Source of the DNA: an uncultured Verrucomicrobiota bacterium
GTDB taxonomy: Bacteria > Verrucomicrobiota > Kiritimatiellia > RFP12 > UBA1067
Direction: 5' to 3'
Length of the DNA stretch: 39,275 nucleotides
NCBI GenBank assembly: GCA_945613785.1
Contig: CALZAJ010000002.1
Coordinates: 1-39,275, forward strand
Shown: positions 1 to 39,275 of the stretch, in pieces
Layout of the letters: every line of letters starts with the position of its first letter
Position numbering within the stretch: the first letter of the stretch is position 1
Program-made: the position numbers and the translations under genes
Notes under the pieces: generated by a model
Told to the model about the DNA's origin: nothing
What the model saw: only the letters and a program-made list of their open reading frames with translations
Databases searched by the model: none

Positions 1-1
1 G

Positions 2-568
2 GTGAACTACAAGGGACGCCTCGCCAATGTCGGACCCGAGATGGCGTTCGTCGAGTCCTGGCGCAAGAACACCTCGAAGATCGTCGATCTCATGGCGTCG
101 GGCGAGATTCCCGAGCGCATCACGCACAACGACACGAAGATCAACAACGTGCTCGTCGCGCCGGATGGCACGGCCGTCGTCATCGACCTCGACACGACGA
201 TGCCGGGCAGCGCGCTCTACGACTTCGGTGACATGGTCCGCACGTCGTCCGCGGCAGCTGCGGAAGACGAGAAGGATCTCTCCAAGGTCTATTCCAAGAA
301 GGAGTACTTCGAGCAGCTCGTGAAGGGCTATCTCGAGGGCGCCAAGTTCCTCAACGAGGCCGAGAAGGCGAACCTCGCGTTCTCCGGCCGCCTCATGACT
401 TTTGAGGTCGGCATCCGCTTCCTGGCGGACTACCTGAAGGGCGACACCTACTTCCACACCGCGTACGAGGACCACAACCTTGTCCGTGCGCGCACGCAGT
501 TCAAGATGGTGCAGTCGATGGAAGAGCAGGCCGAGGAATACGAGGCCATCGTGAAGAAGTATCTCTGA
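2..568 (+). CDS. APH/ChoK-fold kinase, N-acetylhexosamine-1-kinase (NahK)-like; C-terminal 188 aa only, 5' end lies outside the window
   Basis: The frame is open to the window edge. The catalytic loop ITHNDTKINNVL fits the HxDxxxxN Brenner motif and is followed by the VIDLDT metal-binding Asp. The HNDTKxNN spelling is typical of NahK-type members. Stop TGA at 566-568. Confidence 0.7.
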   Translation: MNYKGRLANVGPEMAFVESWRKNTSKIVDLMASGEIPERITHNDTKINNVLVAPDGTAVVIDLDTTMPGSALYDFGDMVRTSSAAAAEDEKDLSKVYSKKEYFEQLVKGYLEGAKFLNEAEKANLAFSGRLMTFEVGIRFLADYLKGDTYFHTAYEDHNLVRARTQFKMVQSMEEQAEEYEAIVKKYL

Positions 569-572
569 GCAA

Positions 573-1220
573 GTGAAAACTGAAATTCTTCCTTCGCTGC
601 TGGCCGCGGATTACGGCCATCTGGCGGACGACATCCTCCGCGCGCAGGCATCTGGGGCGGAGGCACTTCACATCGACATCATGGATCCGACGTTCGTTCC
701 GAACATGTCGTTCGGTCCGGACATCGTCGCGCTCTGCCGCAAGGTCGCGCCTGACTTCTATCGGAACGTCCATCTGATGATGAACCGTCCGGATCTCTAT
801 CTCGAGGCGTTCGCGAAGGCCGGCGCGCAGACGATTCAGATCCACATCGAGGCGGACTGCGATCTTCACGTCGAGCTCAAGCGCATTCGTGCGCTCGGTT
901 GCAAGGCGGCGGTCGTGCTGAATCCTGAGACTCCGGTGGAGATTCTCTATCCGTATCTCGACGAAGTCGACGAAGCGCTGGTGATGACCGTCCATCCGGG
1001 TTACGGTGGACAGAAGTTCATCGCCGAGTGCCTGCCGAAGGTCACTTGGCTGCGCGCGCAGCGTCCCGCTCTCGACATCATGATCGACGGCGGTGGCAAC
1101 GCGGAGACGATTCCGCTGGCCTACAAGGCCGGTGCCAATCAGTTCGTCGCCGGCAGCTACCTCTACAAGCAGGCCGACATGAAGGCCGCCGTCACGGCCT
1201 TGAAGGCCTCCCTTTCCTGA
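573..1220 (+). CDS. rpe: Ribulose-phosphate 3-epimerase
   Basis: GTG start 4 nt after the previous stop. ILPSLLAADYGHLADDI, HIDIMDPTFVPNMSFGP, VMTVHPGYGGQKF and IDGGG are canonical Rpe TIM-barrel signatures. 215 aa is the normal length. Confidence 0.93.
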   Translation: MKTEILPSLLAADYGHLADDILRAQASGAEALHIDIMDPTFVPNMSFGPDIVALCRKVAPDFYRNVHLMMNRPDLYLEAFAKAGAQTIQIHIEADCDLHVELKRIRALGCKAAVVLNPETPVEILYPYLDEVDEALVMTVHPGYGGQKFIAECLPKVTWLRAQRPALDIMIDGGGNAETIPLAYKAGANQFVAGSYLYKQADMKAAVTALKASLS

Positions 1221-1315
1221 CAGTCTGCCGATTGTCCCTTCAGTGACATCGGAATGCGCTGGCTGGCCGACCGACCGTGGCAATGAAGCGGTGTGGAACA
1301 GAGGGAAGGGTAAAA

Positions 1316-1324
1316 TGATATAAT
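1316..1324 (+). promoter_or_regulatory. Extended -10 promoter element TGATATAAT for coaC
   Basis: Exact match to the TGnTATAAT consensus. It ends 7 nt before the ATG at 1332. Confidence 0.45.
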
Positions 1325-1331
1325 GGGGAGC

Positions 1332-1859
1332 ATGAGAAAGATTGTCCTAGGAGTGACGGGGTCGATTGCGGCCTATAAGGCAGCTGAACTTGTTCGTCTG
1401 TTCGTGAAGAACGGTGACGAAGTGCATGTCGTCATGACGCCGGCGGCCTGTGAGTTCGTCACGCCGCTCACGTTCCAGACGCTGTCGCGCAATCCGGTTG
1501 AGGTCGAGCAGTTCGCGCCTCCCGCGCAGTGGATGCCCGAACACATCTCGCTTGCGGACTGCGCCGATCTCGTCGTGATTGCGCCGGCGACGGCGAACAC
1601 GATCGCCAAGATCCGTTATGGCATTGCGGACAATCTCCTCACCGCCACGGTCCTCGCGACCAAGGCCCCGATTGTCGTCGCGCCGGTCATGAACACCGGC
1701 ATGCTCGAGAATCCCGTCACGCAGGAGAACATCGCCGCCCTGAAGGCGCGCGGCGTCAAGATCGTCGATCCTGATTCGGGAGAACTCGCCTGTGGGGCGA
1801 CCGGCAAAGGACGGATGCCCGAGGCCTCGGAGATCTTCGAGAGCTGTTTGGGGCTTTGA
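1332..1859 (+). CDS. coaC: Phosphopantothenoylcysteine decarboxylase (stand-alone flavoprotein CoaC domain, 175 aa)
   Basis: MRKIVLGVTGSIAAYKAAELVRLF... and PATANTIAKIRYGIADNLL are typical of the Dfp N-terminal flavoprotein domain. There is no CoaB (synthetase) half. The track start at 1323 lies inside the -10 box, so 1332 is preferred. Confidence 0.88.
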   Translation: MRKIVLGVTGSIAAYKAAELVRLFVKNGDEVHVVMTPAACEFVTPLTFQTLSRNPVEVEQFAPPAQWMPEHISLADCADLVVIAPATANTIAKIRYGIADNLLTATVLATKAPIVVAPVMNTGMLENPVTQENIAALKARGVKIVDPDSGELACGATGKGRMPEASEIFESCLGL

Positions 1860-1894
1860 GTGTTGGGATTGAAAGACAGGTGGAGCGGGGTTCT

Positions 1895-2641
1895 ATGAAA
1901 GTCGTTGTTGTCATACCGACCTACAATGAAAAGGAGAATGTCGAGAACATGGCCAAGGCCGTTCTCTCGCAGCGCCTACCCGAATCGATCTCTTCTCTTG
2001 AACTCCTTTTTGTCGATGACAATTCGCCGGACGGGACTGGTGACATCGTCGAGGGACTGATGAAGTCCGAGCCACGTCTTCACTGTCTGCATCGCACGAA
2101 GAAGGAAGGTCTCGGGCGCGCGTATGTCGCGGGATTCAAGAAGGCCCTTGCGCTCGGTGCGGACCTCGTTATTCAGATGGACTGCGATTTCTCACATGAC
2201 CCGAAGGACGTTCCGCGTCTCGTCGAGGCCATCACGACTCCCGAGATCGAACACGCGAGCGGTCGGCAATTTCCGGATCTCGTCATTGGCTCGCGCTATG
2301 TGAAGGGCGGCGGAACGCCGGGTTGGCCGTTCAAGCGCCGTCTCATCTCGCGGTGCGGCGGTATCTTCATCCGAACCGTCACGGGCATGCCGATTAAGGA
2401 TCCGACGGGCGGGTTCCGGTGCTGGCGTCGTGCGACGCTCGAGGGACTCGACCTCGAGACGGTCGAGTCCGCCGGCTACTCGTTCCAGCTGGAGATGAAT
2501 CATCGCACCTGGAAGCGCGGCTATCGGATCAAGGAAATCCCGATCGTCTTCACGGATCGCGTCGCCGGCTATTCGAAGATCACGGCGGGCATCGCCGTCG
2601 AGTCCATCAAGATCGCCCTGCGCCTTCGCTTCCGCGGCTGA
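1895..2641 (+). CDS. GT2 polyprenyl/dolichyl-phosphate beta-mannosyltransferase (Ppm1/Dpm1-like)
   Basis: MKVVVVIPTYNEKENV..., FVDDNSPDGTGDIV, QMDCDFSHDP and FRCWRR follow the Dpm1/Ppm1 GT2 pattern. The ATG at 1895 is preceded by GGAGCGGGG. The track start at 1856 is a TTG overlapping the coaC stop. Confidence 0.85.
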   Translation: MKVVVVIPTYNEKENVENMAKAVLSQRLPESISSLELLFVDDNSPDGTGDIVEGLMKSEPRLHCLHRTKKEGLGRAYVAGFKKALALGADLVIQMDCDFSHDPKDVPRLVEAITTPEIEHASGRQFPDLVIGSRYVKGGGTPGWPFKRRLISRCGGIFIRTVTGMPIKDPTGGFRCWRRATLEGLDLETVESAGYSFQLEMNHRTWKRGYRIKEIPIVFTDRVAGYSKITAGIAVESIKIALRLRFRG

Positions 2642-2740
2642 CTTTCCCAATCATGTCACGGCACCCCCTCGGTCCGGTGCCTCTCTCTCGGTCGGAGACA
2701 GCAAGGTTAACTTCGACGGTAGCATCGGTGAGGAGGTGTT

Positions 2741-3454
2741 ATGATAAGGAAATTAGTACATTTCATAGCGTGCATAAGCATCATGACTGTCTATGCTGAC
2801 ATTGATCGGGATGAGGTTAAGAGAGTATTCATTTCGGCGGGTCAGGTTATCGATAATCCTTCATTAAGTCATTCTGAGTATCAGTATTCATTGGTTCTTT
2901 GCAACTACGATACAAACGTGTATGCGAGTATCATGACCGAGCTTGCCCTGACAAATAATAATAATATTTCTGAGAGTGCATTCCAAACGCTAGGACTCTT
3001 GGGGGCAGGTGGAGATTTGCCATTCTTGTACTCTTGCGCAACAAATGAGCAATATGCAGCTAATGCGGTCTCGGCGATTCTGAAGGCCGAAGGATGTACG
3101 GAGACATCAGTTGATCTCTTTAACGAATTTCTGATGAATACCAACATCAGCCAGAGTGTCAGGTCTCATTTTGGTTGTGAAATTCTTGACGCGGTCTGGA
3201 AACCAAGCGTTTCAATAACGAATCGTAATATGGGTGTTGCGTGCGTGATGAACTATGCGCCTACGGCGAATCGGTTCTTCTTGGCATTGGACGAGGCAAT
3301 CATCTTCTATGATCAGACCTATCGCATGAGCCGTCGGCGACTGGCCGTCCTCCGCTCCGTCCGTGATCTAGGGATGAACCCCTATCAGCACAACTACGTC
3401 ACGAACGCCATCAATGAGTTAGTGGCTTATCCCGAAGCCAATCTCCCGGAGTGA
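2741..3454 (+). CDS. Hypothetical secreted protein (low-GC gene, possibly HEAT-like repeats)
   Basis: Signal-peptide-like N-terminus MIRKLVHFIACISIMTVYA/DI. A hand count gives 22 of 60 G+C in its first 60 nt, against 34 of 60 for the first 60 nt of gmk. I recognise no family motif. Confidence 0.6.
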   Translation: MIRKLVHFIACISIMTVYADIDRDEVKRVFISAGQVIDNPSLSHSEYQYSLVLCNYDTNVYASIMTELALTNNNNISESAFQTLGLLGAGGDLPFLYSCATNEQYAANAVSAILKAEGCTETSVDLFNEFLMNTNISQSVRSHFGCEILDAVWKPSVSITNRNMGVACVMNYAPTANRFFLALDEAIIFYDQTYRMSRRRLAVLRSVRDLGMNPYQHNYVTNAINELVAYPEANLPE

Positions 3455-3489
3455 GATGAGTTTCTGTTAGAGAAAGCCGACTGAAGAAA

Positions 3490-3498
3490 TGGTATAAT
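3490..3498 (+). promoter_or_regulatory. Extended -10 promoter element TGGTATAAT for gmk
   Basis: Matches the TGnTATAAT consensus. It ends 9 nt before the ATG at 3508, and no Shine-Dalgarno sequence lies between them. Confidence 0.45.
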
Positions 3499-3507
3499 CA
3501 GTAGACA

Positions 3508-4107
3508 ATGAAAACCAAGCCGCTCTTTATCGTCCTGTCCGCGCCTTCGGGCTGCGGAAAGTCCACATTGATTGACATGCTCCTCCAGGAGTACTCCGAC
3601 ATCTGCTACTCCATCAGCTGCACGACGCGTGATCCGCGCGGCGAAGAGGAGGATGGTCTCGACTATCATTTCAAGACGAAGGAACGGTTCGAGGAGCTTA
3701 TCAAGGAAGACGCCTTCATCGAATACGCGAAGGTGCACGACAACTACTACGGCACGCTGAAGGCGCCGATCCAGGAGGTGCTCGCCGAGGGGAACTCGAT
3801 GATCCTCGACATCGACGTCCAGGGAGCGGCGAAGGTCCGCGAGTACGTTCGCAATCTCCCCAACACCGATCCGATGAAGATCGGCTATGTCGACATCTTC
3901 ATCAATCCGCCGTCGATGGAAGAGCTCCGCCGTCGTCTCGAAGGACGCGGTACGGACGCCCCGGAGGTGATCGAGAAGCGCCTGGCCAATGCCGAAGGTG
4001 AGATGTCCCACGCCGCGGAATACATGTATCAGGTGACGAACGACGATCTCGCTATCGCCTACAAGCGTCTCTGCGACCTCGTCGACGCCTTGAGCGGAAG
4101 GATGTAA
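3508..4107 (+). CDS. gmk: Guanylate kinase
   Basis: P-loop LSAPSGCGKSTL, then TTRDPRGEEEDGLDYHF and YYGT. The ~200 aa length is typical. Confidence 0.93.
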   Translation: MKTKPLFIVLSAPSGCGKSTLIDMLLQEYSDICYSISCTTRDPRGEEEDGLDYHFKTKERFEELIKEDAFIEYAKVHDNYYGTLKAPIQEVLAEGNSMILDIDVQGAAKVREYVRNLPNTDPMKIGYVDIFINPPSMEELRRRLEGRGTDAPEVIEKRLANAEGEMSHAAEYMYQVTNDDLAIAYKRLCDLVDALSGRM

Positions 4108-4120
4108 CTTCAGTGCAGTT

Positions 4121-5299
4121 ATGAAACGTCTCACCTATGCCATGATCGGCGGAGCCGCGGGCTCCTTTATCGGCCCCATTCATCGGATGGCGATTCGGAT
4201 GGACGATTTGGCGGATCTCGCAGCCGGGTGTTTTTCACGCGATGCCAAGGCAAATGCCGCGGCGGCGGAGACGTGCGGTCTGCCGTCAGACCGTGTGTAC
4301 ACAAGTTGGCAGGACCTGCTGGCGACGGAGAAGGGGAAGGTTGACTTCATCTCCATTTGTACGCCGAATGACTCCCATTATGCGATCGCGAAAGCCGCGC
4401 TCGAAGCCGGCTTCGACGTGATGTGCGAGAAGCCCTTGTCGATCACGCTGGCGGAAGCCGAGGAACTCGGCAAGCTTGCGAAGCGGAAGCGTCGCATGCT
4501 CGGGATTCCCTTCACCTACTCGGGCTTCCCGATGGTCAAGTGTGCGCGCGAGCTGATTGCCAAAGGCGAACTCGGCAAGATCGATAAGATCGTTCTCGAG
4601 TACCAGCAGGGCTCGTTCCGGAAGATCGATTTCTCGAAGCCGCTCGACAAGCGCAACGCGTGGAAGATGGATCCCGCGCGTTCGGGCAACAGCTGTGTCG
4701 TTGCGGACATCGGCGTCCATGGGTTCCACCTGATCGAGTACGTGTCCGGACTTGAAGTGACGTCGCTTCTCGCCGATCTCTCGTCCTATGCGCCTGGCAA
4801 TCGCCTGGACGACGATGCCTCGATCCTCATGCGTCTGTCCTCGCCGGTGCGCACCGGCCGAATCAGAGGATCAAACAAATCGAAGAATCCGTTCCTCTCG
4901 GTTCCCAAGGCCTCCATGGTCGTTTCAAAAGTCGCGACGGGTGAGGAGAACGGCGTGCGGCTCCGGGTTTATGGAGACAGGGCTTCGCTTTTCTGGAACC
5001 AGGAGGCGCCGAACTACCTGTCCGTGAAGTATCCGTTTGCGCCGGAGCGGATCTTCAAGCGCAACGCACCGTACATGGCCGAGACCTCGTCCGCGTCGAA
5101 GCGCGCCTCGCGCATTCCCGCCGGGCATCACGAAGGATTCATCGAGGGCTTTGCCAATATCTACGATGAGTTCTGTGCGGCGGTCAGGGACCGTCAGCGA
5201 CATGATTTCCCGGGCGCGCACGAAGGCATTCGGACGATGCGTTTCGTGGAAGCGGCTCTCGCATCGAACGCGCAGGGGAATACGTGGGTCGAGGTGTGA
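4121..5299 (+). CDS. Gfo/Idh/MocA family NAD(P)-dependent oxidoreductase
   Basis: N-terminal Rossmann segment YAMIGGAAGSFIG, the CEKPL motif, and EENGVRLRVYG in the C-terminal alpha/beta domain. Confidence 0.88.
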   Translation: MKRLTYAMIGGAAGSFIGPIHRMAIRMDDLADLAAGCFSRDAKANAAAAETCGLPSDRVYTSWQDLLATEKGKVDFISICTPNDSHYAIAKAALEAGFDVMCEKPLSITLAEAEELGKLAKRKRRMLGIPFTYSGFPMVKCARELIAKGELGKIDKIVLEYQQGSFRKIDFSKPLDKRNAWKMDPARSGNSCVVADIGVHGFHLIEYVSGLEVTSLLADLSSYAPGNRLDDDASILMRLSSPVRTGRIRGSNKSKNPFLSVPKASMVVSKVATGEENGVRLRVYGDRASLFWNQEAPNYLSVKYPFAPERIFKRNAPYMAETSSASKRASRIPAGHHEGFIEGFANIYDEFCAAVRDRQRHDFPGAHEGIRTMRFVEAALASNAQGNTWVEV

Positions 5300-5343
5300 G
5301 ACGGGCGTCAGGGGTGATCTGTTTGGTTGATGAGATGGGTGAG

Positions 5344-5868
5344 ATGAAAATCGTTTGTCGAGTTGAATGGAAGGCGACGCCGGATTCTCCGAAGCCGGAT
5401 GTTTCGTTTGTGCCTGCAATGGAGCGGCGCCGGTTGACCGGCGTCGAGCGCGCGGCCTTGTCGGTCGCCCACCAGGCGCTCGAGCAAATCAAACAATCAG
5501 ACGATCAGGCGAATCAGACAGCTCTCCAGATCCCGGTGGTCTTCGCTTCCCGCTGGGGTGAGATCGGCACAACGGTCAAGTTGATGCAGCAGATGCACGG
5601 CGAAGGGGAGATGAGTCCGGCCGGATTCTCCAATTCGGTGCATAATGCAGCGCCCGGACACCTTTCCTTGTTGACGAAGAACAGGGCCCCTTATACGGCC
5701 ATTGCCGCCGGCCCCGATTCCTATGAGATGGGCTTGCTCGAGGCGTCCACGTACCCAGGTCGGGTCCTGTTTGTCTATGCGGAAGAGGAGACTCCCGAAT
5801 TCTATCGGCCCCACTTCCCCGATCCCCAGAAAGCTCATGCCGTTGCCCTGGTCATTGACAACGGCTGA
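5344..5868 (+). CDS. Beta-ketoacyl synthase N-terminal-like (chain-length-factor-like, PF13723-type) protein
   Basis: FASRWGEIGTTVKLM and SPAGFSNSVHNAAPGHLSL resemble the Ketoacyl-synt_2 family signature. The ATG at 5344 is preceded by GGGTGAG. The track start at 5284 overlaps the upstream gene. Confidence 0.65.
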   Translation: MKIVCRVEWKATPDSPKPDVSFVPAMERRRLTGVERAALSVAHQALEQIKQSDDQANQTALQIPVVFASRWGEIGTTVKLMQQMHGEGEMSPAGFSNSVHNAAPGHLSLLTKNRAPYTAIAAGPDSYEMGLLEASTYPGRVLFVYAEEETPEFYRPHFPDPQKAHAVALVIDNG

Positions 5869-5915
5869 CCGCGTGCAGAAAATCTTCAGAAGAGTCACAC
5901 CTAAGTCGCGAAATG

Positions 5916-5924
5916 TGATAAAAT
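5916..5924 (+). promoter_or_regulatory. Extended -10-like element TGATAAAAT upstream of tig
   Basis: TGnTAAAAT lies 38 nt upstream of the tig ATG. The leader carries a GAGGAG Shine-Dalgarno sequence. Confidence 0.4.
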
Positions 5925-5962
5925 ATATGCTCGCAATTTCAAAAACGAGGAGAATAGCCTAA

Positions 5963-7144
5963 ATGAAGACTGATACGAAGAAGCTGGATAAGTGCCAGGT
6001 TGAGCTGAACGTCACGCTGGACGCCGAGGAGATGAAGGCGATTGTGAAGGAAGTCGAGAAGGCTTTCGTGCGTGAGGCGAAGCTTCCGGGATTTCGTCCT
6101 GGCAAGGTCCCGCTTGAACTCATCCGCAAGGAATTTGCCCAGGGTCTTAAGCAGGAGACCGAGCGTGCGATGTTCCAGAAGAACATCGGCGAGGCGATCA
6201 AGGCCGAGCAGCTTGAGGAGATTGCGATTGCCGACGTCAAGGACATGAAGTTCGACGCCGAGGGCGGCAGCTTCACGGCCGTCGTCGAGGTCAAGCCGAC
6301 GTTCAAGGTCCCGACCTACAAGGGTCTCAAGATCGCCGCGGCGAACATCACCGTCGGTGACGATGCGGTCAACGAGCAGGTCGCCCGCCTCCGCACGGCT
6401 TATGCGAAGTTCGAGGATGCCAAGGACGGCGAGACGGTCCAGGACGGCGACTTCGTCCAGATCGACTACAAGGGCACGGTGGACGGCAAGGCCATCATCG
6501 AGCTCGCGCCTGAGGCGAAGATCGTCGATTCCGGCACGGGCTTCTGGACCCAGGTCGAAGAGGGCCGCTTCCTCCCCGAGATCCTCGATGCCGTCAAGGG
6601 CATGAAGGCCGGCGAGAAGAAGGAAGGCATCAAGGCGAAGTTCGACAAGGACGCCGCCCCGGAACCGCTCAAGGGCAAGAAGGCCGTCTATGAGCTGACG
6701 CTCAAGTCGTTCCGCCGTCGCGTCCTTCCGACCGACGCCGAGTTCGTCGAGAAGGCGAAGGCCGAGTCGCTCGAGAAGCTCGTCGCGACCGTCCGCGAGT
6801 CCCTGGAGAAGCAGATGGCCCAGCAGGAAGAGGCCCGTCGCGAGAACGAGGCCGTCGAGGCGCTCCTCAAGAAGGCCGACTTCGACGTTCCGCAGAGCCA
6901 GGTCCGTCGCGCGATGGACGGCATCCTCCACCAGCTCGCCGAGCGCGCCCAGTATTCGGGTCTGCCGGCCGACTACTTCGAGAAGAACCGCGAACAGATC
7001 CTCAAGGACGCCGAGGAGAACGGCACGAAGCAGGTCCGTCTCTGGTACCTCATCGACGCGATCGCCAAGGCCGAGAACATCGAGGCCAAGGACGAAGAGC
7101 GCGGCAAGAAGGTGCTCGACTTCATCCTTGCGAACGCCAAGTAA
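5963..7144 (+). CDS. tig: Trigger factor
   Basis: The N-terminal ribosome-binding motif GFRPGKVP and a central FKBP-like segment (DGDFVQIDYKGTVDGK). It sits immediately upstream of clpP-clpX. Confidence 0.93.
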   Translation: MKTDTKKLDKCQVELNVTLDAEEMKAIVKEVEKAFVREAKLPGFRPGKVPLELIRKEFAQGLKQETERAMFQKNIGEAIKAEQLEEIAIADVKDMKFDAEGGSFTAVVEVKPTFKVPTYKGLKIAAANITVGDDAVNEQVARLRTAYAKFEDAKDGETVQDGDFVQIDYKGTVDGKAIIELAPEAKIVDSGTGFWTQVEEGRFLPEILDAVKGMKAGEKKEGIKAKFDKDAAPEPLKGKKAVYELTLKSFRRRVLPTDAEFVEKAKAESLEKLVATVRESLEKQMAQQEEARRENEAVEALLKKADFDVPQSQVRRAMDGILHQLAERAQYSGLPADYFEKNREQILKDAEENGTKQVRLWYLIDAIAKAENIEAKDEERGKKVLDFILANAK

Positions 7145-7174
7145 GATTTGCGCCTCTGGGACGTTGATACAGGT

Positions 7175-7758
7175 ATGACTAAGAACTACGCAATTCCGTA
7201 CGTCGTCGAGCAGACGGGCAAGGGCGAGCGCTCTTACGACATCTACTCGCGACTCCTCTTGGATCGCATCGTCTTCATCTCGGGCGAGGTGCATGACGAC
7301 ATGGCCAACGCCATCGTCGCCCAGCTCCTCTTCCTGCAGTCGCAGGATCCGAAGAAGCAGATCAATGTCTACATCAACTCCCCGGGTGGCAGCGTCACCG
7401 CTGGCCTCGCCATCTACGATACGATGCAGTTCGTCAAGTGTCCGATCGCGACGTACTGCATCGGCCAGGCCGCCTCGATGGGCGCGGTGCTGCTGACGGC
7501 GGGCACGAAGGGTCTGCGCCACGCGCTTCCCAATGCCCGCATCATGATTCACCAGCCCTCCGGCGGCGCCGAGGGCAAGGCGACCGACATTGAGATCACC
7601 GCGAAGGAGATCCTCCGTCTCAAGGAGGTCCTGAACGGCATCCTCGCCAAGCACTCCGGCAAGAAGATGGCCGACGTGGTGAACGACACCGAACGCGACT
7701 ACTTCATGTCCGCCGAAGAGGCGAAGGAGTGGGGCCTGATCGACAAGGTGATCGACTG

Positions 7759-7759
<1 letters not shown>
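7175..7759 (+). CDS. clpP: ATP-dependent Clp protease proteolytic subunit
   Basis: [29 protein letters not shown], the catalytic Ser context GQAASMGA, and MIHQP. The ATG at 7175 is preferred over the TTG at 7148. Confidence 0.95.
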
Positions 7760-8991
<1,232 letters not shown>

Positions 8992-8997
8992 GAAACC

Positions 8998-9324
8998 ATG
9001 CAGTTGACGCTTCTGAAATCGAAACTTCACCGAATCCGCGTGACCGAGGCGTGCCTCGACTACGAGGGTTCGCTTTCGCTTGATCCTGACGACATGGAAG
9101 CCGTCGGCATCCTTCCCTTCGAGAAGATCCTTTGCGCTGACGTTGAGAACGGCAACCGCTTCGAGACCTACGCGATCGAGGGCAAGCGCGGAAGCCACGT
9201 CTGTTGTCTCAACGGCGCGGCCGCCCATAAGGGCAAGGTCGGTGACCGTCTGATCGTCATGGCTTTCGCGCAGATGACGCCCGAAGAAGCCAAGGGCTTC
9301 GTTCCCGCGGTCAAGCACTTCTAA
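8998..9324 (+). CDS. panD: Aspartate 1-decarboxylase (pyruvoyl-dependent)
   Basis: MQLTLLKSKLHRIRVTEACLDYEGS: the Gly24-Ser25 self-cleavage site sits at the canonical position. Confidence 0.92.
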   Translation: MQLTLLKSKLHRIRVTEACLDYEGSLSLDPDDMEAVGILPFEKILCADVENGNRFETYAIEGKRGSHVCCLNGAAAHKGKVGDRLIVMAFAQMTPEEAKGFVPAVKHF

Positions 9325-9393
9325 TCGCCTTCCGGTCCTTCTTACTCGTTCGTGTAGGTACCCGAAGGAGTATTGGGTCAGCGAGATTTCATC

Positions 9394-9402
9394 TGTTAAT
9401 AT
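9394..9402 (+). promoter_or_regulatory. Extended -10-like element TGTTAATAT
   Basis: TGnTAATAT lies 31 nt upstream of the ATG at 9433. It overlaps the TTG at 9403 used by the ORF track. Confidence 0.35.
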
Positions 9403-9432
9403 TTGCGGCATTCTCGTACAAGGAATGTCGCT

Positions 9433-12400
9433 ATGATTTCTAAGATCCTCTCCGTTCTCGCTGTTCTGCCGCTCGCGTCCGCTTTGGCCGGTGTTCTGGA
9501 CTTGACCGGTTCGCTTGAGTATCTCGGGAATCCCGCCGCCAGCCGTTGGCCGACGAGCGCGAAGTCACGTCACGTGCAGGATCTTCAGCCGCATCGGGGT
9601 AAGATCTACACCTCCGGCGGCGAGTGGGGCAACAATACGGGTCCGTGTCCGTGCTTCGCGGTCGATCCCTACTCCGGCGCCTTCGTGAACGAATTTGATG
9701 CCGGTACGGACGCGATCTACGAGTTCAAGGAGTTCTCCGACGGACGCCTCTACACGAGCGCCGTCGATCCCCATGAGAACGCGGCAAACATAGGACACAC
9801 TTTCCGTCGCGGCGCGACGGGCACCTGGTACGCCTACCGTAACTGCCACGGCGGCAATCTCTCGGACCTTGGATCGTCGGGTTATCCGATCCACAACTGG
9901 GACATGGTGGAGTACGGGGACAAGGTCTTCGTCTGCGGCTACGGCATCAGCGGATCGACCAACCGTTGTGAGACCAAGATGTTCAACGCCACGCCGACGC
10001 TGACGTCCAGCAGCCGTAAGGTAGCCGCGGCCTCCTGGACCGATTCCAGCGGCGGAAAGTACAATGCGCCGTACGGCTACTCGCTCTACCGTCGCTTCTG
10101 TGCCTTCCTGCCGTTCGATGACGACCTCTTCTGCGTGACGACGCAGCCGACGCTCAAGAACGACCGTCAGACCTGGAACGAATGGGAGGAATGGCGGTGG
10201 GACGCGTCGCAGAAGCGCTTCAACTGCCAGACCAACACTTGGACGTACATCGCGCCGGGCGTGACGGATTCGATGATGGACATCTTCTCCTACTCGGACG
10301 GCTTGGAGACGCTCCAGCTCTGGCATCCGACGAAGTTCAAGAATCGCGTCCTCTACATCGTCGGCGGACACAACTACAACATCACGCCCATCGCCGCCTA
10401 CAGCGCCGTCAACGAGAACCACACGATCAAGGCGACACGCCTCGACCTCGGCGCAACGTCCGTGAAGCCGTTCGACATCTATGCGACTGCGGACGCCGTC
10501 TATCTCGTCGCCGCGCAGGCCGGCACGACGACGTCGACCGTCACCAACAGCGTCTGGAAGTCGACGGACGGCGTCGCCTTCACGCCGCTCTTCACCTTTA
10601 CCTCGACACGCCAGGCCTCCGCACTCTGCTATTATGACGGCGCGTTCTATTTCGGCATGGGCGCGAACGACTACACGAAGACCTGCTGGCCGAAGGTGAC
10701 GGGAACGGACGTCTCGGGCCGCATCTACCGCGTCCGCCTGCCGCAGGAGGAGAAGCCCTCGGTCGTCGCCGAAACGAATCAGCTCGCGACGGTCGAAGGC
10801 GGACAAGGTACGGTGCGCTTCCGTCTCGCCGCGCCGCCGAGTTCCGCGGTGACGCTCCAGGTGCGTGCGACAGGTGATGCCGCACTGCTCGTCGAGACGA
10901 CAGAGCTGACGTTCTCGTCCGAGGATTGGAACTGCTGGAAGCCGGTCACCTATCGTGTCGCTCAGGACGACGAGCAGGTGGCGCACCAGGTGTCGGCGCT
11001 GGTCTGCGGTTCGGAAGAGGCGTCGGTCACGTCGGCCTCCGTGAGACTGACGATTGAGGACGACGACGCGGATCGGGACGAAGAGTCGACCGATCCCGAT
11101 CCGGGTACGAATCCTGACCCGGGACCTAGTCCGGGCACGGACCCTGAACCGCCGACGACTTCGGTGAACTACTGGATTGCCGCGGAGGGATCGGACGGCC
11201 TTGCGTCGACGGCCGGCAACTGGTCCGCCGGCGTGCCGACGGCAGCGAGCGACATTGTCATCAGTCCGACGAATTCTTCGGTCACGCTCATCTGGGATGC
11301 CGCGGCGCCGCAGACGATCAACTCGTATCGTCAGTACGGACTCACCAATGAAGTCCGCACGACATTCTCAACGGAATTCCCCGTGCTGACGGTGACGGGC
11401 GACATGATCGTCGCGGACGGCGTCCTCACGCATCCGCGCGGTGCGGCAAACGTGAGCGCGAACGTCTCGCGTCTGAAGCTGTCCGTCGGTGGCGACTTCC
11501 TCCTCGGGACAAATGCGACGGTGAACTTGAAGGGCAAGGGACTCGCCGGCGGACAGAAGCCGACGGGTTCGACGGCGGGCAGCCATGCGGCGTCGTGCGA
11601 CGGCTATGCGAAGGTGTACGGCAACGTCTATCGTCCTGAGCATCCGGGTTCGGGCTCGAACGATTCCAACATGTGGGGCGGCGGTGCGTTGTGGCTTGAG
11701 GTCGCGGGCGCGGCGACGATTGACGGCACGATTACGGTCCGTCCGGAGGAGAAGGACGACATCAAGCAGCCCGCGGCGGGTTCGGTCTATGTGAAGGCCG
11801 CATCGTGTGCGGGTTCGGGTCACATCCTCGCGGATTATGCGGCGACGAGTTACTACAAAGGCGGCGCGGGCTCGGGCGGACGCGTCGCGATCGAGCTGAC
11901 GGAGGCGGCGACCCTCGGACTCGCGGAGAGCCACATCAGCGTCCATGGCATCAATGCCGGCGGCGCCAATGGTGGCGGCGGAACGATCTTCGTGAAGACC
12001 GCAGACGCGACGATGCCGAACGGTACGCTCATTCTCGATGACACGCGGGCGAAGTCCTATGGTGCGCGCTGGCACAAGCCGACGGCGGTGACGGCGATTC
12101 CGTCCGGCGAGACCTGGACCTTCGATGCGATCAAGATCAGGAACTACGGCGTGCTGGCGGTTCCGGCGGGCACGAAGCTCGTGTTGCCGAAGGGCGTCGC
12201 ATCCGTGACGGCGAGTTCGCAGCGTCTCGGCGGCATTCTCTATCAGGGAGGCGAGATCGACTTCGGCGAGGGACCGTATGAGTTCGCCCAGCCGTGGATC
12301 TTTCAGGCGAACAAGCCGTACACGTTCAACGGAAACGTGACGGTGAAGGCGGGCGGTGCGCTGGGCTGTCTGCAGTTCATGGGCTCGAACGATCTCTCGG

Positions 12401-13650
12401 ACTTCACGAAGTGCGATGTCATCGTCAACGGCGATCTCACGGTTGAGAAGGGCGGCTACATCTGGGCGGAAAGTGCGGGACCCGACCTGAACATCGACCG
12501 TACGACGAGTGCGTATCACGGCGGACAGACCGGTGTTCTCACGTATGCCGCGGTCTATGATTCGATTCTCGATCCGTCGCTCCCGGGCTGGGGCATGGCG
12601 ACGGGCGACCGTGCGACCTCGCAGCCCGGCGGCGGCGTTCTGAAGCTCACGGTCAACGGCGCGCTCACGGTCGATGGCACGGTGACGGCGTACGCGAACA
12701 AGAATTCAAACAATTCGGAAGGTGCGGGCGGAACGATCAACATCCGGGCGAAGACGCTTGCGGGCGAGGGTTCGATCATGGCGGACTCCTACAAGTTCAC
12801 CTCGCAGCAGTACGCGGGCGGTGGCGGACGCATCGCGGTGCGTCTGTCGGAACAGGCGGTCGGGACGGACGGCATTTTCGCGCGCATCACGGCGAAGGGC
12901 GCGACGGTCGTGACGAGTGGCGGCTACAAGCCGAATCACAGTTCGTCCGCGGGCACGGTCTATCTGCAGGGCAAGGATGACGCCGAAGGCGCGGGTACGA
13001 TTCGCGTGTGTAATGACGGCAACGCGCAATCGGTCGATCCGTACACGCCGTTCCCGTCGAAGGGGAACGGCGCGGAGGCAGTCGATGCGCTCAAGAACGC
13101 TTCGCTCTTCGTCGGCAGCTGCGCGAAGGTAAAGCTCTTCGAGGCGGTTGAGGTTCAGGCGTTGGCGTTCGACGCGACGGGCCGCCTCGATCTCAACGGA
13201 CAGACGCTGACGGTGGCGTCCGCGACGGTGAACGGCGAGACGCTCGCGGCGGGTACCTACAGGGCGGACGCATCGCGCACGTGGCTGGTCGACTCTTCGA
13301 CGGAGGCGGTCGGTCGGCTCGTCGTTGTCGGCGGGACGGCGCCAGGACTCGACCCTGAAGCGGACACACCGATTGTGTCGGGCAGTTCGGTCGGTGTGGT
13401 GACGTCCGGCGGAGGGACGGCGGGTGAGAGCGTGTTTTCCGTTTCGATTGGCAATGTGAAGGCGGGACTGTACTACACGACGTTCATCGCCGAGAATCTG
13501 GGTGACACGTTCAAGGCGTCGGACGGCAGCGTACGGGCGACGGCGGACGGTGGACTTGCCTTTGAACTCCCGACTGGCGGCAAGGCGTCACTCTTCGTGA
13601 AGGTCGTCGTTTCGAGTGCGCCTTATTCGGCGGGAGCGGAATTGAAATAA
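9433..13650 (+). CDS. Large secreted surface protein (1405 aa): beta-propeller-like N-domain, Calx-beta/Ig-like module, Pro/Asp linker, glycine-turn parallel beta-helix
   Basis: Signal peptide MISKILSVLAVLPLASALAG. Calx-like segment at 10759-11073 (TVRFRLAAPP...TFSSEDWNCWKPVTYRVAQDD...LTIEDDD). Linker DPDPGTNPDPGPSPGTDPEPP. Reiterated GGx[ILV] strands include GGRVAIEL, GGTIFVK, GGVLKLTV, GGTINIRA and GGRIAVRL. Confidence 0.85.
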   Translation: MISKILSVLAVLPLASALAGVLDLTGSLEYLGNPAASRWPTSAKSRHVQDLQPHRGKIYTSGGEWGNNTGPCPCFAVDPYSGAFVNEFDAGTDAIYEFKEFSDGRLYTSAVDPHENAANIGHTFRRGATGTWYAYRNCHGGNLSDLGSSGYPIHNWDMVEYGDKVFVCGYGISGSTNRCETKMFNATPTLTSSSRKVAAASWTDSSGGKYNAPYGYSLYRRFCAFLPFDDDLFCVTTQPTLKNDRQTWNEWEEWRWDASQKRFNCQTNTWTYIAPGVTDSMMDIFSYSDGLETLQLWHPTKFKNRVLYIVGGHNYNITPIAAYSAVNENHTIKATRLDLGATSVKPFDIYATADAVYLVAAQAGTTTSTVTNSVWKSTDGVAFTPLFTFTSTRQASALCYYDGAFYFGMGANDYTKTCWPKVTGTDVSGRIYRVRLPQEEKPSVVAETNQLATVEGGQGTVRFRLAAPPSSAVTLQVRATGDAALLVETTELTFSSEDWNCWKPVTYRVAQDDEQVAHQVSALVCGSEEASVTSASVRLTIEDDDADRDEESTDPDPGTNPDPGPSPGTDPEPPTTSVNYWIAAEGSDGLASTAGNWSAGVPTAASDIVISPTNSSVTLIWDAAAPQTINSYRQYGLTNEVRTTFSTEFPVLTVTGDMIVADGVLTHPRGAANVSANVSRLKLSVGGDFLLGTNATVNLKGKGLAGGQKPTGSTAGSHAASCDGYAKVYGNVYRPEHPGSGSNDSNMWGGGALWLEVAGAATIDGTITVRPEEKDDIKQPAAGSVYVKAASCAGSGHILADYAATSYYKGGAGSGGRVAIELTEAATLGLAESHISVHGINAGGANGGGGTIFVKTADATMPNGTLILDDTRAKSYGARWHKPTAVTAIPSGETWTFDAIKIRNYGVLAVPAGTKLVLPKGVASVTASSQRLGGILYQGGEIDFGEGPYEFAQPWIFQANKPYTFNGNVTVKAGGALGCLQFMGSNDLSDFTKCDVIVNGDLTVEKGGYIWAESAGPDLNIDRTTSAYHGGQTGVLTYAAVYDSILDPSLPGWGMATGDRATSQPGGGVLKLTVNGALTVDGTVTAYANKNSNNSEGAGGTINIRAKTLAGEGSIMADSYKFTSQQYAGGGGRIAVRLSEQAVGTDGIFARITAKGATVVTSGGYKPNHSSSAGTVYLQGKDDAEGAGTIRVCNDGNAQSVDPYTPFPSKGNGAEAVDALKNASLFVGSCAKVKLFEAVEVQALAFDATGRLDLNGQTLTVASATVNGETLAAGTYRADASRTWLVDSSTEAVGRLVVVGGTAPGLDPEADTPIVSGSSVGVVTSGGGTAGESVFSVSIGNVKAGLYYTTFIAENLGDTFKASDGSVRATADGGLAFELPTGGKASLFVKVVVSSAPYSAGAELK

Positions 13651-13653
13651 TCC

Positions 13654-13690
13654 GTAGGCGCGGTGTCTCCACCGCGCCTACTGTATTTGT
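13654..13690 (+). terminator. Intrinsic-terminator-like hairpin after the 1405-aa gene
   Basis: Perfect 12-bp stem GTAGGCGCGGTG / CACCGCGCCTAC with loop TCTC (13654-13681), followed by TGTATTTGTG. Confidence 0.55.
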
Positions 13691-13698
13691 GATATACT
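13690..13698 (+). promoter_or_regulatory. Extended -10 element TGATATACT upstream of the CNNM gene
   Basis: TGnTATACT ends 12 nt before the ATG at 13711. The same 18-nt motif recurs at 20555-20572. Confidence 0.4.
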
Positions 13699-13710
13699 TT
13701 GGCCAGATAG

Positions 13711-14976
13711 ATGATTGTCTGGTCCATAGTGTGTTTCTCGATATTGTTTTGTCTCTCGGCCTGTTTCTCGGGCTCGGAGACAATTCTGTTTTCATTGACC
13801 GAGGCACAGCGCGCGAACATTCGCGCGCGGGACAACGTTGCAGATCGGCGCATTGCGAAGTGCGTGGAGGATTCGGCGATGCTGTTGTCGACGTTGCTCG
13901 TGGGCAACACGCTCGTCAACTTCGCGATTGCGACCTTGGGCTTCAGCGTGTTCGTCGCACTGATGCCGACGTGGGGCGGCTTTCTTGCTGTCCCGGTGAT
14001 GACGGTCTTCCTGTTGGTGTTTGGTGAGATCACGCCGAAACGTCTGGCGCTTCGATATGCGGAACGGCTGGCGCCGGTGTGTGCGCGGTTTCTGCTGTTC
14101 TGGCGCACGGTTCTGACGCCATTCAACGTGGCGTTTCGATTTTCGTCACGTGCGTTTGCAGGTGCGTTGCAGCGTGAGCGGAGGGCGCTGTCGGACGCGG
14201 AACTGGTATCCGTGTTGGAAGCGGCGGCCGAACGCGGCGAATTCGCGTCCGACGACGCGGAGATGATCGAGGGCGTGCTGCGTCTGTCGGAGCTTCATGC
14301 GAACGACGAGATGACGCCGCGCGTTGACATCGAGGGCTACGACAGCGATTATCCGGAGACGGTCCGCAACGAGCGGCTTCTGTCGTGCCGTCACCGTTAC
14401 CTGCCGGTGTACAAGCGCACGCCTGATGCGATTGAAGGCGTGATCGACACGATGACGGGTGAGATTGAGGATGCGTTGTTCGTGCCCGAGGCGGTGACGC
14501 TCGATGACCTGTTGGTGACCTTCCGCAAGTCGAAGAAGCCGATGGCGATCGTGATCGACGAGTTCGGCGGCACAGCGGGCATCATTACGCTGAACGATGT
14601 GATGGAGATCATCATGGGTCCGGGCGTCTTCGGCAAATCGGATGAGGAGCCGTCGTTGGTGCGCAAGACGCGGAACACGTGGGTGATCGACGGACGCGCC
14701 TCGCTTGACGAGATTAACCGCGAACTGGGCGTCGAGCTCGAGGCCGAGGACGCGGACCGCCTCTCGGGCTGGGTCGCGTTCCATGCCGAACGCATTCCGC
14801 ACGTCGGCCAGCAGATCGAGGCGCAGGGCTGCCGTGCGACGATCCTGAAGCGCCGCAAGCACCGCGTCACGTCGGTGAAGCTCGAGGTGCTCGCCTACCC
14901 GGAGACCGACAGTGACGAGGAGCTCCTCGCGGAAACGGACGAGGCGGTCGAGAAGACTGAGGAGGAGAACCGCTGA
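13711..14976 (+). CDS. CNNM/CorC/TlyC-family protein (DUF21 transmembrane domain + CBS pair + CorC_HlyC domain)
   Basis: DUF21 signature CFSGSETILFSLT, a CBS-pair region (MTPRVDIEGY...ITLNDVMEII) and a CorC_HlyC tail (WVIDGRASLDEINRELG...DRLSGWV). Confidence 0.9.
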   Translation: MIVWSIVCFSILFCLSACFSGSETILFSLTEAQRANIRARDNVADRRIAKCVEDSAMLLSTLLVGNTLVNFAIATLGFSVFVALMPTWGGFLAVPVMTVFLLVFGEITPKRLALRYAERLAPVCARFLLFWRTVLTPFNVAFRFSSRAFAGALQRERRALSDAELVSVLEAAAERGEFASDDAEMIEGVLRLSELHANDEMTPRVDIEGYDSDYPETVRNERLLSCRHRYLPVYKRTPDAIEGVIDTMTGEIEDALFVPEAVTLDDLLVTFRKSKKPMAIVIDEFGGTAGIITLNDVMEIIMGPGVFGKSDEEPSLVRKTRNTWVIDGRASLDEINRELGVELEAEDADRLSGWVAFHAERIPHVGQQIEAQGCRATILKRRKHRVTSVKLEVLAYPETDSDEELLAETDEAVEKTEEENR

Positions 14977-15617
14977 TGGTCACGTTCCTCCTCATCGTCG
15001 CGACCGTCGTCGCCCTTGCCTCCTCCGCCTTCTGCGCGGGCGCCGAGACCGCGTTCATGTCCGTGAGCCGCGGCCGCATTACGCACCTCGCCCGCGCGGG
15101 CAGCGTCGCCGCGACGCGCGTGCAGGCCGCGCTCCGCGAGATGAACGTGACGCTGACGACGCTCCTCATCGGCAACAACCTCTCCAACGTCGCCTTCTCG
15201 TCCGCCGCCGCCGCACTCGGCACGCGGCTCTTCGCGCATTCGCCGGCGGGGCACGCGGGTTGGACCGTCGCGTCCGCGTTCACGGTCCTCTACCTGAGCG
15301 AGTTCCTGCCGAAGCTCTTCTGCTCGACGCGTCCCCTCACGCGTAGCCTTGCGCTCGCCGCGCCGTTCCGCGTCTTCACGCTCGTGCTCTCGCCGCTGAC
15401 GCGCTTGGCGATGGCGATCACGGGGCTTTTCATTCCGAAGGGTGAGACGAAGGAGCGCGTCACGTCCAAGGATTTGCTGCGCATCCTTCAGGACCGCAAG
15501 GACGGCGTCAGGTTGACTGATTTTGAGAGCGCGCTCATCTCGCGCATTCTTGTCATGCGCCGCAAGGGGGAGTTCATAACGGTTGAGGGCATCCTCCGGG
15601 CACTGGATGAGGAATAG
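14976..15617 (+). CDS. CNNM (DUF21) transmembrane-domain-only paralogue, apparently truncated before its CBS pair
   Basis: FCAGAETAFMSVSRGRI is a DUF21 signature. The start overlaps the upstream stop (TGATG). The ORF ends just after the linker that normally precedes the CBS domains, and the stop lies 62 nt before the 123-bp repeat. Confidence 0.8.
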   Translation: MVTFLLIVATVVALASSAFCAGAETAFMSVSRGRITHLARAGSVAATRVQAALREMNVTLTTLLIGNNLSNVAFSSAAAALGTRLFAHSPAGHAGWTVASAFTVLYLSEFLPKLFCSTRPLTRSLALAAPFRVFTLVLSPLTRLAMAITGLFIPKGETKERVTSKDLLRILQDRKDGVRLTDFESALISRILVMRRKGEFITVEGILRALDEE

Positions 15618-15679
15618 GGTGTCCCCGGAGGGGGGGGCTTCTTAAACGGCGCCCCAACGGGGCCGCCGCCGCGCCGAAT

Positions 15680-15802
15680 CGCCTCTCCAGCCCTTGTCCT
15701 GGTCGTCCTGGTTGTCCTGGAGGTCCTGTACAACGGCCGCTCAACGCGGCTTCGTTAAGAAGGCGTTGAAAGGCCCTCAAATCGCGGCTTCTCAAACGGC
15801 GC
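15680..15802. repeat. 123-bp repeat element, copy 1 (4 x 9-bp GTCCTGG iterons + tandem CGTTnAnAAGG site)
   Basis: Base-for-base identical to 17349-17471 by manual alignment. Confidence 0.95.
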
Positions 15803-15824
15803 CCTCTTCCCGCGGCCCTCTCTT

Positions 15825-15833
15825 TGCTATAAT
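15825..15833 (+). promoter_or_regulatory. Extended -10 promoter element TGCTATAAT for the histidine kinase gene
   Basis: Matches the TGnTATAAT consensus. It ends 9 nt before the ATG at 15843 with no Shine-Dalgarno sequence, and lies 23 nt downstream of repeat copy 1. Confidence 0.45.
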
Positions 15834-15842
15834 ATCGCCATT

Positions 15843-17336
15843 ATGATCGCCACCATTCTGCTTGCCGCCGCGTTGACGAATGTCACCGGCATTGTGACCT
15901 TTGAGCGCGCGACGTTGCCGTTTGTCTTCATGACCGACAACCAGGGGACGCATTGGCGCGTGGCGATGGAATCGGGAGAACGTCCGAATGTCAAGGTTGG
16001 CGATCTCATCTCGGCGAAAGGCGAGCCGGAAGATTCGATCAAGCGACGCCTCAGGGCCCGCGAGGTATCGGTCACGGGAAACGATCTCGCCAAACTTCCG
16101 CCGCCGCGTGTCGCGACCATTACCGAGATCTTCGAAGAGGTCATGCCCTACGGCGGCACCCCGTTGTATGGTAGCGTGATCGTCACGGAAGGCCTGGTGC
16201 GCGACATCAACCGTCGCCAGATGACAACGCAGCTATTGGTCGGTGAGGGCGACTACAACTTGCAGGTCGAGGTCCCGTGGGTGCTGGAGGAGGCCTTACC
16301 CTCCGAGTTGATCCAAGGTGCCACGGTCCGCGTGACCGGCAACCTCGCCTACACCTCGATTGAGAATCTCGAAGAGGGCGTCTTCGGACGCGCCGAGAAC
16401 ATCGAACTTATTCCCGTCTCAGGAAAGAACATTGAGGTCGTCAAGCGCGCACCATTCTGGACCGCCGAGCGACTGATGCTCGTCTTGGGCGGCATCGGTG
16501 TGTTCACGCTCATCATCCTCGCGTGGGCGGTCACTTTGCGGCGGATGGTCGCCAAGCGGACGCGCGAACTCGGGGAGTCGATTCGCGAGCGTGAGACCGA
16601 ACGAATCGAAGCGGATGCCGCGCGGCGGGAACGCCTGCGACTGGCGGCCGACCTCCATGATGGCTTCCAACAGTATCTCGCTGGCGCCATGTTCCGTCTG
16701 AAGGCTGCGATTAACTATCTGCCGAAAGAGGCAGAGAAGAGCCGTGATCAGCTCGCGAAGGTACAAGACGCCCTGCAGCATACCCAGAACGGACTGCGTA
16801 CGACCCTCTGGGCGATGAATGAGGAAAGCGAAGGACCGGAGTCCCTGATGGATCTCTTCCGCTTTACGGCCCGTCGCATGGGCCACTGGGATGGCGTTGT
16901 CGACATCGCCGCGGAAGGGGAAGAGAAGAAAGTTGCCAGAAAGAGCGCAGGAACGCTTCTTTTGATCATGCAGGAAGCCGTCGGCAATGCCCTGAAGCAC
17001 GGTAAGGCCCAACATGTGCGCGTACGTCTCTCTTTTAACGAAAAATGGCTAAATATGTCCATTATTGACGACGGACAGGGCTTTGCGCCTGAATTTGCAA
17101 ATCGCCCCGTCGGCGCGGGGTCTCCATCGGGCGAATCAAAAACCGCACAAAATTCGCGGTATTCAGCCGATTTTGGCACGATTTCGCTCAACACCTCGGT
17201 CTTGAGTAAGGCCGGTCATTATGGCATGGCCTCGATGGAGCGCCGCACCAATGAACTGGGCGGCAAGCTAGAGGTTTGGTCCAAGGGTGGCCTGGGCACC
17301 AAGTTGGTCTTCACGATCCCCTATACTGTGGCCTAG
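15843..17336 (+). CDS. Membrane sensor histidine kinase, HisKA_3 (NarX/LiaS-type) with a periplasmic double OB-like domain; no adjacent response regulator
   Basis: Two TM segments flank a periplasmic region of roughly 190 aa. H-box LAADLHDGFQQYL, N-box QEAVGNALKHG, DDGQGF, and GHYGMASMERR...GGKLEVWSKGGLGTKLVFTIP. Confidence 0.88.
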   Translation: MIATILLAAALTNVTGIVTFERATLPFVFMTDNQGTHWRVAMESGERPNVKVGDLISAKGEPEDSIKRRLRAREVSVTGNDLAKLPPPRVATITEIFEEVMPYGGTPLYGSVIVTEGLVRDINRRQMTTQLLVGEGDYNLQVEVPWVLEEALPSELIQGATVRVTGNLAYTSIENLEEGVFGRAENIELIPVSGKNIEVVKRAPFWTAERLMLVLGGIGVFTLIILAWAVTLRRMVAKRTRELGESIRERETERIEADAARRERLRLAADLHDGFQQYLAGAMFRLKAAINYLPKEAEKSRDQLAKVQDALQHTQNGLRTTLWAMNEESEGPESLMDLFRFTARRMGHWDGVVDIAAEGEEKKVARKSAGTLLLIMQEAVGNALKHGKAQHVRVRLSFNEKWLNMSIIDDGQGFAPEFANRPVGAGSPSGESKTAQNSRYSADFGTISLNTSVLSKAGHYGMASMERRTNELGGKLEVWSKGGLGTKLVFTIPYTVA

Positions 17337-17348
17337 CGGCTTCTCAAC

Positions 17349-17471
17349 CGCCTCTCCAGCCCTTGTCCTGGTCGTCCTGGTTGTCCTGGAGGTCCTGTAC
17401 AACGGCCGCTCAACGCGGCTTCGTTAAGAAGGCGTTGAAAGGCCCTCAAATCGCGGCTTCTCAAACGGCGC
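17349..17471. repeat. 123-bp repeat element, copy 2
   Basis: Identical to 15680-15802. It begins 13 nt after the kinase stop codon. Confidence 0.95.
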
Positions 17472-17502
17472 TCCAACGCAATTTCGTTGGATCGTCGTTC
17501 AA

Positions 17503-17537
17503 CAGGACCCCCAGGACCCCCAGGACCCCCAGGACAG
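17503..17537. repeat. Inverted iteron array, 4 x CAGGAC at exact 9-bp spacing (CAGGACCCC x3 + CAGGACA)
   Basis: CAGGAC starts at 17503, 17512, 17521 and 17530. It is the reverse complement of the GTCCTG iterons at 17365, 17374, 17383 and 17392. Confidence 0.85.
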
Positions 17538-17658
17538 CGGCCACAGGGCCGCCGCCGCGCCGAACCGCCTCACTGTCTTCCCCCAAATGGGGAGAAATCG
17601 ACAGCCAATCTTGCGCTTACCTTCCCCCGCATGGGTGAAATTTTTTTTCATTTCCCCC

Positions 17659-17687
17659 TTGCGGGGGACAACAAATTTTGGTATAGT
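17659..17687 (+). promoter_or_regulatory. Promoter: -35 TTGCGG, 17-nt spacer, extended -10 TGGTATAGT
   Basis: TTGCGG at 17659-17664 and TGGTATAGT at 17679-17687. The leader of roughly 30 nt carries a GAAGAGGAG Shine-Dalgarno sequence before the ATG at 17723. Confidence 0.45.
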
Positions 17688-17722
17688 TCGAATTGTCGAA
17701 GAAAGAAGAGGAGCAAAACACT

Positions 17723-20254
17723 ATGAAAAAACTACTCATTGCGATGACGGCAATTGCGTCGTTGGCCTTTATTTCAAAGGCTGAAGCGATCAATAGCGGT
17801 ACGACGTTTGAAAATTATGCCGGTGATTTCGGCGCTGATAAGGACGACCGCGGTGGCAACAATGGTACCTTCTGGTACACCGCTGGTTCGCAGTCCGAAT
17901 GCGGCACACTGACGAACATCAACTATACCGCGACCTACTCTGGCGATCGCCCGGCGATTGCTCGGGGTGCGGCGACCGCGACCGCTCTTGCCGTTGAGGC
18001 AGAGCAGCGTCTCGAGCGTGGTATCGCCAACTACTCGGGTGGTTTTGCTCCGCAGGACATCGGCTCTGGCATCTACTTCGACACGATGGTCCAGTTTACT
18101 GCTACCGATATTGCGCCGACGCCGTCGCAGGATGATAAGCTGATTGTTTGGCTCTATGGCTCTGCGGATGTGGACAGCGCCTTTGGCATCAGAACGAATC
18201 TTGTCGTGACGGCTGGCTACCTTGGAACGGGGAATGTCGATGTTACGCTCAAGCATTATTTGAATACCAACGAGAGCATTGTCGTTGAGCCGAACTCGTG
18301 GCACCGTCTTACGATCAAAGCCATCAGCGACATCGGCGCTTCTACATCGCAAGTTGCGGGTTTTGTGGTCTTCATTGATGGTGTCGCAGTTACCAGCACT
18401 GAAGACAAGGCCAATGCCGATGCAAATACAGTTTTCAAGAATCTGAGCTCTGTTGGTGCGAAGTGGAACACGCTCAATGCACTCTTTCCTTCTTTGGTTG
18501 CGGCCGGCAACAACAATTGCCAGACGCTTTCCGCTGTTGCCCTGGAAGGCACGGGTATGATTGACGATATTTCGTTCACCTCCGAAGCTCCGCGTTTTGC
18601 GAAGGATGCCGCGGTCTTCACGCTCAAGTGGGATGATGGCGTCGATACCCTCTCTTATTCGGTTAATGATGGTGCCGCTATCACGGTCGACACTTCGCTT
18701 GCGGCGCAGGCAGTTGACATTACGATTGAACGCGCTGGTACGACGGTTGCGGTTGCGGCCACGTATAAGAGCGGCTATCAGGCTGGTGTGTGGACAACTT
18801 CCAACGCGAATGCCACTCTGAACGAAACGACCTGGACTGTTAATGATGTTTCGGTTGGTACGGTTGTCTCTCAGCAGGCTCTGTTTGAAGTTAATGGTAT
18901 GGCCTATGCTAATTTCGCGGATGCACTGAAGGCCATGGGCGATACCGGAACAATTAAGGTTCTTGCAAATGTCGACATGTCTGCGGCTTCGGATGCAGTG
19001 AATCAGTACATCAATATTGAGGAAGGCCAGAACCTGGTTCTTGATCTGAATGGCAAGACCATCAAGGCTGGTAATCGTCGTGCTGCTTCCATTGTAGTGT
19101 ATGGTTCGCTTACGATTACCAATAGAAGTGAGACGGTTGGTTGCATTGAACCTTTCCAGGAAGAAGCGACGGCCATTGAGGTCAACCTTGATCAAGAGGT
19201 CGCGGGTTCGCTTGTTGTCTATGATCGCTGCAAGATCATGGGCCCGATTGACATGCAAAAAGGTTCGGCGAGCCTTGTCGGCGGTATCTTCTTTGATCCT
19301 GACTACGCGGCGGAAGGCGCCCCCTTCTATTTGAATTCGTATGTCGCTTCTGGTTCGGCTGCTACCTACTCGGGTGACCAGTACTTCACGGTTGCTTCCG
19401 CTTCCACTCCGGAACCAGAACCTGGATCGACATATAAGCTGACGATTCCGCAAGTTGATAACGCGACGGCGAAGGTAACCAGCGAAGGGACGGAGATACC
19501 TGAATCTGACTGGACTGCTATTGCCGCGGGCACGGTGGTAACGGTAACCTGGACGGCTGCGGAGGACTACAAGATTACGGCTGGTGCTACCGAGGAGATC
19601 ACGATGGATGGTAACAAGGAGGCTACTGCCCCGACGGTGAAGGCGATTCAGTACGCCACGGTGGTGATTACACAGGTTGAACACTGCACGATTACCGTCA
19701 AGAATGGGAATGCGGATGTTGCTACGGATGACCAATTCGACATCGACGATAAGGTAGACCTAACCGTAACTCGCACGCCAGCTGCAGGCTACGTACTCGA
19801 TAACTGCGCGGCTGAGGAGGTCCTACGCCTTGACGAGGCTAAGACATACGAGATTACGGCTGCGGTTAAGCCAGTTTCGTCCGGCAAGACTTATCCGACC
19901 TATATCCCGGCGGGTGCTTCTGAGGCAACCAAGGCGAAGTTCGACGCATGGTCGACGAGCAAGGCAGGCGGCGATCGTGATACTGCGAGCGCCAATATGG
20001 AAGCGTTCCTCCTGAATGTCGCGCCGGAAGCTGCGGCTGTGGCAGCCGAAAAGGCTAACTTCAAGGTCACGGCGATCACCGTCAATGCCGATGGCTCGGT
20101 GACAGTGACGACTACTACAGAGAACAGCAGCAAAGAACCATACAACGGCACGGTGAAGGTGAAAGGCAAGGTCAACCTTACCGATTCCAATGCAACCTGG
20201 GTCGAGAAGAATGCTACGCACAAGTTCTTCAAGGCCTTCTTGGAGGTCGAGTAA
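17723..20254 (+). CDS. Secreted surface protein (843 aa): LamG/concanavalin-like N-domain, beta-helix-like middle, Ig-like repeats
   Basis: Signal peptide MKKLLIAMTAIASLAFISKAEA. LamG-like strands LIVWLYG...WHRLTIKA...GFVVFIDGV. The segment IKVLANVDM...NLVLDLNGKTIKAG...GSLTITN is typical of right-handed beta-helix surface proteins. Confidence 0.85.
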   Translation: MKKLLIAMTAIASLAFISKAEAINSGTTFENYAGDFGADKDDRGGNNGTFWYTAGSQSECGTLTNINYTATYSGDRPAIARGAATATALAVEAEQRLERGIANYSGGFAPQDIGSGIYFDTMVQFTATDIAPTPSQDDKLIVWLYGSADVDSAFGIRTNLVVTAGYLGTGNVDVTLKHYLNTNESIVVEPNSWHRLTIKAISDIGASTSQVAGFVVFIDGVAVTSTEDKANADANTVFKNLSSVGAKWNTLNALFPSLVAAGNNNCQTLSAVALEGTGMIDDISFTSEAPRFAKDAAVFTLKWDDGVDTLSYSVNDGAAITVDTSLAAQAVDITIERAGTTVAVAATYKSGYQAGVWTTSNANATLNETTWTVNDVSVGTVVSQQALFEVNGMAYANFADALKAMGDTGTIKVLANVDMSAASDAVNQYINIEEGQNLVLDLNGKTIKAGNRRAASIVVYGSLTITNRSETVGCIEPFQEEATAIEVNLDQEVAGSLVVYDRCKIMGPIDMQKGSASLVGGIFFDPDYAAEGAPFYLNSYVASGSAATYSGDQYFTVASASTPEPEPGSTYKLTIPQVDNATAKVTSEGTEIPESDWTAIAAGTVVTVTWTAAEDYKITAGATEEITMDGNKEATAPTVKAIQYATVVITQVEHCTITVKNGNADVATDDQFDIDDKVDLTVTRTPAAGYVLDNCAAEEVLRLDEAKTYEITAAVKPVSSGKTYPTYIPAGASEATKAKFDAWSTSKAGGDRDTASANMEAFLLNVAPEAAAVAAEKANFKVTAITVNADGSVTVTTTTENSSKEPYNGTVKVKGKVNLTDSNATWVEKNATHKFFKAFLEVE

Positions 20255-20281
20255 GCCGGCTTGAGCTAAAACAGCCAACAG

Positions 20282-20316
20282 CAACCCGCGGTTCTGCCGC
20301 GGGTTGTTGTTTTTTA
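20282..20316 (+). terminator. Rho-independent terminator
   Basis: 10-bp stem CAACCCGCGG / CCGCGGGTTG with a 5-nt loop, followed by TTGTTTTTT. Confidence 0.8.
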
Positions 20317-20553
20317 AGAAAGACCCGGGACCAGCTTATCAATCCGCTAGAAAAAGCAGGGAGAAGCCGCATTTGCCTTTCAGTCAATGGGAAGATACTG
20401 AAAGCCGACTGCGGCTTCGGACTCGACCGCTCGAAAAGCTCAGATGCACTTTTGCTCAGATGCTCAGATGCCGAGGTCAGTCAAGACCGCGCAGCGGTGT
20501 TGACTGACCGAGTACAGTGGAATCTCGTTTTCGTTTTCTAATGCCAATAAATT

Positions 20554-20562
20554 TGATATACT
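20554..20562 (+). promoter_or_regulatory. Extended -10 element TGATATACT upstream of the DUF2442 gene
   Basis: TGnTATACT. The leader of roughly 60 nt carries GGAAGGGAGG before the ATG at 20631. Confidence 0.4.
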
Positions 20563-20630
20563 TTGCGCCAGAAAGGTCATAATGATGAGCCCGTTAATAT
20601 TCCGCCACCAAACTGGAAGGGAGGTGCGAA

Positions 20631-20924
20631 ATGAGCGAAGAATATATTCCTCAGATCTTTATGGCGGCTTTGTCTGGAGGGAAAAAGGTTGATTGCTATT
20701 TCACCAACGGAGCCGTCAAGCGCTTCGATGTCAGTATCGCCATCCGACTTGGCGGCGTCTTTGCACCGTTGAAGAATCAGGATGTGTTTGAGCGATCCAT
20801 GCTGGTTTATGACGGAGTTCTCGCTTTTGACTTAACAGGCCGACGTGAACCCTATGAGATGGTGGACATCTGTGCTGATATAATTTATGAGCAAGGCACC
20901 GATGTTGTGGTGTCGGCGGCCTGA
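20631..20924 (+). CDS. DUF2442-like small protein (97 aa)
   Basis: Strong Shine-Dalgarno sequence. The pattern GGVFAPLKNQDVFERS...YDGVLAFD...DICADIIYEQG resembles DUF2442 (..FePLkd.e.F..v.v....l.Wp.g.DiapE.LY). Confidence 0.55.
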   Translation: MSEEYIPQIFMAALSGGKKVDCYFTNGAVKRFDVSIAIRLGGVFAPLKNQDVFERSMLVYDGVLAFDLTGRREPYEMVDICADIIYEQGTDVVVSAA

Positions 20925-21049
20925 TAGCAGCGGGCAGCGGAGAGACAGCGGCTGGCCATGAGCCGACTTGGGGCTGCTCGTGAGGGCACGAGCAGTACGG
21001 TATCGCTTGAGGGCACCCCCGCGTGAGTCACGCCGGGTACTTTGCCCTC

Positions 21050-21205
21050 GTCCTGGTGTCTTGGCGTCCTGTCTAACCGCTCTCCAATGCAACTGCATTG
21101 GCGGGTGGTTGGTCGCTCCTTGTACAAGGGCTGTTCAACCGTCTGCCAACGCTGTCGACAACTCTGTTAGTAAGTCGTTGAAAAGAGGGTTGATAACACC
21201 TCGGC
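21050..21205. repeat. Diverged third copy of the repeat element (degenerate iterons, CTAACCGCTCTCCA, TGTACAAGGGCTGTTCAACCG, TGTTAGTAAGT-CGTTGAAAAGA)
   Basis: Manual alignment to copies 1 and 2. The order of blocks from AACCGC(C)TCTCCA onward is conserved, with many substitutions and two local palindromes (21084-21101 and 21118-21129). Confidence 0.5.
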
Positions 21206-21242
21206 AAACAGTCAATTGGTTGTTTACTCCATTGCCCTATTG

Positions 21243-21251
21243 TGGTATAAT
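21243..21251 (+). promoter_or_regulatory. Extended -10 promoter element TGGTATAAT for the giant-gene operon
   Basis: Matches the TGnTATAAT consensus, 48 nt upstream of the ATG at 21299 and 108 nt upstream of the ATG at 21359. Confidence 0.45.
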
Positions 21252-21298
21252 TCTCAATGTCTTACTGTCGCCTGTTCTGATCAAACGGGCACAAGGCA

Positions 21299-24200
21299 AT
21301 GAGACAAACTATAGTTGAAACACTCATCGATGAACGTGCAATAAGGCATTGTGTACGTATGAAACTGCGACACGCCGTCAAGAGGGCATTGTCGACTGTC
21401 TGTTTTATGACAGCCGGCGCTACTCTTTTTTCTTTGCCCTTTTTCAGTGCGCGCGGAGAGGAGTACGTCGTCATTGATGCTGCCGAGGCCGCGAAGATTG
21501 GCGCAGCCGCCGGCGGCGATGAGATCCGTCAGATTGATAATGGGGACAGCACACTCGACATAGTCCATCTCTTTACCTCGACGGGAACGTCGATGTCCTT
21601 TACTGTTCCGGCGGAGAATATGATCAAGCCGGGTACGTTCCGTCTGTTGATCGTCGGCGGCGGCGGCAGTGGCGGTGGCGACTGTGGCGGCGGTGGCGGC
21701 GCTGGTGGTCTGATCTACCTGGATAACCTTTCGGCCGCTTCCGCTGTTGTTAATGTCGGTGCTGGTGGAGCTGCGACGACCAGTAAGGAAATGGGCAAGG
21801 ACGGCAGCCCCACGACCATTCAGTTTGGCGGTACGACCTATACGGCCCTTGGTGGCGGCGGTGGTGCCTGGTGGTCGGGCACAAATGGCCGCAGTGGTGG
21901 TTCCGGTGGCGGTGCCGTGCAGGGGAACGGAAATGGTTCCGTAGGCGCTGCCCAGCAGCCGACATCAACGTCGGGTGGCTATGGTAATGCTGGTGCGACG
22001 AGCGCGGTTAACAACGCGGGCGGCGGTGGCGGCGGCGCAGGCGGCGCGGGTAATACTGATGGCTCGGGCGGCCCTGGCATGGCTTACGACATTTCCGGTG
22101 AAACCACGTACTATGCTGCAGGTGGCGGCGGTGGTTGCGATGGCACGCGCAGCACGAGCGTGGGCGGCAGCGGCGTGGGCGGTAACGGCTCTCATAACGG
22201 AAGCAAAGGCGCGACGGACGGTGTGGCCGGTACGGGCTCTGGTGGCGGCGGTGATGGCGGTGGCAACCTGGGACAGGGTTCCTATACCTCACGTTCTGGC
22301 GCGGGTGGTAGCGGTGTTGTGATTCTTCGTTACACTGTTGAGACTTCGCCGATTCGCTCGACGGGTGCCATCCGTAAGCAGGTAGGCGATGACACGGTGC
22401 TGATCTTTACGAATGTCAATGAGGCGTGCTCATTTACACTCGGCGGCACGGCGCAGGCTCGGATTCTCGCCGTTGGCGGCGGCGGTGCCGGTGGTAGTGG
22501 AACCTACGCAACGACTAAAGGTGCTGGTGGTGGTGGCGGCGCTGGCGGTATGATAGATACGAATGGTGTCGTTCTTGCGGCAGGCGTTTATTCAGTAGTC
22601 ATTGGTAAGGGTGGTGCTGCAGCTGCAGATGTTGAGGATCTGTACGAAGGCGCAGACGGTGATCCGTCGTACATTTCAATAAATGGAAATGACGTAATAC
22701 GCGCATATGGCGGTGGCGGCGGTGGCGCTGTGGGGGCTGGCCGTGATGGTGGTTGTGGCGGCGGTGGTTCGAAGGTTTCAGGAACTAAGGCAGGTGTTGG
22801 CGGTTCGGCCCTGCAATCGTCGTCCACGTTTGGCGGTTATGGTTTTAATGGCGGCTCTAGCTCGACGAGTCGTGTCGGTGCCGGTGGTGGCGGTGCGGGG
22901 GCTGTGGGTTCGGCTTCGTCGACAACCGGCGCCCAGGGAGGCAATGGCCGTATCAGTGACATTACCGGTGAGCAAGTGTACTATGCTGGCGGCGGCGGCG
23001 GTGGCATGTTTACAACTACTGTTTATGAAAGCCTTGGCGGTCTTGGCGGCGGTGGCAATGGCGGTAATAATGATGCTGCGGCTACGGCTGGTGTGGATGG
23101 TCTTGGTGGCGGCGGTGGAGGCTGCAACGCAGATACTGTGGGTGGTGCTGGCGGCAGCGGTATTATTGTCGTTCGTATTTCTTCTGTGCTTGACGGTCCT
23201 ATTGCAAAGCCGGCCTCTGCGAGCTTCGTTTTTGATGGTGAAGATCACACCTTGATTCCGCAGATGGATTTCGCCTACACGATTACCGGCACGGCCAGCG
23301 CGACGAATGTTGGCGACTATCACTTCAAGGTTGAATTGAAGGACGGTTTTTGTTGGAATGGCGACCCTGCCGATACCGATCCGGTGGAAATCAGCTGGTC
23401 GATAACCAAGGCGCCCAACGCGATTACCGATCTTTATCAACCCAATTGGCTCACGGGCGAAACCCCCTCTACGCCTACTTGTCATGTCGATTTCGGCACG
23501 CCGGTTTACACATATTCGACCGAGGAGAATGGCGAATATGTCGCGCTCGACCTTGCCAGTCTCGGCCGCGGCGAATATTGGGTAAAGGCTACCATCAAGG
23601 AAACGGCCAACTATGATGGCGCCGAAGCCAAGGCGTCGTTCCGCGTTGTCGCCGGCCCTTCCGAATCGTTCGTATACCGCACGTCTTTCGCCGTCGCTGG
23701 CACGGACGGAACTTCGACGCTGACGAATTTTCCAGTGCTCCTTCGGCTCGATAAGAGCAATGTAGGCTTTGATTATGCCGAAATCAGGCAAGCGCGCGAT
23801 GCTGGCGAATTGAGTTTTGCTGATAATACCGGGGCGTATTTGCCGTATGAAATCGACACGTGGAATGAAAACGGCGAATCGCTCATTTGGGTAAGGCTGA
23901 ACGAGCTGTCGCCGTTGGGCGCGACTATTTCGATGTATTGGGGTCTGCGCGATGGCTATTCTGTCGAGCCGAATAATCCGCAGGCCGTCTGGACCGATTT
24001 TGCCGGCGTTTGGCACATGAACGAGGTGATACTCGCGGGCCGCGCCAGTTCGACCAAGTCGTCCGATTCCACCGCCGGCAAACACGATGCCACCCCGGTA
24101 AAAGGCACGAACGGTAATTTGACGCAAATGGTTTCTACGAATGCGGTGGTCGGTCTCGGGCGCGTCAACAGTTCTGTCAAGAGTTGCTTGAATGGCAACC

Positions 24201-27200
24201 GCCTCGCTACCGGCTCGCCTTTCAATCTGGGTTCCAAGTTCACTTTCTCGGGCTGGTATCGCTTTTCTGGAGTTGATAGCGGAACCCACCCGCGGCTGGT
24301 GGGCAATAAGAAAGGAAATAAAGCTCCTGGTTGGAGTATCGAGGCGGCAGCCGGCAACGCCGAACTCTTGTATGTTCGAGCCAATCTTAGCGATCCGACT
24401 TCATACATCAATAAAAACGACAACCTTTATAACGATTGGGTTTACCTTTCTTTCGTTTTCGACGGCGACAAGTCTACGCTCTATTCGAACGGACGCTACG
24501 TGAATACGGTAACTATCAATCCGGTCGCCGATGCGGAAGAGGGGATGAACCTTTGCTTCGGCGCCAATGCCGATGGTACGGAATATTCGCTTAACGGTAG
24601 TTACGACGAGTTGCGTATCACCCGTGACGCGCTTTCAGCGGATTGGATAAAAACCGACTACGAGCAAATGGGCGGCGGCCGCGCGCCCACACACGGGCCG
24701 ATCTATGACGGCAGGGTTGCGCGTAACGGTTGGAAGGTCCTGCCGTCTCTCTCCAAGGCGAACTGGGACGAAGGAGAAGAGGCCGCGACCTATGAAGTTG
24801 GTGAGCCGCTCCTGGGTACGCCTTCGGTCAGCTTCCGCATCATGCCGACGGGCGTCGAAACCAATGAGATGCCGACGGTTCGTGGCAACTATCAGATTGT
24901 TTTCACCGTTCCCGCGGCGGAGGACGGCAGCTACGATGGAATGGAATACGCCATTGATTTCGCGATTGTTGACCATAGCCCTTATACGTCCGTCGGCGGT
25001 CTTAACGGTGATTCCGGTCGCGTCTTGCTCATGAATCGTGATCGAAATAGCAAGTGCCCCGTTGATCGGCAGGGATATTCGGATACGTCTACGAAGCAGT
25101 CGACCTTCTGGGAATACCTCAATGAGACTCCTTACTCTGGGATTGGTGATAATAATCTTCAGGATGGTACGGAGTTTATCCTGTGGACAAAGGGCTACGG
25201 AAGCAAACTCTGGTACCTTGCGAATTGCCGCCACGGTAATACATTCCCGCAGGACGATGACGCTCCGCTACTTGGATATCAAAACTACCTGAGTTGGTCC
25301 GAGGACTCATACTCGTATTATCGTCGTACGCTTCTTGCTTCACGTGAAGGTGTCGGTCATTGTGTTATGCAGAACACAACGGATGCAGCGGTGTATTCGT
25401 CGTGTTATGCAGATGGCATTGGCACTATCTATTTCGATGCTGTTAATGGATGGACAAATAATGTCGGTGGAACCTATTGCCTGGTTGTTGAAGTCGCGAC
25501 AAATGTAATTGGATCTGCACTTGCACCTGCAGATGAGAACATTTGGGAAGAACATCTAATATATGACGAGGGCACCGTTGATCCTGAAAGTGGTGAAGTG
25601 ACCCCGAATGTGATTGGCGCTTATACGAACTGGTACGAGAAGGCGGATTGGAAGCCTGTTCGTATGTTCTCTTTAAAGATGGATGGTACGGCTGCCTTTG
25701 AAAAGCTTCCTGCTACTGAGGAGCTTGATCTTGACATTGTCAATGGCGGAACAATCAGTAATTTCTTCCGCGTGTACGTGCCGCTGAACTACAGAATGCC
25801 AGCTCGTTTCCGCATTCGTCGCACGAGTATTGACCCCGCGAAGGCGGCGGATGGAAACGCCCTCATCCTCATCGACAACATCATCGCCTCTTATCCGACG
25901 ATGCGTGCTGATCTGAGCTCGTATGGTATCTTCGACGAGTCCAAGGGCGGTAAGCAGATCCTCGGTCAGGAAGCGGCCTGGGTGACGCCGTTCCCGTCCA
26001 TTGGCGATGATTCCGTCCTGGCGCGTGCGAAGCCGGAGTACTACGTGAACGGTGCGGATACGAATGCCGACACGAGCGCGTTCGTGACGGCGGCGAAAAT
26101 ACATTACCGCTGGCGTTATCTCGATCAGAAGTTCGGCGCGTGGAAGATGTCCAGCCTCGATCCCAAGAACGACTTCAAGGCGGTCAAGCCGCTTGAACTC
26201 CCGTCCATTCCGGGCGATATCGAATACTGGTACGAGACGAACCTCCAGACGCCGTTCTATCAGTACGTCGACTATTCGGGTACCAACCTCGGCGTTCCCG
26301 GCTATACGGAAGAGATCCTGATCGTCACCAACCGTGCGTCCGGCGTCAAGTTCGATAGCCAGGGCACCGATTGGTTCGTCCGTCTCCGCGAGGGTAAGAG
26401 CGACTATGAGGCGCTGAACCTCATCGTCCGTCGTTTCAATCCCGAAGGCACCGAGGTCGGTGTGACGAACGTGGTCGAGATGGAGCTCATCGGCAACCAC
26501 GTCTGGCGCGGTTATCTCCAGACGCTTTCGAGCTCGGTCGGTTCTCTCCTCTTCAAGGTCGAGGCCAAGAACCTCCAGGAACCCGGTTCGAAGGAGTGGA
26601 AGGAGAACGTCGCTTACTGGCGCAATTCCGAAGAGATCACGACGCTCCCGGTGAGCGGCACGCTGGTGGCCAGCTCTGAAGAAGAATGGACGCCGATGCC
26701 GTGCGATGCGACCACGGGCTACCTCCTTTTCCAGATCGATGACTCGACTCACTCGCTGACGATCGTCCATGCGGACTACCAGAACTTCAACGCGTGGAAC
26801 GACGCGAATGAGAACGGACTCTTCGTCGGCAGCTCGACGGAAGACGAGGGCAAGGCGGGTGCCTCCCCGAAGGCGATCGAGTGTTCCGAGTCCTTCAACG
26901 AGTGGGTTGACATGCCGGCGACGAACGAGCACTGGCAGGAAACCTTCACGACGACGGTCGCTCAGGAATATCCCGATTATACGACCTTCCCGTCCACCAC
27001 CACCCCGAACGGATGGAACGCGGGCCAGGGTCAGCTCGTCTACGGTCTCTATAAGGACAAGGACAGCGGCCGTGCGCTTCAGATGGCGGGTCAGGGCTTC
27101 GGTTATCTACAGTTTGTTGACGCGGCGGAAGCTCCGCGTGGCCTCGAGTCGATCAGCTTCACGGCGCGTCTGGCTCAGTCCATCAACTTCAGCGACTTCG

Positions 27201-30200
27201 CCTATTACGACGCCGAGTCGAAACTGGGTTTGCACGACTATACGTTCAACGCGCGTACGGCGTTCGACCTGAACGGCTGCAATGACTTCACGGGTAATGC
27301 GTCTCTCTCGCTGATCGCCTATTATCGTCCGGGTAAGGGCTGCTACGAGTTCCGTTATGAACAGCAGTACGCAGCCAAGAGCACGGGCGAATCGCTGACG
27401 GGCAAGATCGGCGGACCGAAGAAGCAGGGTCAGGTTCTTTCGCTCTATCGTTGGTCGTACGACAAAGCCACGGGTCGTCTCAATACGACGCTTCTCGGGT
27501 CGTTGACGAACACGACGGGTACGGCGAATGCATTCGATCATCCTAGGTGCGAGGGCACGTCCTACAACTACCAGCCGATGTACATCTCCGTCTCCAATAG
27601 TGCGGATGGTGTGACTTGCATCATGGCGGGTGTCTGCCGCACGGGCATCAAGGCGACGGATACGCTCTCGACGATGGCGGCCAAGGAGTTCTATAACGTC
27701 TGCTACCGTGACAAGAGCGCGCAGCGTCTGACGAGCGGCACCTACGGCGTGTTGTCCGCGAACTGCAACGGCCAGTTCATCAAGCCGTACAAGTTCTCCA
27801 AGCCGATTGCGTTCCTCTCGAACTTCACGGACGACAACAAGCCGTTCAACTCTTACACGAAGAACACGATTCCGTTCTATACGACGGATAAGACGGACTG
27901 CACGGTCGAACTCAATAATGACCTGTGGGTCATCCCGCCGGGTCGCATGGAGTCGTTCAACGAGTCCGTCTCCCAGTGCGGTGTCCGTGCGCTCAAACCG
28001 ACCCAGGAGCTGAACATCTACACCGGTACGGCCGGCAAGACGGACTGGACGCTTCTGGCGAAGACCTCGTTCGACAGCTTCGGTACGTCCAAGCCCGTCA
28101 ACTTCAACCTGTACACGACGAAGGACTGCTCGGTCAAGATCGCCGCGGCCGGTTCGCTTGCCGATCTCCGTACGGACCTCATCATCGACGACGTCGTCCT
28201 GAAGCAGTGGCGTGGCGACGACTACAAGAACAAGGACAAGATGGTGAAGTACATCCCGCACTGGCAGGAGCCGTCGGACATCAAGGGGCACACCAACTTC
28301 ACGTTCACGTCGTGCTGGATCAAGAACGAGAGCATCCTCATGTCGGCCAAGCGCACGATTCCGGGTACGCCTTGCGCGATCCAGTCGCCGCTCTTCGACG
28401 GCAACTACAACCGCGGTCTCGGTCTCGGCATGTTCTCCTTCAACTACGAGAACGCGCAGGAGAACGTCAACCTGATCCTCCAGATTGCGACGAACGTGGC
28501 CTATGACGTTGTCAATAACATCGACAATCTCGACACCAACACCTGGGTGTACGTCACGAACTTCACCTTCACCGCGGCCGACAAGGCCAAGGGCGTCCGC
28601 AGCGCTTACGTCGGTCACCATGGCGTCAAGGGCGTGATGCGTCTTGTGATGGATCCGATTGTCGTCGACAACGTCAGGAACACGACGGACACCGCGAAGT
28701 TCGGTGAGATTTACATTACCGACGTCTTCTGCCGCGACGAACCCGTCCTCGACAGCGGCAGCTGGTGGGGCTGGAACCTTCGTACGCTCGGTGTCGACAA
28801 CAGCGGCAAGGACTCGGAGCATCGCATGTACCTGCCCGACTTGACGACGGTTGCGTCGAAGCTCGGCCTTTCGCTCGCGCTCAACAACTCCGTGAAGGAC
28901 GGCGTGGATGACCGTGACAACCAGACCTACCTCCAGCACGTCCCGTTCCTCCAGACCCCGACGTTCACGTCGAACATCGTGGGCGAGGTGACGTTCCGTG
29001 CGCGTAAGTACAATCCGTCCGACAAGCAGCCCGCGTATCTCGCGCTCTTCGGTTCGAAGACTGGTGACGAGAACGGCAAGTGGGACCGTCTCGAGATTCC
29101 GGACAATGACCTTGGCGTCTTCATCATCTCCAACGACACCTTCTCGACCTACTCCTACAAGACCGAGCCGGGTCAGGCCTACAACGCCTTCCGCCTCGCG
29201 GTCACGGGTGTGGAGGACGTGACGGATCCGCATATGTCGAACGCTCTCCCGAAGGGCTACGACCAGCCCTACCGCGTCCTCATCGACGAAGTCCTCGTCT
29301 CTGAGGCCGTCCGTGCGCGTGTCGCGTTCCGTCACGTCGGCGCGTTCCGCCACGATCTGATGGGCACTGGTTTCGTACCGGATGTCCCGAGCGAGAAGGA
29401 GCAGCCGATGTGCAACGAGAGCTGGGGCGTCGAGTGCGAAGTCTACGCCGCCCAGCTGCCGGACGAAATCGACTTCTCGCGCAATCCGCGCGTCCGCCTC
29501 TGGTGGTATGCGGGCGAGTATCCGTGGGGCTTCGAGAGCTGGAAGACGAACAAGCTCGCGAAGAGCGCGTGGCTTGCCCGTGCGACGGGCACGAACCTCG
29601 TCTACCGCTCGAGCTATCAGACGGCGCAGGACGCGGTCATTCCGATGTCCACCGCCCCAGGCACGGTCGTCCAGTACATGCTCGAGGTCGAGTACTATCA
29701 GGTCGGCGCGTCCACTCCGCTGACGAACTATCTCTCGTCGGCTGACTGGTCAACGCCGTCGTGGTACAAGCCGGTTGATCTCAACCGTGACCACGGCTAT
29801 TCCGACTTCTCCGCCTATAACATCCTTGATACGGTCGCCCCGCACTGGGCCTGGATCAACGAGGTGAACATCTTCGGCGACTACGACCGCAACTACGACA
29901 ACGTCGACAAGAACAAGCAGTTCGTGGAAATCGCGGTTCCGGCGGAAGCCGACATCACCGGTTGGAAGGTCACCTTGCTCGAGCCGCAGAAGGGAACCGA
30001 TTCGGTCATCACGAACGTCCTCGGCGTGTTCGGCGCGAAGGAACTCGAGCCGAAGAAGCCGGGTCTGCGCAACATGGCCTCCAACATGGTCTTCCGCGTT
30101 CTCGCGTGCGAAAGCGCGCGTTCGTCCAAGACGCTCAGCTACGATGACGGCACGCTGGACGGCGTCTGGTCCGCGGATTATCCGACGACGGTCTTCACGG

Positions 30201-31603
30201 CGGCTGGCGAGATCTCCGCGATCAATCCGATCGGCTTCCAGCTCATTCGTGCGAGCGGCATCCTGGAGCATGAGATCGTGACGATCGGTACGAACTGGTG
30301 GAACGACCTCGAGTACTATCGTGACCAGTATCATCCGTCGAACACGGTGAACTATCTCAACAAGCACATGGCCGGCTCTTCGTTCACCTATGTCGGTGAC
30401 GATGACGGCGGCCTTGCGAATTCGCTCGGCGTGATCAACGAGCGCGGCCGTACGACGAACGTCTGGACGCGTGCGATGCACCACACGCCAGGCAGCATCA
30501 ACGAGGGTCAGAATATCGATCCCGACCATCCGACGCCGAACGGCTCGAGCGTGCTCATCTACGCGAACCTCGACATGAACACCGGCCACATCTATCAGAC
30601 GGTCGGCGAGGGCGTGAACACCAATGGTTCTCTGATCATCGCCATCCCGAAGGGCTCCGAGCGCGGCACGAACATCACCTATCGCGTCGATCCGTGGTTT
30701 GTCATCGGCACGGTCACGACCAACGGCAAGGAGACGGTTTCCCGTGCGCTCGCCGAACCTCGTACCTATCAGGTGACGGTCGGCGTCGGCGCGTCCAATA
30801 ATGTCACGGTTGTCGCGAGCGCGAAGCTGAATGACAGGCTTGTTGACCTCGGCCTTGTGGACGACAACAAGTATAAGCCAGCGGTCGTCGACTGGCTTGT
30901 GAAGGGCGAGGACGCCTATGGCAATCCGTGGGCGAACTACGGCGATGACGAGGTGCGTCTGGCGGACATCCTCCGTCTCGATGACACGGTTGTCACCAAC
31001 ATGACGCTCACGCAGATGTATTGGCTCGATATGGATCCGACGGTCGGCAATCTCGCGCTCAAGGCGGGCTTCTCCAGTCCGGCGCTCCCGAAGATCCGTG
31101 AGAACTTCTCCGGCCACACGGTGACGAACATCCAGCTGGCGGTCAAGATGATGATCACCAACCGTACGGAAGACGTTTCTGACACCAACGGCTACGGCAA
31201 GGCCTGGACGCCTTACGTGCTGCGCGGTCTCGAGCCGGGTTCGCTGTCCTGGGACTACTCCGACACGGCGGAGTGGGGCTGGACGAGCGTCACGTTCAAG
31301 GTGACCGGCATCCTTTGGAACGGCCTAACGAGCGAGAGCAATCCCGAGCAGTGGATTCCGCTGCGCTGGTTCGTGTTCAAGCCCGATTCCTTCTATCAGC
31401 CCGGGGAGGAGAAGGCGTTCACCTCCGAGATCGAGCTCATCGATCCGTACGGCACGGAGACGCCGGGCTACGGTGCGGGCTGGTATGACTGGGTGCGCGA
31501 GCACGGTCCGACGCCGATCTACTATTCCTGGTCGCTCGATACGCGTCTGAAGCCCTTTGGCATTGAAGTATTGAAAAAGAACAATTACTATGACTTCGAA
31601 TAA
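21299..31603 (+). CDS. Giant secreted protein (3434 aa): 2 x glycine-rich domain, Ig/MBG-like repeats, DUF2341 + LamG, several beta-sandwich modules, lamin-tail-like domain
   Basis: Uninterrupted 10.3-kb ORF. The alternative start at 21359 gives a classical signal peptide MKLRHAVKRALSTVCFMTAGATLFSLPFFSA. The motifs are detailed in the findings. Confidence 0.9.
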   Translation: MRQTIVETLIDERAIRHCVRMKLRHAVKRALSTVCFMTAGATLFSLPFFSARGEEYVVIDAAEAAKIGAAAGGDEIRQIDNGDSTLDIVHLFTSTGTSMSFTVPAENMIKPGTFRLLIVGGGGSGGGDCGGGGGAGGLIYLDNLSAASAVVNVGAGGAATTSKEMGKDGSPTTIQFGGTTYTALGGGGGAWWSGTNGRSGGSGGGAVQGNGNGSVGAAQQPTSTSGGYGNAGATSAVNNAGGGGGGAGGAGNTDGSGGPGMAYDISGETTYYAAGGGGGCDGTRSTSVGGSGVGGNGSHNGSKGATDGVAGTGSGGGGDGGGNLGQGSYTSRSGAGGSGVVILRYTVETSPIRSTGAIRKQVGDDTVLIFTNVNEACSFTLGGTAQARILAVGGGGAGGSGTYATTKGAGGGGGAGGMIDTNGVVLAAGVYSVVIGKGGAAAADVEDLYEGADGDPSYISINGNDVIRAYGGGGGGAVGAGRDGGCGGGGSKVSGTKAGVGGSALQSSSTFGGYGFNGGSSSTSRVGAGGGGAGAVGSASSTTGAQGGNGRISDITGEQVYYAGGGGGGMFTTTVYESLGGLGGGGNGGNNDAAATAGVDGLGGGGGGCNADTVGGAGGSGIIVVRISSVLDGPIAKPASASFVFDGEDHTLIPQMDFAYTITGTASATNVGDYHFKVELKDGFCWNGDPADTDPVEISWSITKAPNAITDLYQPNWLTGETPSTPTCHVDFGTPVYTYSTEENGEYVALDLASLGRGEYWVKATIKETANYDGAEAKASFRVVAGPSESFVYRTSFAVAGTDGTSTLTNFPVLLRLDKSNVGFDYAEIRQARDAGELSFADNTGAYLPYEIDTWNENGESLIWVRLNELSPLGATISMYWGLRDGYSVEPNNPQAVWTDFAGVWHMNEVILAGRASSTKSSDSTAGKHDATPVKGTNGNLTQMVSTNAVVGLGRVNSSVKSCLNGNRLATGSPFNLGSKFTFSGWYRFSGVDSGTHPRLVGNKKGNKAPGWSIEAAAGNAELLYVRANLSDPTSYINKNDNLYNDWVYLSFVFDGDKSTLYSNGRYVNTVTINPVADAEEGMNLCFGANADGTEYSLNGSYDELRITRDALSADWIKTDYEQMGGGRAPTHGPIYDGRVARNGWKVLPSLSKANWDEGEEAATYEVGEPLLGTPSVSFRIMPTGVETNEMPTVRGNYQIVFTVPAAEDGSYDGMEYAIDFAIVDHSPYTSVGGLNGDSGRVLLMNRDRNSKCPVDRQGYSDTSTKQSTFWEYLNETPYSGIGDNNLQDGTEFILWTKGYGSKLWYLANCRHGNTFPQDDDAPLLGYQNYLSWSEDSYSYYRRTLLASREGVGHCVMQNTTDAAVYSSCYADGIGTIYFDAVNGWTNNVGGTYCLVVEVATNVIGSALAPADENIWEEHLIYDEGTVDPESGEVTPNVIGAYTNWYEKADWKPVRMFSLKMDGTAAFEKLPATEELDLDIVNGGTISNFFRVYVPLNYRMPARFRIRRTSIDPAKAADGNALILIDNIIASYPTMRADLSSYGIFDESKGGKQILGQEAAWVTPFPSIGDDSVLARAKPEYYVNGADTNADTSAFVTAAKIHYRWRYLDQKFGAWKMSSLDPKNDFKAVKPLELPSIPGDIEYWYETNLQTPFYQYVDYSGTNLGVPGYTEEILIVTNRASGVKFDSQGTDWFVRLREGKSDYEALNLIVRRFNPEGTEVGVTNVVEMELIGNHVWRGYLQTLSSSVGSLLFKVEAKNLQEPGSKEWKENVAYWRNSEEITTLPVSGTLVASSEEEWTPMPCDATTGYLLFQIDDSTHSLTIVHADYQNFNAWNDANENGLFVGSSTEDEGKAGASPKAIECSESFNEWVDMPATNEHWQETFTTTVAQEYPDYTTFPSTTTPNGWNAGQGQLVYGLYKDKDSGRALQMAGQGFGYLQFVDAAEAPRGLESISFTARLAQSINFSDFAYYDAESKLGLHDYTFNARTAFDLNGCNDFTGNASLSLIAYYRPGKGCYEFRYEQQYAAKSTGESLTGKIGGPKKQGQVLSLYRWSYDKATGRLNTTLLGSLTNTTGTANAFDHPRCEGTSYNYQPMYISVSNSADGVTCIMAGVCRTGIKATDTLSTMAAKEFYNVCYRDKSAQRLTSGTYGVLSANCNGQFIKPYKFSKPIAFLSNFTDDNKPFNSYTKNTIPFYTTDKTDCTVELNNDLWVIPPGRMESFNESVSQCGVRALKPTQELNIYTGTAGKTDWTLLAKTSFDSFGTSKPVNFNLYTTKDCSVKIAAAGSLADLRTDLIIDDVVLKQWRGDDYKNKDKMVKYIPHWQEPSDIKGHTNFTFTSCWIKNESILMSAKRTIPGTPCAIQSPLFDGNYNRGLGLGMFSFNYENAQENVNLILQIATNVAYDVVNNIDNLDTNTWVYVTNFTFTAADKAKGVRSAYVGHHGVKGVMRLVMDPIVVDNVRNTTDTAKFGEIYITDVFCRDEPVLDSGSWWGWNLRTLGVDNSGKDSEHRMYLPDLTTVASKLGLSLALNNSVKDGVDDRDNQTYLQHVPFLQTPTFTSNIVGEVTFRARKYNPSDKQPAYLALFGSKTGDENGKWDRLEIPDNDLGVFIISNDTFSTYSYKTEPGQAYNAFRLAVTGVEDVTDPHMSNALPKGYDQPYRVLIDEVLVSEAVRARVAFRHVGAFRHDLMGTGFVPDVPSEKEQPMCNESWGVECEVYAAQLPDEIDFSRNPRVRLWWYAGEYPWGFESWKTNKLAKSAWLARATGTNLVYRSSYQTAQDAVIPMSTAPGTVVQYMLEVEYYQVGASTPLTNYLSSADWSTPSWYKPVDLNRDHGYSDFSAYNILDTVAPHWAWINEVNIFGDYDRNYDNVDKNKQFVEIAVPAEADITGWKVTLLEPQKGTDSVITNVLGVFGAKELEPKKPGLRNMASNMVFRVLACESARSSKTLSYDDGTLDGVWSADYPTTVFTAAGEISAINPIGFQLIRASGILEHEIVTIGTNWWNDLEYYRDQYHPSNTVNYLNKHMAGSSFTYVGDDDGGLANSLGVINERGRTTNVWTRAMHHTPGSINEGQNIDPDHPTPNGSSVLIYANLDMNTGHIYQTVGEGVNTNGSLIIAIPKGSERGTNITYRVDPWFVIGTVTTNGKETVSRALAEPRTYQVTVGVGASNNVTVVASAKLNDRLVDLGLVDDNKYKPAVVDWLVKGEDAYGNPWANYGDDEVRLADILRLDDTVVTNMTLTQMYWLDMDPTVGNLALKAGFSSPALPKIRENFSGHTVTNIQLAVKMMITNRTEDVSDTNGYGKAWTPYVLRGLEPGSLSWDYSDTAEWGWTSVTFKVTGILWNGLTSESNPEQWIPLRWFVFKPDSFYQPGEEKAFTSEIELIDPYGTETPGYGAGWYDWVREHGPTPIYYSWSLDTRLKPFGIEVLKKNNYYDFE

Positions 31604-32042
31604 GAAGACAGTGATTCTGGTGCTGGTGGTCCTGGCCGTCTTGCTCGGCCTGGTCTGCCTGCTTTGCACCAAGGTGCTGCGCGGCGAGAAAGAGCCGACG
31701 CAGGTGAAGTACGATGATCCCGTGCAGGCTCGCATGCACGACGAGACGTACGTGGCGAAGCTGAACGAGCAGCTCGCGTCGCGCAAAGAGATCCTCAAGG
31801 GTCTTTCGGCGGCGAAGACGAAGCTGAACGCAGCGAAGGCGAAGCTCGAGGAGGCGAAGAACGCCAAGGCCTCGGACGAGGAGATCGCCAAGTTGAGCGC
31901 CGAAGTCGCTGCGTGCAACGAAGACGTCCAGGCTTGGGCCAAGAATTTCGAAAACAATCAGCGCCTTTCCGAGAAGATCGTTCGCGATCAGATGTGGAAG
32001 TCGGGTGCGGATCAGCAGCAGCTTCAGCAGAAGGGGAACTAA
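31590..32042 (+). CDS. Small membrane-anchored coiled-coil protein (150 aa)
   Basis: N-terminal anchor KKTVILVLVVLAVLLGLVCLLC, followed by a Lys/Ala/Glu-rich heptad-like segment (LSAAKTKLNAAKAKLEEAKNAKASDEEIAKL). It overlaps the giant gene by 14 nt and ends 1 nt before the next ATG. Confidence 0.75.
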   Translation: MTSNKKTVILVLVVLAVLLGLVCLLCTKVLRGEKEPTQVKYDDPVQARMHDETYVAKLNEQLASRKEILKGLSAAKTKLNAAKAKLEEAKNAKASDEEIAKLSAEVAACNEDVQAWAKNFENNQRLSEKIVRDQMWKSGADQQQLQQKGN

Positions 32043-32043
32043 G

Positions 32044-35000
32044 ATGACCATCAAGAACAAACTCCTGAAACTATTCACCCTCGCCGCGGGAATCACCGCA
32101 GGCAGCGCGGCGTGTGCCGCCGGAGGTGACATATTCGAGATTCGGCCCTGTACCCAGGAAGGTCTGGCCAGAGCTGCGTATGCGACCATCGACTCCCCGC
32201 TGACTTCAGGCGAATCGGTCTACTTCAAGATCCGCCTCATCCAGCGCACGATCGGCGCCGCGAATTCCGTGTGGAAAATCGAGCATATCGGTGCCAGTTC
32301 CCAGGTGGTCGATGACGCGCTTTATCCGTTGCAGGTCGGCATCTACGTGTCAGGCCAGCTCCGTTACGCCTCGTTGATCGATGCGACGTCCGATGCCACG
32401 ACGGGCTTTACGGATCTCGTCTTCGAGTACAAGACGCGTGCGGGCGACTTCGCGCTCCCGATCGTTCTCGCGACGACTGACGGTCCCGCTTCGGATTCGG
32501 ATACCTCGCTCGAGTATCTGCTCAACCCGGCGCGTACCGACAAATGGAGGATCGCGAACGACGCCGGCAACACCTGCAAGTTCTATTACTGGACGCCTGA
32601 CCGCCCGGCCTCTTCCCCTGATGGCACGCGCATGACGGACTACTCGCTTGCGGACTGCGGCTTCTATGTGCAGACCATCGGCTTCGACAAGGAGTGGGAG
32701 TCCGAGGACTTCTGGCGCACAGTTCACCAGAACTCGTCCATCACAGTCGGCGGTACCCCGTCCCTTGAGGCTGCCGCGGCCCCTGAAGACGCGGTCACGC
32801 TCTATGTCTGGTCGATGGATGACAACGTGGTCAAGGTCCGTGGCGGCACGGTCCAGAACATGATCACCGGTTACGATGAGAGCAACAATCCCATCCGCAC
32901 GTCCACGCAGGTCGGTACGGTCACCCTCGCGGGTGGCCAGCTGAAGGCCGACTTCGCAATTGAGGGCGTGACGGAAGGCGACAGCACGAAGCTCGTCCTC
33001 AGCCCGTGGGATCACTACACCTTCAAGACGGCGACGGGTGCCCGTATCGTCGACTACATCACCGTTCCCGTCAAGTGTATCGAGCCGATGCCCCCGACGG
33101 CCATTGTCGAGGCCGACCGCCTCGTTGCCTATGCTGACGGCAACTACATGACCTATGGTGCGCTCCTTTCTGTCTATCTCTCCCAGGCCTATCAAGATGG
33201 CCCCGTCGATGTCAAGATCAAGCCCTCCTTCGCGGATGGTGCGGCGGCTGACTGGGGTGATTACATCCGCTTCTCCACGACGCAGGACGAGGTGACGGCG
33301 CTGCCGCCCGGCGGTCCCGGCAACGAGATCACGGTCCGTATCCCGGCCGGCTCCACGGCCAAGCAGCAGATCTACGTCTTCTGTCTCCGCGGCGATTCGC
33401 ACACCACGGGTACGTCCCGCATGGTGTTCACGCCTGAGGTCCTTGACGCAACGGCGGCGGCGGTCATCCACGAGGTGACGGCGGCCGGTATGGAAATCCG
33501 TGCGGCGGCTCCGGTCATCACGACGCCGGCCGAGGGCGCGAAGATCTCCGGCATCTGCGGTGACGAGATGCCCTTCATCGTCGCGGTGAGCGACACGTTC
33601 GCCGATTCCTCCTTCCAGGACACGACGGGCGCTTCCGGTTATAAGATCTACATCAAGTACCGCGGTTCCGACGCCTACACGCTGCTCGACGGCTTCTATT
33701 ACGTCGGCGAGGGCAATGCGCTTTACCGCATGAAGGATGACGGCACGCAGACGGGCACGTACTTCGCCTCCACCGATCTTCCGATCATCAAGTACCCGGG
33801 TTCCGGCGAAGGTCTCGCCAGCGAGGTCTACGTCGTTTCCCCGCTGAGCGGCAAGAAGAGCGAGGTCGTCCACTTCGTCGCTGACATCAAGGAGGCCCGC
33901 ACCTCCAACGTCGTCACGACCGACGACAAGAACGACATCTACTACGAAGGCGAGAAGGCGACCTTCCAGATCTCCATCTCCGAGAAGAACGACACGGGCA
34001 GCACGATCTACGCGTTCTTGCTCGCCAGCGACAACGCCGAGGCGGCCATGTTCAGCGCCACGCCGAACTTCGTGGTCTGCAACGACACCGATCTGACGAA
34101 GACGTCCGGTCTCGCGATCAACAACTACCAGGACAAGACGTCCGCCAGCAAGATCATGTTCCTCGACGGACTCAGCGAGGACGCGGGCGGTCTCAGCCTC
34201 ACCTTCCAGGTCGTGCTCTGCAGCACCAAGAACTACGATCCGGCCAAGCGTCTCGCGGGCTATGATTCGAACTACCTGAACATTACGGTCTACAACCTCG
34301 AGCCGCAGATCACGCGTATTGAGATGAACGGCTTCGAGTCCGAGAGCGATGGCGCTGTGTTCCCGAACAAGGTCCCGAAGGGCATGACCCAGGAGTTCAA
34401 GGCAATCGTTTCCGATAAGGGCAAGTACGACCTGACCAACACTGCCGAACCGTTCCAGTGCAAGTGGACGGCGACGCTCGCGGGTGTCGGCGCGATCAAA
34501 AACGACGTGATCGCCGGCGATCCTTCCAAGAATCCGTTCTCCTATGACTTCCCGCGTGCGGGTGACTGGACGATCAAGCTCCAGGTCAAGGATAAGGACA
34601 TGGAGGACTGGTCCGACGTCACCTACTCGGTCGGCGTCACCGTGCTCGATAACCCGCAGGTCGAAGTGATCGCTCCTGAGGCGCTCGTCGAGAACGACCA
34701 CTCGGGCAAGATCCAGGTCCAGCTCAGCTACTGGGATCCGCTCTTCACGGGCAAGCTCAAGGTCCGTGTCACGGTCGAGGAGTACAGCCCGGGCCGTGCG
34801 AACCCTGGTGAACTCAAGCTGGACAGCAACTACTCGACCGGCGTCAACACGTATGAGGTCGAGATCGGCGATGCGCTTCCTGTCGATCTCATGATCGAGG
34901 CGATGGATGGTACGGAAGTCTCCTCGCTCTACGGCTTCGTCATCAAGACCGAGGTCATCTCGACCGACGTCCTGCCGACGTCCCACACGCCGGCGAACGA

Positions 35001-38000
35001 GTACTATGTTGAAGATTCTGCGCGTGTCCTCATCAACAACGTCGAGCCCGTCTGCATGGTCAGCCCGGCGGAGAACACGAACCGCTATGAAGTCGCGGGC
35101 GGCGTGGCGAAGAACCACGGCATCCGTTGGCAGGTCAAGAGCGACGTCGACGCCGATTTCGCGGGCATTCCGACGTTCAAGGGCATCAAGGTCAGCTTCT
35201 CGGGCTGCGCGAACGCGACCGAGTTCTTCGTGAACGAGTCCACGAGCGACACGTTCTATCCTGACTTCGGCTCCTCGCAGGGTGACCAGGACGTCGTCCT
35301 CACGATCGAGGATAAGGATGGCGGCTACCTGACCTGGACCTGGCAGTTCACGGTCACGCCTTCGAAGTTCCTCACGACGGTCTCCACCGGTCCGTCCGGC
35401 GGCACGACGACTTCCGCGCTCTCCCAGAAGTACACGCTCTGCGATGGTATCGGCATGGGCCACACCTATGTCGCCGACGCGATCTTCTCCTCCGCGCAGA
35501 ACTTCCGCCTGAAGTGGAACTGCTCGAAGAACATCTACATGGACATCTACGGCTTCGGCTACAAGGTGGCCAGTCCGAACGACGACGGCACCCTCGATGG
35601 CATGGACATCGCCCTCGACCAGTACGGTTCGGCTTCTGCCGGCAGCACGGTCACGGATCCGTTCCACTACCCGATGGCCGACTTCAACCCGGACGACAAG
35701 GAAGAGGCCAAGAAGATCAAGGACTCTTACTTCTACTGCTGGATTCTCCACAGCGTCGGCGAGAGCGGCAATGGTGTCACGAGCTCGATTCTCGGCAACT
35801 CGATCGCCCCGGAACGTCCGGGCGTGGTCGGCACCGGTTCGGTGATGCTCCCGACGGAGAAGACCGAGGACGGCAGCTATCTCGACACGGTCGTCGAGGC
35901 CATCTTCGCGCAGGAATGGCTCCCCGCCGATAACCTCGGCGATATCAACCAGGACGGCGTCCCCGACGTCTTTGTCGTCAAGGATTGGAAGGGCGGCAAA
36001 CTCATCAACCTCGTCTACGGCACGGAAGACACCGAGTCCGACCTCAAGGCTTTGAATGCCAGCAACCCCGACGACGACTACTTGCCGGGCGTCTTTGAGC
36101 AGGATGATATGGTCGCGCTCGTCGAGAATAGCAAGAACAGCTACGCGCCCGTAGGCGTGCCGTTCAATACGCGCCTCGAGCTGCGCGGTCTCGACGACGG
36201 CCTGAACGCGACCGATCTTACCGCATCCGACGTCAGCTTCAGCGAGGATGAGCAGAAGGCCTGGGAGGCCTTCGCGAATGCGAACGGCCTCGATGCCGAT
36301 ACGCCGGATCTCGCGATCTGGAGCCCGGAACCGCGCAGCGCGCGCTACTCGCGCATGGACCCGACCCTCGACGATACCGACGGCGACCGCTTCCCCGACG
36401 GCTGGGAATACTACTTCTGGTATCAGGCGCATGTTTGGGCGCCCGCCGGCAAGAGCAAGCCGCGCCAAGGCCAGCAGTTCGCCTTCGAGCGTTTCCGTGT
36501 GTTCAATATTCTCGTGGGCGAGGAAATTCCGGCCGCGGAAGTTGAAAAGCGCTTCAACCCCTGCGATCCGCTGCCAGCTAAGGATTATGCCGACCATCCC
36601 GATTTCGACAACGACGGCCTTTCCGATCTTGAAGAATTGGTGCTTGGCACGAACCCCTGCCATTGGGATACCGACGGCGATCATATGTGCGACGGCTGGG
36701 AGGTCATGTACGCGCTCGACCCGCTCAACGGCAGCAAGAACGGCAACCCCGACGGCGATTTCATGGCCTTCTTCAATACCCTCGGCGTGCCTTGCTATGT
36801 CGACCCGAACGCGCCGATTCAGGATTCCGAAACGCCTGGCTTCGAGTTCCTCATCTGCAACCGCTTGCGTCCGATCATCGACTACGATCAGCTGTCCGGG
36901 ACGATTGTTCGCGATTTGACGACGATTGCGGTGCACTGCAAAGCGAAGGCCGATCCCGAAGACCCCGGAAAGGTTCTGCGCTACGGCCTGGGGCCGGATG
37001 TGGACGGTCCGCCCGCCAATGCCGAGCCCGAGGTGCTCAAGGATTGGGTGTGGAGCAATTTCATGGTCGAGGATATCTACAGGGTGGAGATCAAGCTTGT
37101 CGCGGGCGACAGGGTGAATATGTTCTTGCCCTACACCCTCATCCACGATCAGGTCCACACTGCTTTTGGCTACGATCCGCGCACCGCATGGTACAAGAAC
37201 GGCGAAGGCTATGTGGCCAGCCGCTGGGATCCGATGATAAATAAAGAGCTCATGCCCTTCGATACTACGGGTGTGGCGATCAATACTCGTCCCTACGAGA
37301 CGTACGACGAATACCTCGTCATGAAGTACCGCAGCGATTACAATATCATCTATTACCTCAAGGAACCCGGCTTCGACAACGGCAAACCTTGGGGCACGCT
37401 GCTGGCGAAAACGACGAACCCGAACGTAGTCTTCCCGACGGTTGAGGTAGAGGTGACCGAAACAACCGAGGAAGTCAGCGCCGACGGAACAACCACTAAT
37501 ACCATCGAGAACACGACCGTGCAGACCGTCGTCCAAACGAACGAGACGACGATTATCGCCCAGCGGCTCGCCGAGGCGCTTGCCGCTTCCGGCAGCTCCA
37601 GCACCGTTCAGACTGGACACGGCGCGGATACCGACGGCGACGGCGTGCCCGACGGCTGGGAACTCTACACCTACCGTTGCCCGAACGCTGCGCCGACCGT
37701 CGACGACGAAAAGCACCCGAAGAAGGAGATCGACTTTGACTACGACGCCGACAAGCTCAACTACGCCGACGAATTCGCCGGCACCGATTCCTGCAACGCC
37801 TACCGCAATTGCGCAACCATCTACGCCAACCACCCCGGCAATCTCAAAGGATGGTTCAACAAGTTCTTCCCCACCAACCCCGGTACATGGCTCGGATCGG
37901 CAATTGGCAACGACGACGGCAAAGATACCGACGGTGACGGTTTGACCGACTACGATGAGGGTCAGGCCTGGTGCGCCAATTTCTTCTATGAAGGGAAGAT

Positions 38001-39275
38001 GGTACTCGAAGCGCAAAGCAGCATCTTCTCGGCCGGCGCGAAAGCAATGGGCTTTATCTACGGCGAACCGCAGGATTCGATCACCTGCTGCGTGCGCGGC
38101 GGCGGCCTCAACCCGTGCACGGTCGATACCGACCAGGACTGGCTGCCAGACGCCTGGGAAGCGGCCCACGCCGGTTTGCCGGTGGATTTGGCGACGCGCC
38201 AAACCGTGGCGCCCGTTAACGGCGACAAGCTCGCCGACTTCGAGTTTGGCGACTCGACCTGGATTGCCGATGGTATCTATGGCGTTGAGGGTCTCACGGG
38301 CGTCTATATCGCCGGCGGCATGGACGGTACTTGGTCCGGCGATTACTGCACCGGCGATAGTATTTCGGTCGATGAATTGCTCGGGAAGGTCACGCGCGAT
38401 GTCGACTTTGACCACGACGGGCTTCAAAACTACCAGGAATACTTCGTGCAAGGCATGCGCCACTTCCGCTGGGACGAGATTTCCACCCCGCTTATGGGTC
38501 GCATCCTCGAAGAGGGCGATCGCGTGATGGGCAACCTCGTAACGGTGCATGAACAGCAGTTTGCCAACTTCACCCAGCACGATTTTTCCGACCCCGGTCA
38601 GCTGGCGGTCAACAGCGCGCTTGCGTGGGGCTCGAAGGAACTCGTGAAAACCATCACGGTCACGAACGGAACTTCCGTCACCTACGATTATATCGATCCG
38701 CTCAATCCCGCCGCGGGTCTGGTGACGAACATAACCTATTACACCGAGCGCAAGCGCATCTACGTGGGCGGCAATCAGCTGATCGACGATCGCATCGCCG
38801 GCAAGATCGCCAAAGCCTATTCGGCGCCGTGGTCGGACGCAGGCTTCCGCGCGCTCGGTTACATGTCCGCGCCCGCGCATGAATGGGATCGCTCCTTTAC
38901 GGCGTTACTTCTCAGCAATCCCACCTACCTCTTCCCGATTACCGGATCGCTGCTTGTCGACAAGGCGATGATAGGCTATGTTTCCACCGATCCGCGCATG
39001 CCCGATACCGATATGGACGGCATGGACGATTATTACGAGCTCTTCCACGGCCTCAACCCGTTGCTCGGCCAGACGACACCCGGCTACTGCGATTTGCTTT
39101 ACGATAAATACGGCGACATCATCGCGGGTACCTACTATGCCATAGGCTTCCCGCTGGTCGATTCGCGTCCGGTGTTTAACGCCTTCTTCAATGAATGGAC
39201 GCATCCGAACTTCGATCGCCGCTTGCCGTTGGGGTCTGGCGCGATCGGAACCATCGGTGCTCTCGCGCACGACTG
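32044..39275 (+). CDS. Second giant secreted protein (more than 2410 aa, 3' end outside the window): Ig/PKD-like modules plus thrombospondin-type-3-like Ca-binding repeats. Not present in the supplied ORF track.
   Basis: Hand translation of the frame (positions equal to 1 mod 3) from the ATG at 32044 met no stop in any stretch checked, including 38881-39275. Signal peptide MTIKNKLLKLFTLAAGITAGSAACAAG. PKD-like modules end in WTIKLQVKDKD and VVLTIEDKDGG. Seven or more D-x-D-x-DG..D(G)WE motifs are present, with a strong G/C bias at third codon positions. Confidence 0.88.
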   Translation, partial: MTIKNKLLKLFTLAAGITAGSAACAAGGDIFEIRPCTQEGLARAAYATIDSPLTSGESVYFKIRLIQRTIGAANSVWKIEHIGASSQVVDDALYPLQVGIYVSGQLRYASLIDATSDATTGFTDLVFEYKTRAGDFALPIVLATTDGPASDSDTSLEYLLNPARTDKWRIANDAGNTCKFYYWTPDRPASSPDGTRMTDYSLADCGFYVQTIGFDKEWESEDFWRTVHQNSSITVGGTPSLEAAAAPEDAVTLYVWSMDDNVVKVRGGTVQNMITGYDESNNPIRTSTQVGTVTLAGGQLKADFAIEGVTEGDSTKLVLSPWDHYTFKTATGARIVDYITVPVKCIEPMPPTAIVEADRLVAYADGNYMTYGALLSVYLSQAYQDGPVDVKIKPSFADGAAADWGDYIRFSTTQDEVTALPPGGPGNEITVRIPAGSTAKQQIYVFCLRGDSHTTGTSRMVFTPEVLDATAAAVIHEVTAAGMEIRAAAPVITTPAEGAKISGICGDEMPFIVAVSDTFADSSFQDTTGASGYKIYIKYRGSDAYTLLDGFYYVGEGNALYRMKDDGTQTGTYFASTDLPIIKYPGSGEGLASEVYVVSPLSGKKSEVVHFVADIKEARTSNVVTTDDKNDIYYEGEKATFQISISEKNDTGSTIYAFLLASDNAEAAMFSATPNFVVCNDTDLTKTSGLAINNYQDKTSASKIMFLDGLSEDAGGLSLTFQVVLCSTKNYDPAKRLAGYDSNYLNITVYNLEPQITRIEMNGFESESDGAVFPNKVPKGMTQEFKAIVSDKGKYDLTNTAEPFQCKWTATLAGVGAIKNDVIAGDPSKNPFSYDFPRAGDWTIKLQVKDKDMEDWSDVTYSVGVTVLDNPQVEVIAPEALVENDHSGKIQVQLSYWDPLFTGKLKVRVTVEEYSPGRANPGELKLDSNYSTGVNTYEVEIGDALPVDLMIEAMDGTEVSSLYGFVIKTEVISTDVLPTSHTPANEYYVEDSARVLINNVEPVCMVSPAENTNRYEVAGGVAKNHGIRWQVKSDVDADFAGIPTFKGIKVSFSGCANATEFFVNESTSDTFYPDFGSSQGDQDVVLTIEDKDGGYLTWTWQFTVTPSKFLTTVSTGPSGGTTTSALSQKYTLCDGIGMGHTYVADAIFSSAQNFRLKWNCSKNIYMDIYGFGYKVASPNDDGTLDGMDIALDQYGSASAGSTVTDPFHYPMADFNPDDKEEAKKIKDSYFYCWILHSVGESGNGVTSSILGNSIAPERPGVVGTGSVMLPTEKTEDGSYLDTVVEAIFAQEWLPADNLGDINQDGVPDVFVVKDWKGGKLINLVYGTEDTESDLKALNASNPDDDYLPGVFEQDDMVALVENSKNSYAPVGVPFNTRLELRGLDDGLNATDLTASDVSFSEDEQKAWEAFANANGLDADTPDLAIWSPEPRSARYSRMDPTLDDTDGDRFPDGWEYYFWYQAHVWAPAGKSKPRQGQQFAFERFRVFNILVGEEIPAAEVEKRFNPCDPLPAKDYADHPDFDNDGLSDLEELVLGTNPCHWDTDGDHMCDGWEVMYALDPLNGSKNGNPDGDFMAFFNTLGVPCYVDPNAPIQDSETPGFEFLICNRLRPIIDYDQLSGTIVRDLTTIAVHCKAKADPEDPGKVLRYGLGPDVDGPPANAEPEVLKDWVWSNFMVEDIYRVEIKLVAGDRVNMFLPYTLIHDQVHTAFGYDPRTAWYKNGEGYVASRWDPMINKELMPFDTTGVAINTRPYETYDEYLVMKYRSDYNIIYYLKEPGFDNGKPWGTLLAKTTNPNVVFPTVEVEVTETTEEVSADGTTTNTIENTTVQTVVQTNETTIIAQRLAEALAASGSSSTVQTGHGADTDGDGVPDGWELYTYRCPNAAPTVDDEKHPKKEIDFDYDADKLNYADEFAGTDSCNAYRNCATIYANHPGNLKGWFNKFFPTNPGTWLGSAIGNDDGKDTDGDGLTDYDEGQAWCANFFYEGKMVLEAQSSIFSAGAKAMGFIYGEPQDSITCCVRGGGLNPCTVDTDQDWLPDAWEAAHAGLPVDLATRQTVAPVNGDKLADFEFGDSTWIADGIYGVEGLTGVYIAGGMDGTWSGDYCTGDSISVDELLGKVTRDVDFDHDGLQNYQEYFVQGMRHFRWDEISTPLMGRILEEGDRVMGNLVTVHEQQFANFTQHDFSDPGQLAVNSALAWGSKELVKTITVTNGTSVTYDYIDPLNPAAGLVTNITYYTERKRIYVGGNQLIDDRIAGKIAKAYSAPWSDAGFRALGYMSAPAHEWDRSFTALLLSNPTYLFPITGSLLVDKAMIGYVSTDPRMPDTDMDGMDDYYELFHGLNPLLGQTTPGYCDLLYDKYGDIIAGTYYAIGFPLVDSRPVFNAFFNEWTHPNFDRRLPLGSGAIGTIGALAHD

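Follow-up and report, generated by a model that had tools for sequence, protein, structure and literature searches.

A perfect 123-bp direct repeat brackets the gene of an orphan histidine kinase in a 39,275-nucleotide stretch of DNA (hereafter the window), and this arrangement raises the question of whether the repeats carry the kinase gene as a mobile cassette or whether they settled around a gene that was already in place.

The 123-bp repeat pair and the hairpin unit

An exact search located the 123-mer twice on the forward strand of the window, at positions 15680-15802 (copy 1) and 17349-17471 (copy 2), without a single mismatch (123/123), and no match was obtained in 100 shuffled controls. 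The perfect repeat around the kinase gene that had been described in an earlier note on this DNA was thereby confirmed, as was the start of copy 2 at 13 nt past the kinase stop codon. The match can be extended to 126 nt (15677-15802 versus 17346-17471), of which 125 are identical. Two side motifs that the earlier note had regarded as shuffled between the two places are likewise real, with its coordinates being off by 1 nt: GGCTTCTYAAACGGCGCYCCAACG is present at 15636-15659 and 17455-17478 (92% identical) and (ACR)GGGCCGCCGCCGCGCCGAAYCGCCTC at 15657-15685 and 17543-17571 (93% identical). Both 123-bp copies are partial copies, comprising unit positions of about 1-119, of an intergenic repeat unit of about 216 nt, and the view of a permuted tandem module held up, as related strains carry head-to-tail arrays of this unit at both places. 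Within the window and the strain contigs, BLAST mapping with a reference unit (L001, 11971-12186) placed all units, whether complete or partial, at this one locus, and the 39-kb window contains just two repeat copies.

The genetic composition of the locus can be read along the forward strand, on which all features described here are located. The leftmost array fragment (15636-15659) begins 18 nt past the CNNM-N stop codon and corresponds to unit positions 101-124 (GGCTTCTTAAACGGCGCCCCAACG). It is directly abutted by a unit tail fragment (15657-15686; positions about 189-216, ending in GGGCCGCCGCCGCGCCGAATCGCCTC), so that a small hairpin and the 3' arm of the unit are missing at this point. Copy 1 consists of the last 6 nt or so of one unit followed by unit positions 1-117, with the partial unit (positions 2-119) occupying 15687-15804, and includes a 9-nt-periodic 5' hairpin arm, GTCCTGG-TC-GTCCTGG-TT-GTCCTGG-AG-GTCCTG (15696-15728), that has no partner arm. 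Behind the kinase gene, the junction CGGCTTCTCAACCGCCTCT (17337-17355), which reads CGGCTTCTCAAACGGCGCC in the strain contigs L011, L012 and L014, represents a degenerate copy of unit positions of about 100-119 joined to unit position 1.

Copy 2 overlaps a complete repeat unit (positions 2-214; 17356-17568) that is organised as a long hairpin. The 5' arm, (GTCCTGGNN)x3 followed by GTCCTG (17365-17397), is separated from the 3' arm, CAGGAC(CCCCAGGAC)x3 (17503-17535), by a small internal stem-loop TCCAACG-CAATTT-CGTTGGA (17472-17491; unit positions of about 119-138) that occurs in full units only. The 7-nt cores of the 5' arm find their complement in the 3' arm, and the statement that inverted termini are missing had to be revised, as this 33-nt arm lies beyond copy 2 and its complement at 17365-17397 lies inside the repeat. 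The array ends with the unit tail (17543-17571; ..GGGCCGCCGCCGCGCCGAACCGCCTC), which is followed by unique sequence up to the ATG of the next gene at 17723. In the full unit of the window, (GTCCTGGNN)x4 pairs with (CCAGGACNN)x4 at z-scores of about -8 to -9; the predicted fold of 17356-17568 reaches -113 kcal/mol as RNA (z = -7.8) and -67.6 kcal/mol as DNA (z = -8.9), the predicted folds of all 16 full units range from -101 to -127 kcal/mol, and copy 1 alone yields a z-score of -0.6. The 2-nt spacers between the arm cores are mismatched in the window strain and paired in L001.

Searches beyond the locus returned little. The window yielded no relevant Rfam match, whether gathering scores or a threshold of E <= 1 were applied, no tRNA gene was found, and the unit had no BLASTN match among plasmids and phages. 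Scans with GGCTTCTYAAACGGCGCYCCAACG of the GTDB representative genomes, from which the species or the region is absent, and with an invariant 26-mer of metagenome contigs resulted in 0 matches each. A CRISPR array was rejected as an interpretation on the grounds that the arrays contain no spacers, and a collagen-like pseudogene was dismissed in view of the short length of the arrays, their pairing as inverted repeats and their location outside any long frame. A related 8-nt-periodic relic is present at 21050-21071.

A resident kinase gene within a strain-variable array

The bracketed gene (15843-17336) encodes an orphan histidine kinase of 497 amino acids with matches to the HisKA_3 (PF07730, E = 2.2e-12) and HATPase_c (PF02518, E = 9.6e-13) families. 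No cognate response regulator gene adjoins it in the window or in a sister species, and more distant kinase homologs (62-65% identical) are located directly 3' of a gene encoding a Response_reg+GerE protein. Exact look-ups returned no record of the window kinase or of the 843-aa protein. The ortholog in the sister species is 69% identical and lies in the conserved gene order tig-clpP-clpX-panD-CNNM-CNNM_N-kinase, in which the kinase ATG follows the upstream CNNM gene at a distance of 4 nt (TAGaaccATG) without an upstream repeat. Since the gene is syntenic in the sister species and directly follows the CNNM gene there, the comparison of gene orders identifies the kinase gene as a resident with colonised flanks, not as a mobile cassette. 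The idea of an excisable kinase gene also fails on its presence in 11/11 strain-level contigs.

Between copy 1 and the kinase gene lies a putative promoter module, CCTCTTCCCGCGGCCCTCTCTTTGCTATAATATCGCCATT (15805-15842), with an extended -10 region composed of TG at 15825-15826 and TATAAT at 15828-15833. With 9 nt between the -10 box and the kinase ATG, the mRNA is predicted to be leaderless or nearly so. A generic sigma-70 scan did not call the TGCTATAAT boxes because a -35 region is not present; the promoter activity of the box before the kinase gene is a prediction.

The locus was recovered from the same species in 11 metagenome contigs that are independent of one another, all of which show the kinase gene bracketed by the repeat. 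What varies between the strains is the number of repeat units and the presence of a four-helix-bundle (4HB) gene cassette, not the kinase gene; the comparison sequences are throughout short-read metagenome assemblies, in which chimeras across repeats of this size are possible. The CNNM and kinase genes lie 213-225 nt apart in three contigs (L008, L009 and L016) and in the window, and 1078-1512 nt apart in L014, L010, L011 and L001, where the spacer accommodates 1 to 3.5 extra units and a gene encoding a 227-aa protein. The array behind the kinase gene consists of one unit in most strains, 1.5 units in L001 and two in L011. Taken over the 11 contigs, head-to-tail units number from about 1 to 4.5 in the upstream array and from 1 to 2 in the downstream array, so that the locus represents a variable-number tandem repeat (VNTR). 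The array genes all begin directly after unit position 119 (..GGCTTCTCAAACGGCGCC|CTCTT..), and the right junctions lie at position 194 after the 4HB gene and at about position 100 after the kinase and the CNNM-N genes. In L011, L012 and L017 the 19-nt direct repeat CGGCTTCTCAAACGGCGCC flanks the promoter together with the kinase gene. L013 carries the 4HB cassette on the other side of the kinase gene, an order that must be viewed with suspicion, as this contig stops where it runs into a kinase-type junction again.

The two flanking copies are 93-97% identical in the 10 other strains, with longest exact runs of 42-74 nt, and the kinase genes of these strains differ from that of the window at 8-18 of 1494 nt (0.5-1.2%). 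The perfect identity over 123 bp is best read as the result of recent homogenisation in the window strain, in line with the gene conversion that the earlier note had considered. A CGCGGCTTCG variant of the pre-kinase copy of the window is otherwise found in post-kinase units only, and all four combinations of variant sites are seen among the units. Exchange between units by homologous recombination and gene conversion, presumably of the RecA type, is the most likely mechanism.

These data along with the 4HB genes described below make it probable, on balance, that the 216-nt unit belongs to the flanks of 4HB cassettes, colonised both sides of the kinase gene and then evolved as a VNTR with recent conversion in the window strain. 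According to this model, the full unit, a long hairpin with 9-nt-periodic GTCCTGG and CCAGGAC arms, would form part of the structure that flanks the 4HB gene cassettes. The module would have colonised both flanks of the resident kinase gene in a species that probably belongs to the gut Kiritimatiellia, thereby parting the gene from its upstream CNNM operon and bringing a TGCTATAAT box to a distance of 9 nt upstream of its ATG. The array would then have evolved in unit number, with recombination and conversion between units altering this number, adding or removing the 4HB cassette and keeping the copies alike, and in the window strain a recent conversion would have removed all differences over 123 bp between the copy before and the copy after the kinase gene. 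The notion of a mobile kinase cassette would thus be replaced by that of a resident orphan kinase gene which an invading repeat module cut from its ancestral operon and supplied with a new putative promoter, and the array around it would be a hot spot of strain variation in a gut bacterium that is common in livestock.

Four-helix-bundle genes and 9-nt-periodic arrays

The array gene of the conspecific strains encodes a 227-aa protein of the 23S_rRNA_IVP/four-helix-bundle type, i.e. a member of the 23S rRNA intervening sequence (IVS) protein family with an additional 'suffix' domain. It has its own TGCTATAAT box and is present or absent inside the array depending on the strain; its cassette shares with the promoter module of the kinase gene the CCTCTT start and the TTTGCTATAATA box. 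The protein scores 67.2 bits with TIGR04258 (cut-off 40) and 24.5 bits with TIGR02436 (cut-off 24), and it matches PF05635 weakly at E = 4.6e-5, which is under the cut-off of that profile. The best matches of its AlphaFold2 model are Xcc0516 (2gsc) and BT_0352 (2rld), and a search of PDB sequences with the 4HB profile gave nothing significant. The profile detected no relatives on IMG/VR viral contigs. A 4HB gene is absent from the window itself, which is why the cassette was invisible in the earlier note, and the link between the repeat unit and the 4HB gene is drawn from the conspecific contigs.

An association survey of 80 loci from several phyla, which were selected on the 4HB gene, revealed a dominant tandem period of 9 nt. 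In this set, 95 of 148 arrays lie at most 200 nt from a 4HB gene, and 66 of the 129 intergenic gaps adjoining 4HB genes contain an array compared with 5 of the 88 other gaps (p about 1e-13 by Fisher's test). No 9-nt-periodic arrays were present in 65 kb of control loci selected on the kinase. The same kind of array flanks the 4HB homologs P0038 and P0004 of other organisms, and in the P0038 organism 48-nt arms (3849-3896 and 4728-4775 of L019) enclose the ORF. As a TGGTATAAT box precedes the array in that organism, the arrays would be situated in the 5' and 3' untranslated regions and could pair around the ORF. On the tentative view set out below, the array core would follow the clade of the protein rather than the host, with GGGAC-type and CTAGA-type elements occurring within one MAG. 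A reciprocal metagenome scan with (GTCCTGGNN)x3GTCCTG delivered 120 loci, none of which lies beside a 4HB gene and 101 of which are located in long open frames that were read as collagen-like coding sequence with a 9-nt (Gly-X-Y) period; the pattern is not specific, and the scan is therefore uninformative on the association. The idea of one repeat per subunit of a pentamer was discarded, since the repeat counts are too broad (mode 4, median 5.7, range 2-27).

A general link between 4HB genes and such arrays appears to be undescribed in the searchable literature. We tentatively consider, as a possibility with less in its favour than against it, that 4HB genes together with 8-9-nt-periodic hairpin arrays constitute a widespread and undescribed class of self-contained selfish cassettes in Kiritimatiellia, Victivallales, Verrucomicrobia, Bacteroidales and Chlorobi, which would be IVS-like elements outside of rRNA genes. 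Their oligomeric protein may recognise its own periodic flanks, and the hairpin modules may spread to neighbouring intergenic regions and rewire residents such as the kinase gene. To our knowledge, the function of the abundant IVS-protein family has been unexplained since 1993, and the cross-phylum association of its genes with arrays offers a testable handle on this family and on the persistence and movement of IVS-type elements. For the same family, a link to CRISPR loci has also been reported (PMC3936711, PMC10910872).

Relation to known repeat systems and alternative explanations

The closest parallel is provided by the intervening sequences of 23S rRNA genes that carry an S23p or four-helix-bundle ORF, as in Leptospira and Coxiella, and whose stems are cut by RNase III (PMC4990558). 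Common to both systems are the ORF family (PF05635/TIGR02436, with fold matches to 2gsc and 2rld), the complementarity of the flanks, which yields a long and stable stem, the enclosure of the ORF by the arms in the P0038 organism, and the suspicion of a selfish or mobile element. In contrast to the rRNA elements (Ralph & McClelland 1993), the element at the present locus lies between protein-coding genes (CNNM, kinase and a secreted-protein gene) and not within an rRNA gene; no Rfam match to rRNA was obtained in the window. Moreover, its arms are 9-nt-periodic arrays, its units form tandem arrays of variable number, and its ORF encodes in addition a C-terminal 'suffix' domain and is equipped with a putative promoter of its own. 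In the window species both arms reside inside one unit, so that the hairpin forms within each unit and does not enclose the ORF, and the gene-bearing units have no 3' arm. A possible role of the hairpins is the insulation or processing of transcripts, as for the rRNA stems, and another is to serve as binding sites of the 4HB protein. The latter is conceivable by analogy with Avd, the accessory protein of diversity-generating retroelements (DGR), a nucleic-acid-associated pentamer that shares its four-helix-bundle fold family with the Xcc0516 pentamer and the cassette protein; unlike in DGR, no reverse transcriptase, template or variable repeat is located nearby. Bacterial VNTRs or minisatellites whose tandem repeats undergo concerted evolution through homogenising gene conversion resemble the array in their strain-dependent copy number and mosaic unit variants, and in that copies within a strain can resemble one another more than they do orthologous copies elsewhere, whereas the present unit is long (216 nt) and strongly palindromic, has a second-level 9-nt periodicity and hosts complete genes.

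An alternative that we regard as unlikely assumes integron-like, site-specific cassettes, in which a recombinase encoded elsewhere would use the core GGCTTCTCAAACGGCGCC (unit positions of about 101-119) to insert circular promoter-plus-gene cassettes into an attC-like hairpin array. The attC sites of the chromosomal integron of Vibrio cholerae have a size of about 123-126 bp, and such arrays, like the present one, consist of genes in alternation with repeats of about 120 nt that are highly similar to one another and form hairpins, and they vary in gene content among strains, with junctions at fixed repeat positions. The uniform left junctions after position 119 and the fixed right junctions, the 19-nt core repeat around the promoter and kinase gene in three contigs, and the cassette on the other side of the kinase gene in L013 are compatible with this explanation, although the order in L013 may reflect an assembly loop. 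It is opposed by the absence of integrase (IntI) or recombinase domains from the large ORFs of the 39-kb window and from the called genes of the strain contigs of about 20 kb; the earlier note was also right that the window encodes no transposase. The junctions follow GGCGCC instead of a GTTRRRY-type core, the cassettes appear to have promoters of their own with a CCTCTT...TTTGCTATAATA extended -10 box, gene-free units lie head to tail, and the bracketed kinase gene is ancestral at its position and was thus not inserted as a cassette. Insertions or deletions of one cassette plus one unit are, moreover, expected from plain homologous recombination between 118-nt repeats. An integron in the strict sense was rejected, as neither IntI or attI nor promoterless cassettes at a GTTRRRY core were found.

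Recombination among resident units is also preferred to a dispersed REP- or MITE-like selfish element with many genomic copies and an incidental position around the kinase gene, an explanation that we hold to be improbable. The unit is palindromic, non-coding and intergenic, many short-read contigs break exactly within it, and the relic mentioned above points in the same direction. However, the window harbours two copies only, the conspecific contigs with the unit all represent the same locus, the units are arranged head to tail, neither target-site duplications nor a RAYT or transposase gene were found, and the arrays of other species specifically adjoin 4HB genes.

Equally doubtful is the view that the repeat works in cis at the RNA level, for instance as a leader, as a stabiliser of the 3' end or as a site for RNase III, and was duplicated through shared post-transcriptional control of the kinase gene and the downstream secreted-protein gene. 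The very stable predicted fold of the full unit would be in line with such a role, as would the untranslated arrays of the P0038 organism with their possible pairing around the ORF, which resembles rRNA IVS stems (PMC4990558). Copy 1, by contrast, lies upstream of the predicted kinase promoter without a 3' arm and without a notable fold, and no Rfam family was detected even at E <= 1. The arms of the full units display no covariation and hence no compensatory changes, with spacer dinucleotides varying on one arm only. The 61 inverted repeats analysed for strand asymmetry of G.U pairs showed no sense excess (144 sense versus 198 antisense), and an RNA-level role of the hairpins is consequently left without positive support.

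The notion that one copy, or the perfect identity of the two, is an assembly artefact is scarcely credible. Repeats of this size are difficult for short-read assemblers, three of the sampled contigs stop within the present one, the longest contig is shorter than 5 kb in about three quarters of the collection blocks with the neighbouring gene, and an assembler consensus effect is possible in principle for an identity that is perfect in this one sequence only. Both copies recur, however, at the same positions in 10 other contigs from different samples and, judged from the contig names, from different assemblers (mostly MEGAHIT and at least one other, for L013), and the junctions on either side of a copy are unique to that copy, which argues that the kinase bracket is not an assembly duplication. 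A practical consequence concerns short-read metagenome assemblies, in which breaks occur systematically at 4HB genes and the genes beside them, and more than 7,700 relatives of the IVS-protein family were found, mostly on contigs of 1-3 kb.

The 123-bp repeat and its hairpin unit

An exact search of the 39,275-nt window with the 123-mer returned exactly two sites without any mismatch, at 15680-15802 (copy 1) and 17349-17471 (copy 2), which confirms the perfect direct repeat around a kinase gene (123/123) reported in an earlier note. None of 100 shuffled controls contained a match to the 123-mer, ungapped extension of the repeat match yielded 126 nt with 125 identical positions, and no third copy is present in the window; the repeat is no artefact. 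The 497-aa ORF between the two copies (15843-17336) contains the domains HisKA_3 and HATPase_c. Neither Rfam families nor tRNA genes were found across the window. The two short side motifs that had been described as shuffled do exist, as the repeat families D2 and D5, although the coordinates assigned to them were off by 1 nt.

The 123-bp repeat is part of a larger hairpin unit, the sequence of which continues downstream of the kinase gene. The complete unit located there (17356-17568) has arms that the earlier note had overlooked: a 5' arm of four GTCCTGG-NN repeats (17365-17397) pairs with a 3' arm of the composition CAGGAC(NNCCAGGAC)x3 (17503-17535), and the interior of about 105 nt contains smaller stem-loops. 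The unit folds much more stably than shuffled controls, with -113 kcal/mol as RNA (z = -7.8) and with -67.6 kcal/mol as DNA (z = -8.9), and the whole 386-nt spacer yields z = -8.5. On the pre-kinase side only unit positions 1 to approximately 119 are present, after two short pieces of the 3' part of the unit, and no unusual fold was detected upstream of the kinase gene (z = -0.6).

Strain-variable arrays around a resident kinase gene

CNNM proteins identical in sequence to those encoded upstream of the kinase gene were detected on many ENA and Logan metagenome contigs, several of which are named gut metagenome in their records; the MUNK18 records are from faeces of pigs and poultry. Eleven contigs extend across the locus, and since their kinase genes differ from that of the window at only 8-18 of 1494 nt, they belong to the same species. 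Units were mapped with positions 11971-12186 of contig L001 as the reference. In the window and in L008, L009 and L016, the CNNM-to-kinase spacer measures 213-225 nt and consists of two fragments followed by unit positions 2-119. It extends over 1078-1512 nt in L014, L010, L011 and L001; these strains have as many as two more full units, along with further partial ones, and also a gene for a 227-aa protein of the four-helix-bundle (4HB) type. A 4HB gene is absent from the window strain. The post-kinase array usually consists of a single full unit; L001 has 1.5 and L011 two. These tandem arrays bear out the earlier reading of the repeat as a permuted tandem module.

Every array gene starts directly after unit position 119 (..GGCTTCTCAAACGGCGCC/CTCTT.., the slash marking the junction) and is preceded by TTTGCTATAATA, with the end of this box 5-8 nt before the ATG. 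The unit restarts at position 194 after the 227-aa gene, and a copy of positions ~100-119 followed by position 1 is found after the kinase gene. The short contigs L003, L004 and L007 stop within the first unit and L002 just before it, and for the CNNM-N protein about three quarters of the collection blocks have a longest contig below 5 kb; such breaks and short contigs are the usual effect of a repeat on short-read assembly. Contig L013 (12359-14452) shows the order kinase, 4HB and an identical second 4HB gene, and ends 35 nt into a kinase-type junction. Either the whole block has been duplicated in tandem, or the assembly graph may have looped through the 118-nt repeat; because of the latter possibility this order was not used as evidence. 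A 1415-aa ORF without a Pfam domain, located between panD and CNNM (9403-13650), was called as 1530 aa in L001-L003 and is missing in strains L008-L017, where panD lies directly beside CNNM; it is a second strain-variable insertion near the array.

In ten other strains, the pre- and post-kinase copies share 93-97% identity over 100-154 nt, with longest exact runs of 42-74 nt. The duplication thus predates the strains, whereas the perfect match is specific to the window strain, in agreement with the recent conversion proposed in the earlier note. The upstream copy of the window carries CGCGGCTTCG, which elsewhere occurs in post-kinase units only (L009, L010, L011); this suggests that the downstream copy has converted the upstream one. 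All four combinations of variant sites such as GGCCGC/GGTCGC and CGATCGC/CGATGAC are represented among the units, a pattern that frequent exchange would produce. Strains differ by indels of complete units or of a cassette together with a unit, the product expected if 118-nt direct repeats undergo homologous recombination. Neither the window nor the strain contigs encode a recombinase.

The emphasis previously placed on an excisable kinase gene was not sustained, as the gene is resident at the same position in a sister species. The kinase family is frequent in Kiritimatiellia (53-69% identity), and homologs with 62-65% identity follow a Response_reg+GerE regulator in a normal two-component operon. 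The kinase of the closest other species is 69% identical and colinear over its full length, except for a 19-aa insert in the window protein. This insert, SPSGESKTAQNSRYSADFG, defined relative to that ortholog, occupies residues ~427-445 (window ~17121-17177) in the ATP-lid region of the HATPase domain. Both species have the order tig-clpP-clpX-panD-CNNM-CNNM_N-kinase, and in the closest other species the CNNM_N stop codon is separated from the kinase ATG by 4 nt (TAGaaccATG), with no upstream repeat before the kinase gene. The shared gene order and the 4-nt junction indicate that the kinase gene already stood here as an orphan, and that the repeat module, including the TGCTATAAT box, entered the 4-nt spacer in the lineage of the window species. 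This box (TG at 15825-6, TATAAT at 15828-33, ATG 9 nt further) is, as judged from its sequence, a putative promoter with leaderless translation of the kinase; if so, the upstream hairpin would lie outside the transcript in the window species.

On balance, we consider it rather probable that the feature consists of a hairpin module, tied to 4HB gene cassettes and arranged as a strain-variable tandem array, which has come to occupy the regions on either side of a resident orphan kinase gene.

Four-helix-bundle cassettes and arrays in other organisms

The 227-aa protein belongs to the 'suffix' domain group of the 4HB proteins of the 23S rRNA intervening-sequence (IVS) family, with 67 bits to TIGR04258 (cut-off 40), 24.5 to TIGR02436 (cut-off 24) and a weak match to PF05635. 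Its AlphaFold2 model (pLDDT 87.7) resembles most closely Xcc0516 (2gsc) and BT_0352 (2rld), with target-normalised TM values of ~0.8. The 4HB-suffix family is very large and yielded more than 7,700 matches at E <= 1e-10 among 8,000 candidates scored, and the named members among the matches listed belong to Kiritimatiellia and Victivallales. Most of the best 120 relatives of the 4HB-suffix protein among the matches listed are located on contigs of ~1-3 kb, which is consistent with systematic flanking by assembly-breaking repeats.

The closest documented analogue is the rRNA IVS, in which an ORF, of the same family as the 227-aa protein, lies between terminal inverted repeats with a ~28-bp stem cut by RNase III, and for which a mobile or selfish nature has been suspected for a long time (PMC4990558). 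Genes for 23S_rRNA_IVP have also been reported in cas loci (PMC3936711, PMC10910872) and within rRNA insertions of CPR bacteria (bioRxiv 10.1101/2024.02.27.582315). Here, in contrast, the hairpin arms revealed no compensatory changes, and 61 inverted repeats showed no sense-strand excess of G.U pairs (144 sense versus 198 antisense). Roles at the DNA level are just as conceivable; among others, the hairpins may serve as a recombination substrate or as protein-binding iterons, or may insulate the cassette against neighbouring transcription.

Two homologs from other organisms are likewise flanked by arrays. The gene of P0038 (58% identical) has 48-nt inverted arms of 9-nt-periodic GGGAC / GTCCY repeats on both sides and a TGGTATAAT box upstream of the 5' arm. 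The P0038 element was seen in two unrelated left-hand neighbourhoods (L019 versus L020, ~3560-4010), the homology of which begins ~30 nt upstream of the TGGTATAAT box; this limit marks either the boundary of the element or a breakpoint of rearrangement at the array. Between the two versions, entire 9-nt repeats and an additional array block have been inserted or deleted. On either side of the gene of P0004 (66% identical) lies a direct repeat of a ~700-nt palindromic module, which comprises 8-nt-periodic GACACCAG / GTCCTGGT arrays and a TTTGCTATAAT box 8 nt before the ATG.

A profile search with one genome per species provided 80 4HB loci (586 kb) from Kiritimatiellia, Victivallales, Verrucomicrobia, Bacteroidales/Prevotella and Chlorobi, none more than 60% identical, so that the window species is not represented among them. 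Period 9 was by far the most frequent tandem period. Of 148 period-9 arrays, 95 are no more than 200 nt away from the gene, and with a limit of 400 nt one or more arrays were counted at 54 of the 80 loci. On the basis of a crude gene model, an array is present in 66 of 129 gaps adjoining the gene versus 5 of 88 other intergenic gaps (odds ratio 17, p ~1e-13), and kinase-selected loci (65 kb) contained no period-9 arrays. The arrays often form inverted pairs (hairpins), either on a single side of the gene or on both, as in locus L043 (1900-1983/1986-2060, gene, 2777-2839/2845-2913).

The array core differs by lineage (GGGAC, AGGGAT, GCGAC, CTAGA, CCGGA, TCAGAATAC, CATAAGTCC and others) and tracks the protein clade, with a mean protein identity of 71.6% within the same core class versus 51.3% between classes. 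The CTAGA-type proteins of Kiritimatiellia are 64-78% identical to one another and at most 48% identical to GGGAC-type proteins of the same host class, and both types occur in one MAG. This tracking shows joint inheritance of the gene and its arrays as a single element; binding of the protein to the array does not follow from it. As to its kind, we group the feature with IVS-type selfish cassettes and recombining tandem repeats. A literature search that covered few subscription journals found no description of periodic arrays beside 4HB genes, which does not prove novelty.

Further arrays, palindromes and reading frames

A solitary 8-nt-periodic array, GTCCTGGTGTCTTGGCGTCCTG, is located in the intergenic region before a 3434-aa gene (21050-21071; also L008 16074-16095 and L009 16024-16045). 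Over 22 nt it shares 95% identity with the arms of the giant palindromic P0004 module, and it may have been left behind by a second module of related type. A second short 8-nt-periodic array, GCTCAGAT x4.2 (20438-20471), is non-coding and followed by a GGTCAGTCAA...TTGACTGACC hairpin; in conspecific contigs it occurs at two separate intergenic sites (L008 596-629 and 15462-15495).

The plus-strand frame open from 31897 to the window end (39275), with a likely start near 32044 (MTIKNKLLKLF...), encodes repeated thrombospondin-type-3-like DTDGDG.PDGWE motifs (repeat family D1), and the 2176-aa minus-strand ORF (32350-38880) is probably a shadow ORF. Three TTCCCCC-N5-GGGGRA palindromes (17578-17670) lie just 5' of the TGGTATAGT box of the 843-aa secreted-protein gene. 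In the window as a whole, 15 matches to this motif were counted versus 1.5 expected, the best of them all at 17578-17670, and the palindromes may be a regulator binding site. A similar palindrome pair, TTCCCCCGCAAGGGGGAA, is present upstream of a gene in the P0004 organism (L115 3290-3346).

Follow-up and report, generated by a model that had tools for sequence, protein, structure and literature searches.

A conserved pair of a small membrane-tethered protein and a giant exported protein, with an exchangeable upstream partner, in gut and rumen Kiritimatiellae

In an uncultured member of the class Kiritimatiellae from the gut and rumen group, two giant genes are separated by a very small one. 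This arrangement raises the question of whether the three genes make up one system, which of them belong together in related species, and what their products might do for the cell. The stretch of DNA analysed, hereafter the window, comprises 39,275 nucleotides, and the three genes are referred to as G1, S and G2 in their order along the forward strand. Full-text literature searches found no description of a G1-S-G2 module, in agreement with the initial annotation of this DNA, which knew of no described system with such an arrangement.

Gene layout and translational coupling

G1 encodes a giant exported protein (21299-31603, + strand). Its longest ORF has 3434 aa, and its true start is probably the ATG at 21359 (M21), which gives 3414 aa, because a 93%-identical homologue (P0047) begins there and a canonical signal peptide results. 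The small protein S is encoded by an ORF of 150 aa (31590-32042, +), and a second giant exported protein, G2, is present with its 5' 7.2 kb (32044-39275, +), an open frame of 2410 codons with no stop before the window end. Direct reading of the junctions places the start ATG of S (31590) 14 nt inside G1, whose stop TAA occupies 31601-31603, and the ATG of G2 (32044) at +1 nt from the stop TAA of S (32040-32042), with a Shine-Dalgarno-like run, AAGGGG, ahead of it. The layout originally proposed, that is, a 10.3-kb ORF, a 453-nt ORF overlapping it by 14 nt and a giant ORF beginning 1 nt further on, is thereby borne out. Judged from these junctions, the three genes form one tight, translationally coupled unit, and all three products bear recognisable Sec-type or anchor signals.

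Beyond the window, G2 continues to about 6,146 aa. Two sequences at about 99% identity, a Logan contig and NCBI GCA_964322395.1, carry full-length forms of 6144-6146 aa, a length that rests on gene calls in the two assemblies, as the sequence of the 26.6-kb Logan contig covers G2 to aa 3333. With a full-length G2 of ~6,146 aa, the three-gene span amounts to roughly 29 kb. A minus-strand ORF of 2176 aa lies opposite G2 (32350-38880) and, by its composition, is a shadow of it, because its GC content by codon position (0.82/0.43/0.57) mirrors that of G2 (0.57/0.43/0.81). Neither regulatory RNAs nor tRNAs were found in the window.

Upstream of G1, a candidate σ70-like promoter (TTTACT-17 nt-TATAAT, TG-extended, 10/12 match; 21223-21251, +) is the top match of this type within 20000-39275; the initial annotation had named a promoter-like site at this place (21243-21251). 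The candidate is not conserved, because it falls inside a segment (19425-21485) that is replaced in a 99%-identical sister strain. No terminator-like hairpins were found at the G1-S or S-G2 junction, which confirms one half of the claim that the junctions carry neither terminator nor promoter-like sequence; as to the other half, there is a weak promoter-like match (9/12) at 31557-31585, just 5' of the small gene, which is probably due to chance because site counts in the region do not exceed those of shuffled sequences.

Conservation of the S-G2 pair and its upstream partners

The synteny of the 150-aa protein with a giant neighbour, which the initial annotation had proposed to check, holds well beyond this genome. 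A pattern scan of a species-representative genome collection, which lacks the species itself and whose best match is 54% identical, detected G2 relatives in 230 candidate stretches. Among the 67 inspected loci that include the start of G2, 61 have an S homologue directly 5' of it, and an HMM of the S family places one copy immediately 5' of G2 in 69 of 88 sources. Reverse look-ups from three S homologues gave the same picture, each of them adjoining a G2 of 4089-7413 aa. The spacing from S to G2 in relatives is -4 nt in 20 loci and 1-3 nt in 13, with a maximum of 40 nt, and G1 and S overlap by 4-17 nt in most of the G1-bearing loci; this coupling is kept across species with 25-60% protein identity.

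These observations bear on the simplest explanation, namely that independent adhesin-like genes lie side by side by chance and have no functional link. PVC genomes are rich in giant adhesin-like genes, and G1 and G2 show no significant similarity by BLASTP, so that they were rejected as paralogues; both points would suit such a view. Nevertheless, the start and stop overlaps are conserved, the pairing of S with G2 is invariant at 23-60% identity and the reciprocal look-ups agree, so that chance adjacency is very improbable for the locus, and for S and G2 it is already contradicted by gene order.

The gene that precedes S is exchangeable. Among the 61 loci, it is G1 in 26, a gene for a Peptidase_C10 protein in 21, one for a 2661-aa repeat protein in four, and another gene or none in the remaining 10. 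The Peptidase_C10 partner (~1125 aa) is encoded directly 5' of the small gene, often overlapping it. No homology was found between the upstream partner types, and the possibility that the partners in other lineages are distant homologues of G1 was rejected, with hhalign probabilities of 1% or less. Because G1 stands upstream in 26 of 61 loci only, the conserved unit, as read from gene order, is S plus G2 and not the tripartite set. The three-gene arrangement had been taken as one system; its tight coupling is indeed conserved, but elsewhere the place of G1 is held by unrelated proteins. That homologues of the three genes might never co-occur in other genomes, the doubt raised at the outset, does not apply either, all three being found together in those 26 loci. 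For annotation, the comparison suggests a simple rule, according to which the putative S tether always lies directly 5' of G2 and the next gene upstream is variable.

Architecture of the three proteins

From its probable start, G1 begins with a Sec-type signal peptide (MKLRHAVKRALSTVCFMTAGATLFSLPFFSA; 21359-21451, +), read from the sequence and matched by the N-terminus of the homologue. It is followed by two Gly_rich_2 domains (aa 94-345 and 385-627; 21578-23179, +; Pfam PF21722, E 9e-18 each), the family profile of which weakly matches the tail-fibre protein of cyanophage Pam3 (PDB, E 0.024), and by a Pfam-defined module of DUF2341 (aa 835-897) and Laminin_G_3 (aa 973-1118) at 23801-24652 (+). 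Laminin_G_3 is assigned with an E of 1.5e-16, and DUF2341, which reaches 21-23 bits against a Pfam cut-off of 23.4, is called in homologues. This DUF2341-LamG module is the sole part of G1 that is common to many other large proteins of Kiritimatiellae. The remainder, aa about 1150-3434 (24746-31600, +), is a family-specific region of predicted beta-sandwich/jelly-roll modules that belongs to no Pfam family: a Pfam search of it returned nothing at E<=0.5 except noise, and it is densely conserved throughout the G1 family (22 full-length homologues, identity 27-99%). An AlphaFold2 model of aa 2300-3434 (pLDDT 73) is nearly all beta and has Foldseek matches to the Eph ligand-binding domain, CBM22, F5/8-C/neuropilin, MAM and BcsB. 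According to the profiles and the model, G1 carries two glycine-rich domains of phage-tail-fibre-like type, the DUF2341-LamG module and some 2300 aa of jelly-roll/beta-sandwich structure.

Regarding G2, 44 homologues were collected; the length of the protein varies from 3,900 to 7,400 aa through the gain of Ig-like and TSP3 modules. Its Sec-type signal peptide (MTIKNKLLKLFTLAAGITAGSAACA; 32044-32118, +), also read from the sequence and modelled as a low-confidence N-terminal helix, is immediately followed by a conserved motif, GD-I-x-E-I-R-P-C. An AlphaFold2 model of aa 1-1200 (pLDDT 82) reveals some ten Ig-like/FN3-like beta-sandwich domains arrayed at the N-terminus (aa about 28-1175; 32125-35568, +), for which Foldseek gives E values down to 5e-19 against tandem Ig-like arrays; the matches include central-pair proteins, mastigoneme, the MG domains of alpha-2-macroglobulin, contactin, the GhpA base and an S-layer protein. 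Further along lies a segment of TSP3-type calcium-binding motifs (36601-39066, +; Pfam TSP3_bac, E 1.6e-11), in which D-x-D-x-D-G-x-x-D-x-x-E occurs at aa 1520, 1862, 1961, 2121 and 2321. A regular expression counts nine such motifs in the first 3333 aa, and their aspartates are invariant across the family alignment. G2 thus opens with a rod of some ten Ig-like domains, after which come the calcium-binding TSP3 motifs and a LamG domain. Its C-terminal 110 aa constitute a family-specific domain that is common to short and long forms and conserved in G2 proteins only. The additional 2000 aa of the long forms, considered as a possible secretion or enzyme domain, contain further TSP3 and Ig-like modules only.

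The signal peptides that had been ascribed to both giants are therefore real Sec-type signals as far as their sequences tell, and most of the modules listed for them in the initial annotation were recovered: the glycine-rich domains, DUF2341 (just below its cut-off), LamG, TSP3 and, from the models, the beta-sandwich/Ig-like domains. Two were not, since PKD in G2 is not significant (E 0.07) and the lamin-tail-like domain placed in G1 (aa about 2830-3010) matches Pfam models in none of 13 family members and has no sequence match in the PDB. As single sequences, G1 and G2 gave no matches in a PDB search; their family profiles retrieved LamG-type structures (pappalysin, pentraxin) and the weak Pam3 fibre match of the glycine-rich domain, and nothing else. 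LamG, jelly-roll and Ig-like folds are generic, and none of the domains found in the operon proteins has a proven ligand.

Pfam and Foldseek identified no catalytic domains in G1 or in those parts of G2 that were inspected; an enzymatic domain could hide in aa 1150-2300 of G1 or in most of G2 beyond aa 1200. This result weighs on the idea that G2 is a cellulosome- or weapon-like platform on which the product of the upstream gene is displayed as the active cargo, a protease in many lineages and a lectin-like giant in this one, for the breakdown of polymers from host or diet or for attack on other cells. For giant proteins of the PVC group, a role as surface weapons or as cellulosome-like structures has been put forward (bioRxiv 10.1101/2023.11.21.568195, PMC12057145), a reading with which the Peptidase_C10 gene directly 5' of S in 21 of 61 loci would accord. 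In addition to the missing catalytic domain, however, no pairing module of the cohesin-dockerin type was recognised, and the C-terminal-domain HMM of G2 does not match the C10 proteins, so a C-terminal sorting domain common to G2 (...FFKVxVEK) and its C10 partners (...FYKVTVEE) was rejected. We regard enzyme display or antagonism as quite unlikely.

The small protein S is composed of an N-terminal transmembrane signal-anchor (aa about 7-27) and a helix-loop-helix domain (aa about 43-150). A lipobox takes the place of the transmembrane helix in at least 50 of 69 homologues, and the alpha-helical signal-anchor form is found in about a dozen lineages, the window's copy included. Since S is a lipoprotein in most species and carries a signal-anchor here, its helical hairpin is predicted to be an extracytoplasmic ectodomain. 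The single-pass anchor with a coiled-coil ecto- or endodomain that was first proposed is consequently kept for this copy, the ectodomain being the alternative that applies, and is refined by the finding that most homologues are lipobox lipoproteins. The family, which comprises 107 database clusters, none of them named, and has no Pfam family, is marked by two conserved motifs, R-M-x-D-P-x-Y-x-x-x-L and V-R-x-R-I. Its profile weakly matches helical-hairpin coiled coils (designed hairpins) and prefoldin beta. S resembles Lpp, Skp and prefoldin in being short, membrane-tethered (mostly lipidated, although the lipobox of most homologues is not present in the window's copy) and a helical coiled coil, but it has no detected homology to Lpp or Skp, and its hairpin of two helices, about 100 aa long, has conserved motifs that are particular to it. 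A peptidoglycan linkage like that of Lpp is not clearly indicated, since the C-terminal lysine is not conserved, the last residue being Lys in only about half of 25 aligned members.

A possible membrane-tethered assembly, its export and its significance

The explanation that we prefer, with about even confidence, is that the operon encodes an extracytoplasmic, membrane-tethered assembly of giant proteins, in the form of a fibre or adhesin that is stabilised by calcium and has an exchangeable partner, which is specific to gut and rumen Kiritimatiellae. Both giants would be exported by Sec. The helical hairpin of S would act on G2 at the membrane as a tether that holds or organises it, possibly also as a holdase, and G2 would form a calcium-stiffened fibre or stalk. 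The protein encoded upstream would be an exchangeable accessory that is displayed on the G2 fibre or works with it, in this genome the lectin-like giant G1 and in other lineages the C10 cysteine protease or other large proteins. Attachment to gut glycans, plant fibre, mucus or other cells would be the likely role. We infer both the function and the cell location of this assembly; likewise, S may tether or chaperone the giants, and gene order is what suggests its physical contact with either of them.

Among known systems, the closest likeness is to fibrillar adhesins, with which the operon products share a signal peptide, a rod made up of some ten Ig-like domains in tandem (in G2), lectin-type modules (LamG, jelly rolls), calcium-binding repeats and a large size variation by repeat gain. 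The differences are that no LPXTG motif, autotransporter barrel, RTX/T1SS retention module or T9SS C-terminal domain was found in the giants, that G2 always comes with a small lipoprotein or anchor of its own, and that most of the sequence falls in no described family. RTX adhesins of the LapA, SiiE and MpIBP type are also multi-thousand-residue, calcium-dependent proteins with Ig-like repeats encoded in compact operons, but they have C-terminal RTX repeats and no N-terminal Sec signal, whereas G1 and G2 carry Sec-type signal peptides. In line with this, RTX/HemolysinCabind has no match in G1, G2 or complete long G2 homologues, and no T1SS genes (ABC transporter, membrane-fusion protein, TolC-like) were found among the neighbours in the thirteen loci examined, which are housekeeping genes, ackA-pta-kpsF and a secretin cluster. 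Type V secretion is not indicated either, there being no Autotransporter, Haemagg_act or ShlB/POTRA matches in G1, G2 or the long G2 homologues.

Giant proteins of Omnitrophota and other PVC lineages and the GhpA hooks of Aureispira are likewise very large, exported, repeat-rich and from little-studied or uncultured lineages, and the GhpA base is one of the structural matches of the G2 array. Still, no sequence relationship was detected, and the literature treats these proteins as tools of predation or cell-wall degradation that have catalytic or transmembrane parts, none of which were found in G1 or G2. Type IX secretion, on which GhpA depends, is absent from the context of G1-S-G2. With CglD and MtsD of Myxococcus, the common feature is the TSP3 motif only, the NCBIfam equivalogs scoring 18.6 and 14.3 bits against cut-offs of 800 and 400.

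No recognised anchor domain, sorting signal or dedicated secretion gene was found within the operon, and S is a candidate substitute for a surface anchor. Because a recognised outer-membrane anchor, sorting signal or secretion gene is missing from the operon, the giants could stay periplasmic. They would then form, together with S, an envelope scaffold, that is, a structural layer or spacer of Lpp-like or periplasm-spanning manner. The missing outer-membrane translocation or anchoring signal in either giant speaks for it, as do the signal-anchor of S in about a dozen lineages, this one included, which points to the inner membrane, and a clade-wide conservation like that of a housekeeping trait, amid the core genes ackA, pta and kpsF. 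However, the length variation of G2 and the swapping of its partner typically mark surface proteins that undergo diversifying selection rather than a scaffold of fixed size, and the phage-tail-fibre-like and lectin-like modules suggest external ligands. We consider a purely periplasmic scaffold rather unlikely.

The initial annotation expected that secretion or anchoring components might lie downstream. What directly follows the window is just the rest of G2; in relatives, G2 is followed by ackA, present there in 64 of 80 loci, by pta and by a kpsF-like gene, after which come, on the same strand, Amuc_1102, a PilM/FtsA-like gene, an Amuc_1100-like gene, a TSP3-containing gene and a secretin. 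This cluster of the Akkermansia Amuc_1098-1102 type starts about 3.3 kb past the G2 stop and is a candidate export route for the giants, the sole one seen. In Akkermansia, it is abundant in the envelope and has been proposed to form pili-like structures (PMC5332112), and an association with type IV pilus loci and PilY-type tip adhesins has been described for large DUF2341 proteins (PMC4858521).

Together with the position of the PilM-like gene and secretin on the same strand behind ackA, these two reports would fit a role of the giants as cargo or tip adhesin of a neighbouring machinery that resembles type IV pili or type II secretion, with export through the Amuc_1098-type secretin and G1 acting in a PilY1/MshQ-like way by virtue of its DUF2341-LamG module (aa 835-1118). 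We nonetheless judge this unlikely. Three unrelated metabolic and LPS genes separate both clusters, and the linkage was examined in one clade, in which general synteny explains it equally well. No pilin genes were found in the operon or its flanks, nor a prepilin peptidase or secretion ATPase in the inspected flanks, and the giants have Sec-type rather than prepilin signal peptides and no PilY1/PilC C-terminal domain. In addition, G1, the sole carrier of DUF2341, is missing from more than half of the loci and is dispensable for the conserved unit. A bolder variant, which we hold to be quite unlikely, would make S and G2 the core of a previously unrecognised PVC display/export system, in which the hairpin protein, anchored by lipid or helix, docks a giant fibre stiffened by calcium that crosses the outer membrane through the Amuc_1098-type secretin with an exchangeable co-translated cargo (giant lectin, C10 protease or repeat adhesin). 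If the secretin link were true, it would bear on the function of Amuc_1098-1102 in Akkermansia and assign a substrate to an enigmatic pili-like cluster.

S and G2 are an undescribed pair that is conserved in many related species, a new adhesin-like module and not a new principle. Their analysis defines two large protein families and one small, which lack a Pfam model for the greater part of their sequence, and the rule of S followed by G2 with a variable partner can guide annotation and experiments in gut and rumen Kiritimatiellae, which are widespread, uncultured and almost unstudied. Because S and G2 are kept in a large share of the clade and the operon uses about 29 kb of a small genome, the assembly probably plays a central part in the contact of these cells with their surroundings, by attachment to plant fibre, mucus or partner cells.

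Operon layout and flanking sequence

The data establish that the two giant exported proteins, G1 and G2, and the small protein encoded between them are extracytoplasmic products of one operon whose genes are translationally coupled. The six-frame ORF list bears out the three plus-strand ORFs that the initial annotation placed from 21299 to the window end: G1 (21299-31603, 3434 aa), the small gene (31590-32042, 150 aa) and G2, which starts at 32044 and stays open for 2410 codons with no stop. Direct reading of the junctions agrees with its overlap and spacing: the ATG of the small gene sits 14 nt within G1, and that of G2, preceded by an AAGGGG run, lies one base past the TAA of the small gene. 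Translation of G1 probably starts at ATG 21359 rather than 21299, since a 93%-identical homologue starts there and a canonical signal peptide results. The minus strand opposite G2 carries a 2176-aa ORF (32350-38880), which is rejected as a shadow frame because its GC values at the three codon positions (0.82/0.43/0.57) mirror those of the G2 frame. Scans of the whole window for Rfam families and tRNAs gave no match.

Extension beyond the window end, which had been proposed as a check, shows that G2 continues. A Logan contig retrieved by exact look-up of the small protein (98.96% identity across 13.4 kb) carries G2 on to residue 3333 without a stop, the gene call there being 6144 aa. The sister strain GCA_964322395.1 (NCBI) has a 99% identical G1 and a G2 called as 6146 aa, and in a relative whose G1 is 47% identical, G2 is 6144 aa long. 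On these gene calls, the three genes span about 29 kb.

In a scan of 20000-39275, the promoter-like site anticipated before G1 is the best sigma-70-like match and stands as a candidate (TTTACT-17-TATAAT with TG, 21223-21251), and both junctions lack a terminator-like hairpin, as expected. The claim that they also lack promoter-like sequence needs qualifying: a weak 9/12 match exists at 31557-31585, but it is within chance expectation. A GC-rich hairpin, CCCGCGG-TTCTG-CCGCGGG followed by TTGTTGTTTTTT (20283-20316, plus strand), lies just 3' of an 853-aa ORF (17693-20254); seen by eye and absent from the terminator scan output, it looks like an intrinsic terminator insulating the giant operon from upstream transcription. 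Between this hairpin and the G1 promoter region lies a 97-aa ORF (20631-20924, plus strand) with no Pfam match.

The 5' neighbours in the window are ordinary chromosomal genes: rpe, a flavoprotein gene, GT2, gmk, tig-clpP-clpX, panD, two genes of the CNNM/CorC type, one for a HisKA_3 kinase, and two large ORFs of unknown function. When 15804-21485 is compared with the sister strain (locus L006, 5993-10106), the flanks on both sides are 98.7-98.8% identical, the HisKA_3 gene (15843-17336) and the 97-aa ORF are missing from that strain, 17346-19425 is just 88% identical, and the sequence differs across 19425-21485, the stretch in which the 97-aa ORF, the promoter-like site and the signal peptide of G1 all lie. 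GC falls to 0.53-0.55 over about 17-27 kb. A 1415-aa ORF without a Pfam family (9403-13650, plus strand) seems to be another gene for a large protein that varies between strains: nucleotide homology to the sister strain starts only at 10713, and the counterpart there is called as 2135 aa with a faint F5_F8_type_C match.

A conserved pair with a variable upstream partner

G2 has 44 database homologues, mostly of 3,950-4,210 aa, and a pattern scan covering a single genome for each species revealed 230 stretches that encode relatives, the best 80 of which were fetched. Thirteen of these exclude the G2 start; in 61 of the other 67, a homologue of the 150-aa protein lies directly 5' of its giant neighbour, the synteny that the initial annotation had suggested searching for. 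An HMM of the small protein, built for this analysis and used on 88 sources, matched exactly one plus-strand ORF directly 5' of G2 in 69. The distance from the small gene to G2 does not exceed 40 nt; 20 loci have -4 nt and 13 have 1-3 nt. A protein database search with the small-protein alignment returned 107 unnamed clusters (111-173 aa), and all three looked up in reverse adjoin a G2 of 4089-7413 aa. Those relatives that bear a name are Kiritimatiellae MAGs, obtained from rumen, yak, sheep, goat, horse, chicken and human gut.

The small tether and G2 are thus established as a conserved pair with a lineage-variable upstream partner. Of the proposed tripartite unit, this pairing is kept, but G1 is outside the invariant core: the gene 5' of the small gene is of G1 type in 26 of 61 loci, in most of which the two overlap by 4-17 nt. 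It encodes a Peptidase_C10 protein (about 1125 aa) in 21 loci, a 2661-aa repeat protein in 4 and none of these in 10, and in one lineage it lies on the opposite strand. The other partner types show no homology to G1 and are ruled out as its homologues; G1 and G2 are likewise unrelated to each other. The Peptidase_C10 protein is of the streptopain family and replaces G1 directly 5' of the small gene, which its gene often overlaps by 4 nt (L088, 5305-8691; L092 and L093, 1-1869); L093 has an extra 2661-aa repeat protein between the two.

Protein architecture

Both giants bear signal peptides and between them carry, as claimed, glycine-rich, DUF2341, LamG, beta-sandwich or Ig-like and TSP3 modules. 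In G1, the signal peptide (read from the sequence) is accompanied by two Gly_rich_2 domains, for which the family profile has a weak match to a tail-fibre protein of a cyanophage, a DUF2341-LamG module and about 2300 aa without a Pfam family yet densely conserved. The model of residues 2300-3434 (pLDDT 73) is almost entirely beta and resembles jelly rolls (Eph ligand-binding, CBM22, F5/8-C/neuropilin, MAM and BcsB-type). In G2, the signal peptide is followed by a conserved GD-I-x-E-I-R-P-C motif, about ten Ig-like domains (model pLDDT 82; tandem Ig-like arrays matched by Foldseek with E-values as low as 5e-19), a LamG domain around residues 2600-2800 and, at the C-terminus, a 110-aa domain specific to the family. 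Nine calcium motifs (D-x-D-x-D-G-x-x-D-x-x-E), with invariant aspartates, are scattered within its first 3333 residues, and long and short G2 forms differ solely by added TSP3 and Ig-like modules. Domain searches detected neither a catalytic domain nor a known anchor, and no RTX, autotransporter, TPS or PilY1 domain.

The small protein has an N-terminal transmembrane helix in the window copy and a classical lipobox instead in at least 50 of 69 homologues, so that its helical part faces the periplasm or the exterior; of the two placements first considered, this favours a helical ectodomain over an endodomain. Its conserved domain is a helix-loop-helix with R-M-x-D-P-x-Y-x-x-x-L and V-R-x-R-I motifs. 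Designed helical hairpins and prefoldin beta are the sole matches to the family profile, and the members share no Pfam family.

Downstream genes and possible roles

In relatives, G2 is followed by ackA (64 of the best 80 of 230 stretches), pta and a SIS/CBS (kpsF-like) gene, and then by Amuc_1102, a PilM/FtsA-like gene, an Amuc_1100-like gene, a TSP3-containing gene and a secretin. ackA starts 14-40 nt past the G2 stop (L002, 22540-22555; L003, 22390-22427; L010, 21691-21710); the giant operon could read through into ackA-pta, the main fermentation ATP-yielding genes, or these could have a promoter within the 3' end of G2. The gene with TSP3-type motifs that lies between the Amuc_1100-like gene and the secretin (L003, 29326-30408; L002, 29199-30362) cross-matches TSP3 segments of G2 in tblastn, which reflects a common calcium-binding motif and is no evidence of homology.

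This secretin cluster, akin to Amuc_1098-1102 of Akkermansia, is a candidate export route for the giants. Large DUF2341 proteins are linked to type IV pilus loci (PMC4858521), and in Akkermansia the cluster makes up an abundant part of the envelope, with pili-like structures as its proposed product (PMC5332112); however, in the relatives three unrelated genes separate the cluster from G2, no pilins are seen in the examined loci, and the linkage data come from one clade only. Membership in the RTX/T1SS, type V, PilY1/MshQ and CglD/MtsD families is rejected.

By inference, the proteins most likely form a membrane-tethered, calcium-stiffened fibre or adhesin, in which the small protein would act as tether or holdase and G1 as a lectin-like accessory. 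The main alternative, a purely periplasmic scaffold, is possible, and a role in cargo display or antagonism is a third live reading, consistent with the Peptidase_C10 partner of other lineages. Full-text literature searches found no description of the small protein-G2 module, in line with the initial annotation. It would work most like fibrillar adhesins, but its anchoring solution is of an unrecognised kind.

Follow-up and report, generated by a model that had tools for sequence, protein, structure and literature searches.

PVC bacteria are recognised as carriers of giant extracellular proteins with TSP3 motifs (bioRxiv 10.1101/2023.11.21.568195; PMC12057145). Among those described, the giant of Ca. 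Menyafoubacter (about 6,000 aa) has a Sec signal and no transmembrane helix (PMC12057145), and the dockerin-type giants of Omnitrophota are described as membrane-anchored. Long open reading frames (ORFs) lying antisense to genes form another described category. When genes have a strong codon bias, long ORFs in antisense frame -1 are a documented effect of codon usage (PMC3454372, citing Merino 1994 and Silke 1997). In Pseudomonas aeruginosa, antisense overlapping genes are translated and under purifying selection (PMC8850804). The locus considered here bears on both subjects. It lies at the end of a stretch of 39,275 bp, hereafter the window, which is the entire contig of an uncultured gut Kiritimatiellia bacterium. 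We conclude with high confidence that positions 32044-39275 (+) belong to a real gene truncated by the contig end, designated giant2, and that the minus-strand ORF at 32350-38880 is not a gene.

The original prediction proposed that a plus-strand frame runs from the ATG at 32044 to the window end without a stop, and that its absence from the ORF list is explained by a single ORF with no stop inside the window. Both statements proved correct: translation of the whole frame gave 2,410 codons and no stop, including in the parts that had not been translated at the time. A six-frame check identified it as the only stop-free frame among the three on the plus strand, the other two containing 47 and 59 stops over 32044-39275, and two of the three minus-strand frames containing 109 and 122. 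The frame is missing from the ORF list because that list omits ORFs running off the end of their source, and giant2 is cut by the contig end because the window is the whole contig. The gene thus looked 'hidden' through a listing artefact, edge-truncated ORFs being skipped. Third codon positions are rich in G/C, as first noticed, with a GC content of 0.568, 0.431 and 0.807 at positions 1, 2 and 3 of the plus frame (GC3 0.81 versus GC2 0.43). A Shine-Dalgarno-like GGGGA (32033-32037, plus strand) is found 6 nt before the ATG. The window contains the 5' part of the gene (ca. 39%), and the product, initially given as more than 2,410 aa, does exceed that length; the figure nevertheless understates it, since the product of a sister strain has 6,144 aa.

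The view that the plus-strand ORF is a real gene is confirmed by homologues aligned from Met1, by the 6,144-aa gene call in the sister strain L056 and by a dN/dS of 0.34. Database searches yielded 44 matches of 4,000-4,200 aa, all aligned from residue 1 (E=0 to 1e-129), with a query coverage of 98-100% for most and a best identity of 60-61%; these are annotated as 'LamG domain-containing protein' in Kiritimatiellae MAGs. The family has at least 365 representatives, the number found at E<=1e-30, against 7,594 when the threshold is relaxed to E<=1e-3; lengths reach 7,774 aa. The family is large and evolves fast, and its giant members (4,000-7,800 aa) come from gut and rumen Kiritimatiellia. Aligned with 22 full-length homologues, giant2 is collinear and displays invariant motifs over the whole length. 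With members of the LamG family, such as P0004 (from GCA_024694365.1) and P0019, the collinearity extends over 2,410 residues at 45-61% identity to the best of them, and the common features comprise the signal peptide followed by GDIxEIRPC, the invariant loops described below and a small upstream coiled-coil gene. The two differ in size, the 6,144 aa found in the giant2 species contrasting with the ca. 4,100 aa of LamG-family homologues, and the extra ca. 2,000 aa are located beyond residue 3,333. All full-length relatives terminate in ...GF[FY][KR][VA]x[VIL]xx, a C-terminal GFFKV domain for which Pfam and NCBIfam offered no matching model. The C-terminal GFFKV tag also occurs in further large secreted proteins, among them the window ORF 17693-20254 and the Peptidase_C10 proteins. 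Literature searches on giant proteins of Kiritimatiellae, on LamG or TSP3 proteins of these bacteria and on PF21722 returned nothing on the uncharacterised giant2 family.

Comparison with L056, which is 98.96% identical at the DNA level, gave the length of the complete gene. In this strain, a complete plus-strand gene with a Laminin_G_3 domain was called, the giant2 frame is open over at least 3,333 codons, and the product is 98% identical. Read in the plus frame, the differences between L056 and the window correspond to 39 synonymous and 45 non-synonymous changes, while the antisense frame gives 10.5 and 52.5, respectively, with a dN/dS of 1.84. By plus-strand codon position, the SNPs are distributed as 28/17/39. 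In more distant relatives, amino-acid identity was higher in the sense than in the antisense frame in all cases, and plus position 3 was the most variable. giant2 is under purifying selection.

The minus-strand ORF spans 2,176 codons (32350-38880) and is codon-aligned with the plus frame, as had been recognised. Its interpretation as a non-coding antisense shadow of giant2 also held, and several lines of evidence indicate that it is a by-product of G/C-rich codon usage, in which A-ending codons are avoided. Its 'GC1' of 0.816 is the mirror image of giant2 GC3, and its translation is dominated by V (13.7%), R (13.6%), A (11.1%), G (10.6%), L (10.2%) and D (8.4%), with 3.8% H. HMM scans of both translations, suggested at the outset, detected TSP3_bac in giant2 (E 1.6e-11) and no Pfam match in the minus ORF. 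As a called gene, the latter was absent from a collection of 15 billion proteins; the exact minus-ORF protein and that of the upstream gene giant1 (see below) are both missing from it. Across relatives, openness follows base composition: the minus frame is interrupted by 32-67 stops in giant2 relatives with a GC3 of 0.44-0.58, and a relative with a GC3 of 0.96 has no antisense stop across 4,304 codons. The rate of antisense stops was correlated with GC3 in the giant2 family (Spearman -0.75, n=48) as well as in the giant1 family (-0.80, n=23). Only four of the 2,410 giant2 codons are TTA, CTA or TCA, whose reverse complements are stop codons, and A-ending codons represent 0-5% of each four-codon box, Leu and Ser not being alone in this respect. 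The minus frame is therefore open because giant2 almost never uses A-ending codons, which makes TTA, CTA and TCA rare. The minus ORF resembles the codon-bias shadow ORFs discussed in PMC3454372 in its codon alignment, in the rarity of these three codons and in an openness that scales with GC3, and differs from them in its exceptional length (6.5 kb), which it owes solely to the giant size of the sense gene.

The opposite proposal, that both strands code and that the minus ORF is a genuine 2,176-aa overlapping antisense gene inside giant2, appears most improbable, yet it has some points in its favour. The antisense gap of 2,184 codons exceeds synonymous-codon nulls (P about 0.001), both when giant2's own Leu and Ser codons are shuffled (P = 0.0009) and when codons are resampled from neighbouring genes (P <= 0.0016). 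Contrary to the original prediction, which saw no ribosome-binding site, an AAGGAG (38892-38897, minus strand) is located 11 nt upstream of the antisense ATG at 38880, and translated antisense ORFs of 957 and 1,536 nt are on record (PMC8850804). The excess gap length and the hexamer are mild, post hoc counter-evidence. The clustering of antisense stops at the giant2 ends is partly due to GC3 peaking mid-gene (0.85-0.96), and the hexamer, present before 4 of the 331 minus-strand start codons of the region, is taken to arise by chance from the sense codons CGC-TCC-TTT (R-S-F), which fall at non-consensus ('x') positions in the family alignment. Moreover, the stop bounding the minus ORF at its 5' end (plus codon 2288) is missing in L056, and the open extent of this frame is therefore not conserved. 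As in P. aeruginosa (PMC8850804), a long antisense ORF lies within an annotated gene of a GC-rich genome, but unlike the antisense genes of that species the minus frame is not conserved: the L056 comparison revealed no purifying selection on it (dN/dS 1.84 versus 0.34 in sense), and relatives do not keep it open whatever their composition, those with a GC3 of 0.44-0.58 being closed. A stop rate that varies smoothly with GC3 in both of two unrelated gene families, a composition mirroring GC3-rich sense codons and the lack of both a Pfam match and a gene caller's call in the protein collection further argue against a second gene. Equally improbable is a plus-strand ORF that represents a decaying pseudogene or an assembly chimera; giant2 is incomplete in the window and giant genes are prone to assembly breaks, but its 2,410 codons contain no stop, the frame is open over at least 3,333 codons, with a complete 6,144-aa call, in an independent assembly of a 99%-identical strain, dN/dS is 0.34, and 22 full-length homologues align collinearly with the sequence. 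A single, sense-strand gene is thus the reading retained here.

The giant2 product begins with a putative Sec-type signal peptide (aa 1 to about 26; 32044-32121, plus strand), in agreement with the early annotation. It displays a basic n-region, a segment of moderate hydrophobicity with 11-residue Kyte-Doolittle means of up to 1.9 and a small-residue c-region, and this signal-peptide-like N-terminus is kept in 22 of 22 aligned homologues; cleavage would occur near aa 26. The GDI(F/Y)EIRPC motif that follows occurs in most of the 22 homologues and is degenerate in the most distant ones. Its Cys is not conserved and therefore does not define a lipobox. Residues 26-1219 (32119-35700, plus strand) form an array of beta-sandwich (Ig/FN3/MG-like) modules according to AF2 and Foldseek. 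The model is all-beta, with a mean pLDDT of 84.7 and a pTM of 0.40, the latter being the kind of value expected of beads on a string. Foldseek comparison with the PDB returned 206 matches at E<=1e-3, and the 50 listed were mostly tandem beta-sandwich arrays; among these, no specific PDB relative could be named, the matches being generic arrays with a low TM-score. The 'PKD-like modules' initially proposed thus stand as a tandem beta-sandwich fold and not as a family assignment, since no PKD family was detected in the window protein at a Pfam E<=0.01, PKD_4 reaching just E=0.14 in P0004.

The remainder of the window protein is a mixed alpha/beta core (aa 1300-2410; 35941-39275, plus strand) rich in calcium-binding-type loops. 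The DxDxDG motifs pointed out from the sequence are present as eight canonical D-x-D-x-D-G-x-x-D-x-x-E loops at aa 1444, 1520, 1542, 1862, 1961, 2028, 2121 and 2321, together with a ninth, DINQDG, at aa 1300, and all nine are invariant across the family alignment. One of them coincides with Pfam TSP3_bac (PF18884; aa 1520-1538, 36601-36657, plus strand), whose match of 44.2 bits is above the cut-off of 25. These loops would bind calcium, judging from their motif. The core model (pLDDT 69, pTM 0.73) had no fold match in the PDB by Foldseek (best E 2.1), the full-length homologue P0003 had 0 sequence matches in the PDB, and NCBIfam produced just far-sub-threshold MtsD and CglD TSP3 matches. A Laminin_G_3 domain follows the core at about aa 2,500-2,700, beyond the window, in the L056 product, P0003 and P0004. 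BLAST revealed no internal repeats in giant1 or giant2.

With the PVC giants, giant2 shares its lineage, a size of thousands of residues, a Sec signal, TSP3-type motifs, carbohydrate-binding-type domains and an inferred surface role; like the Ca. Menyafoubacter protein (PMC12057145), it has no transmembrane helix. In contrast to these giants, dockerin, CASH, RHS and lyase domains were not detected, and its loops are single and widely spaced in a folded core, where those of PVC giants are tandem repeats. Another comparison is offered by the signature domain of eukaryotic thrombospondins (Kvansakul 2004, as cited in 10.1101/2023.11.21.568195). In it, calcium-binding type 3 repeats precede a lectin-like beta-sandwich. 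The succession in giant2 of D-x-D-x-D-G loops and a concanavalin-like (LamG) domain would recall this order, a resemblance taken as a lead; homology is undetectable past the short loop motif, the giant2 loops sit among helices and strands, and Foldseek of the core retrieved no thrombospondin structure. An RTX or type I-secreted adhesin of the LapA or SiiE type was rejected, as GGxGxD is missing from 3,333 residues and a Sec-type signal peptide is present. No T1SS genes (ABC, MFP, TolC) were found in the window or in the related loci L001 and L004.

Upstream of giant2, the window contains giant1 (21299-31603, plus strand), encoding a 3,434-aa protein with Gly_rich_2, Laminin_G_3 and DUF2341 according to Pfam. 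giant1 precedes giant2 in 26 of 55 loci; the two share no BLAST similarity, which rules them out as paralogues. Between them lies a gene (31590-32042, plus strand) for a 150-aa protein whose sequence combines an N-terminal hydrophobic anchor with a coiled-coil-like Lys/Ala/Glu-rich region. This gene has a 14-nt overlap with the giant1 stop, only 1 nt separates its TAA from the giant2 ATG, and it is translationally coupled to giant2. Counterparts, most of them bearing an L-x-G-C lipobox, occur in 19 related loci at -4 to 40 nt upstream of giant2; a distant clade has a Peptidase_C10 protein as the upstream partner. The best promoter-like site of the region, by consensus match only, is TTTACT-17-TATAAT with an extended-10 TG (21223-21251, plus strand; 10 of 12 matches), 48 nt before giant1, and giant1, the small gene and giant2 are probably one operon driven from it. 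An Rfam scan of the window found nothing. In gut Kiritimatiellia loci, the small lipoprotein gene and giant2 sit just upstream of an Amuc_1100-type pilus-like/secretin cluster.

The function of giant2 is read from its architecture, which suggests that it is likely a calcium-stiffened surface adhesin or glycan binder. In its complete form, this scenario, to which we give an even chance, depicts a Sec-exported extended fibre with a beta-sandwich stalk, a calcium core and LamG. The protein would be exported by Sec via its conserved signal peptide and would form a fibre that is envelope-associated or extracellular; the beta-sandwich modules would provide the stalk, EF-hand/TSP3-type calcium loops would stiffen the core, and the downstream LamG (concanavalin-like) lectin domain would bind glycans. 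The small coiled-coil membrane protein or lipoprotein encoded directly upstream may hold giant2 at the envelope. A bolder version, in which the small lipoprotein and giant2 constitute an uncharacterised fibre system, the core a new fold and the GFFKV tag a new sorting signal, seems quite doubtful.

Two other functions deserve consideration. giant2 might mainly act in polysaccharide degradation, as an enzyme or as a cellulosome-like scaffold, its core (aa ~1340-2130) being an unrecognised catalytic domain. The confident fold of this core (pTM 0.73) without a PDB match, invariant polar residues, H1701, D1711, R1713 and W1716 among them, and the NKFFPTNP motif are compatible with such an activity, as are a sub-threshold match of homologues to Ig_Rha78A_N (a rhamnosidase-associated Ig), the Peptidase_C10 partner in the distant clade and the degradative interpretation of giant PVC proteins (PMC12057145). 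However, Pfam and NCBIfam identified no glycoside hydrolase, lyase or peptidase family in giant2 and full-length homologues, and the invariant residues are mostly Asp, Gly and Glu of calcium-binding-type loops, so that we consider a catalytic role unlikely. Less probable again is that giant2 is a substrate or component of a type IV pilus-like/secretin system (Amuc_1102, PilM, Amuc_1100, secretin). Wherever a related locus extends far enough, this cluster is found four genes downstream. The succession giant2, ack, pta, kpsF-like, Amuc_1102, PilM recurs in 23-35 loci, the distance from giant2 to the first possible start of ack is -173 to 215 nt (mostly <100 nt; 32 loci), and the Akkermansia counterpart encodes outer-membrane pilus-like proteins (PMC10688800). 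Yet the median identity of ack and pta across loci is 78-87%, the lineages are hence close, and such synteny therefore provides weak support for a functional link; three unrelated housekeeping genes separate giant2 from the cluster, its signal peptide is of the Sec type and not a prepilin leader, and the downstream region is outside the window. A surface adhesin or glycan binder remains our preferred reading of giant2.

Taken as a protein, giant2 is an ordinary result, with nothing past expectation for giant PVC surface proteins. The main value of this locus is methodological: an ORF track without edge-truncated ORFs can hide a real gene and show its antisense shadow alone, and in GC3-rich genomes such shadow ORFs can reach thousands of codons, even behind a Shine-Dalgarno-like hexamer. 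For the biology of these bacteria, surface proteins of the giant2 type are candidate attachment factors for glycans of host or dietary origin.

Translation of the forward strand from the ATG at 32044 to the end of the window (32044-39275) gave 2,410 codons with zero stops, as had been claimed from a partial reading, and the remaining two forward frames contain 47 and 59 stops, with 109 and 122 in two of the three minus frames. This gene, hereafter designated giant2, was missing from the ORF listing, which indeed holds no ORF in its frame, because the lister drops any ORF that reaches a sequence end; its concealment is an artefact of that tool. As the window spans the entire 39,275-bp contig, giant2 is truncated by the assembly. 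Its GC content at codon positions 1/2/3 (0.568/0.431/0.807) resembles that of neighbouring genes, with the mostly G/C third positions that were expected, and its ATG lies 1 nt past the stop of the preceding gene, with GGGGA 6 nt 5' of it. Pfam searches of both translations matched TSP3_bac in the giant2 product (E 1.6e-11) and gave zero matches for the product of the 2,176-aa ORF on the opposite strand (32350-38880, minus strand), consistent with its reported lack of recognisable motifs.

The decisive test of which strand codes was the comparison with a sister strain. The 150-aa protein encoded upstream of giant2 has an identical sequence on the Logan contig SRR32214410_3490 (L056; 26,664 bp), which shares 98.96% identity with window 25872-39268. 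On this contig, the forward-strand giant2 was called as a gene whose complete 6,144-residue product includes Laminin_G_3, and its frame is open across all 3,333 codons read (from L056 position 6173). Across the shared 7.2 kb, 84 sites differ, distributed 28/17/39 over the three forward codon positions. By the Nei-Gojobori method, the forward frame displays 39 synonymous and 45 non-synonymous differences (dS 0.024, dN 0.0081, dN/dS 0.34), a synonymous excess of about 5 standard deviations over neutral expectation by arithmetic from these counts, and the antisense frame 10.5 and 52.5, respectively (dN/dS 1.84). Giant2 is a real protein-coding gene under selection. Sense amino-acid identity also exceeded codon-aligned antisense identity in all comparisons with distant relatives (0.63 vs 0.48 for locus L001; 0.36 vs 0.21 for L020), with the greatest variation at forward codon position 3.

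The minus ORF is a textbook antisense shadow of giant2, as the original prediction held: its dN/dS is 1.84 vs 0.34, and its frame is closed by stops in relatives of low GC3. A frame check agreed that it is codon-aligned with giant2, whose GC profile it mirrors (0.816/0.429/0.570), and it was not found as a called gene in a 15-billion-protein collection. Only four giant2 codons read as stops in the antisense frame (TTA, CTA or TCA, at codons 10, 55, 103, and 2288). A-ending codons are held at 0-5% in every four-codon box (Ser 2%, Leu 0.7%, Val 2.9%, Pro 1.6%, Thr 3.0%, Ala 4.9%, Gly 5.2%, Arg 0%), a depletion that is therefore general and not confined to these anti-stop codons. Their rate drops steeply as GC3 rises, both among 48 giant2 homologues (Spearman -0.75) and among 23 homologues of the unrelated upstream gene giant1 (-0.80). 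Giant2 relatives with GC3 of 0.44-0.58 carry 32-67 stops in the antisense frame, where the longest gap spans 165-627 codons, and the giant2 of locus L038 (GC3 0.96) has zero in 4,304 codons. The sister strain lacks the anti-stop at codon 2288, the next occurring at 2674, so that even the 5' limit of the minus ORF is unconserved. Codon usage is a documented cause of long frame -1 ORFs (PMC3454372, which cites Merino 1994 and Silke 1997). Antisense shadow ORFs also accompany other genes, with 419-748 aa opposite giant1 (e.g., 27107-29353 and 22778-24289) and 1,180 aa opposite a Peptidase_C10 gene (locus L022, 5816-9358, minus strand); the latter and the stop-free L038 frame are more extreme shadows, found in relatives.

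It is extremely improbable that the minus ORF is a genuine gene overlapping giant2, even though its 2,184-codon antisense gap exceeds a synonymous null, whether giant2's own Leu/Ser codons are shuffled (P = 0.0009) or codons are resampled from neighbouring genes (P <=0.0016). This excess is due in part to GC3 peaking mid-gene (0.85-0.96 vs 0.70-0.76 at the ends). Contrary to the original prediction of no ribosome-binding site, AAGGAG occurs 11 nt 5' of the antisense ATG, a hexamer so placed at only 4/331 minus-strand start codons in the region; however, it corresponds to the sense codons CGC-TCC-TTT (Arg-Ser-Phe), at positions without family consensus. The selection and conservation tests outweigh both points.

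Database searches identified 44 giant2 homologues, mostly of 3,950-4,200 aa, with 98-100% query coverage starting at residue 1 and best identities of 60-61%; two, from Kiritimatiellae MAGs, are annotated 'LamG domain-containing protein'. At E<=1e-3, an exhaustive search with aa 1230-2410 returned 7,594 representative proteins, up to 7,774 aa long; 365 remain at E<=1e-30. A scan of species-representative genomes yielded 51 loci, nearly all of which belong to Kiritimatiellia of the gut or rumen, or to MAGs bearing 'Verrucomicrobia UBA' or Lentisphaeraceae labels. Five Kiritimatiellia-type loci (L010, L029, L034, L039, and L051) bear the labels Azospirillum, Anaerovoracaceae, Barnesiella, Faecalibacterium or Limosilactobacillus; these MAG contigs were probably mis-binned or wrongly labelled. 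Other members reach 5,300-7,800 aa (L016, L018, and L029 among their loci), and the family therefore grows by large insertions; the sister-strain orthologue exceeds most relatives by ca. 2,000 aa, which are located after residue 3,333.

Giant2 is a Sec-signal-bearing giant protein that carries beta-sandwich modules, calcium-binding-type loops, and a LamG domain. The predicted signal peptide is of the Sec type, is conserved across all homologues aligned, and precedes GDI(F/Y)EIRPC; a Cys in the signal region is unconserved and thus not a lipobox, and no further hydrophobic segments were found. A model of aa 26-1219 displays all-beta modules (mean pLDDT 84.7) with a pTM of 0.40, which fits beads on a string, and gave 206 Foldseek matches in the PDB at E<=1e-3. 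The best 50 of these are mostly tandem Ig/FN3/macroglobulin-type arrays, including mastigoneme, alpha-2-macroglobulin, CD109, contactin, and S-layer proteins. The PKD-like modules first proposed are partly borne out by this, although a Pfam PKD match was never significant. The core (aa ~1300-2410) bears out the calcium-binding-type motifs, with DINQDG at aa 1300 plus eight loops of the canonical form D-x-D-x-D-G-x-x-D-x-x-E, many of them running into PDGWE, all nine invariant in 23 sequences at 34-64% identity. Its model is mixed alpha/beta (pTM 0.73), with no structural relative found in the PDB (best E 2.1) and no PDB sequence relative of a full-length homologue. Past the window end follow Laminin_G_3 (~aa 2,500-2,700) and further calcium-binding-type loops; full-length homologues also show a module resembling Ig_Rha78A_N below threshold and a domain at the C-terminus whose last residues are GF[FY]K[VA]x[VIL]xx. 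BLAST revealed neither internal repeats nor similarity to giant1, and no RTX motifs were found. A motif F[FY][KR][VA]x[VIL]xx is common to the extreme C-terminus of unrelated large secreted proteins, including all giant2 homologues (...SGFFKVVVTE or similar), the forward window ORFs 17693-20254 (...HKFFKAFLEVE) and 9403-13650 (...SLFVKVVVSS...), and a Peptidase_C10 protein at L017 5807-9334 (...RFYKVTVEGDKP). No Pfam or NCBIfam model covering it was found, and it could represent a sorting tag, or a terminal strand, not described before.

The window is a stretch of ordinary chromosome that includes rpe, a flavoprotein, a GT2 glycosyltransferase, gmk, tig-clpP-clpX, two CNNM/CorC transporters, and a histidine kinase. 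A forward 237-aa ORF at 2741-3454 (GC3 0.52 vs 0.7-0.9 in neighbours; nine TTA/CTA/TCA codons; no Pfam match) may be a recent acquisition. A 1-kb gap (20255-21298) separating ORF 17693-20254 from giant1 contains a strong terminator-like hairpin at ~20283-20315 (AACCCGCGG...CCGCGGGTT, then a T-run), three copies of GCTCAGATGC, and a 97-aa ORF (20631-20924) without Pfam match. A forward promoter-like site (21223-21251) precedes giant1 (21299-31603, forward; 3,434 aa; Gly_rich_2, Laminin_G_3, DUF2341), itself uncharacterised. The end of giant1 and the start of the gene for the 150-aa protein share 14 nt; this protein has a hydrophobic anchor at its N-terminus and a Lys/Ala/Glu-rich, coiled-coil-like region, and its stop lies 1 nt ahead of giant2; giant2 is translationally coupled to this small anchored coiled-coil protein. 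At 19 related loci, a similar small protein, in most cases bearing an L-x-G-C lipobox, is encoded -4 to 40 nt upstream of giant2; among these loci is a distant clade having a 1,175-aa Peptidase_C10 protein in giant1's place.

Giant2 would form an extended, calcium-stiffened, envelope-associated fibre, binding glycans through LamG and tethered by the small upstream protein. This is a plausible reading, held with intermediate confidence, and it fits the fast evolution and fairly high dN/dS (0.34) of giant2. An unrecognised enzyme or scaffold is unlikely. A link to a secretin system is less probable still: downstream of giant2, every related locus long enough carries ack, pta, a KpsF-like gene, Amuc_1102, PilM, Amuc_1100, and a secretin (the last four at L001 25503-32162 and L004 25800-32540), corresponding to the pilus-like Amuc_1098-1102 cluster of Akkermansia (PMC10688800), but ack and pta are 78-87% identical (median) between loci and giant2 25-60%. 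Judged from these sequences, the lineages are close and giant2 is fast-evolving, and the synteny is therefore weak evidence of a functional link. PVC bacteria are known for giant extracellular proteins that bear TSP3-type calcium-binding repeats (bioRxiv 10.1101/2023.11.21.568195; PMC12057145), and giant2 resembles these in its TSP3-type motifs. It belongs to a populous, uncharacterised Kiritimatiellia family, already public and correctly called.
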